From: Chiloscyllium plagiosum
Lineage: Eukaryota
NCBI RefSeq assembly: GCF_004010195.1
Contig: NC_057756.1
Coordinates: forward strand, 467,805 to 531,804
Direction of reading: 5' to 3'
Length of the DNA: 64,000 nt
Shown here: positions 1 to 64,000 of the stretch, one piece after another
How positions within the stretch are numbered: position 1 is the stretch's first letter
Layout of the letters: every line of letters starts with the position of its first letter
The notes under the pieces: model-generated
Told to the model about the DNA's origin: nothing
Seen by the model: the letters and a program-made list of their open reading frames with translations, nothing else
Databases searched by the model: none
Position numbers and translations under genes: made by a program

Positions 1-289
1 ACCATATCCAAGACCAAAAATGTTTAGATTAGAACAAGGAAATGGATGATGTGGATTGTATATTTGATTAGTTTTAAATCTCACTTTTTTTTTTACTTTT
101 GTTCTTAGAGCTCCACCAATTCTCCAGGGACATGTGCCAATATAGTATCATACTTTTATTTTTCCAGTGTAATGCTGCTATATCTTGGCTCTCCTTTTCA
201 CCTTTTAGAAAATGATGTTGTACTTTCATCATGAACAAACAGCCATTATTTGCCATTGTGTTTTGCTATTGCTCTTCATCATCATCCTC

Positions 290-752
290 ACATGTGGCAG
301 AACGCCTCATCTTCTGCCTCGGAACACTTCAACCCCAGGGCATCAATGTGGACTTCACCAGTTTCCTCATTTCCCCTCCCCCCACCTTACCTCAGGTCCA
401 ACCTTCCAGCTCAGCATTGTCCTCATGATCTGTCCTACCTGCCAACCTCCCTTCCCACCTATCCGCTACACCCTCCACTCTGACCTATCACCTTTATCCC
501 CTCCCCACTCACCCATTGTACACTTTGCTACCTTCCCCCACCCTCCTCTATGTCCTATCACCTTCATCCCCACCCCATTCATCTATTGTACTCTTTGCTA
601 CCTTCTCCCCAGCCCCACACCCCCATTTATCTCTCCACGCTGGAGGGTCCATGCCTCTATTCCTGAAGAACGGCTTTTGCCCAAAACGTCGATTTTCCTG
701 CTCCTTGGATGCTGCCTGACCTGCTGTGCATTTCCAGCACCACTCTGATCTA
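290..752 (+). mobile_element. Penelope-like element 3' fragment (GIY-YIG C-terminus, C-rich spacer, tail with degenerate hammerhead motif)
   Basis: ERLIFCLGTLQPQGINVDF; tail cctgaagaacggcttttgcccaaaacgtcga...gatgctgcctgacctgctgtg shared with many copies in the window. Confidence 0.75.
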
Positions 753-811
753 AACGCCACATCATCCTCACATGCTTCTACTTCTAATCATTATTAATAT
801 TAGTGTTAGTA

Positions 812-1170
812 GGGGCAGAATGGTGGCTCAGTGGTTAGCAGTGTTACCTCACAGCACTCAGGACCCGAGTTCAATTCTAGCATCAGGTGACTGTCTGCGA
901 GGAGTTTGCACATTCCTGCCATGTCTGCATGGGTTTCCTCGGCTGCCCTGGTTTCCTCCTGCACAATCCAAAGATGTGCATGTTAGGTGAATTGGCCATG
1001 CTAAATTGCCCATAGTGTTCAGGGATGTGTAGGTTAAGTGCATTAGTCAGGGATAAATGTATAATAATAGGGTAGGGGAATGGGGCTGGTTAGGACATTT
1101 AGCGGGTCAGTGTGGAATTGTTGGGTCAAAGGGCCTGTGTCCAGACCCTATGGATTCCATTCTAGGATTA
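812..1170 (+). mobile_element. tRNA-derived SINE (HE1-like)
   Basis: A-box tggctcagtgg, B-box-like gttcaattct, core gtttgcacatt...ggccatgctaaattgccc. Confidence 0.85.
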
Positions 1171-1259
1171 TACCAATGTAATGATGCTGTTCCCAATGGT
1201 ACTATTCACAGTATCAGTTATAATTGTCGCAATTATAGCACTACTACTAATATCAGTGG

Positions 1260-1790
1260 CACTTTGTGATTCCCTTACAGACTCTGTGAATCACTGTGAT
1301 TCTCGTACACACTCTGTGACACTCTGTGATTTCCTTACCCTTTCTGTGAATATCTGTGATGCCCTTACACACTCTGTGATACTCTTACTCTGTGAATCTC
1401 TGTGATTCTGTTACACATTCTGTGAATCTCTGTGATTCTCTTACACACTCTGTGACACTTTGTGATTCCATTACACAATCTGTGAATCACTGTGATTCTC
1501 TTACACACTCTGTGACACTATGTGATTCCATTACACAAACTGTGAATCACTGTGATTCTCTTACACACTCCGTGACACTCTGTGATTCCCTTTAATCACT
1601 CCGTGACACTCTGTGATTCCCTTACCCTCTCTGTGAATCGCTGAGACTCTGTAATTCTCTTGCACACTCAGCATATCTCTGTGATTCTCTTACACACTCT
1701 GTGACACTCTGTGATTACCTTACACGCTCTGTGACACTCTGTGATTCCCTTACCCTCTCTGTGAATCTCTGTTATTCTCTTACACACTGT
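1260..1790. repeat. Minisatellite, ~32-bp unit built from ctctgtga/ttacacac sub-units
   Basis: Repeated tgtgattctcttacacactctgtga(c/a)...; produces the repetitive CDSLTHSV pseudo-ORFs. Confidence 0.92.
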
Positions 1791-2464
1791 GTAGGACCAG
1801 AATTTTGCCTGAGCATCGATATATTGGAACTTTTCTAGCATATATTTCATGGCATGAAAATTAGGCTAAGCATAGTAAATGAAGTGATCATTTTGCATAC
1901 TCAAAACTTTCATCACATAACACAGAATACTGAGGATTTATGCATTTGAGAGGTTTTATTAGGGTGTTTAAAAGATAACAAAACAGGCAAATATATTTCA
2001 TATTTTGTGAAGCTCAGTAAGGGACTTGAGACTAAAATAAGCGGCCTCTACTATTAATGTTTGTTGTCAGATCATGTTTACAAGAACGATGCATGTAAGA
2101 AATATCCCTTAAAGCTCAAACCAATAATTGATCTGTTGGAAATCCCAGGGGTTGGAGGTATAAATTTTAGTTCAATTGCAGAAAGGAGGCAGTTAGACAT
2201 TTTCTAGTGTTAGACTTTTCGCTATGTAATTTAACAAAAAAATTATAAATAGCTGATCATCCAGTACTGATTTCTGTCAGTTTCTACCTTCCAGTTTTGC
2301 CTGTATTTTGGTGCAAATTCATTTTATGTTATGTGCACAGTATTAATGGTTTTCACAACAGAATTTCATGCGTGAATCAATTTTAGCCATGAAAGTCTTT
2401 TCAAATTGTACAACAATTCCAGCAATCCTTATTTTATTAACTTTCTGATCATTTCTTCCTTTAG

Positions 2465-2491
2465 AAACTAATAATCTCTTCGAGCAACTGG
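2465..2491 (+). CDS. Micro-exon 1 (27 nt, phase 1-1) of unnamed coiled-coil gene; xTNNLFEQL
   Basis: atttcttcctttag|AAACTAATAATCTCTTCGAGCAACTGG|gtaaga; paralogous to exons 9 and 17. Confidence 0.8.
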
Positions 2492-2680
2492 GTAAGAAAA
2501 AAAAATGATTTTGAAGATTTGTCTATGTTTTTATCCAAAGAAAAGTGCATTGAAAAACTTTGGCGGAAGAAACAGAACTGTATGTTTATTCTCGTTTGAT
2601 TTCTTCAACTCAATTCAGCCGTTTTTGACTAATATCGTTTACAGCAGATAATATTGTTAACTAGATAGAAATCTCAATTT

Positions 2681-4925
2681 TAGAACATAGAACATAGAAC
2701 ATTACAGCGCAGTACAGGACCTTCGGCCCTCGATGTTGCGCCGCCCTGTCATACTAATCTGAAGCCCATCCCATCTACACTATTCAATGTATGTCCATTT
2801 GCCTGTCCAATGACAACTGAAATGCACTTAAACTTGGCGAATCTACTACCGATGCAGGCAAAGCATTCCATACCCTTACTACTGTCTGAGTAAAGAAACT
2901 ACCTCTGACATCTGTCTTATACCTATCTCCCCTCACTTTAAAGTTGTGTCCCCTCGAGTTTGCCGTTCCCATACTTGGAAAAAGGCTCTCCCTGTCCACC
3001 CTATCNNNNNNNNTCGTAAGACATTCCTTCCATACCAGGCAACATCCTAGTAAATCTCCTCTGCACCCTTTCCAAAGCTTCCACATCCCTCTTATAATGC
3101 AGTGACCAGAACTATACACAATACTCCAAGTGTGGCCATACCAGAGTTTTGTACAACTGCAGCATAACCTCCTGGTTCTGGTACTCAATCCCTCTATTAA
3201 TAAAGGCCAAAACACTGTATGCCTTCTTAACAACCCTGTCAACCTGGGTGGCAACTTTCAGGGATCTGTGTACATGGACATCGAGATCTCTCTGCTCATC
3301 TGTGCTCCCAAGAATCCTACCATTAGCCCTGTACTTTGCATTCCGATTACTCCGGCCAAAGTGTATCACCTCACACTTGTCCACATTAAACTTATTTGCC
3401 ACCTCTCAGCCCAGTCTGCATCCTATCTATGTGTCTCTGCAGCCTACTACATCCTTCGTCACTATCCACAACTCCACCGACCCTAATGTCGTCCTCATAT
3501 TTACTAACCCACTCTTCTAAGCCCTCATTCAGGTCATTTAAAAAAATGACAAACAGCAGTGGACCCAATACCGACCCTTGTGGTACGCCGCTAATAACTG
3601 GACACCAAGATGAACATGTTCCATCAACTATAACCCTCTGTTTTCTTTCATCAAGCCAATTACTGATCCAAACTGCTATGTCTCCCACAATCCCATTCCT
3701 CCGCATTTTGTATAATAGCCTATTGTGGGGAACCTTATCGAATGCCTTGCTGAAATCCATATACACCACATCAACCGAATCACTCTCAGCTGTTTGGTCA
3801 CTTTGTCAAAAAACTCAATAAGATTAGTTAGGCACGACCTACTCTTCACAAAACTGTGCTGACTGTCCCTGATCAGATATTCTTTTCTAGATGGTTATAA
3901 ATCCTATCTCTTATCATCTTTTCCAACACTTTACCAACAACTGAAGTGAGACTCACTGGTCTGTAATTACCAGGGTTGTCTCTGCTACCCTTTTTGAACA
4001 AGGGAACCACATTTGCTATCCTCCAGTCCTCAGTCACTATTCCTGTAGACAATGATGATTTGAAGATCAATGCCAAAGGCTCGGCAATCTCTTCCCTTGC
4101 TTCCCAGAGGATCCTAGGATAGATCCCATCCGGCCCAGGGGACTTGTCTATTTTCACACTCTGCAGTATTTCGAATACCTCTTCCTTGTGAACCTCAATC
4201 TCTTCTAGTCTAGATGCAAGTATCTCTGTATCTTCCTCGCCAACATTTTCATTTTCTATAGTGAACACTGTCGAAAAATATTTATTTAGTGCTTCCCCTA
4301 TCTCCTCTGACTCCACATACAACTTCCCACTATTATCCTTGATTGGCCCTAATTTATTCTTTTATTCCTGACATACCTATGGAAAGCCTTAGGGTTAACC
4401 CTGATCCTATCAGCCAACAACGTCTCATGTCCTCTCCTGGCTCTTCTGAGCTCTCTTTTTAGGTCTTTCCTGACTTCCTCGTAACCCTCAAGCGCCCTAA
4501 CTGAGTTTTCACATTTTGTCCTAACTTAAGCCTTCTTCTTCTTCTTGACCAGAGATTCCACTTCCTTAGTAAACCATGGCTCACACGTTCTATATCTTCC
4601 TCCCTGCCTGACAAGTACATACTTATCTAGGACATACAGGAGCTTTTCCTTGAATAAGCTCCACATTTTTAATGTGCTCATCCAGTGCAGTTTCCTTCCC
4701 CATTCTACGCTTCCTAAATCTTTCCGAATTGCATCATAATTTCCCTTTCCCCAGCTGTAACTCTTGCCTTTCCCTTTCCATCACTAAAGTAAACCTGACA
4801 GAAGTATGATCGCTGTCTCCAATGTGCTCACCTACTTCCAAATCTAGGCTCGTTACCCAGTACTAAATCTAAAGTGGCTTTGCCCGTTGTAGGCCTGTCT
4901 ACATACTGTGTCAGGAAGCCCTCGT
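2681..4925 (-). mobile_element. CR1-clade LINE (HER1-like), 5'-truncated, decayed ORF2 RT
   Basis: KSPGPDGIYPRIL, YRPVSLTSVVGK, VYMDFSKAFDKVPH, SGVPQGSVLGP; (agaacat)n tail at 2681-2702; 8 N at 3006-3013. Confidence 0.93.
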
Positions 4926-5689
4926 TTAGGCATGATGGATCATTGTTGAGGTCCACTATAGGATTGGGATTACAGATAATGCATGAAATCGGTCGAGGTC
5001 AGCTATCTTCATATTAGGGCACTCCTTCCTTTGCTGAATTACAGTTTGAAGAACAAAAAGAAATATCAGGCAGGTTATGCCTCGGTGACAAATCTCAAAG
5101 CTATTTCAGACATACTGACCACTAGAATCACATGTCAACTGGGAAAGTATTGACAAGTCATTGATGTCCTTTAGCAGTGCATTTTCTGCTGGCTAGGTGA
5201 TCAGAACACTCCACATGAAGTGCTGTCAAGGTGTCGATACAATGATACATTCTACACTTCGTTTGCATGTTCAGGGGATTATCAATACAACTATTATCAG
5301 TGATAAAGCTAAGGGTCTGCTTCCACGCTGTGTGACTCTTTGACTCTATGGAAATAAAGCTAAGGTTGAGACAATAGATGACAATAGGGCATAATTTACG
5401 CAGCCTTTTTTACATCCAAAGAAATAGTTCTCAATATTATATGTGAGGCTACTTCCATTTTTCTGTTTGTCATTAAGGACCTGCATGATTTGAGCTTGCT
5501 CTACTGCTGTAAGTTACAATCTTTCCCTCATGGCTCAGCATCTAAAATACATTCTCTAATTGATGAATTCAACCTGAAGCAGAGCATCTGTTTAAAACAA
5601 AAGCCTCCATTGCAATTTTCCTTAGCTGATCCCCAGGTCTTATCAGAGGGCCACAACTGCACAACTATTTCAAACCCAGTTACTTTGAC

Positions 5690-6790
5690 TGCACTTCCTC
5701 CCAAATCTGACACCCTGTAAGAACGCGATCCCTTACTCTCAATTCCTCCAGGAGGAATCTGCTCCAAGGCATCCCAGTGTCCTCTGATTTCAGGAACTGC
5801 AATTTCCCCTCACAAGTGATCAACAATGAACTTCAGTGCATCTCCTCCACTCCCTGCACTTCTGCCCTCGAAACCCACCCCCCAATTACAAGTACATTAG
5901 AGCCCTCTGGTCCTCACCTTCCAATCTATTAATCTCTGGATACAATATCCTCCACCATTTTTTGCCACCTACACACAGACCCACCACTAAGGATATATTT
6001 CCCTCTCCACCTGTGTCTATGTTCTGCAGAGACCATTTCCTCCGTGACTCCCTTGTTAGGTCCATGCCTCTCCACAAACCCAGCCTCCACACTTGGCACC
6101 CTCCCTTGCTGCCACAGGAGGTATAAAACCTGTGCCCACATCTCCCTCTCACCTCGATCCAAGGCGCCAAAGGAGCTTTTCACATTCAGTGCACATACAC
6201 CCACCTCATCTACTGCATCTACTGCTCTCGATGTGGTATCCTCGACATTGGGGAGACTGGATGTCAACTCGCAGAGCATTTTGGGAAATATCTCTGAAAC
6301 AGTTGCACCAGGCAACCCCACCACCCTGTGGCCAATCACTTCAATTCCTCCTCCCACCTCCCAGAAAGGATATGTGAGTCCTGTACCTCCTCCACCATCA
6401 GATCAAAGCCACTCACCAACTGGAAGAGGAATGCCTCATCATCTGCTTTGGGACCCTTTAACCACAACTTCGACTTCACTGTTTCAAAATCTCCCCTCAC
6501 CAAATATCGCAGATCCAACTCTCCAACTTGGCACTACCCTCTTGACCTGTTCTACCTGTCCATCTTGCTTCACACCTATCCGCTCCACCCTCACCACTGA
6601 CCTATCACAATAACCCCCCACCTGCATCTGCCTATCGCCTTCCCACCTACACTCCTCTCCAAGCTGACCACCACCCCCGATTTGATTTTCATTCTCGTTC
6701 CCTCTCCACATTCCTGATGAAATGAGGTATCGACTCTCCTGCTCCTTGGATGTTGCCTGACCTGCTGTGCTTTTCCAGTGCCACTCTTTT
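5690..6790 (+). mobile_element. Decayed Penelope-like element 3' half (GIY-YIG region and tail)
   Basis: CHRRYKTCAH, ANHFNSSSH and the gacctgctgtgcttttccag tail; same family as 290-752 and 28148-28722. Confidence 0.75.
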
Positions 6791-7486
6791 CAACATCATT
6801 ATATTTATAATAGTTTGGCATTACGTAGACATGAATTCGCTTAAACATTTGAACTTGACTATTTCTGAACCGTGAAATTTAGAAATCAGACAACTGGCTT
6901 TTAGTTTGTTGTGTTTTACTTTGGATAGATAATTTGTAGGGAGTGGCTATTGTACTGTTGGAGTGGCAGACCTGGGAGAATCATCTCAGACAACATGAGA
7001 GATGAGGTCAGTTCACACTCCATGGAGATTCGGCCATGTGTTTAATATCTTGTTCGGAGATATTGTGTAAACACTGACTTTTCATTGCTCGTCAGTATTC
7101 AGATTGGTCACGGATAAGATTTGCGCTTGAATGACTGAAATTATATTTCATTGTAGCGATTTCCCTGCAGCAGACATTAGGTGGGCGAATGTTGACTTAC
7201 ATTGTCATGGAAGCAGGTACATCGGGTGACAGATGTGCCCATGGATTGACCACGTCAGGACAGATAGTTTGCAAATATGCATGTTACCCTCTGCTATTGA
7301 CATCTGAAGGTCATTTTGTTTAGTGAGTTTGGATGACCATTTAAAATAGAATTCATTACAGCATATACATTCACAACTCATTCGCACTTATTCTGATATA
7401 TTTCAAATGTGACACTTATGCAAGCAATATTTTGGCAATTGCCTCAATGGATATTATCAGTATAATTACTATTTATTTGTTTACAG

Positions 7487-7513
7487 TAAAATCGCAGTTG
7501 GAAAAAGATAAGG
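7487..7513 (+). CDS. Micro-exon 2 (27 nt); VKSQLEKDK
   Basis: ttgtttacag|TAAAATCGCAGTTGGAAAAAGATAAGG|gtaatg; paralogous to exons 10 and 18. Confidence 0.85.
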
Positions 7514-8399
7514 GTAATGTCACAAATGATTACATGTACAGCTGTTTGTAATGTAATATTACTATGTTGTGGTTGAAAACCCACCTCATTGGTGTCAAGG
7601 CGTATTTCACATCATGTGTAGCTAAATGAAATGTAACTGCTTCAAGACATTTTGATATTAGGCAATTTTGATATCAAAAGAACCTGAATTTGCTGGGGAG
7701 TATGATTTTGATTGAATTGATTGGTAAATGCGCACTAATACTATGACATTCCCTGGTTAATCAGTGGAAATTGTAGAATTGAATGCATTCTTTGAAAGAG
7801 CAGTAAACATTGGAATCTCACTATTCCTTTATATGTGCATGTCCCAGAATAATTAAGGATATTATCATTGTTGAAAGAATATCTTTCGGTGATCAGAAAT
7901 GAAATTAAGTGTTGAAACAAATATGCAAGCACTGAAATAAATGAGACGAGTTTCAAAACAAAAAAATTGTCAATAGACTTGATTGGAACTTTGCTTAGTA
8001 ACAGACCATGCTGGCAAATTGCGATATGTGTAAATCAGGTTTCTAAATCAATAAAACAAATCAATTTAATATGAACACCAGCATGAGTTATTCATTGATT
8101 TAAAAATTAAGACTAGTTATTGCCAGAAGTTTCATCCATGGAACTTTTCATTTTTTAACAATTCGATCCTTTAATATGCAGTAGGCTGGCACATAGGTAA
8201 ATGGAATCTGTACAACAGAATTTTCATCCCTCATCGTCATTTTTACCACCATGCCTCATATTTGAACTCAAAACAACTGCACTTTCATGGACAATGCGTA
8301 AAAAGAAATCATGAACGGATCCAGTCATTAAGGTCACTGCTTCACTCAGAAATTCAGCTTGTCGTTGTAGAACTTTAATTGCTCACCGCTTGATCCCCG

Positions 8400-9270
8400 G
8401 GCAATGGGAAATTGATGAATTAGAATATAATGTTAAAGACTCTATATACCTACGAGACCCATAGAGTGATTCCGATGCTCATGTAAATAATTCTTTGAAG
8501 TTTGAGTCACATACAGATAGCATGTTGAAGAAGGCATTTAGCATTCATGCCTTTATTGCTCAGTCCTTTGAGTATTGGAGTTGGGAAGCCATTTTAGGTT
8601 GTATAAGATGTCAGTGAAGCCTCGTCTGGATTTCTGTGTCCAGTTCTCGTCTCCCACTTTAGAAAGGATATTATTAAACCAGAGAAGGTTCAGAAAATAT
8701 TTACCAAGATGTTGTCAGAAATAGAGGGGTTGAATTATAAGGAGAGACTGGGTAGGTTTGGCATGTTTCCATATTGATATCAAATCGATATGGAGAAAAC
8801 TAGAGAGGTCTTGATTTCTAGACCTTAAAGCAAATAGAATGAGATAAAAATGTAACAGACGTACAGAAAATGTCAAGGTGTTTCCTTGAAATGAACATTT
8901 TATTTCACTGGAGCGTAGAAGGTTGAGGGCTGACCTTGTAGAAGTTTATAAAATCATAAATGTTATAGATAAGATGAACGGCAGTATATTTCCCTGGGAT
9001 GGGGGATTTCAGACTGGGGGCATTGTGTTAAGATGAGAGAAGAAGAATTTTAATTGGGGCAACCTTTTGCACAGAGACTGGTTCATGAGTGGAATGAACT
9101 CAGAGAGGTAGTGGTGGATGCAGATCAGTTACAACAGTCAAAAGAGATTTGCAAAAGTTTATGGATAGGAAATAATGAGAGGCATATGGGCCACATGCAG
9201 GCAGGTGGGACTACTTTAATTTGCAATTTTGGTTGGATCTAAGGGACTGATTATATGTTAGATAGTTTTA
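8400..9270 (+). mobile_element. Decayed CR1 3' fragment
   Basis: RT C-terminal remnants (ctgtgtccagttct..., gaccttgtagaagtttataaaatc, FAQRLVHEWNEL). Confidence 0.75.
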
Positions 9271-10199
9271 TGACGATGACTATAACATGATTAGTTCAAT
9301 AAAAAAAGACATAACGTCCTGTAGGAAGACCAACAAAACTTGATCATGTGGTTGAACATATCAATGAAATTAACAATAAAAAACCTCTAATCAAATCTCA
9401 GTGGTTTTCCCATCCAGAAAACTTGCAAAAAATGTACGCAGAAGGTGATTCGAATTGTATCACATCGATATGCAGGAAGCTAGAAAGGTGTTGTTTTCTA
9501 GATCTTAAAGCAGATACACTGAGATAAAAATGTAATAGAGGTACAGAAAATACCAACGTGTTTCCTTGAAGTGAACATCAATTTCCCTTTTCTTCCCATG
9601 ACAGCTGTAACACAATAGAAAAAAAATTATACATTGATTGGGGCGAAGTGCCTGTTTCCACGCTGTAGGGAATCTAATCTAATCTCTTCTCAAAATAAAT
9701 GGCGTTTAAATATATTTGTAGTGTAAATGAGCAAAACACATTAACTGCTTGTGCATGGCAAAATGAGGCAGTTAGCCCATTGCTCTTGCCTACAACGATT
9801 GGTCTTATATTCAATACGTTTGTAGTTTAGTTTTAGGTAAGTAGATAGTTTTGTTTTGGTTGAATAGTGGGCTGTTTAGTAACAATAGTACTGAGTTATG
9901 GCCTTGTTCTTTGTACTGTTTTTTTTTCCTGTTCTGATGGTGTCTTCTTTCCTTATATGCAAATGTTTTGTAAAAGATTTTTAAAAAACCGTGCGAATTC
10001 TCCAGTGTGACTAACTGAGTGGCTGTTGTCTGTCAGTTACTAATTTTGATTTATCAATGACAATGCAAGGTAAAATAACCTGTGCTGCATTGCATGCAAT
10101 GTTGGTCATGATATACAATGGACATTCCAATTAAGTGCACCGATATCTTAACAGTGCTGATATCCACTCCTGAAAGATTTTCCTTTTTTACTTTTTAAG

Positions 10200-10235
10200 A
10201 TATACGCAGATTGAAGGAAGCTCTGAAAGTTGCAG
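10200..10235 (+). CDS. Micro-exon 3 (36 nt); DIRRLKEALKVA
   Basis: ttactttttaag|ATATACGCAG...GTTGCAG|gtgaga; 26/36 nt identical to exon 11 (hand count). Confidence 0.88.
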
Positions 10236-11849
10236 GTGAGAGCAGTCAACAAGCTTGAATACTCCCTGTTCTGATCTTAAAAGAAAAACTGATGAAGGAG
10301 ACTTAAGGTAGTACCTTATTCTAAATGTAATAAGAAGGTTTAGTTGTTGAGGAAAATATATGTTTAGAAAGCTGCTGTGTTTGCTTTACATCTCATAACC
10401 ATTCCAATAATTAGATGGAACCAACCAACAACCAAACATTATCACTTGTTTTTAACAATTATACTTTCTCGTTTCAAATCAATATTCTCCCTACAGAGAA
10501 TCCTTCGTGTTCATTTAAAAAAGTATCTGCTATAAATAAATACAGCAATGTATAATATAAATGACAAGAACATTAAATACACCGTGAAAAAAATCTCTTC
10601 GTATTCAATGCTTCGCATCTTATATAGTCTTATAAATTCAAGCATCGTCTTACATGTAGCTGATATTTTAATAAATACACTTATGCAAATATTACCAATA
10701 ACATCTCATGCCATTGAATTGCACATTCACAACTATCACCGGCGAACTATTCTGGTAATTGCCCCAAAATAGATGTACTGCAACTCATTAGACATCATAA
10801 CAATGTTTTGGTGACATCTACTACAATTACGAGGTCACATTATTACCAATGATAACGAATGCTTAACATAAGCTGACCTGTACAAAAACATTATGCATTA
10901 CTGGAATAGAATTGAATTGTTTAAGTCTTGGGACATTAATATCATTTTAAGAGTATGGAACCTGTTTAAGACCAATGTGTTTGACTTTGATGTAGCCTCG
11001 ACCAATTTTCTAGCTGGAATGTCTCCAATTAATGTGGGATGTTTACTTTGGCTTTACAAGGAAAGCGAATGCTTCAAAGGATAATGAAGCACGAGTAATG
11101 TTGTGTGACACTGTTAAAGCTGGGCTGCAGCACAATTATTCCAATCTGTTAGTGATACAAGTTGAGTAGTAATATATCTGTTCTTTTTACTGTGCATGTT
11201 TACAATGGTTTTGCTATATGCAATTGGCGAGCTGGAGATACTGATATCCACGTTGTCATATATATTTCTTCTGATTTAAAAATAATATTCACAAGAACAA
11301 TCGGGCTTAACATAAATATTTAGGGATAGAAGGTCTTCTGAAATGATAAGGAAATGGAGGACGGTCGGACAGTTGGAATAAAGAGGAAAGTCAAACCGGA
11401 CTTAACTCTGTCTTTTCTCTCCAAGAAGGTTGCAACACCTGCTGAACTTCTGCAGTATCATCTGCGGTTGGTTTAGAATTCCAGGATCTGCAGAGTTTTG
11501 CTTTTATTTAAACACGTTGGAATAAATAGAACATGAAAGTAATGCAGCATTTATGCATTAGTAAGGTAGGAGGGGAAGTGAAGAAACAGAAGTTCAGTCT
11601 TATTATGTGGCATTTAATGTTGGCCACCACCTTGCAGAAAGCCTGTGGTGGAACACACTGACCAAGGATTTACAGAGGTGGAGGATTATAGTCAAGGGCC
11701 CATACTGTCATGGAAATCTACAGCACTTGAAAAAAAGCAATTTTCCTATCACTTCTGTACCAGTGAAAATACCACCACCTAATTGTTATAATTCCGTTTT
11801 CAATCCTTTGGCATTGCAAGTGCACATGTAATTACTATGTAAACAGTTC

Positions 11850-12500
11850 CTAAGTGTAAGGGTGTCTTGATTTACCAACTTTACAACCAGTGAGTTGCAG
11901 ATTTTCACTATCATCTGGATGAAAATGCTTTTCCTCACATCTCTAAAAGTTTCTGCCTCTGACCTTAAATAAATACCCCAATGTCATTGTTTCCCCATTA
12001 AAGGAAAGTGCTTCTTCTGTCCCTCAACATTTGAATTATGTCTCATCTCAATCTCCTCTGTTCTGAGGAAAACAACACCAGTCTCTCTGACAGCATAAAG
12101 TGAAGAACTGCGAATGCTGAATATCTGAACAGTAACTGAAATTGATGGAGAAATTCAGCAGGTCTGGGTGGCATCTGTAGAGAGAGAGCAAAGTTCACGT
12201 TTCAAGTCCCATCCTGAAGAAAGACCACTGGTCTTAAAACATGAACTCTGCTTTCAATGCACAGATGCTGTCAGACCAGCTGAGTTTCTCTAACAATTTT
12301 TGTTTTTGATCTACTCTGTCCAACTTCTCTTCATTACTGAAACTCTCCAGTCCACCATGTCCCAGTAAATCTCATCTGCACCATCTGCAGTATTATCATC
12401 TCGCAGCAATAACATGGATATCAGAACTGCAATCAACACTTTGACTGTGGCCTAACCAACATTTTTGATAGTTCCAGCATAACCTGCTGCTCTCAGTCTT
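11850..12500 (-). mobile_element. Highly decayed CR1 3' fragment interrupted by an inverted-repeat Penelope-tail element (~12100-12310)
   Basis: CR1-like tctcctctgttctgaggaaaacaac...; insert has gagaaattcagcaggtctgg / ccagctgagtttctc arms and cctgaagaaagacc..ggtcttaaaac. Confidence 0.55.
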
Positions 12501-13029
12501 GTCAGAGACCAGACCAGCCTCCCCCCAAATATTATGGAGTGAGCCTAATTCCAAATTTTCATTTTGTTTCAAACACAAGTGTAAGGATCTGCATTCTGGA
12601 TATGATTTGATTGCTCCATACTAACCTTTAATCAAAACACACATTATTTGATCCCAGCTGCCTGTACCTGAGCTAGAACTCCTTTTTCCTTCTCCAAGCC
12701 TTAATATCTTTTGTCATATAGGGTTTGCTATTCCTTTGATCTTGCCCTTCATCTTCACAGGAACATATAGACCTTGACCTCTGGCTATCTCACTTTTGAA
12801 GACTTCCCACTTACTGGAAATCCCTTTGCATGCAAATAAAATACTCCAATAAATCCCTGCAAGCTCCTGCTAGAGGTCTTTCTGGAAAGAGATGCATTTT
12901 CAGATACGTAAACTGAACAAAGAAATTTTCTGTGAAAACGTCTCCCAGCCTGTTTTTGAGAAATATGTGCCATAGAGTCCTACAACATGGAGACAGGTCA
13001 TTCAGCCAAACTGGCCCATGCCAACAAAA

Positions 13030-13300
13030 TGGCAGCACGGTAGCTCCGTGATTAGCATTCAGTGCCAGGGACCCAAGCTCGATTCCAGCCTCAGGAAACT
13101 GGCTGTGTGGAGATTGCACATTCTCGCTGTGTCTGCATGGGTTTCCTCTGGGTCCTCTGGTTTTCTCCCACTATCCAAAGCTGTGCAGGTTAGGTGCATT
13201 GGCCATGCTAAATTGCACATAATGTTCAGGGATGTGTAGGTTAGATGCACTAGTTGGGAGAAATGTAGAGAAATAGGGGAATGGTTCTGGCTGGGCTGCT
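13030..13300 (+). mobile_element. HE1-like SINE
   Basis: ggcagcacggtagctccgtgattagca...ggccatgctaaattgc. Confidence 0.8.
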
Positions 13301-13306
13301 CTTCCA

Positions 13307-14530
13307 TGTGGCTGATATCCTTTTAAACCTTTCTTATCCATGTATTTGTCCAAACGCATTTTAAATGTTGTTAATGTACCTGTGGCTGATATTCTCCTAA
13401 ACCTTCCCTAGCCATGTATTTGTCCAAATGCCTTTTAAATGTTGTTAATGTACCCTCCTCAACCACCTTTGCTGGCTGCTCTTTCCATATCCGTACCACC
13501 ATCTCTGTAAAACAGATTCCCCTCAAGTTCTCTTTTATTCTTTCCCCTCTAATCTTGCACCATAACCCTAGGAACATGCCTGAGTACATTCACCTTACCC
13601 ATGCCTCTCATAATCGTATATACTTCTATAAGATACCGTTTCATTCTCCTATGCTCCAAAGTAAAATGTCCAAACTTGTCCAACCTCTCTCTATAACTCT
13701 GACCCTTGAGTGCTTGCAATATCCTTGTAAATGTCTTCTTTACTCTTTCCAGTTTAGTAACATCCTCCCTTCAACAAGGTGACCAAAGCTGAACTCAATA
13801 TTTCAAGTGTAGCCTCACCAGAATCCTACACAACTGCAGCATAACTTCCCAACTTCGATACACGCTGCCCTGACTGGTGAAGGCCAGTGCGCCAAAAGCC
13901 TTTGTCATTGCCCTTGACTCCACTTTCAGAGAACCGTGCACCTGAACTCCAAGGTCCCTCTGTTCCACTAGACTGCTTAAGGCCGTACCATCCACCATGA
14001 AACTCCTACCTTGATTTGACTTTCAAAAATGCACTTATCTATATTAAACTATTTACCAATTCTCGGCTCACTTCCCCAGCTGATCAAGATCCTGCTGCAA
14101 TTTCAGATAACCTTCATCACTATCCAGTATATTGCCTATTTTAGTGTCATCTGCAAACTTGCTAATCTTGCCTCATACATTCTCATTCACATCATTGATT
14201 TGGATACCAAATAGCAATGGGACCAGCACCAATTACCAAAGCACACCATTAGTGATAATCCCCGGTCCCACAAGCATCCTTCCACTATCATCCTCTGCTT
14301 CCTACCATCAAGCCAATTGTGTATCCAATTTGCCAGCCCCCTCTGGATTCCATGCGATCTAATCTTCCAGAGCAACCTATCATGTGGAACCTTATCAAAG
14401 GCCTTACTGAAATCCATACAGACTACATATATCACCTTGCCCTCATCAACATTCCTGGTCACTTCATCAAAGTACTCTAACAAATATGCGAGGCATGATT
14501 TCCTGCACAAAAAGCCATGCCGACTACACT
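13307..14530 (-). mobile_element. CR1 LINE 3' fragment with a 74-bp tandem duplication (13307-13380 / 13381-13454)
   Basis: CMDFSKAFDKVPH, EQRDLGVQVHGSLK, FKRHLDKYM present twice. Confidence 0.88.
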
Positions 14531-15325
14531 TAAATCATACGCTGCTTTTTCCTGAAGTAAAACTTCAGATGTAAGACAAAGAAACACTAAATGTGATCTA
14601 AAGGACAACAAAGTTGGCCACTTCACTCACATCGTGGTTGAAATTGATTCAAGTCAAGCTTATAGAGTTGAAGCATGAGTCAGGGTTAACTGTATGCAAT
14701 TTAAAAAAATGTAAATTTAGGTTAAATGAAATGATTTAAATTTGAAGGTAGGTTTGATGAAACAAGAAATAAATGTTGCAATGAGTTTATTTGTACTTAA
14801 AGAGTTAAATAAATAAGGGTTTGTTAAATTGAGTTCTGAGTCAGTTCCTTGTCTTTCACACCAAAGAAGAATACTTTGGTGAAAGGTTTGAGTACTATTT
14901 TTTGGGAATTTACTGATGGACTTTTCTGCATGAAAGTCTAAATCAGTAATATAGCTCACAAAGAGCAAAGGCCCCAACACGTAACCGTTTGTACGACTAC
15001 TGAACACAGACTTCAGTCGGAAAACATTACTCAACAATCACCCACTGGGTCCCACCACTCAGGCAACTGTGGACTGAATTTGCCAAGATTCCTTGCATCA
15101 GCAGGTCTGGCAGCATCTGTGAAGACAAAACAGAGTTAACGTTTCAACTCCAGTTCTCATGAAAGGTCAGTATTTTGATTTCAGATTTCCAGCACCACTG
15201 TTCTTTGTTTTGTTTTTGAGTATAAACGGAAAACAGTTTCAGCGAAGACAATGTTCAAAATGTTTTTGAACCTTATTTGTAATTTTGAGACACTACGATG
15301 CTAAGAACGTTTTAATTTCTCACAG

Positions 15326-15352
15326 AGGAAAGCTTGGACAGATGCCAAGAAG
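15326..15352 (+). CDS. Micro-exon 4 (27 nt, Cys exon); EESLDRCQE
   Basis: tttctcacag|AGGAAAGCTTGGACAGATGCCAAGAAG|gtaatc. Confidence 0.85.
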
Positions 15353-15850
15353 GTAATCAAAATATACATTAACAGGAACATGATAAAATTTGAAGTCTCT
15401 GTCTTGTAACTCCTATTCACGCTTCATCTGATTTCTATTGCATCATAATGAATTCTAATTTTGGGAACAAACCGCTGATATTACAGTTCTGTGAAACCAT
15501 CACTCTGTTAGAGTTCATATTTTGTTGTTTTCAGCTGAGAAGCACTGGACAACATTGTAAAATTTCCCATGTAAATCATTCCAAAACTTCAGAGACGCTG
15601 CAACAAAAGTTCGGATCCTGGAATTAAATGGAGAGTTTCTTATTCTGAAACTGATCCCATTAATATAAATCTGCACGTGAAGGGACATAGATCTTAATGT
15701 TATTTTTCACGAGAAATTCACTCACTTTTCTGTTTATCTAATAACACAATTCTAAAAAGAGGATCAACATAAGATTCAAATTCGTATTTCAAAGCCAATT
15801 ATTTTGAATAACCGCAGCAAAGTCTTGTTTTTACTCTCTCTGTCGATTAG

Positions 15851-15877
15851 ATTTGCAGCACTATTCGAAAAATGACG
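15851..15877 (+). CDS. Micro-exon 5 (27 nt); DLQHYSKND
   Basis: ctctctgtcgattag|ATTTGCAGCACTATTCGAAAAATGACG|gtaggt; starts DLQ like exon 9 and follows a Cys exon by ~500 nt as exon 9 does. Confidence 0.72.
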
Positions 15878-17768
15878 GTAGGTAGATATATTCAATCTGA
15901 CCAGGCAAACGTTAAATCTCCTCATAAACATTTGTATATATTAACTTACAATGCCAGGGCAATTTGCCGTTGAGTTTTTCATGGCCACTTACTGAGGACC
16001 AGAGGTGATTTTGCCTTGATTTATTGAGAGAATAAAACAATGAAGATATTTTGTCTCCCCTCCAAATTTGAGTTAGTCCGTTTCCTGATGGTTATTTTCA
16101 GGAACCATTCAGTCAAGTTGCACAATTATACATTCATCGTATTACCTAACGGAATATGCATTGGTCATATTGTAGTTGACTATTGGGTTCCATCACTTTT
16201 CTGTGTCCCGTAATGCATTAGGTATATTTCTACACTATCACTGCAATGTAACTTTGAAACATGTATGGACATGGTTTAATTGCTATGCACACATGGTCTG
16301 TTGCCAAGTCAAATCAGACCCTGAAAATAGTCGGTTATGACCACCATTTTGAATTCTCATAGGATATAATATTAATGGAAAGAATTAACGGTTAATTCCT
16401 ACTAGTTCATGGCGTTTATATGCAAAAATAGTGTCAGCATTCCCTCACCCATATTTTATCGTTCTAGAAATTATGGACGTATACTAACATTGAACAGTGT
16501 CATTCTGAGAAACGAGCTTTACCTCTCCTTCTCTATGAGCAATAGAGCAATGATTTGGACGCAGTGACAATGAACAGACAGAAATACAAATTCCTATCAG
16601 GATGTCATGTGATTTTCTGCCTTAAGTTTATATGTTTCTTTTGAAAGAGCTTTGTTGATGTGCTGCAATGCATCTTTCGTGTTTAATACTTTTCCAGCAC
16701 CGTGAGTCAATATCTGAATGAGTGAGCCTCTCAAATTCTCTGAATGAAGCCAATCAATCACGAAGCTGTGCCATGAGGAATCAAGTATCTTGGGGTCTCT
16801 TTGGAACTGCATCATCGAGGCAAGCGAAGATCATTCCTTCAACCCTTAAATGTGCCTTGCAGATCTGGGAAGTTTTTTTTTAAAGCAGTTAGGGGTTGCA
16901 GTGCAGAAATTCCAGCCTCTTTGGTGTCCTGTGAACCAGGTATTTTTTCATGTTGCTTGCTCCTTATAAATTTCTGATTCCTGCTCATCCATAGGGTAAC
17001 GGACTGGATTTAGCAATGGTAGAAGTGTTATAAAATTAGGAGGGATTTCAACCCAATTCCCTTCACCCGAGTGGTGTGGTTGTCTGGAAAGTGAGCAGTG
17101 GAATTGTTATGTATGATTGGCTCACTTAAGGCCATTTAATGAATTGTTAAGTTAATAGAGGCTTTGCATTTTCTGTTTACGTAGAATCTATCACATCGCT
17201 GTATATTGTTCAGTTTAAATCAATGCCACTGAAGGCTTGTTCCAGGAAACTTCACTTCCTAAAATGACTAAAATAATATGGAATATTTCATCCCCAAAAC
17301 ATCACGACAGTTGATAACTTTCTAAAAAAAGATAAGAGCTACGCTGAAGTTACTCTTTTGTAATATGTCAAGTCTAAGGAAATGAATTGATCATAAGAGA
17401 AATGTCATCTTCTGAGTGAGGGAAGAACGCCTTCAAATAGATTTATTTAGAATTATATCAAAAGTATACTTCATGAGTTTTATCGTCACAGTACAGAGTG
17501 GCTCAGACATTCGGCTGTCCAGGTGGTCATTATGACAGCATAGGTAAGAGCTGAGCGTGGGCTCACTGTGGATTCCGATTGCAGCGTTCTCTGAAGGAAC
17601 TGCCTGCGAGGTTAAAATTTCCACTACACAATTCCTTTCCACCTGGACCTAACCATAAGCCTTATTGAAAGTGGAGACATCAAATGGCTGAGATGTTACT
17701 CAGCACAAAATGTTGCCATACAGTCGTAGAGATCTGTAACATTGAGAAAAGGCCCTTAACCCATCGTG

Positions 17769-17977
17769 GAGAAAGTGAGGTCTGCAGATGCTGGAGATCA
17801 AAGTTGAAACTTTATTGCTGGAACAGCACAGCAGGTCAGGCAGCATCCAGGGAACAGGAGATTCGACGTTTCGGGCACAGGCTTCCTGAAGAAGGGCCTG
17901 TGCCCGAAACGTCGAATCTCCTGTTCCCCGGATGCTGCCTGACCTGCTGTGCTGTTCCAGCAATAAAGTTTCAACTT
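17769..17977. mobile_element. Penelope-tail-derived hairpin element, 82-bp inverted arms, 14-bp flanking direct repeat
   Basis: Arms 17801-17882 / 17896-17977 (1 mismatch); cttaacccatcgtg at 17755-17768 and 17975-17988. Confidence 0.9.
17883..17916 (+). ncRNA. Minimal hammerhead ribozyme motif (Penelope-type)
   Basis: ttc-CTGAAGA-a-gggc-ctgt-gccc-GAAAC-GTC-gaa. Confidence 0.75.
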
Positions 17978-19578
17978 AACCCATCGTGTCAAGCATAACC
18001 AGCTGACTATGATAAACCCCCTTTCCAGCATCTGGCCCATAGACCTCTATCCTTGGCATCGCATGTGCACAAATTCCGTGGTGTTCTGTATCGACCAACC
18101 TGAGAAAAAGTGAGGTATATATTTCCTCACATCTCCCCTCAGCCTTTGTCATGTTCCTTACATGTAAAGTTGACCATGAAATATATGCTCAAATTCCGGA
18201 GTAACTATTAAACTACACGCCGCCCTCCAACAGCTCTTCCTCTAGTTTATAGACATAAACTGTTAGAAATGGGGTAAAGTGTTTTTTCAGATATAGAAAA
18301 AGCATACAGAAAAGGGGTACAGCAAGAGAACTATTAACCTTGCAGGTATTTAGGGACTTTTCAGTGTACAATTGTGGTTAATTAAATACTAACTTTGGTG
18401 TGTAATTACTATAACAAAAAGTTTTTTTTTATAAAATTATGCTTTCAGCAAAAAAGCTGAGATAACCGAAATGCTTGAGCTATACAAAATGATACAAGTT
18501 AATGAAATGTCCAAGGATGGAATGTACCAGCAGAATTGATACAAAATGTTAGACCAGATCTTAACAAAATAAATGTATGTGTCAGCATTTACAGAAAGGA
18601 AGGTTGCCAACCTGGGGAAAGGGGAAATAATAAGGGTGGAGCGCAGCTGGGCAGTGGTCTGGTACAGTAAGAGAGATTGGGTAATTAGGAGTCTGGAGAG
18701 ATCACCTCACTCAGCTCAAAGGGTATAACTGTACACTAACCTAAGTTCAAATTTGCTCATTTGCTTCTGCATTTGATGCCCTTTCTTGCAAGATCGTAGA
18801 ATAAATTGTCTTGTTTCCAGTTTTGGTGGCCTCGTCTAAATTTTATTAAACTTGTTTCTAACACCCCAAACCATTATTTGACACGTACTCACCCGCAAGC
18901 CCCGAACTCACTTCTCCTGTGCCGAATCTGATTCGGCACCCCACTGGTCATGAAGCTCCATTTGTGTTGGTACACAAAAGCTTTCGGACCCAAACTGACC
19001 GGACCCTTCTAAGACATAAATTCTCTTTCTGCCCGTCATTCGTCCGTACAGACCAGGGCCAGTTACTGAGGAATTTCAATGGGAGAATATCTGTAACATG
19101 CTTTATGTTATATTTGATCCCGTTCCAGAAGCTGGTGCATTTGTAATCATTGGTCAATGGTTTGAATGTTGTCCAACATAACATTAGCGCAAACAGAATG
19201 AACATCCAATTTGATAGAGACTGAGAAAAACTTCACACGCATATTATGGATGGCTATTCATTAGGTATAGTGTGTTTAACGTTAACCACAATTGCAAAAA
19301 TTGCCAGTTCCCTTGTAATAAGTTCGAATTGATCAGGTTGGGGGAAGGGGTGGTGTGGGGAAAGACTTCTTCAATTTGTAGCTGTACATTGGAGAGAGAC
19401 GTTATGTTCACAATCAGTATTGCTGCAAGAACAAATTGAGAAATTCATAAAGACCAATCGGATTCTGGATGGCGATTTTGCAGTGCGTTAAAAAAAAATA
19501 AAGAGCTGATGTGAAATTCAGCAGAATAATTCAGTTCCACATTTTACTGAATAAGTTGAACTTTTCTTCTTGCATCAG

Positions 19579-19605
19579 ACCAACACCTGAGAGATGTGAA
19601 AGCAG
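19579..19605 (+). CDS. Micro-exon 6 (27 nt); DQHLRDVKA
   Basis: cttcttgcatcag|ACCAACACCTGAGAGATGTGAAAGCAG|gtaaaa; paralogous to exon 14 (DERLRDAKE). Confidence 0.85.
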
Positions 19606-19979
19606 GTAAAAAAAAACTTGTATTGCGTTTACATTAGAATGGCAGAAACTTGCATAAAACCTCGATTTATACTACATCACCAACAAAACAAAAGCAGGAA
19701 TTGAATGATTTCTCTTTTATATGCTACCTTGTCTGTCCATTATTGCCTTGTACTCATTTATTGGCCAGATGCATAACACATCAGATATTGAGTGCAAATA
19801 GTTCATTTTTCCAGTAATTTCATGATGACCATATAAAACCTTAAACATCAATTATTATATGATTTTTAAAAAATCGATTGATGTGTGTTTGCATGCTTTA
19901 TTATTAAAGAAAAGCTAAACTGGTACACGGACACATGGTTTTTGCTTTCTGTGCATTACGAATTAGATTTGCTATAGGT

Positions 19980-20430
19980 TATAGAACATAGAACAATACA
20001 GCGCAGAATAGGCCCTTCGGCCCTCGATGTTGCACCGACCTGTGAACTATTCTCAACTCGTCCCCCGACACTACCCCAAAATCATCCATGTGCTTATATA
20101 AGGATTGTTTCAATCTCCCTAATGTGGCTGAGCTGACTACATTAGCCAGTAGGGCATTCCACGCCCTTACCACTCTCTGCGTAAAGAACCTGCCTCTGAC
20201 ACCTGTCTTAAATCTGTCACCCCTCAATTTGTACTTATACCGCCTCGTACACGCTGACGTCATCCTCCTAGGAAAAAGACTTTCACTGTCTACCTTATCT
20301 AATCCTCTGATCATCTTGTATGTCTCTATCAAATCCCTTCTTAGCTTTCTTCTTGCCGATGAGAATAGGTTCAAGTCTCTCAGCCTTTCCTCATAAGACC
20401 TTCCCTCCAGACCAGGCAACATCCCGGTAA
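19980..20430 (-). mobile_element. CR1 LINE 3' end
   Basis: RRDLIETYKMIRGLDKVD...FFTQRVVRAWNAL; (agaacat)n tail. Confidence 0.92.
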
Positions 20431-21319
20431 ACTGAGAAAGTAATTAAGGTATAACAGGGTTGCTCGCATTTAGCTGAGTCAGTGAAGACAACAAATCCAT
20501 TGACAGCTGAGACTACCTGAACTGATAAATATAAACTATTTCCACTTAAGAATGGTTAAATTTGCAGTTTATGTAGCTACTTAACGTTACCCTCTCCTGT
20601 TTTCCTCTCTACTGACAGCAGGTTCGAAAACTGACTTGCATACGCACATATACTCACATACACACACACACATACAACACGCCCAGAGACAAATGTACCA
20701 AATGTTCTTTCTGTGGCAGTCAATTTTTTGTTGCAAGATGAATGAGTTTCAGAGATTATATTGCCTTCGAACCTGACATCTGGATTCCAGGCACGTGCTA
20801 ACTGCTGCAGAATAGCATGTGATGGTAAGCATGGGATACTGTAGGGGTGTCCTTATTTGTGCAAAAAGACTTAAATCAAACAAGGAGAGTGGTTTTGCTT
20901 AGGGATTAACTACAGTTCGGGCGCATTTAAAAAAAAGAACATTAAATTTTATAATTTCCTGATCACTGTCTTGGGTAAGGAGCTAGCCTGTCTACAGTAA
21001 ATCAGAATTGAAAGGTATGTGCATGACGAAAACATTGCTGTGGGGGAAAACAAACAACAGCAACGATTTCGATTCCTGAGACAATGAAATCCGAACTGAA
21101 AGTAGTGAATGTCACTGATGCTGTGTGGAGACTCGAGACATCACGAATAATTTCACGAGGAAATGTAGGGTTATAAGGTAATTGACATCTTGATAGAATG
21201 GGTAGCAAAAGCAGATTGTCTGGCTATGTCTGTGAATCAATGATGGAATTCATAAAACAAGAGCAAGCTATAGAATCAGTGGGACTACAAAAAAAGTAGC
21301 AAATATAAGAATTATTACA

Positions 21320-23620
21320 ATAGAACAAAGAACACAGAACAATACAGTGCAATACAGGCCTTCGGCCCTTGATGTTGCACCAACGTGTGAAACCTATCTG
21401 AAGTCCATCTAAACTACACTATTCCATTAACATCCATATCTTTATCCAATGACCATTTAAATGCCCTTAAAGTTGGCAAGTCTACTTCTGTTGCAGACAG
21501 GGTAGTCCACCCTCTTAGTACTCCCTTTGTAAAGAAAGTACCTCTGACATCCATCCTATCTCTATCGCACCATGCTAGCCATCACCATCTGAGGAAACAG
21601 GCTCTCAATGTTCACCCTATCTAATCCTCTGATCATCTTGTATGCCTCTATTAAGTTACCACTCAACCTTCTTCTCTGACGAAAACAGCCTCAAGTCCCT
21701 TAACCTTTCCTCATAGACCATCCCTCCACACCAAGCACCATCCTGGTAGATCTCCTCTGCACCATTTCGAATGCTTCCATGTCCATCCTTTAATCCATCC
21801 TTCCAGAACTATAGACAATGCTCTAAGTGTGGCCGCACCAGAGTTTTGTACGGCTGCAACATGACTCCGAAAATCAATCTCTCTACCAATAAAAGCTAAC
21901 ACACCGTGCGCTTTCTTAACAACCCTATCAACGTGGGTGGCAACTTTCAGGGATCTATGCATGTGGACACCGAGATCTCTCTGCTCATCCACACTACGAA
22001 GAACCTTACCATTAGCTGAGTAGTCTTTATTTCTGTTACTCCTTCCAAAGTGAATCACCTCACACTTTCTCATATTAAACTCCATTTGCCACCTCTCAGC
22101 CCAGCTCTGCAGCTTATCTATGTCCCTCTGTAACCTGCAAAATCTAGCACTGTTCGCAACTCCACCGACTTTAGTGTCATCTGCAAATTTACTAACCACT
22201 CTTCTACGCCCTCATCCAGGTCATTTATAAAAATGACAAACAGCAGTGGCTCCAAAACAGATCCAGCAGTACACCACTAGTAACTGAACTCCAGGTTGAA
22301 CATTTCCTATCAACCCTCTGTCTTTTTTCAGCTAGCCAATTTCTGATCCAAACCGCTAAATCACCTTCAATCCCAAAACTCCATATTTTCTGCAATAGCC
22401 TACTGTGAAGAACCTTATCAAATGTTTTACTGAAATCCATGTACACCACATCAACTGCTTTATGCTCATCTACCTATGACCTATTCTTCACAAATCCGTG
22501 TTGACTATCCCTAAACAAATTATTCCTTTCTAGTTGATTATAAATGCTTTCTCTCATAATCCTTTCCAACAATTTACCCATAACCAACGTAAGGCTCATT
22601 GGTCAATAATTACCAGGGTTGTCTCTACCCCCCTTCTTCAATAAGGGTACAACATTTTCTATCCTCCAGTCTTCTGGCGCTATTCTTGTAGACACTGACG
22701 ACATAAAGTTCAAAGCCAAAGGCTCTTCAATATCTCCATGGCTTCCCAGACAATTCTAGGATAAATCCAATCAGGCGCAAGGGACTTATCCATTTTCATA
22801 CTTTCCAGAATTGCTAACACCTCCTTCTTATGAACCTCAATCCCATCTAGTCTAATAGCCTGTATCTCAGCATTCTCCTTGACAATATTGTCTTTTTCCT
22901 GTGAGAATACTGATGAAAAATATTCATTTAGTGCCTCTCCTATCTCTTTTTACTCCTAAAATAATATCCCACTACTGTCTTTGACAGGCCTTAAACTTAC
23001 TCTACTCATTCTTTTATTCCTGATCTATCTACAGAAAGCTTTAGGGTTTCCTTGATCCTACCTGCTAAAGACTTCTCATGTCCCCTCCTGCCTCTTCTTG
23101 GCTCTATCTTTAGGACCTTCTTGGCTATTTTGTAACTCTCAAGCACCGTAGCTAAGCCTTCACGTCTCATCTTTATATACATCTCCTTCCTTTTGACAAG
23201 AGCTTCAACTTCTTTAGTAAACCACAGTTCCCTCAGTCGACCACTTCCTCCCTGCCTGACAGTTACATACTTATCAATGTTAAAAATCACACAACACCAG
23301 ATTATAGTCCAACAGGTTTAATTGGAAGCACACTAGCTTTCGGAGCGACGCTCCTTCCGAATCATGGATACTTATCAATGACATGTAGTAGCTGTTCCTT
23401 GAACAAGCTCCATGTTTCAGTTGTGCCCATCCCTGCAGTTTCGTTTTTCATTCTGTGCATCCTAAATCTTGCCTAATTAGTTCATAATTGCCTTTCCCCC
23501 AGATATAACTCTTGCCTTGTGGTACATATTGTCCCTTGCCATTGCTAAAGTAAACTTAACCGAATTGTAGTCACTATCACCAACGTGCTCATCTACCTCC
23601 AAATCTAACACCTGGCCTGG
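21320..23620 (-). mobile_element. CR1 LINE, 5'-truncated, decayed
   Basis: [36 protein letters not shown]. Confidence 0.92.
23280..23367 (-). mobile_element. Short insertion into CR1 with 13-bp TSD; probable Penelope-family terminus with truncated hammerhead
   Basis: atacttatcaatg at 23267-23279 and 23368-23380; minus strand reads GA-aggagcgtcgctcc-GAAAgcta. Confidence 0.7.
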
Positions 23621-23896
23621 TACATTTATGCGTTCTGTAAAGGTCACTAATCTTTAGATCTGAGAACACTGGAGGAAATAATGAGGATTTGTAAATGATG
23701 AATGCAATAATTATGTGTAATTTAAGTTATAGGCAGTTCATACACTTTAGATTGGTAACATTAACTTGGAAGGCGTGTTACAAGAGGCTTCTGTCGATCA
23801 ATTTGAATGAGCAATGCTTTTATAGCCAATCGGGGAGCAGACTTTCTGCACCTGGAAATGTGTAGTGAAAGTGTATTAGCTGGTTAGCAGTGATAA

Positions 23897-24215
23897 TAGG
23901 GTGGCACAGTGGCTGAGTGGTTAGCACTGTTGGTTAGCACACAGAGCCTCAATTCCAGCCTCAGAAAACAGTCCGTGTGGGGCTTGGACATTTTACCTGT
24001 ATTGGTTTCCTTCAGGTCCTACTGGTTTCCTCCCACACTCCAAACATGTACAGATTAGGTGGATTGACCATGCTAAATTGCCCATTGTATCTAGGGATGT
24101 GAGATTGGGTGGGTTAGACATGGGCAATGGTGGGTTCTGTGATTTGGTGGTGGGTCTGGTTGGGATGCTCCTGGATGGTTGATGTGAACAAGATGGGCCG
24201 AATGTAGGGATTCAA
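23897..24215 (+). mobile_element. HE1-like SINE (degraded)
   Basis: gggtggcacagtggctgagtggttagcactg...ccatgctaaattgccc. Confidence 0.75.
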
Positions 24216-25079
24216 TGAACAACATGCTTGAATTTTCAGATGTTATATTAAACAAATGCAATTCCACATTTTTTTTTAACATCATGCGATGGATGAGAGC
24301 TCAAATGGGAAACATCTGAGAGTTTCAACGGAGTATCAGGAATATATGATGGATTAAGTATGGTCATGCCATAATATTGACTAAGAAGTTCGGAGGAACA
24401 ATTGGTAAGTCCATAAACGATGTACAAAGGCAAGGTGAGTCCTGACTATGTATGTATTGAGCACCGAAAGATGTTCATGATGTCCACTCAGCCAGGAATA
24501 CCTTCGAATGGAAAACCCATAGAGTATTTTGGGGAAACTGTTCAATTTCATATAACTTGGATGAATCAAGTTAAAAAAATAAGCAACATGGAATTGATTT
24601 TAATCCCTTATGTATGTATGTACATCACACTTGATTGATTAAGCATTTTAATAGGTTATTTTGCCATGAAATCTTATTGCTAACAAATGTCTGTGAGGGT
24701 GACAATTACAGGGCTGAATTACTTTATTACTTTTTATGATTGTTTTGAATATTGTTATGATCATTTTTTTTCTCATCATTCTCTTGCTCGTTGTTTTTGC
24801 AGTTGACATCAGTGGTTTAATAGCTTGAAACTAACCTATCATTTTTAAATGACAAAGTCGAATGCCTGAATCTTATGAAACATTTTTTTATACAGAACTC
24901 CAAATCATAACAAGAAATTCATAAAAGCTAAGCATCTGCTTCAAGTCACTCAGCAATATGTTAGGCTCAGCAGCCTCAAAGATTGCCCTCAAAAAGCTGA
25001 GTATCATATTATTTATCGCCAGCCAAGTGCCAATTTGTGATGTTGGCATTAATTGCTGTTCCTGCCAGTGTCAATGCAC

Positions 25080-25380
25080 AGAGCACACTCACTGTGCACA
25101 AAGTGTTGGTATCCCTGCGGAGACTGCCAAAGGAGCAGCTGATTCTGTCAAAGAATTGGATCACACCCCCCCAGACCAAAGATGTGCAGGTAAGGAGAAT
25201 TGAACATGCTAAATTGCCCATCATGTTCATGGATGTATAGGCTAGGTGCATTAGTCAGGGATAAATATACACTAATGAGGGAGGGGAATGGGTCTGGGAA
25301 GGTTACTCTTCAGAGGGTCGGTGTGGACCTGTTGGGCCAAATGGCCTGTTTCCACACTGTAGGGATTCTACGATTCTATG
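25080..25380 (+). mobile_element. HE1-like SINE 3' part with short inverted 5' piece
   Basis: ccaaagatgtgcagg...ggcctgtttccacactgtagggattcta. Confidence 0.7.
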
Positions 25381-25979
25381 TCTATCCGTAATCAACCGTG
25401 CATTGAGATTTTAACAGGTGCAGATGACCTTTCTTTAAAGGTTCTTTGGTTCAATGTACATCCTCTTGTGTGTTTTGGGTCCGCACTCTAATTGAAAAGA
25501 AAGGACTGTGGATGCTAACGATGTGTAACAAAATCAGGAGTTGCCGGAAGAGAGCAAAATTAATGTTTCTTGTCCAGTGCCTCTTCTTTACTAAGGCCTC
25601 TTTTCTGTCTTTGTAGGATCATAAACTAACAGCCTACTGGCATGGTTGAGGATTGCACTTATCACAACATACTGATCGCCAGAACGAAAGTTAAACATTG
25701 TTGCATTTAGACTGCGCTGTTATTTTGCCTTTGGTCACATCATCCCATTCATCATGCCAATGTATTTTCAGTTGTCAACATCATCACTGTTCAGTTCATC
25801 ATTCTATTTTCCTCACTGGCTTCCAGTGGATCAGCACGGGCTCAGGAGCGAAACAGGGAGGAAAATGGTTTACACTGGTGCAGGCAGAGAAAGAAAGGGG
25901 CAAGGGATTTGGCCTGGGAGGTAGATCGGAAACAAAAGTAGTGTGGCGATAACCTAATGGCACATTCAGCAAATGCACA

Positions 25980-26540
25980 GTGATGTCCATATTTATTGTG
26001 CTAGGGTTGAGGTGGCCGAGAGTTTCAAGTTCCTCGGAGTAAATATTACCAACAATCTTTCCTGGTCCGTCTACATCGGTACTGCAGCGAAGAAAGCACA
26101 CCAACACCTCTATTTCCTCAGAGGCTCAGGAAGTTCGCATATGCGGACTGACTCTTGCAAATATGCAAATATGCACCATAGACAGCATCGTATCCGGCTG
26201 CATCACAACTTGAGGCAACTGCCATGCCCAATACCGCTAGAAATTACAGAGAGTTATGAACGCAGCCCAGTCCATCACGAGCAACAATCTTCCGTCCATT
26301 GACTCCGTCTGGACTTTTTGCTGCCTCCAGAAAGCAGAACACATAATCAAAGACCCTTCCCATCCCATTCAACATCTCTTCCACTCTCTTCCATTGCACT
26401 GAAGATGCAAAAGTTCGAAAACACATAATCAACAGATTCAAGTTCAGTTTCTTACCTGCTTTCATCATTTATGAACGGACCTCTCTTACATTCCAATGAT
26501 CTTTGATCTTTCTCTGCATCCTCTCTGTAGCTATAACACT
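25980..26540 (+). mobile_element. Rex1/Babar-like LINE 3' fragment
   Basis: VAESFKFLGVNITNNLSWS...KKAHQHLYFLR. Confidence 0.7.
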
Positions 26541-26819
26541 ATATTGGTTTATGACCTTGATATTCCAATATAAGACATGATTTACCTAGATAGCACTTTT
26601 TACTATATCTTGATAGATAGGACAATAATAAATCAAATTTAAGCAAATCAAAATAACATCCGCATTGAGAGGAAGCAAGGAAACAAGCACAGACAGAATG
26701 GATTCTAACTTTCCACTATAATTCTGTCGCGGGAGATACAGAGCCTTGCGTGAATTCGGGAAGAAATTGAGGAACAAAACCAACAGTTACAGTTGCACTT
26801 CAAAAGAGAAGTTATAAAT

Positions 26820-27470
26820 TAGCACAGCAGGTCAGGCAGCTTCTGAGGAGCAGGAAAAATCAACATTTTGGGCCGGAGCCCTTCGTCAGGAAGAAGACTG
26901 GGGGAGTACAGTGAGAGAGGGACTCACTGAGATCTTTGTAGAGAGAGGAGGAGAACTTCTTTGTTTGTTTGTTTAAAATGGGCAGCACGGTGGCTCAGTC
27001 CTTAGTGCTACTGCCTCACAGAGCCAAGGGCCCTGGATCAATTCATGCCTCGGGCAACTGTCTGTGTGGAGTTTGCACATTCTCCCTGTGTCTGCGTGGG
27101 TTTCCTACAGGTGCTCCGGGTTCCTCCTACAGTCCAAAGATGTGCAGGTTAGGTGAATTGGCCATGCTGAATTGCCCGTAGTGTTAGGTGTAGGCGAATG
27201 GGTCTGGGTGGGTTGCTCTTCAGAGGGTCGGTGTGGGCTTGTTGAGCCGAAGGGCCTGTTTGCACACTGTAGGGAATCTAATCTGATCTAATCAATTCTT
27301 CATGATAGGCACCCTTGGAAGGGGCTTCACAGTAATGTTGAAATCAACTAGAGACAGTGAGGTCTGCAGATGCTGGAGATCAGAGTTGAGAGTGTGTTGC
27401 TGGAAAAGCACAGCTGGCCAGGTAGCATCCGAGGAGCAGGAAAATTGATGGTTAAGGCCGGAACCCTTGT
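26820..27470 (-). mobile_element. Penelope-like terminal region (two tail copies in tandem) split by a SINE
   Basis: Tail copies at 26820-26892 and 27355-27468, the first with degenerate hammerhead ctgacgaagggctccggcccaaaatg. Confidence 0.65.
26979..27292 (+). mobile_element. HE1-like SINE
   Basis: gggcagcacggtggctcag...gaatctaatctgatctaatc tail. Confidence 0.88.
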
Positions 27471-28147
27471 TCAAAACAAACACAAGCAAAAGAGAACAGA
27501 ATACCGAATAATTTCACCTATCCGAAAACCCAACAGTTCATCCCAACTTAATGATGCGGTTCCAAATACTTGTGATGATCCCCATAAACACCCATTGCCA
27601 CAAACGTTAAAATCAAACACAAGGTCTTGCAGAGGGATGTCAGAGAGAAGAGGATAAGCGTGGACCTGCTTCTTTGGATCCAACAGCTTTTATCACTGCC
27701 TGACTGCTTTCAGTGAATAATCAGACTACCAAAGACCAAGTCAAACCAGAGTAAGGTTAGCTGGGAGAAAAGGGCCACACTGCTTTCATTGCATAAGTGT
27801 TAGTTTTTCCCGAAAAATATTGAAAGTCTTTTGCCTGAGGTAGTATCTGTTAGTCATAATCAAATTGGCCACAAAACCCTTCAAATGAACACTTTTCAGA
27901 GTCTGTCTATTTTCTGAAAAAAAAAACCCAAGCACAACATAACCTTGTTAAAGAAGCAGCATCATCATATCACCCCCTTCAAAAAAGATCAATATGAAAG
28001 TGGCTTCATTTAAAACCACTTAATCTTAAACTGTTAGCACTCTACAACACACGTATACATTACATTGACAAATATTAGGCAAACATGTGCCATTACATTT
28101 AGCTTCAGTAAGTTTCACTCCTGCCACTGAACATCTCCGTTTCTCAG

Positions 28148-28722
28148 AAGAAAGTGAGGACTGCAGATGCTGGAGATCAGAGCTGAAAATGTGTTGCTGG
28201 AAAAGCGCAGCAGGTCAGGCAGCATCCAAGGAGCAGGAGAATCGACGTTTCGGGCATGAGCCTTTCTTCAGGAATGAGGAAAGTGTGCCAAGCAGGCTAA
28301 GATAAAAGGTAGGGAGGAGGGACTTGGGGGAGGGGCGTTGGAAATGCGATAGGTGGAAGGAGGTTAAGGTGAGCGTGATAAGGTGAGGGTGATAGGCCGG
28401 AGCGGGAGTGGGGGTGGAGAGGTCAGGAAGAGGATTGCAGGTTAGGAAGGTGAGTTCGAGGGTTGGAACTGACAAGGTGGGGTGAGGGGAAATGAGGAAA
28501 CTGGAGAAATCTGAGTTCATCCCTTGTGGTTGGAGGGTTCCTCGGTGGAAGATGAGGTGCTCTTCCTCCAGCAGTCGTGTTGCTATGGCCTGGCGATGGA
28601 GGAGTCCAAGGACCTGCATGTCCTTGGTGGAGTGGGAGGGGGAGTTGAAGTGTTGAGCCATGGGGTGGTTGGGTTGGTTCATCCGGGTGTCCTAGGGGTG
28701 TTCTCTGAAACAATCCGCAAGT
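28148..28722 (-). mobile_element. Penelope-like 3' end nested in the Gypsy element; hammerhead core at 28241-28275
   Basis: AQHFNSPSH...EEEHLIFHRGTLQPQGMNSDF; minus strand CTGAAGA-aaggctcatgccc-GAAACGTC. Confidence 0.82.
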
Positions 28723-28729
28723 ATGCAGT

Positions 28730-29055
28730 TCCGCACGTTCAGCTCAACAAGTCCACACTGGCCCTCCAAAGAGCAACCCATCCAGACCCATTCTCCTACC
28801 CTATATTTACTCCTGACTAATGCAACTAACCTACACATTTATGAACGCTATTGGGCAATATAGCATGGCCAATTCACCTAACGTGCACATCTTTGGATTG
28901 AGGGATGCACCTGAAGGAAACCTGCACAGACACAGGGAGAAAGTGCAAACTCCACCTGAGACTGAGAAAGTGCAAACTCCACCTGAGGCTGGGATCAAAC
29001 GCAGGTCACTGATGCTGTGAGGTAGCAGTGCTAACCAATGACCCACCATGCTGCC
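28730..29055 (-). mobile_element. HE1-like SINE nested in Gypsy, with internal 24-bp duplication
   Basis: gagaaagtgcaaactccacctgag twice (28938-28987); SINE core in reverse. Confidence 0.82.
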
Positions 29056-30769
29056 GATTACGTTAGTGATTTCCAGCTTATTTACAAATATCTTCCCATT
29101 CAATAGTACTGACTCTTTCAGGTCATTTTGATTTTCCTCTTGAAGGTAACTAAATACTTTCTTCCAATTTTTGACAACTTCCTCATTGTCCAATTTAATT
29201 TGAGAAATGCCCAATTCAGCATCCCCTGAACTTGGTTCTTTACATTGTGTTGAAACCAATGGCAGATTCTTGTCCTGCTCTCCTTCCCTGTCAAAATACC
29301 ATTTGAGCTTATTCACATGATGCACTCTGTGAGATTTCTTTCTGTCTGGAGACCATTCCAAAACGTTCATCTCACTGAATTTCCTTTCAACTTGATAAGG
29401 TCCATGAAACCCTGCTTTTAAAGGTTCACCTATGACTGGAAGTTACACAAGCATCTCATGCCCAAAAGCAAAGAGTTTTTGATTTCTTGTCTGCTTCCTG
29501 TTTCATTGTATGCTGTGATACTTTTAAATGTTGTAGAGACAACTCAGTCACTCTATTTAATCATTCCCAAACATTTGACACATTGTCCAAATATGTGATC
29601 TCTGAATTTTGACTTACCAATTTCTCCTGAATCACTTTATCCTCTCACATTATGCCCAAAATCTAATTCAAGTGGACTGAATTTGGTCAATTCATTTGGT
29701 GCATCTCTGATCGCAAGAAGTACAAATGGAAGTCCCGTATCCCTGTCATATAGGTAGTCTTGTTGATAAGCCTAAAATATGGTCTTTTATGTCTGATCTC
29801 ACCTTACCAGCTCTCCCTGGAACTCTGAGCGGTACACAGGAAATTTGAATTGTTTTATTCCTACATTGTCCATAACTTCCTTGAATAACTTTGACGTGAA
29901 GTTTGAGCCTTGATCTATTAGTATCTCTGTGGGTTGTCCGAATATAATGAAAAATTTGCGTAATTCCTCTACAATCCTTCTCGCTGTGATACTGCATAAT
30001 GGATTGGCCCCTGAAAATCTAATGGACACATCCATTATTGATATCAAATACTGATTCTCCAGGGTGGAGAGATAAATGGGGGTGGGGGGGATACTGGGGA
30101 GAAGGTAGCGCTCCTACAACAACTTCTCCAGTCTTCACTGGAGACTATAACCTCAATTTGCATAGTTAGGTGTTCTTGGCTCACCATGAATTCACGTTAC
30201 TAGCACTCTTTCTGGCAATCATCGTCCAGAGGTACATATCTCCTTACCTTTCAACATCACAGATTGAGAGGATCCTGTTTCTCGTAATATTGTAACCTGC
30301 TTATCTGCTGCTCCTGGAATATGTGAGTAAACTTTACCTTTACATGTAGATGATTTAAGAAGTCCTGGCATTTTTGCCTTAACCAATCTCCGACCAGTTT
30401 GTACATTCTGGTGCAGCGTTGTGGCCTACACTGTGCTGTCCATTACCATTCCAACAAAATTCACTGGTTTATCTTGTTTTACTACATCTAGCTTCCCAAT
30501 GCATTTCCTAACCCAGCAACACTGTGATTTCATGTGGCCCACTTTATTGAACTGAAAACACTGAAGCTTTTTAACTTCTCATTTCCTTTCAACGGTTTCC
30601 TTTATATTCTCTGTTCAGTTATCCTTATTACCTTCACTGAGCACTACCTTTCCCTTTCTAGGCAAAGCTATCTCTTTCCCTCAATTTCTAAACCCTATTG
30701 ACTAAAATTGATTTTGGAAGTCAAACTTTGATTTATGGACCACCTCATGATCATCAGCCATTTCAGTGG

Positions 30770-30900
30770 CTCTCTTTCTTCCTTTCCTCTCTCTCTCCTT
30801 TTTTTCTCTCTTCTCACTCTTTCTCTCTCTCTCTCTCTTTCTTGGTCTCTTTTTATCTCTCTTCTCTCCCTCTTTGTCTCCTCTCTCTTTTTCTCTTCTT
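30770..30900. repeat. Degenerate (CT)n pyrimidine tract
   Basis: ctctctct/ttctct-rich run. Confidence 0.85.
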
Positions 30901-31015
30901 GTTCTACTAAAACGTTAATTTTTTTTCTCTTTCCTGTGCTTTTAAATGCAATTCTTTGTCTTTTGCCTTTAATTCAAGCTGCTTTATTTTCATTGAATTT
31001 TAGACATCCTGGCAC

Positions 31016-31287
31016 GGGCGGCACGATGGTTAGGACTGCTGCCTCACAGCGCCAGAGACCCGGGTTCAATTCCCGCCTCAGGTGACTGACTGTGTGGAGT
31101 TTGCACATTCTCCCAGTGTCTGCGTGGGTTTCCTCCCACAGTCCAAAAATGTGCAGGTTAGGTGAATTGGCCATGCTAAATTGCCTGTAGTGTTAGGTGT
31201 AGGGGAATGGGTCTGGGTGGGTGCGCTTCGGCGTGGACTTGTTGGGCCGAAGGGCCTGTTTCCACACTGTAAGTCTAATCTAATCTA
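31016..31287 (+). mobile_element. HE1-like SINE nested in Gypsy gag region
   Basis: gggcggcacgatggttag...gggttcaattcccgcc...ctaatctaatct tail. Confidence 0.88.
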
Positions 31288-31629
31288 AAAAAAAGGTTCT
31301 GATGGCGTTTCTAGGAAATTTAAATACCGAGCTATTGCTGTAATTATCGCTCCTTGCCGCACAGAAGGAGGCAGCTCCTAACCCAGTTTGTGTGCTAGTT
31401 CCAGCACCTTTTGCAAAATCCCCAAGGTAACTTCATCAACCCCCAGAAAACTCTTAGTGACTGAAAGTGTCATTATTCCAAGCACTGTTTAAACCAACTT
31501 AATTGCACACCCAGAACAAAGGCACTAACACTAAGCATTCCTGGCCTTCTGGTTCAAAAGACACTAACACTGAACATTCCTGGCCTTCTGGTTCAACAAC
31601 CTTAATTCTCGTTTGGAGCTATAGAACAA

Positions 31630-31648
31630 ATCCAGGATGAGCCCCCCA
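31630..31648 (-). promoter_or_regulatory. Primer-binding site complementary to tRNA-Pro
   Basis: Minus strand tggggggctcatcctggat versus canonical TGGGGGCTCGTCCGGGAT, 2 nt inside the 5'LTR edge. Confidence 0.8.
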
Positions 31649-32451
31649 TCTGTTATGAACCAGGCAAAACCTTCGCAAAACATTTCAAGAAAGTAGCCCA
31701 GACCCTAACTTTGCGAGTTGTTTTAGACAGGTGTAAAGTGTATATTCCAGGAGAGAATTTATCCACAAGGTTAGCGAATGAAACACTAACAAAGGATAAC
31801 AGAATATCGAATAACTTCTCCTATCAGAAAACACAACAGTTCATCCCAACTTAATGATGCTGCTCCAAATGCTTGCAACAATGCCCATAAACATCCCTTG
31901 CTAGAAAAAAGGTAAAGTCAAACACAGGGTCTGACAGAAAGATGCCAGAGAGAGTGGGGGGAATCAGCATTGACCTGTTTGTTTTGGTCCAGCAGACTAC
32001 CAAAAACCAAATCAAAGCAGAGGGAAACTGAGCTGGAAGAACCAACCACTCCTCTTTCATTGTACAAGAGCTTTTTCTAACAACTTGAAAGCTTTTTGCC
32101 TGAGGCAGTATCTGTTAACATTCAGCAAATTGTCCCTAAAATGCTTCAAATGTACACTTATTTTAGCAGTATCATTACAACAGTTTTTAAATTTCATGAC
32201 AGATATGGGGCGTGTGAGCGGATGACAAACATAGCAGGAGGTGCTCATGCTCTAAAGTTATTGCAGTTATTATATTCGATATTGAGTCTTTCAACATGAA
32301 CCTCCAAGAACCGCAGTATTTTACTTTATTTTTTGTTTTGTAGGGCTGTGTTGATAGTACAGTAGTGCACCTTCCTTAATCTTATGGCGTGCCCCAACGT
32401 CTATTGCTCATTTTCTTACTCGATCTAAATTATTGAATCCTTCTTTATTAG

Positions 32452-32487
32452 ATTTGACCAAACTCAGAGAAGATCTCAAGCAAAAAG
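32452..32487 (+). CDS. Micro-exon 7 (36 nt); DLTKLREDLKQK
   Basis: ttctttattag|ATTTGACCAAACTCAGAGAAGATCTCAAGCAAAAAG|gtgaaa; paralogous to exon 15. Confidence 0.85.
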
Positions 32488-32922
32488 GTGAAAATGGCAT
32501 ATTTCAATCATTTCTAGTTAACATTCTGGTAGTAATTCTCAAAGGTCATTTTTGTCTAAGATGCGAGGATAAATGAAAAGAAATTAAGGCAGATTATAGT
32601 TGTGAAGGATAGACTTCATCCACTACTATAATTCAAATCTAGCAGCATACTTTAACATGTGAATCTTGTCATTCACATTGCATAGCTGAATGTGTAATAA
32701 TTATTAGTTTAGCACAACAAAGTTCTGAATTGAATGTGGAACAAGAAAGGAAAAGCTATTCTGCACAGAAGTAATCTAGTGTTATTGTCAGCAATTCTTT
32801 GAAGTTCACACATGATTGTGGTATAAAATATTAACATAATGTCAAATTCAAAGTTTGTGCGAAGATTTGTAGCTCGGGTGCTCGTTGTTGTGGTTCTGTT
32901 CGCCGAGCTGGAAGTTTTTGTT

Positions 32923-32962
32923 GCAAACGTTTCGTCCCCTGGCTAGGTGACATCATCAGTGC
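32923..32962 (-). ncRNA. Hammerhead ribozyme motif (inverted copy of 37107-37146)
   Basis: Reverse complement reads gca-CTGATGA-tgtcacctagccaggggac-GAAAC-GTT-tgc. Confidence 0.75.
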
Positions 32963-35214
32963 TTGGGAGCCTCCTGCGAAGCGCTTCTTTGATGTTTCCT
33001 CCGGTGTTTATGGTGGTCTGTCCCTGCCGCTTCCGGTTGTCAGTTTCAGCTGTCCGCTGTAGTGGTTGGTATATTGGGTCCAGGTCGATGTGTTTGTTGA
33101 TGGAGTTTGTGGATGAATGCCATGCCTCTAGGAATTCCCTGGCTGTTCTCTATCTGGATTACCCTATGATAGTAGTGTTGTCCCAGTCGAATTCATGTTG
33201 CTTATTGTCTGCATGTGTGGCTACTAAGGATAGCTGGTCGTGTCGTTTCGTGGCTAGTTGATGTTCATGTATGCGGATTGTTAGCTGTCTTCCTGTTTGT
33301 CCTATATAGTGTTTAGTGCAGTCCTTGCATGGTATTTTGTACACTACATTCGTACCAGACATCCCACTCAGACCCATAGTATCACTGCCAGGGACACCAT
33401 CATACAAACTGGCCAAAGAACTACAACAGAAACTGAAACACCTGGTCAGCGGATCCAAACACTCTATACAACCAACACAGGAATTCTTGGACATCATCAG
33501 AAATATACACATAGACAAAGAAGAAACCATGATATCATTCGACATGACGGCACTGTTCACTTCGATTGACAAAACCCTAGCCAGAGAAAAGGCTTCGCAG
33601 GAGGCTCCCAAGAACTGATGATGTCGCCTANNNNNNNNNNNNNNNNNNNNNNNNNNNNNNNNNNNNNNNNNNNNNNNNNNNNNNNNNNNNNNNNNNNNNN
33701 NNNNNNNNNNNNNNNNNNNNNNNNNNNNNNNNNNNNNNNNNNNNNNNNNNNNNNNNNNNNNNNNNNNNNNNNNNNNNNNNNNNNNNNNNNNNNNNTGTGT
33801 TGTGAGGCACAAGTGCAGTAGTTTAAGTATGCCGTCTTTGTTGATAGGTTCAGCGTCCTGTTTTCTGTTCTGTATGTCCAGTAGGTTGGCTATTGTTTCT
33901 CTGGCTAGGGTTTTGTCAATCGAAGTGAACAGTGCCGTCACGTCGAATGATATCATGGTTTCTTCTTTGTCTATGTGTATATTTCTGATGATGTCCAAGA
34001 ATTCCTGTGTTGATTGTATAGAGTGTTTGGATCCGCTGACCAGGTGTTTCAGTTTCTGTTGTAGTTCTTTGGCCAGTTTGTATGATGGTGTCCCTGGTAG
34101 TGATACCGTGGGTCTGAGTGGGATGTCTGGTTTGTGTACTTTAGGTAATCCATAGAATCTGGGGGTGTTGTTGCTTTCCGGTTTCATTCTTTGTAGGTCA
34201 GCTCTGGTTATCTATCAGTTTTTTTTGTAGATTCCTTAGTGTGTTATTTATCCTATTGGTGAGCTGTGGGGTGGGGTCAAACTCCCTCTTTTGGTAGGTG
34301 TTGGTATCTTCAAGTAGCTGTTGTGCTTTTTGGATGTAATCAGATTTATCTAGGATGACCGTCATTCTGCCTTTATCTGCTGGTAGTATGATTATGTTCT
34401 TATCGTTTCTTAGTGATTTCAGTGCTTCCCTCTCCTTGGTGTTGAGGTTATGTGTTTGTCTTTACCTTATTATCATAGGTACGACAGTTTGTCTCACTGT
34501 TTGTTGTGTCTCTTCTGTCAGTCCATTGTTCCTGAGTGTGCCTTCTAGTCCTAAACTATGAAAGTAACCACCCCAACACACACAAACGAAGCTGCATCAG
34601 GACACTATTCAAAAGGGCCACAACACACTGCAGTACACCAGGAATGCAAAAAGAAGAAGAGGAACACCTATACAAGGTATTCGCCAAAAACGGATACCCG
34701 CGCAACTTCATCAACAGATGCCTAAGAGAAAGACCACGGAACGAGGACATACCACAACCAAAAGGACTAGCCACGCTACCATACATCAGGAGCATCTCAG
34801 AACTGACAGCCAGACTACTGCGAACCCTAGGACTCATAACGGCACACAAACCAACAGCTACGCTCAGATAACAACTCACAAGAACGAAGGACCCGATACC
34901 CAACATGAGCAATACCAATGTAGTCTACAAAATACCATGCAAGGACTGCACAAAACACTATATAGGACAAACAGGAAGACAGCTAACAATTTATTTCTTA
35001 CAATGCAATGAAAACGGATTTCTTATGGTCTCTTCAAGACTTTTTCTAAATTCTGAATTGGCGCAAAAACACTCAGAGCCAAAGTAATGAGCGTCAAAAT
35101 AGTTTAGATACAAAACGGCGGGGCCAAATGATCGGCGCCAAAAGGGCGGCGCCAAAATGTCCCATTCCGAACATTTGGCAAGTGTGGCATTTTTGTCGAA
35201 GGTTAACAATATCC

Positions 35215-36733
35215 TCGAGCAGTCCAGGCCAATAAAAATTGATTGTGCACCTAACCCTGAGTCTTTAATACACCATGGTGACCTTCCATCGGGAAATAAG
35301 GCAGGGCAGCCGACTAAGGTGTCAGTAGAGAAGCACTTTGGGGCCAGTGACCATAATTCGTTTCGTAGTAAAATACTGATGGTAGAGGAGAGACCAGATC
35401 TAAAAGTTGAAGTTCTAAATTGGAGAACGGCCAATTTTGACGGTATTAGGCGAGAGCTTTCGCAAGTTGATTGGAGGCAGATGTTCGCTGGTAAAGGGAC
35501 GGTTGGAAAATAGGAAGCATTCAGAAATGAGATAACAAGAATCCAGACAAAGTACATTTCTGTCAGGATGAAAAGAAAGTCTGGTAGGTATAGGGAAGGC
35601 TGGATGACCAAAGAAATTGAGGGTTTGGTAAAGATAAAGAAGGAAGCATATGTCAGGTACAGACAGGATAAATCGAGTGAATCCTTCGAAGAGTATAAAG
35701 GTAATAGTGGTATACTTAAGAGGGAAATCAGGAGGGCAAATAGGGGACATGAGATAACTTTCCCAAACAGAATTAAAGAGAATCCAAATGATGTTTATAA
35801 ATATATTAAGAACAAAATGGTAACTAGGGAGAGAATATGGCTCCTCAAAGATCAACAAGGCGGCCTTTGGTTGGAGGCACAGAAAATGGGGGAGATACTA
35901 AATGAATATTTTGCATCACTATTTACTGTGGAACAAGTATATGGAAGATATAGACTGAAGGGAAAGAGATGATGACATCTTGCAAAATGTCCACATTACA
36001 GAGGAGTAATTGCTGGATATTTTGAAATGGGTAAAGTGGATAAATCCTCAGGATCTGATCAGGTGCACCCGAGAACTCTGTGGAAAGCGAGAGAAGTGAT
36101 TGCTGGGCCTCTTGCTGAGATATTTGTATCATCAATAGTCATAGGGGCAGAGGAGTAATTGCTGGCTATTTTGAAATGGGTAAAGGTGGATAAATCCTCA
36201 GGACCTGATCAGGTGCACCCGAGAACTCTGTGGAAAGCGAGAGAAGTGATTGCTGGGCCTCTTGCTGAGATATTTGTATCATCAATAGTCATAGGGGAGG
36301 TGCTGGAAGACTGGAGGTTGACTGACGTAGTATCCCTGTTTAAGAAGGGTGGTAAGGACAAGCCAGGGGATTATAGATCGGTGAGCCTAACCTCGGTGGT
36401 GGGCAGTTGTTGTAGTGAATCCTGAGGGACAAGACGTACATGTATTTGGTAAGGCAAGGACGACTTAATGATAGTCAACATAGCTTTGTGCGTGGAAAAT
36501 CATGTCTCACAAACTTGACTGAGTTTTTTGCAGAAGTAACTAAGAAGATTTATGAGGGCAGAGAATTAGATGTGATCTATGTGGACTTCAGTAAGGCATT
36601 CGGCAATGTTTCCCATTGGAGACTGATTAACAAGGTGAGATATCATGGAATACAGGGAGAACTAGCCTTTTGGATACAAAACTGGCTCAAAGGTAGAAGA
36701 CAGAGGGTGGTGGTGGAAGATTGTTTTTCAGAC
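35215..36733 (+). mobile_element. Internal CR1 ORF2 segment lacking both ends; ~150-bp tandem duplication (35999-36147 / 36148-36297)
   Basis: HFGASDHNS, WMTKEIEGLVK, KSSGPDQVHPRTL twice, IYVDFSKAF; ends at VVVEDCFSD. Confidence 0.9.
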
Positions 36734-37106
36734 TTACCATGCAAGGACTGCACTAAACACTATATAGGACAAACAGGAAGACAGCTAACAATCCGCATAC
36801 ATGAACATCAACTAGCCACGAAACGACACGACCAGCTATCCTTAGTAGCCACACACGCAGACAACAAGCAACATGAATTCGACTGGGACAACACTACTAT
36901 CATAGGGCAAGCCAGACAGAGAACAGCCAGAGAATTCCTAGAGGCATGGCATTCATCTACAAACTCCATCAACAAACACATCGACCTGGACCCAATATAC
37001 CAACCACTACAGCGGACAGCTGAAACTGACAACCGGAAGCGGCAGGGACAGACCACTATTAACACCGGATGAAACATCAAAGAAGCGCTTCACAGGAGGC
37101 TCCCTA

Positions 37107-37146
37107 GCACTGATGATGTCACCTAGCCAGGGGACGAAACGTTTGC
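37107..37146 (+). ncRNA. Minimal hammerhead ribozyme motif in Penelope terminal repeat
   Basis: gca-CTGATGA-tgtcacctagccaggggac-GAAAC-GTT-tgc; stem I gca/tgc, stem II gtc..cct/agg..gac. Confidence 0.78.
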
Positions 37147-37332
37147 AACAAAAACTTCCAGCTCGGCGAACAGAACCACAACAATAATGTCAAATTTTAT
37201 AGTGATCAAACATGGAAACATAGAAGTAATGGCGAGGGAGGCCATTTGGTCTTCGAGCCAGCTCTGCCGGTCAATGTGATCATGAATGAAATATACCATT
37301 TATACCATTCAAATATTATTATATTTTGTCAG

Positions 37333-37359
37333 ATGAAGAGCTAATTGAATGTGAGAAAG
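37333..37359 (+). CDS. Micro-exon 8 (27 nt, Cys exon); DEELIECEK
   Basis: attttgtcag|ATGAAGAGCTAATTGAATGTGAGAAAG|gtaact. Confidence 0.85.
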
Positions 37360-37846
37360 GTAACTGGCGGGACGTAATGAAATTTTGAGAAAAAGTGTAT
37401 TGAAAAATTATCTATTTCATTTGCAACACTCTCAGATTTTAAGCTAACATACATTTCAAATTTCATCATTACTGATAGATGCAGACTTGGAAAAACGAAT
37501 CAGTGGTGAGATCACAAAATTGCAGTATCCACTTGCAACAATCGCAAATATTTCCATATGCATTTCAATGACTGATTCTTTAAAACCTCTGATGGTTTTC
37601 AGATGTAATGCTCGTACATTCCTACTATGACGTTATGACATTGCATAAGTTATCTATGCACTCTGAATGGAAAAGCAACAGTAATTCATGTCAAAGCCTG
37701 TCAGTTAGAAATCCATTCAATTTATGCAAATTTGCATTAATGCATTGCACGTATTCTGGAACTTTGTAAAATGTTGGAACTCGACGCAGATTTGCAACCA
37801 GCTGAATATTTTTCGAATATTTTTCTGTGGTTTATTTCCCTTTCAG

Positions 37847-37873
37847 ATCTCCAAGATCTTCTGGAGAAATTAT
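37847..37873 (+). CDS. Micro-exon 9 (27 nt); DLQDLLEKL
   Basis: tttccctttcag|ATCTCCAAGATCTTCTGGAGAAATTAT|gtaagt. Confidence 0.88.
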
Positions 37874-37990
37874 GTAAGTAAGACAAACTAAAGACACTTT
37901 ATGACCTATATAAATGTACTTTTCATTCGAGTTAGATTTTCTTAAGTCCAAAAAAAATTCTCTTTGTAACAAAAGAGAGCTTATTTTAAT

Positions 37991-39612
37991 GTTTAAAATA
38001 AGCAACACATTAAACTCCGATTGCCTAGGTCTTGGTTGTATGAACGTTATCTCCCATTACAGTTTGTATCAGCACGTGACTATGGAAATCCTATACATAG
38101 ATAATCGCTAACTGGCTGACGAACAGAAGGCAGAAGGGTGGCTTCAGTGATGGCTAAAGGGATCATTGAGCAAATGTGCTAAAGTTTATTGTGAAATATC
38201 AGTTCTTTGAGTTGCAACAGATGCGTTCTTGATCTATCAATTGGAAACTTTTGTTTGTGGAATTCTATGGAATCATCCCATTGCAATGTAACTCAAAAGC
38301 ACGTCCGAACGGAAAAGTTGCTGTTGGCAGACATATGGATTTGTTACTATTCATGTCATTGTAATGTTGCCTCTTGTGGGAATTTTTCAATTAGTTCTAC
38401 ATGGGGGAATTATTTTCATCATAGAGCACTCAGAAGGCCAATTATAAAGCAGCATATAGGTATAAAGACAAAATCAAAATATTTTTAATGGGTGGTGAAT
38501 ATATTTCTCATGGAAGACAGTTGCTCCCAAAATCCCTTTCCTGTACTCAAAAATATGTGATATTAGCAACTTTACTTCTATGGGAGTATAAGGAAATTCG
38601 GCGTGTCCACAAGTACTCTTACCAGTTTGTACGGATACATCACAGAACACATCCTATCAGGATGCACCACAGCATGGTATGGCAAGTGATCTTCACAAGA
38701 CCGCAAGAAACTATAGAATGGTAAGCACAGCCTCGTCCATTATGTAAGCCAACCTTCTACTCACTGACTTCATCTACTTTCCTCTGCTTCAGAAAACAAC
38801 CAACACAATCAAAGACCCTCCAACACCGGGTATGCTCTCTTCCACTCTCTTCCTTCGGGCAGAAGATGTAAAAAAAACCATACGAATAGATTGAAACACT
38901 TCTTGCTCCCTTCTGTTATCAGACTTTTGAACGGACTTGTCAAATGTTAGCTCTGTTTTCTCTCTCTATCTGCACCATCTTTGCGGCTGTAACAGTGAAT
39001 TCTGCACTCTGTTCTGCTACCCTGGTGCACAGTTTACTGTACGATCTGCCTGTATAGAATGCAAAACAACACTTCTCCGTGTATCTAGTTGCCAGTGACA
39101 TCAATGAATCGGTATACGCCATTCAATCTCTCATACATTTAGATTTAATGGACCAATATTGATTTGGAATGGATATTCTTTTCATCTTGCACACTTTGGG
39201 CCAATTTGCAAATTAAGGGGAGAGGGATGGTGGGTTGATAATTGGATCCTGCTTAGTTAAAGGAGTTCTTGTGATGAGATGATTGAGGCTAAATACTTTT
39301 GCTTTCCTTCTTAATCTTCATATGTACATCAGTTCATATTACTACATCTGTCGTAACGTGATATTCACAATAGAAGGCAACCGGGTAGGACGAGACTACG
39401 GGGAAAGAGAGGGGGAAAATGAGAACAAAAGAGCAATTTAATTCACAAGGTAGAACTACGTTGGTTTAAAATAAGCAACACATTAAACTCCGATTGCCTA
39501 GGTCTTGGTTGTGTGAACGTTATCTCCCATTACAGTTTGTATCAGCACGTGACTATGGAAATCCTATACATAGATAATCGCTAACTGGCTGACGAACAGA
39601 AGGCAGAAGGGT
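37991..39612 (+). repeat. 149-bp dispersed direct repeat (37991-38139 and 39464-39612)
   Basis: gtttaaaataagcaacac...ggcagaagggt, one substitution seen. Confidence 0.92.
38590..39110 (+). mobile_element. Decayed Rex1-like LINE 3' fragment
   Basis: Similar to 26100-26540 (cagcctcgtccatt, atcaaagaccc, tccactctcttcc). Confidence 0.55.
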
Positions 39613-40209
39613 TGCACAATTCCTCCTTACTGCGGTCCTCCTCCCACTGACTAAGTCAAACCTGCTCTGCTCATGTTGAGACTCACATGTTGTCTGCTAA
39701 TCGAATGCTGGGAACGAAATTTCAGTCCCAGTCCTTTTCGACAAAGCTTAAGGAAGTTTTAGCAATGCACACTACTCCAAAACAAAAACACATCCTTAGT
39801 ATTGATAGGAAGTTTAATACAATGAAAACTCACATCAACCTGATAGTCGGCAGTACTTAGCAGACAAAAAAATGATGTAACAGGCGTAAATTTGACTAAG
39901 TCGTTAGAAATGAGCAAATGTGTGTTGAGTCTGAACTTCAGAACACAGGAAATGTCAATAGGATAATAAAAGTCAATTTCTAAAATTATAATAATTTTGT
40001 GTATGTCATTCGATCAGGACAAAAGTCCTTCTTGTGTGCTGTAGATCTTTGTGACGCAAAGTGTGTTAACAGATTTCGTCACCTGATAAATAAATTGGCA
40101 GTGTTTGCCCTGTAGTTTAATGGAAAGAAAGGCAAAGTATTTTGTACCTTATTGGATTTTGAAGTGAATGCTACTACAACTGTTACGAGTGTACTATTGT
40201 TATTGGAGA

Positions 40210-40420
40210 TAGTGAAGACTGCAGATGCTGATAAGTCAGAGTCGACAAAATGTGGAGTTGGAAAATGCACCGCAGATCAAGCAGTATCAGAAGAGCCGGA
40301 GAGTCAATATTTCAGGCACGACCCTTCATCAGTCCTGATGAACAGTCCTACCCAAAATGTCAACTCTCCTGTTGTTTTGATGCTGTTTGACCTGCTGTGC
40401 TTTTTCCAGCTCCACATTTT
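40210..40420. mobile_element. Degenerate Penelope-tail hairpin element
   Basis: tgtggagttggaaaatgcac...ccttcatcagtcctgatgaa...gtgctttttccagctccaca inverted arms. Confidence 0.7.
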
Positions 40421-40523
40421 ATGAACTTTAACTATCGTTATTGGTTTTACTGCATTTATTGATCACACTAATACTTGAAATAATTAACAATGACACTGTT
40501 GTTATTGTTGCATTGAATTTCAG

Positions 40524-40550
40524 CTGACGCCATCCTATCAAAGGATAAAG
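40524..40550 (+). CDS. Micro-exon 10 (27 nt); SDAILSKDK
   Basis: gaatttcag|CTGACGCCATCCTATCAAAGGATAAAG|gtaaag. Confidence 0.83.
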
Positions 40551-40719
40551 GTAAAGAAAATAAACTTGAAAACTCTAAATATTTGTTAAAGTTGCAAAAT
40601 TGCTCAGCATGTAACGGCAAATGAAAATATGATAAATGGTTATGACATATCTTGCGTTGATCAAAGCTTTGTTTGGATAGTTGGAGACCTATGTAAGCCT
40701 AAGTTGTTATCATAAACAT

Positions 40720-41270
40720 ACTGTCATAGAGTCAGACAATATAGAAACAAAACCTTTAGCCCATCACATCTTTGTGAATCAGAAACACTATCTTTACTAC
40801 TCACATTCTTTGCACTTGGTCTGTTGAATAGTATGTCTCGGTATTTTAAGTGCTTATGCAGATGCGCCTGAAATGTTGAGAGCGCATGCCTTCACCACCC
40901 TCTCACATACGTGTTCTGTACGACTAGCACCCACTGGGAGAAAAATAAATCCTCAGATCCTCTCGAAACTACTTGTTCATGAGGTTAAATCTAAGCCATC
41001 TGGTCTCAGACATGTCTGCCATGGGGAAAAGATTCCCACGATCTACCTTCTCTATGGCTCTCACAATTATGCATAACTAAATCAGATTGTGAAACCCCAG
41101 AACTCTACCAGCTTCTCTGCTCCTAGGAAAACAAACCCAGCACATGCAGTCTCTCCTCTTTACTGAGCCTTTCCATTTCAGGTACCGTTCTGGTGAATAT
41201 CCTCTGCATTCGATTCAGTGCAATCATGTCCTTCAATTGTAAGGCAATCAGAACTGTATTCGGTATTCCA
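40720..41270 (-). mobile_element. Decayed CR1 3' fragment
   Basis: ccttcaccaccctct, ctggtgaatatcctctgca CR1 remnants. Confidence 0.55.
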
Positions 41271-41299
41271 TTCTAAATTAACAATGTAATAAACTCTGC

Positions 41300-43000
41300 A
41301 GATGTGGCTGGGCATGGGATGTGCTGTAGCTGTATGATGTGGGAGTTGGCAGTTCCCATTGTGAACTGCAGCGACCACATCTGCAACAAGTGATGGCTGC
41401 TCGATGAACTTAGGCTCAGAGTTGATGAGCTGAAACGTGAGCGTCAAATACAAAGGTACAACCGATAGGGGGAGGAATATATGGATGCGTCTGAGCTTCA
41501 AACATTGCGACACATCAGGGATGGAGACAGTTACCTGGATGCTGTGTTTCAGGACACATTCACACCTCTCAGACTATCTAACTCGATTTGACCAGTGGTC
41601 AGGGACAGCAGGGTGTGACTGTGAGTGAGGCAGGTAGAGGGATACAGGAGTTAGAGTTGCAGAACCCTCAGCCCTTGTTCTTGTCCAACAGGTTCAAGAG
41701 TTTTGCTCGTTGTGTGAATGCGAATGGGGACTGCAGGGAGGATGAGTCGACTGACCTCGGCACTGTGATGCAATTCAAGTAGGTGGGAGGCATGGACAGG
41801 AAAGCAATGTTGTTGTAATTGGGAGTAGCACAGTTCGAGGCAAAGGCACTGTTCTCTGCAACCAAGATCGAAAGCCCCAAAGGTTGCATTGTCTGCCTGT
41901 CCTCGGGTTTGGCCTATCTCATTTGGGATGCAGAGTAACTTGGAGTGCGAAGGTAAACATCCAGTGGACGCTCTGCGTATGTACCAATCACATTGATAAA
42001 ACTAGGGCAGATGTTCTGCTAAGGGAGTATGAACAGCTGGGATCTAAATTACAAAGCATAACCAAAAAGGTAACAATCTTTGGAGCCACGAGCTAATTGG
42101 AACAGGTTCAATAAGACGAAGAGAGTAAATGCGTGTCTCAAAGATTGGTGTGGGAGAAATGATTTTGAATTTCTGGGACATTGGCACCAGTACTGGGGAA
42201 GAAGGGATCCATTCTGATGGGGTGATCTGCATGTGAAAGATGCTGGGATCAGAGTCCAAGCGAATCGCATAACTAGGGCTTCAGACAGGGCTTTAAACTA
42301 AATAGCGGTGGGGAGCATTCAGTTATCGGGGAAATTAGAAAGCCCGAATTACGGGAGAAGGTAAGAATGTAGAAGTCAGGAAAGGTCATTAAAGTCTCCA
42401 GCACAGGCACAAATGGGACAGAGTGAGTGGAAAGGGTTAGCAATCAATCTCACTGAACAAATGATTGAGAATGAGGAGAGGGACAGTTAATACTTGCCTG
42501 AAGGTGTTATAGCTGAATGCATGCAGTATAAGAAATTACATAAATGACTTTGTGGCGCAGATCGAAATTAGTAGGTATGACGTAGTGGGCATCACAGAGA
42601 TGTGGCTGCAAAGGGATAAGGATTGGGAGCTGAATATTCAAGGATATACATTCTGTCAAAAAGATAGGCAGGTGAGAAGAGGGGATCGGGTGGCTTTATT
42701 AGTAAGAAGTGAAATTAAATCAATAGTAACATGTGAATTAGGGTCAGATAGTGAGAATATATGTGAGTAGAATTGAGGAACCGCAAAAGTGAAAGATAAA
42801 TGTTGGATTTATGTCAGGAACTTGGGTGCAAGCTACACCAGGAGATAGAAAAGATCTGTGGGAAAGGCAAAGTTACAGTCATCATTGTGGGTTTCAATGT
42901 ACAGGTGGACTATGCAAATCTGGTTGGTAGTAGATTGCAAGAAAATAAATTTGTGAAATGTCTACGTGATAGCTTTTTGGCGCAGCTTGTGGTGGATTGT
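41300..43000 (+). mobile_element. CR1 5' part: ORF1 (Cys-rich/zipper + SGNH esterase remnants) and ORF2 APE endonuclease
   Basis: CSCMMWE..DHICNK..ELRLRVDEL; NACLKDWCGRNDFEFLGHW; YDVVGITEMWL..IQGYTFCQKDR. Confidence 0.8.
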
Positions 43001-43550
43001 TACCAACATGCAGATTCTTAGAGGATGATCAATAAATTATTTATGAATAAAATGTTTAAATATAATTATGACCAGGACTTTTAATCAACAGCTATGCAAC
43101 ATTGCCGTGCAAACTGCAGTCATCTTATTTATATTGATCTGCATTACTTTAACATTGTTGAATAATCCAGCTTTAACTTTCTGAGATTCACTGGCGGTCT
43201 GAATGTCAGGTTATAAATAATAAATAATATGATCATTTGGTGGATATTGATTGCTCAATTTTAATTTGAATACACCAACCAGTTAATCATGGAACATATT
43301 TAGGAATGATACCGACTGAGCTTTGGGCCCTCAAACAATTAAAACATAACGGAAGTGGAGTGAAAGTGAAATGCAGTCAGCATGGCCAAATACTGGAAAG
43401 GCACTACAAGCCGTATATTATATGTTCACTTCTGCTGTATTACTCTGCTTTATGTACAATGTCAGCGACAGGATTTCGATGATGCATGGAAGAGATGACA
43501 TAGGTGTGACAAACATGTGCGGGTAAAACACTTGGATAATATTCACAATT

Positions 43551-43830
43551 TAGACTAGATTCCCTACAGTGTGGAAACAGGTCCTGCGGCCCAACAAATC
43601 CACATTGACATGTTGAAGAGTAACCCACCCAGACCAATTTCCTTCTGACGAACACACGTGACCTATGGGCAATTTAGCATGGCCAATGGGAGAAAACCGG
43701 AAGTACGTGGAAGAAACCCATGCAGAGAATGTACAAACTCCACACAGACAATCACCCGAGGCTAGAATCGAACCTGGAACCCAGCTACTGTGAGGCAGGA
43801 GTGCTAACCACTGAGCCACCGTGCCGCCCA
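43551..43830 (-). mobile_element. HE1-like SINE
   Basis: Reverse complement gggcggcacggtggctcagtggttagca. Confidence 0.85.
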
Positions 43831-45523
43831 ATTCATTGGGTCATTTCCTTCATGATTGTGAAGGGACATGCAATTTAAAATGAAACTAGAGAAAGACGTC
43901 AATATTGGAAAAAAATCACTAATTGAATGGAGGGAGAAGGAAACTATAAACAAAAGATGAACTAACACATGAATACGAAAATATGCATGGACAATCTGTA
44001 AACTTGAAACAGGCTGTACTTAATGGAACGAGTATTTGCATGTTGAAAAGTATTGAATGTTAAGGACACATTAAATGATGAAGGAGTTTGTAAATCTCAA
44101 GAAGTAAGATAACAATTTGATTACTATTTGAATTCACTTAAGGCTATCCGACTTCTAACTCACAGAAAAGGAGACTGAAGAAGGAACATAAATGCATGTA
44201 GGCTAGCAGGACTTGAGGATTACAGATTTAAGTTGCTTAATGAAATTCAGCGTTAAATAGACTAGTGCAAAAGAAGATCAAAACCAGCCAGAATATTTAT
44301 TTGTCATAAGGACAGAAAGCAATGACTGTGTTGAGTACTTTTCTCAAACTGGACCATAATAGTCAATGACTTTCATGAACACCCACTTTTAGGATCAATA
44401 CCAATTGGCCGATGGAATTTTCTCGACAGAAAAGTAATGTGATGCATTCTGGAAAACACAAAAACAGTAGCAAGGGCAATTTGTCCAAAATGGCACAGTT
44501 CAAAAAATGCTGATGAAGCACTGAATCTGTTGAGTTGCAATTATTGGAATTAGAAAGTGGGAAGACATTTTGCGAAGGTAGTGGGAACGTTTATTTGATC
44601 ATAGTTTCTTCTGCAGAAATACGTATTAGGAAAGAATGAATTTTATGTTTCATGTTTACAAAGTTCCCAATTAACGAATAACAACATTCTCATATTCACT
44701 TCTGACAACCATAACTTTGGATGGATGTGTAAGTCCTTGAGCTTTTAAAGAGATTTATTAGGTTCATCACAGAAATTAGAGGGGAGAGTTCATGAAGTAA
44801 GGTTCAAAATCCGAATGATTTCTGTTTGCATCAAAGGAATTTGTGTTGAGATTTGAAGTACAGAATTATGCTATTTATGGAGAAGGTCGAAAACGAAAAC
44901 GTATTCCGATTTGATGGTAGTAGAGGTTTTGGGCTAAATTTGTTTTAATATTCGGCAAATGAATGCTGTAAGTTCTTCAAAACAGTTTTTCCTTGCCCCA
45001 ACGAATGGAAACAATTTGGAATCTGCTAACCATAAACATATTGAAGTGCGGAAAAATTGATTGCCAATTGCGGGAAATATTTCGAGAAAGCAAAATGGAG
45101 TGAGATGAATTATTATGTTTTATCACATTAATTAAGTCACAGACCTGTTTCCCTCGTTTTCATAAAAAAACTTGTGAATTTATCGCCGACCGTGTTATTA
45201 TTAACGTAACATGAAGGAGCATGAGAGATTTATTTAGCGTGCAATGTGCAGTTCCTGGACAGAAGACAGAGCGAACATTATCGAGGTCAGTCATTAAGTG
45301 TTCAACCACTAGAAAATGTAATTGCACTTTGGGAGAATAGCTAAAAATGAATATATTAACTGCAAACTGTTGAATAGTCAATGCCAAATAATGCTACAAA
45401 GTAGATAATTTATTCAGGGTGTCAAATGCTGACGTGTAGATCAGCCAGTAGCAAAAAAAAAGCAAAACGCTGAGAATGTTACGAATGAATGCACAATATT
45501 TAATGGATGGATTTTTTTTGCAG

Positions 45524-45559
45524 AAATACGCAGATTAAAGAAAGCTTTGGAAGACAAAC
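45524..45559 (+). CDS. Micro-exon 11 (36 nt); EIRRLKKALEDK
   Basis: ttttttttgcag|AAATACGCAGATTAAAGAAAGCTTTGGAAGACAAAC|gtgagg; clear paralogue of exon 3. Confidence 0.88.
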
Positions 45560-45779
45560 GTGAGGAATGATCTAAATTGTGGGTTATAGTAATTAAAAAA
45601 AACAGATTAAATGCCACCATTAAGGAGTTCCACTGCTACTTATTATCACATCCTTTGAAAACTTTGATCACAATCTTTGATTGCTCATTCTATCTAAGAT
45701 CGTGACCTTCAGGCTATCAAGAATGTCAGGCTCTTTATCACTGCCATGCTTGTTGCTTAAATGAATGTCCATACAGTCA

Positions 45780-46880
45780 TAGAGTCATACAAGTCCTACA
45801 GGATGGAGGCAGGCCCTTTGGTCAAAAATGGCCCACGCTAACCCTATTTCTGCACATTGGCCCATACTCTTCTAAACCTTTTCTGTCCATGTATTTGTCC
45901 AAATGCCCTTTAAATGTTGTTAATGTACCCACCTCAACCACTTCTGCTGGCAGCTAATTCCATATGCATACCACCCTCTGAGTAACATAGTTGACCCTCA
46001 GGTTCTCTTTTATTCTTCCCTTTTAACTTTGAACTAATGCCCTCTTATCCTCTATTCCCCAACCTTGGTTAAAGATTGAGTACACTCACCCTATCCATGC
46101 CTATTATGATCTTATACACTTCTATAAGATCCCACCCACATCCCCAGTCTCCTATGCTCCAAAAAAAAGGACCTAGCTTGTCCAACCTCCCCTTAAACAT
46201 CAGACCATTGAGTCCTGGCAAGATCGTTGTAAATTTCTTCTGCACTCTCCCCCGTTTAATAACAACTTTCATTTGGCAAGGTGACCAAAACTGAGTATCA
46301 TACTCCAAGTGTGGCCTCACCTACGTCCCGTACAACTGCAACATAACTTCTCAACTTCAGTACTCAATGCCCTGACTGGTGGAAGCCTGTGCGCCAATAA
46401 TCTTCTTTACTGCCTTGCCTACATGTGACTCCACCTTCAGAGAACCGTGCACATGAACTTGAAGGTCCCTCTGTTCCACTACACTCCTTATGGCACTAGC
46501 GTTCAGCATGAAACTCCGACCTTAAATGACTTTCCAAAATGGAAGCCCTCACAATTATCTATATTAAACTCCATTTTCCATTCCTTTGCCCACTTACCCA
46601 GCTGATCAAGATTTTACTGCAATTTCTGATTACCTGCCTCACTGTCCACAATACTGCCTATTTTAGTGTCATCTGCAAACTTACTAATCATGCCTTGTGC
46701 ATTCTTCTCCAAATCGTTGATGTAGATAATAAACAGTAATGGGCCCAGCACCAATCCTTGAGGCACTCAATTAGTCACAGTTCTCTAGTCCAGCAAACAT
46801 CCTTCCTCTATTACACTATGCTTCCTACCATCAAACCAATAATGTATCAAATTTGCCAGCTCCCCTGGATTCCAAGCGCA
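45780..46880 (-). mobile_element. CR1 LINE 3' fragment
   Basis: RPHLEYDTQFWSP, DLIEVYKII; (catagagt)n tail. Confidence 0.88.
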
Positions 46881-47687
46881 TTCATATTCAATTGCTTTTT
46901 TGTTTGTTTTCTCCAAATATCGATGGTTAACGGATCTGGGACAATCTGTTGATGCATTTATATGAAGCAGTGCCATTGAAGTAACATCACGTGTGATTAT
47001 AATCAGTGTGCAGATGAAACACAAGCCTTTACACATGCGATCACTTTCTCATGAAGTGTACGTGGGTTACTTTCAAGCTTGAACCGTCAACTTATTGAAT
47101 TGACAGTGATAAAGACTGTATTTAAAGTTTTTTCATCCAGATCAATCATTTTACAAAATATAATATAGCGGATTTCATTTGTCTCATCACACTTTGTAAA
47201 CTTTTCAAATTTACCATAATGAATTTTATTTTGCAATTAGACCCTGGCAACTTCTTCGATAATTATGGTGAGTACCATTGCACATGGAACACAACTCAGC
47301 CTCCAGGCAGCAGAAACCTGTATTACGTTGCTCTGCTCAAGACAAAGATGGGTGGCTTGATTGACCTGTTTAGTAGATGAACTGTTCTTATCTATCATTC
47401 CCTTCCAAATTAAGACTGTAATTTTATGGAAACGCACACAATGCAGATTTTTAATTCCCCTACTCCATCTGTCATTTTTAGGATTGAAGGAAATACGTCT
47501 TCATCAAACTCTGAACTATGCTTTCACTGATAATGCTCATGTTCATCTTCCAGAAAAGATGCTCAGTTCACCTTTTTTTTTTGACAAAAATAGTAAATGG
47601 ATACTATGATATAATCCACTTCCTCGACCAAATGAATTGCAGTTACCCACAAATGCCAAACAATTTATAACATTTATCCCATAACAG

Positions 47688-47714
47688 AAGTGGAACTGCG
47701 AGAATGCAAAAGAG
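47688..47714 (+). CDS. Micro-exon 12 (27 nt, Cys exon); QVELRECKR
   Basis: cccataacag|AAGTGGAACTGCGAGAATGCAAAAGAG|gtaaac. Confidence 0.85.
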
Positions 47715-48788
47715 GTAAACACGTTAATTCTATTGGTTACTCCAAAGTCTTTTGATTTCAGTATAGTTAAGTTAATGTAACATCTGAATAGTTGCGTGAA
47801 TTAACAAAAAGAATAGTTAGGCATTGAATCAGTTTTTCAATGTTCTATAATGGGTGAAAAATATTTGGACAAGTAATGCATACTTAAAATGCGTACTTCC
47901 TTTCTATGATATGCTTGTTATTTTAACACAGACAGAATGGAGGAATTGCATGGACTGCTCAAGATGGACACAATTAAAGATTGACACGATTTTCAATAAA
48001 CAAAAGAAGACTCTGTGAAACTGAAAGAATTTGTGCAAGTGAATACATCCACAAATTAAAAAAAAACTCACCAAGTATGATCAAGAGCATGTAGAAGAAT
48101 TTCAAGATTTCATATTGCCTCCTATAGTCATCAAAACAATTCGATTTTCTAACAGGATAAACAGAAGCAATTGATGTGAAGTCAACCAGCTCCATAAATA
48201 AATCAAATGGAATCTCGTCAGATCATACATTTTAGTGATATTAATTCAATAATTAAAATTTACTCCATGCTATAGAATAATTATTTTCTCTTCTTCAAGA
48301 TATTGTAATTAGAATATTTAACCCCCCCCTCAAAGAGCAAATTTTGCCTTCACTTAATGTGAGGCAAACAAAAATAAATCTCTGTGTCTCGAGACTCTCC
48401 CCAATAGTGTTTGGGCATTGATTAACATGACAGTATTTTTCCTGAGAGGCAATTGAAGAAATAATTGTGATTTCGTTGATCATGCAATTCTTGCCACGTT
48501 TCCTTATTTAACTTATTAAACAATAATGTAATAAGAATGTCACTTCTGGTTAAACTGACATTGTAGTTATTAGATTTGTACGGGTGACATATCAACACTG
48601 TTGTTGGCATTAATCATTCATTTGTATTCTCCACGCTCATAATCAGTTCCATTTGGATATTAAATCAGGAATCAAACGAACGACAAAATGCAATGTCTCG
48701 CTTTTAATCTATTTCAATGATGAATATCATCACAAGAAATTCGAAATGATTTAATTTCATAAGCTGAATTTTTATTTTGCCCATTCAG

Positions 48789-48824
48789 AATTAAATGAAA
48801 CGAAAACAGAACTTAAAGAAGCAG
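48789..48824 (+). CDS. Micro-exon 13 (36 nt); ELNETKTELKEA
   Basis: ttgcccattcag|AATTAAATGAAACGAAAACAGAACTTAAAGAAGCAG|gtgagt. Confidence 0.88.
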
Positions 48825-49439
48825 GTGAGTTTAAAAAAAGACATACGCGTTTTGATTTCCAGTGATAAAGTGTATCTTATGCTTCACTTTAAGAAATTGT
48901 CAATTTATTTATTATGTGGAAGATAACTCTACACGATCCACAGTCGGACCCATTTAGTTATCATAATGACAAAATGCAACACTTCTTTTATTTGTTTACT
49001 GGGGAGAAATAAAAAGCAGGGATGGTCATGGGGGAAGAGTCGAAATTCAGTAGGATCATTCTTAGCCAATTCTCTTTTTGTCTCATTTCAATCTTGTAAC
49101 CTTTACTTAATGAATCCTTTGAATATGTTTCGTCGATTCTGCTGCCATTATGCATGCCCACCAGCAGAAACCAGTGGCTCAAACAAATTTCACATACAAT
49201 GAACTGGTGTAGTGCACCCATGAGTACCTTCAGTGGTATAACAATGCCTCTTTCTATTTGACACTGTCATAAGTTTATGAAATTTGTGAATTTGGTGGAA
49301 CATTGAAATGTGGCAAGGAGAATAATATTTCTGTCTGCTGCAAACTATTTTACAATTCATCTGCCTTGCATCCATTAGAGCAATCCCAACTCTGCTTCGC
49401 ATTTCATTTTCATCTTTCTTTGCTCGCTGCCCAGGAACA

Positions 49440-49800
49440 CAGGATGTCGTGGTGTCGCCTTATGTAGATTTATAAAATCATGATGGGCACAGATAAGGTA
49501 AATAGCAAAAGCATTTTCCCAGGAGCAGGGCACTTTGAAACTAGAAGGCATTAGTTTAAGGTGAGAGGAGAAAGATTTAAAATAAATCTGAGCGACAACT
49601 TTTTCACACAGACGGTGATTCATATGGGGAAAGAAAATGTTAGATGAAGGTGTAGCTATCACATTTAAAATACATTTGGACAGGCAAATGAATGGAAAGT
49701 TTCAGAGGGATACGAAGCAAATGGGATACCTTTAGTTTAGGAGGCATGGACGGATTGTGCTGAAGGGTCTGTTTCAAAGCGTCTGTCCGACTCTCTGATT
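49440..49800 (+). mobile_element. CR1 3' end fragment
   Basis: tttaaggtgagaggagaaagattt, ttttcacacaga. Confidence 0.75.
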
Positions 49801-52800
49801 CTATTACACGTTCCTTCCTCTATTGCACACACTTTTGCCAATCGCTTCACAGATGTTCATATCCACCATCTATTACAGAATTCCTGTACTCTGCATCAAT
49901 TGGCGGTTTCACAAGAAGGTGAAGTAGTCAAAGGCAGTGCAAGAAGAGAGCAGGGAAGGCAAGCAAGACATCATGGTGATCAAAACGTTTGAAACTGATA
50001 GAGGACAAATGCAAAAAGTGGGAAGAGTGACTACGAGAGGAGAACAGAACCATTTGAAAGTGGGAGAAAGTGGTGAGAAGCAGTGATGTTGTAGAGGGAG
50101 TGATGAATAAAACTGAAAGAGGATGGTGTGACAGTATTCCTTCCTTGTCTTTCCTTGTATTGCTGAATATATGTTACTCTTTAAATGCAGGCAACAACTT
50201 AGGACCTTCTAACTAGTAATATTACAATGCAACAAGTGGAAGTTCCTAGGCTGCATATTCGGCATTTGTCATTGAAGCATCTGCAGTCAAGTTGAAAAAC
50301 ATTTCTGACCATTGGTAGAAGAGTAAACTAGCAAGACATTTAGGGCTGACAACAGGGAAGGAACATAAAGGTAAAATAAGTTACATAAATGCAATGGACA
50401 GATTTATTAATTTCAATGTTTTAATATTCTATTCAGTTCACAAAATGAATTAGAGTTATTCAAGGTGACTCAAGCTGGCTTCCTCGGTTTTATCTGTCTC
50501 TGCATTCAGAAAATATTATACTTATAGCATAGTCGAAATTAAATGCTACTAGTGAATTTGAACATGCAGTATCATGTTTGTCAAGCAAATTAGGACACCT
50601 GTGCTATTTTGGGTCTATTGGCATTGCCAAAGTATGATGTTTAATTCAGGTGAAAAGCACATTATACACTATAACTTCGGAGTAGTTATGGGGTGGTTTG
50701 GATTGCTTTGGCCTATAGTGAATTTATGCTTTAATGCATGAGTGCAAATCTCAACATCCAGGATGCTTCCTGGAGGATGAAGTTTATAGATGGTAAAGGA
50801 ATACAATGAAGAGTAGCTGACTTGGTAATTGCATAATACCGGGCGAGAAAGTTTTGCATATTGAAATACCAATATATTTGAAATGCATTTTGCCCCGCTG
50901 AAGAAACAATGAAAATCTTTGAATTGTGTCTTTACAGAGGACAGGTTGGGCGAGTGCTTGAAAGGTGAATTACACCAGTGTATATATGTTGTGCGTTGAA
51001 TTATATTCATACTTTAATCAATATCCAGATATGTCACATAGAAGTTCTGGTTTGTAATTATTTAAAACTCACAAACCTCCTAAAAAAATCTCCGTTTTTA
51101 ACAATAAAAGAGACTAGGCCCCTGTGCAGTAGACTAGGCCCCTGTGCAGGTTGCAGAAAATATATCAAGTTTCACCCAGACGTGACAGTTGAAAGATGTA
51201 CTGGCCTTCCCCTGAAGTCCCAACATCAGAGATGCCAATCTTCAACCGATTATATCATATTCTTTATGTATGCATTCATTTATTAATTTATCCTGTAAAC
51301 ATGAAATAGGGAAATTTAAATGACTGCCAACTTCATCATTGTTCAATTAGAAGCGTTGACAAACTCTAAGACTAAACAGTACTTAGATACTAATAATCTG
51401 GTCACTGGCGTTGAGTACACGAGGGCCATTAAGCTCCTGATCTCAGTACGCATTTGGGAAAAAAGGATAAAATATGAGGCTTGACTGATTTTCCTTGAGA
51501 AGAAAGTAGCACTTGGCAGAATATGGCATCAAGAAGCCCTACCTAAACCGCAGTAACTGGAACCAGGTGTGGTTGTGTGTGCTGTGGCAGGTGATCTCTC
51601 ATTACTTTAAATTGTGCTTAGTGCAAAATAAGATGACTGTGGTGTTTTAAGTCAATGATCTCAGCCCTAGGTATGACAGAATGAATTGTTTAGACCAGGG
51701 ACCTACTTCACAATGACAAGCGCTACGACTCGAGGTCAGAAGTAATGATGTTACTAAAGATTGCACAATAATATTATTGATTCATCAAATGCGGAGGCAT
51801 TTCATGTCCATGTGCAGAAGGACCTGTTCAAAATTAAGGTTTGAGGTGATAAGTTGCAAAGAAAGTTTTCACCTCAACAATACAATTATTGATATCTCCA
51901 ACAAGAGGTAATCTGTCTACTGTCGTTTGATTTAAGAATTTAGCATTTATGAAACTTCCGCTATTGATGCTTATGTGGTTACCATTGATCAGGTATGGAA
52001 CTGCATCAGCCATATGTTTACATGGTAAAAAAAAAGTGACATAGAATCTGTGGAATCTATGGCAAAGAAAATATCTTCATTTCCACAGAAATGCCCATCT
52101 GCAACCTATTGTGTAGAAATTTGAAGTGTAATGGAATACTCTGCATTTGCCTGGATCGTTGAAGCTCTATAAAATTGATAAGCTCAATCATACCCAGGAC
52201 AAAACAGCCTGCATAATTTATATAGAATCATGGAAGGCCATGATTCAGTCAATCACACTAGCGCCTAAAATAAGTACCATTACCTAATACCAATATTCTG
52301 CATTTCTCCCGCACCATTGAATATTGTATGTATCCAAATATTCATCCATAACACTCTTGAAAGCCTTCCCCTCACAGAATTTTAAGCATTCAAGATCTTC
52401 AACGTTGCAGCAGTCTGTTTCATTTCAGAAATGTCCTGCAGTGATTTACTGACGAAGCATCAAAAGAATGTTTTAAATTGATAAGCTGTACTATCTTTGA
52501 GATATTACATATTGCAGCTGATGTACGGTTGATATACCAACTACATGCTCCCCTTCAACATCCAGCATCCTGGCTTTGAACTTTATTGCTTTTCCTTCAT
52601 TTTTAAGGTGTGAAATGCTGGAGCTCCATTCCTCACAGTAGGCCAGATATCTCCAATCTCTCCATAAAGCATTGCAATTAGTATGATTGACAACAAAATC
52701 TAACGAATTTTTCTTGAAAAATATCAGCACAAGATGCAATTTCGTTGAGTTATTAAAAAATCATGCGGCTTCTTGAATGGTTAGAAAATAAGTATTATTC

Positions 52801-53892
52801 CATTTAATGGAAAAGTTATGGAGCCAAAAAACATAGTTTCGTGAGTTTGCTTAAGAACCAACTACAGCAATCTTTTCATGATATGAATTTCTAACACACG
52901 CACAGCATGTGTCAATTGGAGGCAGAGTCAAATATGACCGTTTTAATAAAATTGGATAATAATCTGATGATCAAGAATATGCTGTGCTTTAGTAATAAGT
53001 ATAGGAAACTGATATTACAGAGATTTAGCACTGGTGTAGCACGTAGCATTAGTTTCATCAGGTTTGTCATTACCATTGATTTAATTATGAAGAATTGATT
53101 CGTTTCTTCAATTGATCCTCATACCTTTACTTATGATCTTCTCAGAAATTGAACACAAGTGCAAATCTGACGGTTAGTAAGTTTAAATTAATAAAATTTT
53201 GGAATTTCTTCTGAGTGGTCTACTTTAAAATTGCTATTTAATTTCATAAGCAGTGGTGGTATAGTGATCAGACGAACTGTTTAGCGAAACGATGCAGCCT
53301 TGATCATAATTTTCGTCATACTTCTAGATGCAAATAAATCAGAATATCAAACAGTCGAATACATTTTTAGGTTAAATAAAAAATGCAAATAGATCAGTGA
53401 TCTAAAAATTCCACCTGCATTGTTTAAGCTGCTTGCACCATTCTCCAATTAATTAAAATTGTACTGTGAATTGATATCCGCATTACGAGCCAATGGTAAG
53501 TGGGAATGGTTTGCCTATGCCTATGCAATTTTGAAAGAAAATTAAAGCGCAGTCTGTAAGATGTCATTGCAGTTCTGATTTATTAAAGGTATGATTCCTC
53601 TAAAATGCACTCTTGCACTTTCAGTTGTAAGAAAGGAAACGCAAACATGCATGGTATTGCAAAGAACTGCAAAGCATTTACTCTCGTGAAAACACAATTT
53701 CTAACAAACATGTGGCGTACACAGCCTTTTCACAGTTGTGTGTTGCACTGCATGTATACTGAAGTTAATTTATAAAGTTCAGGGCATTTCCTCCAGATTA
53801 TGAATCAGTTTTTTTAACGTATGTCAGGAACCTTGGAAATTAGCCAGAAGCCAAAATTGACGAACTTTGCAAGTATCAATGTGCTTTTTTTT

Positions 53893-54184
53893 AGATTAGA
53901 TTAGATTACTTACAGTGTGGAAACAGGCCCTTCGGCCCAACAAGTCCACACCGACCCGCCGAAGCGTATACCACCCAGACCCATACTCCTACATTTACCT
54001 CTTCACCTAACACTACGGACAATTTAGCATGGTCAATTCACCTAACCTGCGCATTTTGGGATTGTGGGAGAAAACCGGAGCACCCGGAGGAAACCCACAC
54101 AGCCACGGGGAGAATGTGCAAACTCCACAGAGAGAGTCGCCTGAGGCGGGAATTGAACCCGGGTCTCTGGCGCTGTGAGGCAGG
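53893..54184 (-). mobile_element. 5'-truncated HE1-like SINE flanked by ~105-bp direct repeats
   Basis: (agatt)n tail; repeats 53783-53887 and 54183-54286. Confidence 0.9.
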
Positions 54185-55153
54185 CATTTCCTCCAGATTA
54201 TGAATCAGTTTTTTTAACGTATGTCAGGAACCTTTGCATTAGCCAGAAGCCAAAATTGACGAACTTTGCAAGTATCAATGTGCTTTATGCTACACCGGAG
54301 TGTAAACACCATCAATATGTTATTTGTAGCAGTAGAATAAGACCTGATTAATTTGGACGTCCAATTTGCACTTGGAAACAATTTTTTTTACTGTATCTAA
54401 CTTTTGACTTTCCCAGATGACGTGACGAATTGTCTTTTAATTGCCTCCTGGCTCTATATATTCTGATCTCCCAATCATTTAATGTTGATTTGATTATCCT
54501 TGATACACCCCAATCAACTGCCGCTTCCATCCACTTGAGGATTAATTGTCGTATTATGGAGCAGAAAAAACAAACAAACCTGTGAACATATATATGTTTG
54601 TGGACAAGTATGAGTGCGCATGTTGGCAATGTTTACAATATTTTGACATAATTCGTCTCCAAGGCATTGACGTTGTTGCTTTAACTCAGACATAGTAAAC
54701 ACGTGACATTTTTGCCAATGCACAAAGATAAGTTTCAGTAATATTTCGAATCTGATGTGTGAAATTCCATTTTTCTTTACCACATTTAAATTTTATGTAA
54801 AATTGTGGAGGATAAAGTTCCATCAGCATTGGAATTGGAATTGTTGGTCTAGATAAATTGCATTCACAATTGTAAGATTGTTTTGAGTTGAAAATAACTG
54901 CGAGAATTCCTAATCCATAGTATTTCCATTTCCTTAGAAGTTGGTGGATGAATTCAGCAGAACCTTGAAATACTCTGCATTCGTGAACGATGCCAAATAA
55001 ATGGGAATTAAGTTTTCATTACTGTGCAGACAATCACGTCAGGCCATTCAACTTTGATCCAAGTACTTATGACTCTTAGGTCATCGAATTTAATTTATGA
55101 AGGTGTATCAACACTGTAAATAACCTGAATTGTATTTTTTTTCATCAATTCAG

Positions 55154-55180
55154 ATGAACGTCTGCGTGATGCAAAAGAAG
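55154..55180 (+). CDS. Micro-exon 14 (27 nt); DERLRDAKE
   Basis: catcaattcag|ATGAACGTCTGCGTGATGCAAAAGAAG|gtattg. Confidence 0.85.
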
Positions 55181-55431
55181 GTATTGATCACATCGTAATC
55201 AGAGCTATATACATCCCGATTTGCATCTGGACTTGTATATAGCTTTCATTTCACTTTCAAATTTATTGCATAAGAATGACTTGTCAGTGACATCTCAGTT
55301 TAAATTTCATTATCTCCAGCATTTCAAAATATTATAAAATGTTTATTTTATTTCTCCATGTGTTTATTCTGTGGAAGGAGACAGGCTCAAAACGTGCTGG
55401 AATGTTTACGTCTAATATGTGCACTAAACTT

Positions 55432-55925
55432 GGGTGGCATGGTGGCTCAGTGGTTAGCACTGCTGCCTCACCGCATCAGCGTCCCAGATTCGATTCCAGC
55501 CTCGGGCGACTGTCTGTGTGGGGTTTCGGCCTCTCCCTACAGCTCCAACCCTGGCAACGTCCTTGTAAATCTTTTCTGAACTTTTTAAAGTTTTGCTACA
55601 TCCTTCCGATACTAGAAGAAGGTGAGGAGTGCAGATGCTGGAGAGTCGAGAAGTGTGGTGAAAAACCACAGCAGGTCAGAAAGCATTTGAAAAGCAGGAA
55701 AGTTGATGTTTCAGGCATAAGCCCTTCATCAAGAATGCCCTGATGAAGGGATTATACCCGAATCATCGACTCTCCTGCTGCTTGGATATTGCCTGATCTG
55801 CTGTGCTTTTCCACATGCTTCCGATAGAAGGGAGATGAGAATTGCAACAACATTCCAAAGTGGTCTCGTCAATGTCCTGTACAGCCACAGCATGGCTCCC
55901 AACTCCTATACTCGATGCTCCAACC
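55432..55925. mobile_element. SINE 5' half joined to a minus-strand CR1 piece containing a Penelope-tail hairpin (55615-55815)
   Basis: ggtggctcagtggttagc; cctggcaacgtccttgtaaatc; cccttcatcaag..ctgatgaaggg inverted arms. Confidence 0.7.
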
Positions 55926-56290
55926 TCCCCTAGAACTGCAAATTATTTGGTCCGGCTTCATATAATGACCCTACTTCAGAAATTCCTCTTCCTTTCTTTA
56001 TTTGTTTTGGTTTGTTTCAATGTTTATTTCTATAAATTATTTCCACACTTGCCAGCCTTTCAGGAAATCTATTCCAATTGAAGTCCATGCAGTGATGGAA
56101 CCAAATGCATCCAATAACCTTTACTTTTTGACAGAATTTTTCAGAAGACTTTGTGTTGTCATCAGTGGAAACAAGTTCTCATTCCTACCTTGGTCAGACA
56201 AGTCATGGTCGTTAATCCCTTTTTTCTTTGTTGTAATGGAAATTATTTAATAACGATAATGATTCTAATTTTTATTATTACTGTCTTCAG

Positions 56291-56326
56291 AAATTCAGAG
56301 GTTGAGGATGGATTTGAAGGATTGCG
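56291..56326 (+). CDS. Micro-exon 15 (36 nt); EIQRLRMDLKDC
   Basis: ctgtcttcag|AAATTCAGAGGTTGAGGATGGATTTGAAGGATTGCG|gtaagg. Confidence 0.88.
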
Positions 56327-57068
56327 GTAAGGAGATGGATTATTGATGAATGTTATATTAAGGTGTGTTTTTGCAGCTTCGTTCTTTTGTAAATAACCGT
56401 CTAGCCTACTTAAAAAGGGGCAGTTATCACCCTAATCGGTATGGCATGATACTGCTTATACCATGAAAAAGAAACGTTCGACCGATAGAACTAAATCGGG
56501 ATTATTTCTAGTATCATTTAGCAGAATCACAATAAGTTACATAGGCAAGTGTCAGGACTCTACTCAACCATTTTAAAATAACTTTGTGCATATATTAGAG
56601 ATAAGGGCGTTCAGATTCATAAATTCAAGTGTATCATTTACTTTGACGATTGATCATACATTTCATCGATGACTACAGATTCAAAGCACACTTGTTAGCA
56701 ATCCCAGTACACAGTCTGAAATGTTAGAAATTCCTATAATCGTTATCTGTCGAATTCTGAAAACGAAAATAATATGAATTCTATGCTACTTACTGACCAG
56801 TAGTAATCAAATTGAATGGAGTGACTTAACGGACTGATTCGTCGACTGATTATACTTTTAGTTCAATGTGAACTTACCATGGGATAGTATTTATTCATCC
56901 ATGCCAAATTCTGTGTACCTGGATAATCTTTTCTTTCACACATTAAATGCAATGTGTAGAAAAAAGGCAAATTATATTCTGTTTCAAGGAAAAACAAATG
57001 CATTGCGAATGTATGAGCCACCTTGTTTTCGAGATGTCAACTTAATTTGATATCAATTGTATTCACAG

Positions 57069-57086
57069 AGGAGAACGCTTGCAATA
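57069..57086 (+). CDS. Micro-exon 16 (18 nt, shortened Cys exon); EENACN
   Basis: gtattcacag|AGGAGAACGCTTGCAATA|gtgagt; acceptor/start cacag|AGGA matches exon 4. Confidence 0.72.
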
Positions 57087-57451
57087 GTGAGTCAGCGACA
57101 ACATTTTTTTCCTGTGACATATCTTTTCGACGGATATTCTTTCTTTAAGCATTAGAGGTGGGCCTTGTTAATTGGTCAGTATTATAATAATTTGGCATTA
57201 TACCATTTTACCAAACTGCATCACCCAGATACCAAATATAACACATCTGACATTCAATCCTGTTAAATACAATGGATGTAAATATGCAACGGCAGAGTTT
57301 TGTTGGCGACCAATGCGTGAATACTAAACTCCATTGCATCTCCCTAGAATAATATGTAATCTTGCCGAGTGCAGCCTTTTATTGAACAGTGCTAAGCTGC
57401 TCATTAACCCATTTTGAACTATTCTGCAAATAATTTCTCTTTTTATTTAAG

Positions 57452-57478
57452 AGATCGAAGACCTTCTTCAAAATATAG
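57452..57478 (+). CDS. Micro-exon 17 (27 nt); KIEDLLQNI
   Basis: ctctttttatttaag|AGATCGAAGACCTTCTTCAAAATATAG|gtaagc. Confidence 0.87.
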   Translation, partial: RSKTFFKI

Positions 57479-58959
57479 GTAAGCAATTAATGTCTTGAGG
57501 TGGATGTTGCAAAGTTACTTGTTAGTTGTTGGTATAAGAATGATATATTCTCCCTATATTTTGTTAGTAACACAGAAATTAGTTAGGTCCCATAGTGTGA
57601 TCAAGATCATTGATATTTTTAGTCAGCCATTGAATTCAATTTAAATTTTGAGAAACTATCAATGTTAGTTGGAAAGCAGTTGTAAACTAAATTTGTTTTT
57701 TCAATTAATTTGCATCTAAAGTCATTGAAAGTTACGATTGGAAAACAACTCGATAATGTAAAAAAAGAAATTGCTGCAGTTATAAGATGATAATAGTTAA
57801 AGAGATTCCTCAGGAGGAGTCGGAACTTTACTACTCACAATGAACATTTCTGCATCAATTGAAATGAAAGAACATCGTGAACATTTTGTACTGCCGAAAT
57901 GTTGCAATCCATGAAGTGAAATTGCAGAATGGCATTTTGGTGTCAAAGCGAAGCATATCTCGAGTCCACAGCAACCAGAGCATCAACTATAGAATGAATC
58001 TCATCAGTATGGAACATATTGGCACGAGTTATCCAGGAACACGTTACCAACAACACAGAGAACTGGCTATATCTTCTACCAATCAAATAGCAGAGAATGT
58101 GTGGTTATACGAATCAGGGATTAGCATCCAGGTAAGGAGTTGATTTTACTTTATTTACATGTTGTCACATGTGCTTTGTTACAAAATACAGTGAAAGGTG
58201 AAACATGATGTCAACTCTCTGGTGCCAACTTAAAACAGAAGAACAGACAAAAACATAGAATATAAATGCTGAAAACAATGAAATAGAAAACAAAATAATG
58301 AAGAGATAAAGGCAAAGTGGTCAAATGTACAGTTCTTCTTGTTAAGTGCTCCACCATAGGCTGGTTGGATAGCCACGAATACGCTTTGCTGTGACCCTGC
58401 GGTTGGAACAACTGTCGCCATTCTTGAGCGCCATCTCAGCTCCACCGATGCTGTCACCCTCGCAGGACTTCGCCAATGCAGACACCATTGATGCTCACTG
58501 CTAACGCAGCAGCACAAACTCAACTATACCACAGCCTTGAGTTTGCTTTGGGCTTGCTTCACTGATGCGGCTACTGCTGATACTGTAGGGTTTAGTACTA
58601 GATGCAAACCCACTTCTGCCAACGCTTCCAAGAATTTGCATTGGACATAGAAGCTTCTGGGATCTCAAACCAGACCCCACCTAAGCAACCATGATTCGGC
58701 GTGAAGACCATCTCGGCAATGCAGAAGTTGCAGCAATCCAACTAGTCTTTGACGCTGCTGTCATGAACTCGCACTGCTGGGCCCAATCGCTGCCCCTGGA
58801 GCCGTTGCTGTGGCTGAGCTCTTCAAACTCAGATAAGTAAATAAAAAGGGAAAAAAGAAGGGAGAGAGAGAGAGAGAAAGGAATGAAATGCAAAGTTGCC
58901 CGAGTGGATGAGCCCTGGGCTCACAGGCCTTACTCCACTGGTCTGTTTCTCAAAAAGTC

Positions 58960-59285
58960 ATAGACTAATAGAGTCCCGACAGGGTAAAAGGATTCCATTT
59001 GACCCATCCAGTCTGCACTAACCCTCTGAACAGTGCCCACCCAGACCTAACCCCCTGCCCAATTCCTGGAACCCTGTATTTTGGCATGGCCAATCCACAT
59101 AACATGCTAATCCATGGCCTCTATGGGACAATTTATCATGGTCAATCCACCTAACATGCACATCTTTGGACTGCCGGCAGAAACTGGAGAAACTGGTGGA
59201 AACCCATGCAGACAGACATGGGAAGAATGTGCAAGCTCCAAACAAGACAGTTAACCAAAAGGGAATCGAGTCGGGTTGATCAACC
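58960..59285 (-). mobile_element. HE1-like SINE (degraded)
   Basis: catctttggactg, aacccatgcagac, aatgtgcaagctcca. Confidence 0.7.
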
Positions 59286-60370
59286 ATTGATGTAACTTTA
59301 ATCAGCAGGATCACTGACTGAACAATGGAACAGTATAAATGATTAATAAGCTAATGGTGCAGGATAGGCATTGCAGTTAGGAACACAACCATCAGTCAAA
59401 GCATGATTAAGTAAATAGGAAAATAACAATTTGGCGAGAGTAGATACTCAACTAAGTGAGAAGAGGAGAAGTGAGAGACTACTAAGTGTATTGATTTTTG
59501 CAAGAGCACTGCAAAATCAGCAGTGCACTTATATTTCAATGTAAGCATTGTCAACGGAAGCCTTATAGCTGTGAAAGATAGCTAACAGTGTATGCGAGTT
59601 GGTTTACATCACAGATCACAATGGAGTAGTAATAAATATTATCATTTAAAAATATTTTTGGAGCAGGCTTAAGTACAGATTTGGCTACCTGAAACAAAGT
59701 ACGCATGGCTGATTAGGCAAATGATGCAGGTGTAAAAGAGTGAAATTCTCAGGAGGATTTATGTCCAGTCTGGATATCAGTATCGTTGCCCCCCAAAAAA
59801 GAAGCTCCTGAACTATTTAAGAGAAAAGTTAAATGATTGGATTATTTAGCACAAAGGAAACACGTTCCTGTGGAGATATGTGTATATTATTAAACTCAGG
59901 ATATTCAATAAAATCTCGCAGTGACAAAGAAGAGCTGTTGCATTCAGGTCAAGTGGGAAAACAAAATAAAGCAATGCCTGAGCATTTGGTGCACTAGGGT
60001 GTGGAGAGAAGGAGCCAGTCGAAATATGATCCTGTTGACTCATCATGTAAACAGATTTCTGAACAGCATGAAAGGGTTATGAGTTAAAGATCTGCTAATG
60101 TCACTCTGACACTGCACACTTTTGGAAGTGAACATTACTTGTGATAATCTGTTCAATTCTTTAACTGTTAATCTATTTTGAGGGAAATATGATTTGCTTA
60201 TTGGACTCATTGTCGTGATTCTTGGAATCTAATTCATTATATATTTCAGAATAAGCGAAACAACTTCATTTCCACACTGGAAAGTAGGATATTGCATTGT
60301 AAAAATGTGTTATTCTTGTTAACAGGAGTTAAATGATACATAATTATCAGTACTGCTATCACTTTTTCAG

Positions 60371-60397
60371 CAAGCAAGTTACTAGAAAAAGAGAAAG
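60371..60397 (+). CDS. Micro-exon 18 (27 nt); ASKLLEKEK
   Basis: actttttcag|CAAGCAAGTTACTAGAAAAAGAGAAAG|gtaact; found where the repeat pattern predicted a LxKDK-type exon. Confidence 0.85.
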
Positions 60398-60679
60398 GTA
60401 ACTACCGAACATCTTCATAAGTTCTTCTGCTATAACAGTGTTGATATACATATATATAGGTATCGGATATTTTAACATCACAATGATGAATTGTTTTGTG
60501 GCAGCTGCACTCAACTGGAAATCTTCAGCTTCTGATTGAAACATATCTCACTTCGCATTTTTCTTCTGTTTAATTATACTATTTCTTCCTTACAGTCACT
60601 GTCAAAACCAACAAATGCTTCCCAAATTATCCTGAAGGAGATGGAGATATGTCACCTTCCTGAATAGTTGAAAAACGCA

Positions 60680-63350
60680 GATGTAACAGAATTCTTGTTA
60701 TGGGTAACTTCAACTTCCCCAATATTGATTGGAACTTCCTTAGTGCAGATGGTCCGGATGAAGCCGATTTTGTCAGCTGTGTCCACGAGGGATTCTTGAC
60801 TCAATATGTAGATAGGCCGACTAAGGGGAAGGCCATATTTGATTTGGTGCTAGGCAACGAGCCAAGCCGGGTGTCAGATCTCTCGGTGGGAGAGCATTTT
60901 GTTGATAGTGATCACTACTACCTCACCATTACCATTGTCATGGAAAGGGATGGTGTGGTGTAAAATTCCAAGCAGTGGAATGTGGTGAAACGGTTAAAAA
61001 TTATGTCCCAATACATGTGTGGAGAGCATTTTGTTGATAGTGATCACTACTACCTCACCATTACCATTGTCATGGAGAGGGATGGGAACAGTATGTGTCA
61101 GTATTTAACTAGGCAACCGAAATTATACTGCTATTAGAGGGGAGCTGTGGAGAGTAAATTGGGAACAATTGTTTTATGGGAAATGCACAACAGAAATGAG
61201 GAGGCTGTAAAAGGAGCACTTGTTGCAAGTGTTGAATAACTTTGACCAGCTGAGACAGGCAAAGAATTGTAAGATGAAGAAGCCTTGGATGACAAGAGCA
61301 GAGAAGCGTGTCGTCTAAAGGAAGAAAGAAACTTACATAAGGTTGAGGAAGAAGCAAGGGTCTGGCACAGCTTTAGAGGATTACAGGGTAGCTCGGAAAG
61401 AACTCAAAAATAGACTGAGGAAAGCGAAGAGAGGGCACAACAAAGCTTTGGCGGGAACATAGAAGAACTTGAAGAATCAGAAAATGATCAGAGAGAGGGC
61501 AGGACCGATCAAGAAATGTGGAGGACACTAGTGCTTACAGTCTGAAGAGATATGGGAGGCCTAATGAGTTTTTTGTTTCTGTATTCATGAGAGAGAGGGA
61601 GTTTGTTGATAATGAGGACACCGTGGACCAGGTTAATAGGCTTGAACTGATTGATATTAAGGAAGTGGATGTACTGACAATTCTGGGAAGCATAGGTTCC
61701 CAGCGCCAGACCAGATATATCCAAGGCTACTATGGGAAATGAGGAATGATTTTGCTGCACCACTGGCTATGTCCTTTGCATCCTCACTCTCCAAGGGAGT
61801 AGTACTGAATGATTGAAGGGAGGCAAATATTGTTCCTCTGTTCAAGAAAGGGAATGGGGAAATCCCTGAGAATTGCGGACCAGTCAGTTTTATGTCTGTG
61901 GTAAGCAAGGTACTGGAAAGGATTCTGAGAGAGAAATTATGACCGCTTGGAAAAACATAGCTTCGTTAAATATAGTCAGCATGGCTTTATGTGGGCAGGT
62001 CATGCCTCACAAGTGTTATTGAGTTCTTTGAGGATGTGATGAAACAAGTTGACGAAGGTCGAACAGTAGATGTGGTGTACATGGATTTCAGTGAGGCATT
62101 TGATAAGGTTCCCCACGGTAGGCTCATTCATAAAGTTAGGAGGTATTGCATACAGGGAATTTGGCTAGCTGTATAAAGAACCAGCTGGACAGAAAAGGAC
62201 AGCAAGTTTTAGTCGATGAGAAGTATTCTGCTTGGAGGCAGATGACCTTTGGTGTCCTGCAGGGATTTGTTCTTTAGCTTCTGCTCTGTATAGTTTTTAT
62301 AAATAACACAGATGAAGAGTGGAAGAGTGGATTAGTATGTTTGCCGATGACAGAAACGTTAGTCGTGTTATAGATAGTAGGCAAAAGTGAGGACTGCAGA
62401 TTAGAGTCGAGAGTGTGGTGCTGGAAAAGCACAGCAGGTCAGGCAGTATCCGAGGAGCAGAAAAATCGACGTTTCGGGCAAAATCCCTGCTTCAGAAATG
62501 AGGGCTCATTCGTGTTATAGACAGTGTGGGGAGCTGTTGCAAGCTATAACAAGACATTGCCAGGACGCAGATCTGGGCTGAGAAGTGGCAAATGGAGTTC
62601 AACCTGGATAAGTGTGATGTGGTTTATTTTGGAAAGTCGGATTTGAATGCTGAATACAGGGTTAAAACCTGGATTCTTGGAAATTTGGAGGATCAGTGGG
62701 ATGTTGATGTCCATGTACGTAGATAGTTACCACCCAAGTTTATAGGGTTATTAAGAAGGTGTATGGTGTTTTGGCTTTCATTAACATGGTAATTGAGTTC
62801 AATAGGCAACAGGTTTTGTTGCAGCTGTATAAAACCCTGGTTAGACCACTCTTGGAATTTTGTGTCCAGTTCTGGTCGCCTCATTATAGGAAGGATGTAG
62901 ATGCTTTCGGGAGGGTGCAAAGGAGATTTTCCAGGATGCTATCTGGATTGGAGAGCGTCTCTTCTAAAGAGAGGTTGAGTGAGCTAGTGCTTTTCACACT
63001 GGAGACAAAAATGAAGAGAGGTGACTTGATAGAGCTGTACAAGGTAATGAGAGACATAGATAGAGTTGGCACCAAAAGACATTTCCCAAAGGCAGAAACG
63101 GCTGTCACGAGGAGTCTGGGAGATGTCAGAGGTACGTTGTTTACACAGAAAGTGGCGGGTTCTTGAAACGCACTGCCAGCGGTGGAAGTAGAGTCATAGA
63201 CATTAGGGGCATTTAATTGATTGTTAGAGAATACCATGAAAGGCAGTTAATTGAGGGCTATGTAGCTTAGGCTGTTCTTAGATTAAGATAAATGCTTGGC
63301 ATAACATTGTGATCCGATGGGCCTATAATGCTGTACTATTATGTTCTATG
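60680..63350 (+). mobile_element. CR1 LINE ORF2, decayed; internal ~64-bp duplication (60890-60953 / 61021-61085)
   Basis: MGNFNFPNIDW, HFVDSDH, VYMDFSEAFDKVPHGRL, RPLLEFCVQFWSPHYRKD, RGDLIELYK. Confidence 0.92.
62379..62509 (-). mobile_element. Penelope-tail insertion into CR1 with 16-bp TSD
   Basis: tcgtgttataga(t/c)agt at 62363-62378 and 62510-62525. Confidence 0.8.
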
Positions 63351-64000
63351 GTGTGGTATCGGCGCATCAATGGAGTTTTCAAGCATTTTTCCCCCAACTG
63401 ATATCACTGAAAATGCATATCTGGAAGGCAGTGCACCATCCTCTAATGTAATATGGTCAATTTTCAGTCCAAATCAGGTGGCATTATAACAAAATTAATT
63501 CTAATATTTATGTTAACAGTGTACATTCTGAATATATATCCATGCATATTCTATGATGTAAAATAAATGTGAAAAATTAATTCCTGAATAATTATAATTT
63601 GAACAATCAAAGTGAACTTGCTTTTGAATGAAAGCTTCATCTGATAGTCCTTCATGCTTCTATGTAAACACTTATTATTTTCAGTAATAAAGTAATTGTC
63701 GTCAGTAAGTAAACATCCATCCCGATCCTGCAGAGCAGCATGCCTGGAGAATTGCCTTCTGCATCTGAAATTGAAAAGAATGCATTTTTCTTTGGGATAA
63801 CTGTCCGACCATGAGTCTGTCTGCTTGCTGATTAATTGACTTCGCAGCAGTAAAGTTCAGATTTCAGTTACTACATAGGCAGTTTTTCTTTCTCATGCAG
63901 AATTATGCACATTTGCAACAAAAGGCTCAACTGGTTTTCTTTACATTATTTCTCCCTACCTTATTCTTATTTAAGGAGAGAAATATTCAAACTTTGCTTT

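Follow-up and report, generated by a model that had tools for sequence, protein, structure and literature searches.

Does a string of very short open segments, scattered over most of a 64,000-nucleotide stretch of Chiloscyllium plagiosum DNA (the window), belong to a gene, and if so, to a gene of what kind? The first-pass annotation had described 18 phase-1 segments bounded by AG and GT and totalling 522 nt; all 18 are found again on the + strand by a mechanical search that follows a stated rule and makes no use of the peptide (twelve of 27 nt, five of 36 nt and one of 18 nt), and they occupy 0.90 % of the 57,933-nt span, in line with the earlier figure of less than 1 % coding. Joined by script, they yield 173 residues when read in phase 1, where no stop occurs, whereas the two remaining frames contain 13 and 14 stops; P, G, and W are absent from the product, as had also been claimed. 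The pyrimidine fraction at positions -22 to -3 averages 0.72 (0.48 ahead of any AG), the final base is G in 15 of the 18, and the junction codon is D or E at 12 of the 17 junctions.

It is highly improbable that A-rich intergenic DNA has produced these AG..GT-bounded open frames by accident. Under a loose filter the (+, phase-1) class of the window holds 36 candidates, while the remaining five combinations of strand and phase have 10, 18, 10, 19, and 13; under a cross-validated exon model, trained on 31 exons that all lie outside the window, 18 candidates of this class score 14 bits or more, compared with 4, 3, 0, 1, and 2 in the others. This enrichment, specific to strand and phase and obtained with an externally trained model, speaks against chance, as do a heptad register that depends on exon order and an array that is absent upstream yet continues for hundreds of kilobases downstream. 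Exons 2465-2491, 47688-47714, 19579-19605, and 15851-15877 do not outscore the best controls, which reach about 20 bits; because several single exons are in this position, the case rests on the exon set. The 18 segments look like part of a single, very large whitespotted bamboo shark gene, as exons that are presumably joined by splicing.

In window coordinates, and all on the + strand, the array opens with a 27-nt exon in phase 1-1 (2465-2491), its first recognisable member, which is AG..GT-bounded and open in phase 1 but weak on its own because it scores 12.3 bits in the cross-validated model; the second, also of 27 nt (7487-7513), scores 25.5 bits. Exon 3 (10200-10235, 36 nt, 15.5 bits) is assigned by register as a module starting at heptad position g (gabcdefgabcd); it shares 7 of 11 residues with exon 11, while the flanks of the two are at random identity. 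Exon 4 (15326-15352, 27 nt, 19.9 bits) starts at e and carries Cys at d, as register and Cys position indicate. Exon 5 (15851-15877, 27 nt) is the weakest member, at less than 10 bits, with AG..GT boundaries and a pyrimidine fraction of 0.8; the register breaks inside it, yet its g-start still fits the g/e alternation between exon 4 and exon 6 (19579-19605, 27 nt, 13.0 bits), which starts at e by register. The register likewise places exon 7 (32452-32487, 36 nt, 20.1 bits) as a g-start and exon 8 (37333-37359, 27 nt, 20.3 bits) as an e-start with Cys at d. Exon 9 (37847-37873, 27 nt), a short g-start module, is the window's best at 28.9 bits; exon 10 (40524-40550, 27 nt, 23.7 bits) starts at e, and exon 11 (45524-45559, 36 nt, 20.3 bits), which is single-copy in the genome when taken with 300 nt of flank, starts at g. 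Exon 12 (47688-47714, 27 nt, 12.4 bits) is by register an e-start with Cys at d, exon 13 (48789-48824, 36 nt, 23.9 bits) a g-start, exon 14 (55154-55180, 27 nt, 20.1 bits) an e-start, and exon 15 (56291-56326, 36 nt, 18.0 bits) by register a g-start with Cys at its end. The 18-nt exon 16 (57069-57086, 16.0 bits), whose coordinates were assigned in this analysis, is followed by exon 17 (57452-57478, 27 nt, 21.8 bits) and by exon 18 (60371-60397, 27 nt, 25.8 bits), an e-start, after which the next accepted exon lies at window +79,134. Three further 27-nt candidates on the same strand score within the accepted range: a weak one at 9418-9444 (14.8 bits), which raises the register score from 0.193 to 0.196; one of e-start type with Cys at 50938-50964 (17.8 bits), which added alone worsens the score to 0.187 from 0.193; and a weak one at 53146-53172 (13.6 bits), possibly its partner, since the two together improve the score to 0.196.

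The window product has a hydrophobic period of 3.55 residues, matched by none of 1000 shuffles, and its heptad register carries across the exon junctions, which bears out the earlier proposal of a long rod assembled from 9- and 12-residue modules. In a larger set of 60 exons, whose product has 599 residues and no stops, all 20 exons of 36 nt start at g and 23 of 34 exons of 27 nt start at e, 19 of 21 Cys occupy the core position d, G is the last base of 55 of the 60, and the junction codon is E or D at 48 of 59 junctions; the absence of stops and the exact lengths are partly circular as evidence, because openness and fixed lengths were themselves criteria by which the exons were picked. Of 2000 random exon orders, only 8 are as register-coherent as the genomic one. 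In heptad terms a 36-nt exon covers g-abcdefg-abcd and the 27-nt exon after it efg-abcdef, so that each pair comprises exactly three heptads; introns fall at fixed heptad positions, with a split codon G/AN (Asp or Glu) at almost every junction. Read in genomic order, the exons would encode an unbroken α-helical coiled coil with a Leu/Ile/Cys core, whose length could be varied by skipping of the symmetric exons.

The array extends far beyond the window. At least 60 micro-exons lie within about 254 kb of sequence read; a scan of 354 kb finds 62 exons above a threshold that passes 2 on the reverse strand, and 124 candidates above 12 bits compared with 22. From window +254 kb to +527 kb, a region covered by pattern and protein matches only, a genome-wide pattern search allowing at most 2 mismatches provides the evidence: of its 25 matches 20 are on contig C47, and 12 of these extend the array on the + strand as far as 963,198. 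The 100 kb upstream contain no array-like candidates (1, 0, 0, 0, and 0 in successive bins), and the 5' end was not located there; among the 325 + strand ORFs of these 100 kb none represents an Ig, RING, B-box, or convincing transmembrane exon, so that the Ig and transmembrane exons suggested by the first-pass annotation as targets for a search of the flanks were not found. Introns range from 0.3 to 19 kb. Judged by exon density, the full array probably comprises about 125 exons over about 524 kb; the earlier reading of the segments as exons of a single gene stands, but the 18 are only about a seventh of it. The gene would run on the + strand of C47 from about 470,269 to 995,039, roughly 525 kb, its coding sequence consisting almost entirely of phase-1 micro-exons, mostly of 36 and 27 nt, which we infer to be spliced into one mRNA.

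The terminal B30.2/SPRY exon that had been proposed as a target in the flanks is present downstream on the same strand (C47:994,519-995,039), 31 kb beyond the last pattern match of the array. It is in phase 1 (acceptor ...ttttgcag/TG), has a SPRY score of 60.9 bits, and finds its best solved relative in the B30.2 domain of BTN3A1 (E = 3.2e-22); for a B30.2 exon of C47 the best paralogue lies at the same place (C47:994,509-995,036, +), with E = 8.3e-71. Two paralogous arrays elsewhere on C47, at 4.33-4.51 Mb (+) and 1.53-1.74 Mb (-), likewise have a paralogous B30.2 exon in phase 1 downstream of them in gene orientation. The last exon would supply a PRY/SPRY (B30.2) domain of the butyrophilin/TRIM class, so that the protein would bear this binding head at the end of an extremely long rod, for which about 1,250 residues and a length of about 185 nm are estimated. 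A split into two genes, with a pure coiled-coil gene ending before C47:994 kb and the B30.2 exon in a separate downstream gene, is improbable: the stretch from window +254 kb to the B30.2 exon is covered by pattern and protein matches only, and the annotation of the sister bamboo shark C. punctatum makes the B30.2 exon a protein in its own right (a 178-aa 'hypothetical protein'), but the pattern matches keep strand and spacing up to their last member, the B30.2 ORF lacks a start context of its own and has only the phase-1 acceptor that suits the array, the same layout recurs at the two other loci, and rod and B30.2 are united in one chimaera protein model. Position, strand, phase, the two paralogous loci, and that model together suggest that array and B30.2 exon belong to one gene.

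This model (P0170; Callorhinchus milii XP_042192744.1, 1697 aa), an automatic one named 'nuclear-pore anchor-like', is the nearest actual relative found, compared at the protein level. Like the shark gene it has a long rod (about 1,450 residues) of 12- and 9-residue modules initiated by D or E, with 14 of 17 rod Cys at d, and a C-terminal B30.2 domain (residues 1501-1697) sharing 35 % identity with the shark exon. Residues 353-604 form 23 consecutive modules of 12 or 9 residues, each starting with D or E, whereas in shuffles the longest such chain has a mean of 53 and a maximum of 99 of 500; the motif [LIVMF]xxC[KQRN]xx[LIVM] occurs 11 times in P0170 and 12 times in the shark product, but 24 times in 130,552 control residues. 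The shark product matches P0170 by blastp with E = 1e-4 (282-protein set), though coiled-coil similarity alone would be weak evidence of homology. Unlike the shark gene, P0170 contains a repeat insert rich in Pro, Gly, and Thr (DKDPTGST units), as well as 330 non-repeat N-terminal residues for which no counterpart was detected in the shark DNA examined. Other annotated relatives bear the names 'TRIM39-like' and 'zinc-binding protein A33-like', no C. plagiosum model for the gene is among the relatives found, and in C. punctatum the B30.2 exon alone was modelled; as the first-pass annotation had foreseen, this type of gene is missed or mislabelled by current annotation. Among the relatives, cassettes of 9 and 6 residues distinguish annotated isoforms of the ray Narcine, and a 9-residue cassette those of C. 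milii.

Taken as a whole, a half-megabase micro-exon gene for a very long coiled-coil rod with a C-terminal B30.2 domain is the explanation that we consider likely, and the divergence of the exon copies bears on it in two ways. Old paralogues in the window, grouped into classes by peptide similarity, are 52.7, 64.1, and 39.2 % identical at codon positions 1, 2, and 3, and 27.7 % in their flanks; no pair of window exons retains flank similarity by blastn. Five recently duplicated pairs are 77.5 % identical in the exons (107/138) and 71.6 % in the intron flanks (975/1362 columns), with 8, 12, and 11 differences at codon positions 1, 2, and 3; because there is no third-position excess and the exons stand barely above their flanks, residue-level constraint on recent duplicates looks weak. 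Such near-neutral divergence is what would be seen if the string were mostly a relic of tandem exon duplication, with only a short 3' part, made up of a few micro-exons and the B30.2 exon, expressed and most of the window's 18 segments unused pseudo-exons. Decay of this kind, which we regard as unlikely, would also fit the short annotated models in large-genome elasmobranchs (models of 200-370 residues are found in skate, ray, catshark, and chimaera), the missing C. plagiosum model, and the demanding splicing of 27-nt exons beside introns of up to 18.7 kb. Against it, exons without any remaining flank similarity retain codon-structured identity, none of the 60 accepted exons contains a stop and their splice contexts are strong, g and e starts keep alternating and Cys stays at d over 250 kb, the register is preserved by the genomic order, a rod of 1,450 residues built from these modules is predicted as one protein in the chimaera model, and at least one short shark model, P0132, is a mis-join with LINE sequence and not a true short form.

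For the intact rod a parallel, in-register dimer is suggested by a model of two copies of P0170 residues 380-520, which scores 0.43 against 0.00 for the best of 3 controls, a pass that may reflect likeness, because coiled-coil dimers abound in solved structures. At the 0.43 mark pass 21 of 30 microbial proteins solved as one-chain pairs and none of 23 single chains, and 17 of 29 eukaryotic pairs and none of 30 single chains, though 1 of 7 pairs without an older solved relative. Across runs at least 91 % of contacts agree and the partner pLDDT is at least 82; the contacts are i-to-i', including Cys444-Cys444' and Cys465-Cys465'. By analogy to the chimaera and skate relatives, in which a short hydrophobic segment at the start precedes basic residues, the N-terminus of the shark protein may anchor it in a membrane, leaving rod and B30.2 domain in the cytosol; any immune or cytoskeletal role would be putative. 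A cleaved signal peptide is the less favored reading of the hydrophobic N-terminus, though one with a real minority chance: the protein would be secreted or luminal, a covalently locked extracellular rod bearing a B30.2 head, with the d-position Cys forming an interchain disulfide ladder. The 19 of 21 Cys at d, the two Cys that face their own copies in the dimer model, and the skate member's start (MNFALMLVIAVLGYLPA..), readable as a signal peptide, fit this reading, and phase-1 symmetric exons are typical of extracellular modules. Yet basic residues after a hydrophobic segment mark the cytosolic side (the positive-inside rule), and RAKRRKK directly follows the hydrophobic segment at the P0170 N-terminus, placing the rod in the cytosol; moreover, the short relatives P0146 and P0141 lack any hydrophobic start, and the closest solved B30.2 domains (BTN3A1, TRIM58, pyrin, and TRIM21) are cytosolic.

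Among known systems, the Schistosoma micro-exon genes resemble the shark gene in their runs of symmetric micro-exons, which permit in-frame skipping, but the likeness is architectural only: they encode small secreted parasite proteins, and are not known to show heptad logic or B30.2. TRIM proteins share the order of coiled coil, then PRY/SPRY, with B30.2 domains near the shark's in TRIM58 and TRIM21; in contrast, RING and B-box are absent from P0170, from the other relatives, and from the 100 kb upstream in the shark, the shark rod is about ten times the length of a TRIM coiled coil, and the P0170 dimer model is parallel, whereas TRIM coiled coils are antiparallel. The closest known systems remain the butyrophilins and chicken BG, whose heptad exons had been compared to the array from the start. 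The BG genes, of the butyrophilin family, are described as encoding long cytoplasmic tails in many successive exons of 21 nt (Salomonsen et al. 2014, PMC4046983; Kaufman 2021, PMC8813856); as far as these accounts go, they share with the shark gene numerous tiny exons with split boundary codons, each a fixed heptad piece, a very long presumed coiled coil of varying exon number, a tandem multigene family, and dimers, which in the shark would be presumptive. A BG exon is there given as 7 (sometimes 8) residues, one heptad, whereas the shark needs a 36-nt and a 27-nt exon for three; BG is described with an IgV ectodomain and without B30.2, whereas the shark has a terminal B30.2 exon and no Ig exon was found; and the shark gene, unlike BG, extends over about 0.5 Mb and has introns of 0.3-19 kb. 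Butyrophilins such as BTN3A1 are described as IgV-IgC-TM proteins with few 'heptad' micro-exons and a B30.2 domain (PMC6790196, PMC8813856, PMC12841164); on these descriptions they share with the shark gene very short, skippable heptad exons followed by a terminal B30.2 exon, but such exons are few, compared with at least 60 and probably about 125 in the shark, and the Ig ectodomain exons were found neither in the shark gene nor in P0170. The B30.2 domain does not place the gene inside the BTN group, because those of TRIM58, pyrin, and TRIM21 score almost as well against the shark exon (E = 1e-20 to 1e-19); one C. milii relative was formerly named butyrophilin 2A2.

When the window is rescanned by rule alone, for stretches of 18, 27 or 36 nt that are open in one phase and flanked by AG before and GT after, all 18 micro-exons claimed by the first-pass annotation are found on the + strand with their AG and GT borders, in the sizes it had given (12 of 27 nt, five of 36 nt and one of 18 nt, the last at window 57069-57086; 522 nt together, or 0.90 % of the span 2465..60397). 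The joined translation is stop-free, as had been stated, with 173 residues and 0 stops in the phase-1 frame against 13 and 14 in the other two; it is also free of P, G and W, again in agreement with that annotation, its commonest residues being L, E, K and D. A collagen-like reading, for which one could point to phase-1 exons in multiples of 9 nt, is rejected because the open frame has no Gly and the two other frames are interrupted by those 13 and 14 stops.

The hydrophobic residues of the 18-exon product recur with a period of 3.55 residues, at a power matched by 0 of 1000 residue shuffles (periodicity and register were both computed with simple purpose-written scripts). The 36-nt exons read g-abcdefg-abcd and the 27-nt exons that follow them efg-abcdef; a 36+27-nt pair encodes 21 residues, or three heptads, and the register is continuous over the junctions. 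When the 18 exons are shuffled into 2000 random orders, just 8 attain the coherence of the genomic order, a property with no role in the finding of the exons. Taken as far as it has been read, the array yields a 60-exon product of 599 residues without a stop, in which all 36-nt exons start at g (20/20), most 27-nt exons start at e (23/34), and Cys is found almost always at the core position d (19/21). At the DNA level, the last base is G in 55 of the 60 exons, and 48 of the 59 codons at the junctions encode Glu or Asp. In the shark array the exon boundaries follow a structural repeat strictly: 36+27 nt make three heptads, introns fall at f|g and at d|e, and Cys occupies d. Such a clean case is of interest for protein design.

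A loose filter applied to the window returns 36 candidates on the + strand in phase 1, against 10-19 in five control classes. An exon model built from splice-site flanks and residue composition, and trained on 31 exons that all lie outside the window, sharpens this to 18 candidates at ≥14 bits, against 4, 3, 0, 1 and 2 in the controls. Some exons are weak when taken singly and fall within the control range (among them 15851-15877, at less than 10 bits; 2465-2491; 47688-47714; 19579-19605), and three unlisted candidates score like accepted exons (50938-50964, 9418-9444 and 53146-53172); of these, 50938 and 53146 have to be added as a pair for the heptad register to improve. A further 36-nt candidate, 61274-61309, is rejected, as it sits within a LINE ORF1-like frame with copies elsewhere, including on the other strand. 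This charged frame spans window 61,217-61,560 (+) and recurs at window +190,822 (-) and elsewhere; the deceptive AG..GT 'exon' inside it lies just beyond the last exon of the first-pass annotation and illustrates how coiled-coil ORFs of retroelements can mimic the array. In the 354 kb scanned, no contiguous coiled-coil ORF of at least 30 residues is attributable to the gene.

Exons of the same class in the window have wholly lost the similarity of their flanks (27.7 % identical in register), and are themselves 52.7, 64.1 and 39.2 % identical at codon positions 1, 2 and 3, values that are inflated because the classes were grouped by peptide similarity. In five younger duplicated exon pairs, the exons are 77.5 % identical and the flanks 71.6 % over aligned columns (59.5 % counting gaps), and the third-position excess is absent. 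Our reading is that frame, length, splice sites and heptad pattern are constrained, and the other residues little so. The divergence pattern is compatible with a structural rod and also with partial decay.

Downstream, the array runs to window +253,522, the end of the stretch read as sequence. Over this stretch, 62 exons pass a model threshold at which the reverse strand yields 2; above 12 bits there are 124 candidates, against 22 in the control. For the distal half of the array, beyond window +254 kb, the evidence consists of pattern matches. The degenerate pattern used represents one exon class and is noise at three mismatches (181 matches, against 154 for its reversed control); at two mismatches or fewer it gives 25 matches in the whole assembly (3.56 Gb in 101,977 contigs), 20 of them on the contig that carries the window (NC_057756.1, here C47), where they form three clusters: 12 at 651-963 kb (+), five at 4.33-4.51 Mb (+), and three at 1.53-1.74 Mb (-). 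Extrapolation from exon density puts the full array at about 125 exons, corresponding to about 1,250 rod residues and a length of about 186 nm.

Each of the three clusters is followed, in gene orientation, by a B30.2 exon. A SPRY search of the genome, in which 150 of 293 candidates were scored, has one match on C47 among those scored, at 4.578 Mb (+), 71 kb past the second pattern cluster, in a 177-residue frame closed by a stop. With this exon as protein query, the two best paralogues in the genome are both on C47: one at 994,509-995,036 (+; 60 % identity, E = 8.3e-71), which lies 31 kb downstream of where the pattern matches of the array end, and one at 1,296,638-1,297,162 (-; 42 %), downstream of the minus-strand cluster in gene orientation. 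All three B30.2 exons are preceded by a pyrimidine tract and ...GCAG and open with the two bases missing from a split codon, the phase seen in every micro-exon. The exon assigned to the window gene (L032:319-839) scores 60.9 bits for SPRY (cut-off 26.3), has the phase-1 acceptor and ends in a stop; its best solved relatives are the B30.2 domain of BTN3A1 (E = 3.2e-22), then TRIM58, pyrin and TRIM21. The window gene thus makes, with the loci at C47:4.33-4.58 Mb (+) and C47:1.30-1.74 Mb (-), whose B30.2 exons are 59-60 % and 42 % identical to its own, a three-gene family on one 10.7-Mb contig, one member being in opposite orientation. Most of the 150 scored SPRY matches lie elsewhere, on contig C37 at roughly 9-34 Mb, where the open frames are intact and some 190 residues long; here B30.2 exons, presumably those of TRIM-like genes, seem to have been multiplied in tandem on a massive scale.

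Of the flanking exons that the first-pass annotation had suggested looking for, the terminal B30.2/SPRY exon exists (C47:994,519-995,039), while no V-set or other Ig domain is matched by Pfam among 325 + strand ORFs of at least 55 aa in the 100 kb upstream. Neither RING nor B-box occurs in the + strand ORFs of these 100 kb, which hold nothing array-like either. Heuristic scans from -39 kb to +2.4 kb for phase-1 internal exons and for first exons combining an ATG with a hydrophobic stretch gave nothing convincing, and a strict scan of the shark DNA for a transmembrane segment followed by basic residues gave 0 matches. An ATG-initiated hydrophobic ORF at window 1181-1264 (+), 1.2 kb upstream of the first micro-exon, was considered as a possible first exon and rejected, because it adjoins a minisatellite and because, in a looser scan, the control strand gave 8 matches against 4. 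The minisatellite itself, at window 1265-1792, has a 30-bp unit in 16.8 copies with 71 % matches.

A word-index search found no C. plagiosum protein model for the gene. In C. punctatum, the terminal exon alone is matched, at 98 % identity, by a 178-residue 'hypothetical protein chiPu_0007878' (4 matches among 30 candidates), and a search with the paralogue among longer proteins retrieves only distant proteins of TRIM/B30.2 type (4 matches among 268 candidates). An exhaustive search of representatives gave 2682 matches at E <= 0.001, and among the 150 of these that were listed is P0170 (XP_042192744.1), a 1697-residue protein of the chimaera Callorhinchus milii annotated as 'nuclear-pore anchor-like'. 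It has a hydrophobic start followed by RAKRRKK, then a rod of about 1,450 residues, and a B30.2 domain at the end. Its rod shares the habits of the shark product: Cys is at d in 14 of 17 cases, and the motif [LIVMF]xxC[KQRN]xx[LIVM] occurs 11 times, compared to 12 in the shark product and 24 in 130,552 residues of other fetched proteins. Residues 353-604 can be divided, without a gap, into 23 modules that have 12 or 9 residues and start with D or E; the longest such chain in 500 shuffles averages 53 residues and reaches at most 99, and in seven other long coiled-coil-rich B30.2 representatives, mostly RING-bearing TRIMs, it covers 0-51. At about 900-1010 the rod of P0170 is broken by about a dozen tandem DKDPTGST-like octapeptide units, rich in Pro, Gly and Thr, which have no counterpart among the recognised shark exons.

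SPRY is the only domain that Pfam finds in P0170, and no RING, B-box or Ig domain is matched in P0170 or in four further B30.2-bearing relatives (P0146, P0279, P0132 and P0141); a regular expression for RING, positive on ordinary TRIM representatives, is likewise negative on P0170, and residues 1-340 of P0170 have no usable match in the protein atlas. P0279, from a skate, has a hydrophobic start similar to that of P0170. The names given to the relatives are diverse: 'TRIM39-like' in Scyliorhinus canicula (P0132, XP_038668997.1), 'zinc-binding protein A33-like' in Narcine, 'TRIM69-like' in Leucoraja, and 'TRIM58', formerly 'butyrophilin 2A2', in C. milii. Residues 1-138 of P0132, its N-terminal third, match pieces of LINEs that are spread over both strands of the shark locus, and tblastn of P0170 and its relatives against the 354 kb gives only LINE matches, to this spurious N-terminus; in the P0132 model, retroelement ORF pieces appear to have been fused with a family member's B30.2 exon and last micro-exons. 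The locus and its relatives show how annotation of such genes goes wrong: by calling the terminal exon as a stand-alone protein, by joining LINE fragments onto the 3' exons, and by borrowing names from TRIMs or nuclear-pore proteins. Annotated isoforms of short relatives differ by cassettes of 9 and 6 residues, and of 9 residues, which are the sizes of the 27- and 18-nt exons.

The geometry of the rod was approached by modelling two copies of P0170 380-520. The dimer model scores 0.43, the best of three controls 0.00; the score mark is reached by 21 of 30 microbial proteins solved as pairs of one chain and by 0 of 23 single chains, and among eukaryotic proteins by 17 of 29 pairs, though only 1 of the 7 that lack an older solved relative, and none of 30 single chains reach it. 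Contact agreement between runs is at least 91 % and partner pLDDT at least 82. Contacts join equal residue numbers, as expected of a parallel, in-register dimer, and all four Cys of the segment are in the interface. The model supports pairing of this segment, with the proviso that the pass may reflect likeness, since coiled-coil dimers are common among solved structures. The rod would accordingly be a parallel dimer. The main alternative for its topology is a secreted rod with a ladder of disulfides, in which regard we note that Cys444 and Cys465 each face their own copy in the dimer model. The basic cluster that follows the hydrophobic start of P0170 suggests, on the other hand, an N-terminal membrane anchor, which would place the rod and the B30.2 domain in the cytosol.

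In butyrophilins, a transmembrane segment and basic residues precede the heptads; the hydrophobic starts of P0170 and P0279, and the RAKRRKK of the former, may correspond to these. Butyrophilins share with the shark gene the very short, frame-symmetric heptad exons and the C-terminal B30.2 (PRY/SPRY) in one terminal exon; however, they carry IgV (and IgC) exons, of which none was found among the 325 upstream ORFs, and 'several' heptad exons between the transmembrane segment and B30.2 (PMC6790196), far fewer than the shark array with its at least 60 exons of 27/36 nt in phase 1. Chicken BG genes resemble the shark gene in having a very long coiled coil, cytoplasmic in BG and built from many tiny repeat exons, and in forming a tandem multigene family. 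Their unit is 21 nt, or one heptad (PMC4046983), compared to 36+27 nt for three heptads in the shark, and they have a single IgV and no B30.2, whereas the shark gene has B30.2 and no Ig exon that was found. By this comparison, a very long micro-exon rod as in BG is combined in the shark gene with a terminal B30.2 as in butyrophilins; the exon unit is different, and no Ig exons were found. TRIM proteins also place a coiled coil before PRY/SPRY, but this order is not diagnostic, because butyrophilins have it in common; lacking the N-terminal RING finger and B-box, which were found neither in the relatives nor in the upstream ORFs, the shark gene falls outside the TRIM definition. Schistosome-type micro-exon genes have symmetric micro-exons as well, but theirs encode a small secreted, variably spliced protein with a signal peptide, and what the shark gene would encode is a giant rod with B30.2. 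In the literature outside subscription journals, searches brought up no account of a gene of this kind.

These comparisons lead to a proposal that we consider possible, but in its entirety rather doubtful: that cartilaginous fish have a hitherto undescribed family of N-terminally membrane-anchored B30.2 sensors on coiled-coil stalks of up to ~0.2 micrometre, encoded in sharks by half-megabase genes in which over 100 exons of 27/36 nt follow one another, in strings longer than any others known for micro-exons; that this family might preserve the ancestral cytoplasmic module, a long heptad micro-exon rod with B30.2, which would have given rise to butyrophilin tails (short rod, B30.2 kept) and to chicken BG tails (long rod, B30.2 lost); and that skipping of exon pairs could tune the stalk in steps of three heptads. 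For immunogenetics, the gene has B30.2, like butyrophilins with their few heptads, together with a very long heptad tail, like chicken BG, which lacks B30.2; the union of these two distinguishing features in the oldest jawed-vertebrate lineage makes it a testable candidate for the ancestry of these tails. For splicing, about a hundred exons of 27 and 36 nt over introns of 0.3-19 kb would, if true, be an extreme test of exon definition and a natural system for the recognition of micro-exons in series.

The GC content of the window is 0.36-0.43, and many of its long ORFs resemble retroelement fragments, by eye and by LINE-like matches. The window has 173 N in two runs, 3006-3013 and 33631-33795; the second (165 N) may be an assembly gap and is situated in the long intron that separates exons 7 and 8, within an ORF of retroelement type. 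About 40 kb upstream, L008:15-947 (+; C47:427,819-428,751) is an intronless rhodopsin-type GPCR (7tm_1, 65.9 bits), 99 % identical to C. plagiosum 'probable G-protein coupled receptor 139'; its search returns 1232 proteins at E <= 0.001, almost all of them models named 'GPR139' in sharks, rays and chimaera, which points to a very large expansion of such receptors in chondrichthyans. Synteny via the receptor was rejected, because it belongs to an expansion with 1232 matches.

Reads from four runs were placed on window 44100-64000: two of single-cell polyA RNA, one of contigs that may be RNA, and one of DNA. One of the RNA runs placed no reads; otherwise, in this limited sample, reads fall only on interspersed repeats, at 53,400-54,700, 55,400-56,050 and 62,000-62,700, with no coverage of micro-exons or their joints. 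The same three blocks are of very high copy number; in the DNA run, their summed contig word depth ranges from hundreds of thousands up to 1.7 million. Many of the single-cell RNA reads placed on them have long T-runs at their loose ends.

Follow-up and report, generated by a model that had tools for sequence, protein, structure and literature searches.

Predicted phase-1 microexons in Chiloscyllium plagiosum: a putative coiled coil probably grown by nested tandem exon duplication

The window analysed here, a stretch of 64,000 nt from Chiloscyllium plagiosum (contig NC_057756.1, positions 467,805 to 531,804), carries about 20 tiny predicted exons spread over 58 kb. The ten motifs queried from an earlier note on this DNA all lie on the + strand, inside AG/GT-bounded phase-1 segments, and its list of 18 exons, from 2465 to 60371, could be rebuilt with the sizes given there. 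With two exons missed earlier, a chain of 20 exons is obtained (Table 1), comprising fourteen of 27 nt, five of 36 nt and one of 18 nt, which is free of stops and has GAN codons at 14 of its 19 junctions. The introns average about 3 kb, an assembly gap of 165 nt occupies 33631-33795, and both ends of the gene fall outside the window.

Table 1. Predicted exons and additional candidates in the window, cited in the text by number or start position
Feature	Coordinates	Strand	Description
Exon 1	2465..2491	+	Class A, 27 nt, phase 1; start of block 1; atypical composition (leave-one-out score -1.4)
Exon 2	7487..7513	+	Class B without Cys, 27 nt
Extra 27-nt candidate	9418..9444	+	gtga donor; could be an optional exon, an alternative exon or a chance match; splice score 7.3, composition score 2.4
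Exon 3	10200..10235	+	Class A, 36 nt; possible mosaic (5' part like 45524, 3' part like 48789)
Exon 4	15326..15352	+	Class B with Cys, 27 nt; paralogue of 50938 (17/27 nt)
Exon 5	15851..15877	+	Class A, 27 nt; paralogue of 53146 (16/27 nt)
Exon 6	19579..19605	+	Class B without Cys, 27 nt; paralogue of 55154 (18/27 nt, p = 0.003 uncorrected)
Exon 7	32452..32487	+	Class A, 36 nt; positional partner 56291 at only 15/36 nt
Exon 8	37333..37359	+	Class B with Cys, 27 nt; internal gtgag donor at +18; end of block 1
Extra 27-nt candidate	37479..37505	+	gtga donor; class B-like; 119 nt past exon 8, possible alternative to it
Exon 9	37847..37873	+	Class A, 27 nt; start of block 2; paralogue of 57452 (17/27 nt)
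Exon 10	40524..40550	+	Class B without Cys, 27 nt
Exon 11	45524..45559	+	Class A, 36 nt; paralogue of 10200 (26/36 nt)
Extra 27-nt candidate, weakest	47241..47267	+	gtgagt donor; class A-like; Pro-Gly; 14/27 nt to 2465; fails composition score (-12.7)
Exon 12	47688..47714	+	Class B with Cys, 27 nt; in extra 21-aa pair of block 2
Exon 13	48789..48824	+	Class A, 36 nt; in extra 21-aa pair of block 2
Exon 14, missed earlier	50938..50964	+	Class B with Cys, 27 nt; gtga donor; splice score 8.9; 17/27 nt to 15326
Exon 15, missed earlier	53146..53172	+	Class A, 27 nt; gtta donor; splice score 7.2; 16/27 nt to 15851 (p = 0.007 uncorrected)
Exon 16	55154..55180	+	Class B without Cys, 27 nt
Exon 17	56291..56326	+	Class A, 36 nt; gtaagg donor
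Exon 18	57069..57086	+	Class B with Cys, 18 nt; end of block 2; probably derived from a 27-nt exon whose donor shifted by 9 nt
Exon 19	57452..57478	+	Class A, 27 nt; start of third block
Exon 20	60371..60397	+	Class B without Cys, 27 nt

AG/GT segments of 27 and 36 nt are enriched on the + strand only. With splice weights taken from approximate matrices made for this analysis, 11 segments of 27 nt and 4 of 36 nt reached a score of at least 7 on the + strand, against 1 and 1 on the - strand, and the 27-nt length accounts for 19 of the 199 candidates of 9-60 nt on the + strand compared with 4 of 160 on the other. The earlier list lacked five 27-nt candidates (9418, 37479, 47241, 50938 and 53146), whose donors are gtga or gtta, and four non-listed 27-nt candidates pass the filter, compared with a single decoy on the - strand over ten length classes. 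Since that list omitted 27-nt segments with such donors, its statement that all 27-nt exons use gta donors proved to be a selection effect; the gtga donor in four of the five 36-nt exons was confirmed. The 27-nt candidates at 3103 and 33854 scored low and were dropped as background; no separate exons were made of the 18/21-nt sub-forms of 37333, 37479 and 37847 or of the 39-nt candidate at 2541. Joining a 24-nt candidate (2071-2094) to 2465 creates a stop, and it was therefore rejected as the preceding exon. Downstream of exon 20, the 36-nt exon that had been predicted to come next was not found within 60398-64000.

Searches beyond the exon array itself returned little. Among the joints listed from RNA reads for 37290-57289 (15 of 100), none was a spliced exon joint, with about 2% and 6% of two raw-read runs read, and the differences and joints listed from these runs fell in repeat-rich stretches. 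No related protein was returned at E<=10 either by one exon frame (11 candidates) or by a ten-exon profile (1135 candidates), both queries being short and insensitive. The sole match of a HMMER scan, P0001, covers only the intron-derived positions 15-29 and was rejected. All 40 ORFs of at least 110 aa in the window were scanned, with RVT_1 as the only matches (5 ORFs); Ig-V, IgC, transmembrane, B30.2 (PRY-SPRY), RING and B-box sequences were not found in the window, which lies inside the gene ends. For readings as a tetherin sister or a CD23 stalk, no support emerged. The absence of transcripts and of a related protein in these searches would suit the view that the segments are not spliced, being either remnants of a dead gene or matches by chance. 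That view is nevertheless extremely improbable in the face of AG/GT ends that are intact, a frame that stays open across 20 exons, the enrichment by length and strand, exons conserved amid introns that cannot be aligned, and a periodicity that depends on exon order.

In the 20-exon chain, exons of class A and class B alternate strictly, with an identity of 0.44 within class A and 0.41 within class B against 0.30 between classes, the class labels and core positions having been assigned after the data were seen. All ten A+B pairs encode 18 or 21 aa, and the basic module is a two-exon pair of either length. A cysteine is present in the exon following every 36-nt class A exon (5/5) and in none following a 27-nt one (0/5; p = 0.008), gtg donors occur in 4/5 of the 36-nt exons versus 1/14 of the 27-nt exons (p = 0.006), and the 36-nt exons constitute a sequence subclass of their own (p = 0.008, 2 of 252 splits). 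No nucleotide-level difference separates the class B subclasses (p = 0.13). The four-exon unit is thereby visible in the pattern of lengths, donors and cysteines, not as identity at a fixed offset: for exons four apart, identity does not exceed what the alternation of two classes accounts for (p = 0.88 for the earlier list, 0.86 for the revised one), and the two cassettes within one block are barely more alike than background.

Of 32 subsets of the candidates, the 20-exon chain gave the strongest core periodicity (T = 3.55, power 27.2), which was reached by none of 400 exon-order shuffles. The arithmetic of heptads and hendecads proposed earlier holds, with a period of 3.54-3.55; of the two Fourier peaks anticipated, at 3.55 and at 39 residues, only the former appeared (p = 1.0 and 0.96 for the latter). 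Adding 9418, 37479 and 47241 lowers the power, to 16.9 for all 23 candidates, a figure to be read with the fact that these three were left out of the chain partly on periodicity, the criterion under test, and that two of them pass the filter for accepted exons. They may be optional exons. The class of 9418 is unclear (similarity 0.37 and 0.35), and it fits better as a replacement of exon 2 than as an addition. If, instead, all 22-23 candidates were constitutive, the product would be a rod with register breaks or hinges, and its blocks would be offset by 11-13 exons. The passing of the filter by four non-listed candidates speaks for such an arrangement, as do the stop-free 23-exon chain, its significant offset 12 (p = 0.010 nt, 0.001 BLOSUM) and its collinear path (p = 0.002). 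We nonetheless regard it as unlikely: the periodicity not only falls but splits, the A/B alternation is interrupted at three points, neither 9418 nor 37479 pairs clearly with an exon of the other block, and 47241 fails the composition score.

The revised chain also bears upon the strict super-repeat described in the earlier note, in which cassettes of four exons and 39 aa recur in blocks of eight. Exon 4 finds its best partner in 50938 (17/27, against 12/27 for the partner implied by the earlier list) and exon 5 in 53146 (16/27 against 8/27); because these two missed exons give the better matches, the fourth cassette of 36-27-36-18 nt does not exist as described. Its constant length was an artefact, the revised cassette being 27-27-36-18 nt and 36 aa, and selection on a unit of 39 aa, which had been argued from it, loses its support. 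Exactly 18 exons in strict four- and eight-exon repeats, with selection holding each cassette at 39 aa, would still accommodate a significant offset of 8 in that list (p = 0.006), and the 18-exon chain is periodic as well (T = 3.54, power 23.5), since the two missed exons form one whole 18-aa pair. The strong splice scores of 50938 and 53146 and their closer pairing with exons 4 and 5, a cysteine rule that is perfect only in their presence (5/5 vs 4/5), and the missing peak at 39 residues make this model very unlikely.

That several exons were copied together in tandem is supported by the order in which paralogues recur. The earlier remark that alternate cassettes are most alike was borne out at offset 8 of the 18-exon list against a parity-preserving shuffle (p = 0.006 nt), as were the similarities quoted in the note, among them that of 10200 and 45524 (26/36 nt), and the two halves of that list align collinearly (p = 0.006). 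In the 20-exon chain, offset 10 beats the parity-preserving null (p = 0.004 nt, 0.001 BLOSUM; 14 offsets tried), and the blocks comprise 8 exons (78 aa) and 10 exons (96 aa), so that the multi-exon tandem duplication stands while its strict four- and eight-exon periodicity does not. A 13-exon block was dropped as the repeat unit after tests of periodicity and offset. Across nine block pairs, codon position 2 is identical at 58/78 sites and position 3 at 37/78 (p = 0.001), an excess that is partly compositional, as it is also met in non-partner exons of the same class (0.52 vs 0.35). Neither the exon flanks (276 pairs on each side) nor nine short introns yielded an alignment that tracks the blocks, the top z of 4.7 not falling between partners. 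As position 2 outscores position 3 while flanks and short introns lack such a signal, the sequences point to an old duplication under constraint at the protein level.

In a tree of pairs, the units of 15851 and 53146 group at 92 and those of 37847 and 57452 at 64, in agreement with the block scheme. The unit 32452+37333 stayed apart from its positional partner 56291+57069, to which it is only 37% identical, and the units led by 27-nt exons do not form one clade. A rival account is piecemeal growth, in which single pairs were duplicated and converted and the apparent block would represent a few local paralogies together with shared coiled-coil constraints. Units led by 36-nt exons, which are 37-60% identical, pair ambiguously and have low support, fit that account, as do flanks and introns devoid of a block signal and the one weak positional pair (15/36). 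Since best partners are arranged alike in the two halves (collinear path p = 0.002-0.006) and the offset signal withstands the parity-preserving null, piecemeal growth seems quite improbable. Exon 10200 could tentatively be regarded as a mosaic (permutation p = 0.0035, or 0.042 without the last 3 nt), with one other of 60 ordered triples scoring equally.

Taken together, the locus probably holds some 20 symmetric phase-1 microexons in the middle of a large gene, which would encode a 192-aa coiled coil, probably extended through the nested duplication of exons in tandem. In the proposed mechanism, the starting module would be a class A exon of 27 or 36 nt joined to a class B exon of 27 nt, whereby an 18-aa pair would supply a heptad plus a hendecad and a 21-aa pair three heptads. 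Alternating pairs would then make the 39-aa four-exon unit, in the order A27, B, A36 and B with Cys; a block would consist of two of these units and would itself have been copied in tandem. Because the cassettes within a block are close to background and one expected unit pair is only 37% identical, we infer this order, the four-exon unit first and the eight-exon block second, rather than read it directly from the exons. Later divergence of the blocks would have involved one complete 21-aa pair, gained or lost, and a donor displaced by 9 nt, which reduced a 21-aa pair to 18 aa. At exon 18, the 9 intron nt that follow agree with the final 9 nt of 37333 at 7/9 positions, and GT is absent at +27. 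Both changes would keep the frame and the hydrophobic register, and selection therefore likely acts on helix register rather than on a length of 39 aa. The rod might serve as a dimerising spacer in a cartilaginous-fish protein that combines a coiled coil with B30.2.

If this reading is confirmed, the exon boundaries would record how a coiled coil lengthens, every surviving change being register-preserving, either a whole pair or a shift by 3 residues, and selection at the level of register would become testable across sharks. It would also furnish a rule by which genes of a type easily overlooked by exon finders could be annotated: alternation of A and B, a cysteine following 36-nt exons, and pair lengths of 18 or 21 aa. 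A bolder combination of several of these features is doubtful as a whole. The pair grammar of 18 and 21 aa may let the stalk change its length, by evolution and by splicing, without losing register; the three extra 27-nt segments may be mutually exclusive alternatives to their upstream neighbours; exon 10200 may be a hybrid left after the deletion of one pair; and such rods would precede B30.2. Were all of this true, a cluster of giant genes in sharks would make rods variable in length and sequence before a B30.2 recognition domain, which would be a diversification system distinct from the tails of BG proteins and butyrophilins.

Nested repeat hierarchies arising from the duplication of exon blocks are familiar from the super-repeats of nebulin and titin and from the 54-nt exons of collagen. 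These proteins have other folds and larger exons, and their likeness to the present array is one of process only. In TRIM proteins, a RING and a B-box precede the coiled coil; here no RING or B-box Pfam match was found in the window, and the N-terminal exons lie outside it. Butyrophilins are described as IgV-IgC-TM followed by a brief stretch of heptads and then B30.2 (PMC12841164, PMC8813856). In contrast with that short region between membrane and B30.2, the slice seen here alone amounts to 192 aa and mixes heptad and hendecad periods. The closest design is that of the chicken BG tails, whose cytoplasmic part is, in the accounts cited, a long predicted coiled coil built from 13-36 tiny exons per gene (PMC4046983, PMC8813856), of 21 and sometimes 24 nt with one heptad each (PMC4046983), in genes subject to alternative splicing and to reshaping by unequal crossing-over or deletion (PMC4046983, PMC8813856). 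No Ig-V or transmembrane exon was found in the window, which lies inside the gene ends. Unlike in BG genes, the exons measure 27, 36 and 18 nt, and register is kept only by A+B pairs; segments of 21 and 24 nt show no clear excess here (4 and 6 on the + strand vs 2 and 3 on the - strand). What the two systems share is many small, frame-preserving coiled-coil exons, in this case 20 symmetric ones with a period of 3.55 and predicted splicing, and the tandem duplication of exons in a heptad tail is a process already known from the chicken BG genes.

The analysis covered the window alone, a eukaryote-type DNA of about 40% GC with dispersed repeats, in which self-matches cover 23,469 of the 64,000 bases. 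A splice-site scan, whose weights were our own and approximate, revealed 27-nt candidates as 19 of 199 on the forward strand vs 4 of 160 on the reverse strand, and at splice scores of at least 7 the forward strand has 11 segments in the 27-nt class and 4 in the 36-nt class, whereas the reverse strand has one in each. The earlier note had listed 18 exons (termed here by their start positions), and all of them, including the 18-nt exon 57069, could be reconstructed with the sizes, motifs and donors reported; the ten motifs queried were all found on the forward strand, and exons 10200 and 45524 are indeed identical at 26 of 36 nt.

Five further 27-nt segments with gtga or gtta donors were detected beyond this list, namely 9418, 37479, 47241, 50938 and 53146. 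When composition was modelled on the listed exons, a filter of splice score at least 3 and composition at least 2 was passed by 15 of the 18 listed exons and by four of the five segments, the exception being 47241, while only one reverse-strand decoy passed over ten length classes. Segment 50938 matches exon 4 (15326) at 17/27 nt vs 12/27 for the partner implied by the earlier list, and 53146 matches exon 5 (15851) at 16/27 vs 8/27. Across all 32 subsets of the five segments, hydrophobic periodicity peaks with exactly these two added (T=3.55, power 27.2), compared with 23.5 for the earlier list and 16.9 for all 23 exons, and none of 400 exon-order shuffles of the resulting 20-exon chain reached this power.

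Adding 9418, 37479 or 47241 to the chain lowers the periodicity in each case; it is retained when each replaces its upstream neighbour (27.8, 26.7 and 30.5), which indicates compatibility only. The three could be exons used optionally or in mutual exclusion, or else decayed or chance segments. The stretch directly after 9418 (9446-9588) has an 83% copy at 8764-8909, in a LINE-like fragment 700 bp upstream, a likeness that suggests local templated insertion. A 24-nt AG/GT segment at 2071-2094 has a good splice score (6.3) and was rejected as a joined exon, since its joining to exon 2465 would create a stop.

The 20 predicted exons strictly alternate between class A (27 or 36 nt) and class B (27 nt, once 18 nt), with identities of 0.44 and 0.41 within the classes and 0.30 between them. 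Core positions, picked by eye, are 2, 5, 9 (and 12) in class A and 4 and 7 in class B, and are hydrophobic at 43/54 vs 62/192 overall. The ten A+B pairs measure, in order, 18, 21, 18, 21, 18, 21, 21, 18, 18 and 18 aa, where 18 aa equals a heptad plus a hendecad and 21 aa three heptads. The proposed 39-aa cassette of four exons holds as 18 + 21 for the first three cassettes, and the Fourier peak expected at 39 is absent; the suggested selection on a 39-aa length falls, its argument having relied on a list that lacked 50938 and 53146. In-frame alternative sites lie 9 nt inside two exons, a donor at +18 in 37333-37359 and an acceptor at 37856 in 37847-37873, and each could drop three residues.

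At the four-exon level, the evidence is divided. The 36-nt exons resemble one another beyond chance splits (2/252), Cys is present in all five B exons that follow a 36-nt exon yet in none of the five that follow a 27-nt one, and gtg donors are carried by 4/5 36-nt vs 1/14 27-nt exons (p=0.006; 0.039 with all 23). On the other side, a fixed offset of 4 yields nothing above class alternation in either list (p=0.86-0.88), the B subclasses show no significant nucleotide difference (p=0.13), and resemblance reaches just 28-39% between the two types of 27-nt-led unit. In light of this mixture, a 39-aa ancestral unit is plausible, though it would be old and is inferred.

At the block level, similarity in the earlier list recurs at an offset of 8 exons (p=0.006), and in the revised chain at one of 10 (p=0.004 for nucleotides, 0.001 for BLOSUM; 14 offsets examined). 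Nested duplication stands in a corrected form, without the uniform eight-exon blocks first proposed.

Duplicated exon blocks in the window
Feature	Positions	Strand	Content
Block 1	2465-37359	+	8 exons, 78 aa
Block 2	37847-57086	+	10 exons, 96 aa

Block 2 has one additional 21-aa pair around 47688/48789, and its final exon is shorter by 9 nt. Of the 9 intron bases past 57086, 7 agree with the closing 9 bases of exon 37333, and no GT comes after them; hence the 18-nt exon 57069 likely arose by donor shift. Summed over nine pairs of partners, identity is 58/78 at codon position 2 and 37/78 at position 3 (p=0.001), the corresponding fractions for non-partners within one class being 0.52 and 0.35; flanks and short introns of partner exons gave no alignment. 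In the tree of pairs, 15851/53146 group at 92 and 37847/57452 at 64, and 32452 (exon 7) is not placed with 56291 (37% identity). In exon 10200, copies resembling 45524 and 48789 may have been fused into a hybrid (p=0.0035; 0.042 when the final 3 nt are dropped; another triple among the 60 scores equally high), and block 1 would then have lost one pair. The next 36-nt exon predicted by the earlier note is absent from the last 3.6 kb of the window.

The intron after exon 32452 harbors a recently inserted element of about 4.3 kb (32885-37184). Its 450-bp ends are inverted copies of 97% identity, and it includes a reverse-transcriptase fragment at 36419-37069 as well as an assembly gap of 165 nt; two 150-bp tandem copies inside it (35999-36297, 98% identical) are either a recent duplication or an assembly artefact. 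Direct repeats of 152 bp at 37991-38142 and 39464-39615 (98.7% identical, about 1.5 kb apart) stem either from a small insertion of LTR type or from local duplication in recent times, and a tandem array with a 10/30-bp unit occupies 1265-1792 (about 17 copies of 30 bp).

Copying or loss of symmetric phase-1 exons leaves the reading frame intact. A lone 9-residue exon would put the heptad register off by two, whereas an A+B pair would preserve it. Unequal crossing-over in this repeat-rich gene could supply variants, among which selection on the rod would presumably retain those altering whole pairs. With splicing, dimer state and selection all as we infer them, the encoded rod would most probably form a dimer and serve as a long spacer.

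Among ORFs of at least 110 aa in the window (40 of 40 searched), only reverse-transcriptase matches were obtained, in five ORFs, and searches with short queries returned no protein relatives. Full-text search, the coverage of which is weak for subscription papers, found no published account of such an exon array. Butyrophilin and TRIM layouts are described in PMC12841164 and PMC8813856, and chicken BG tails, according to PMC4046983, comprise 13-36 exons, each 21 or 24 nt long.
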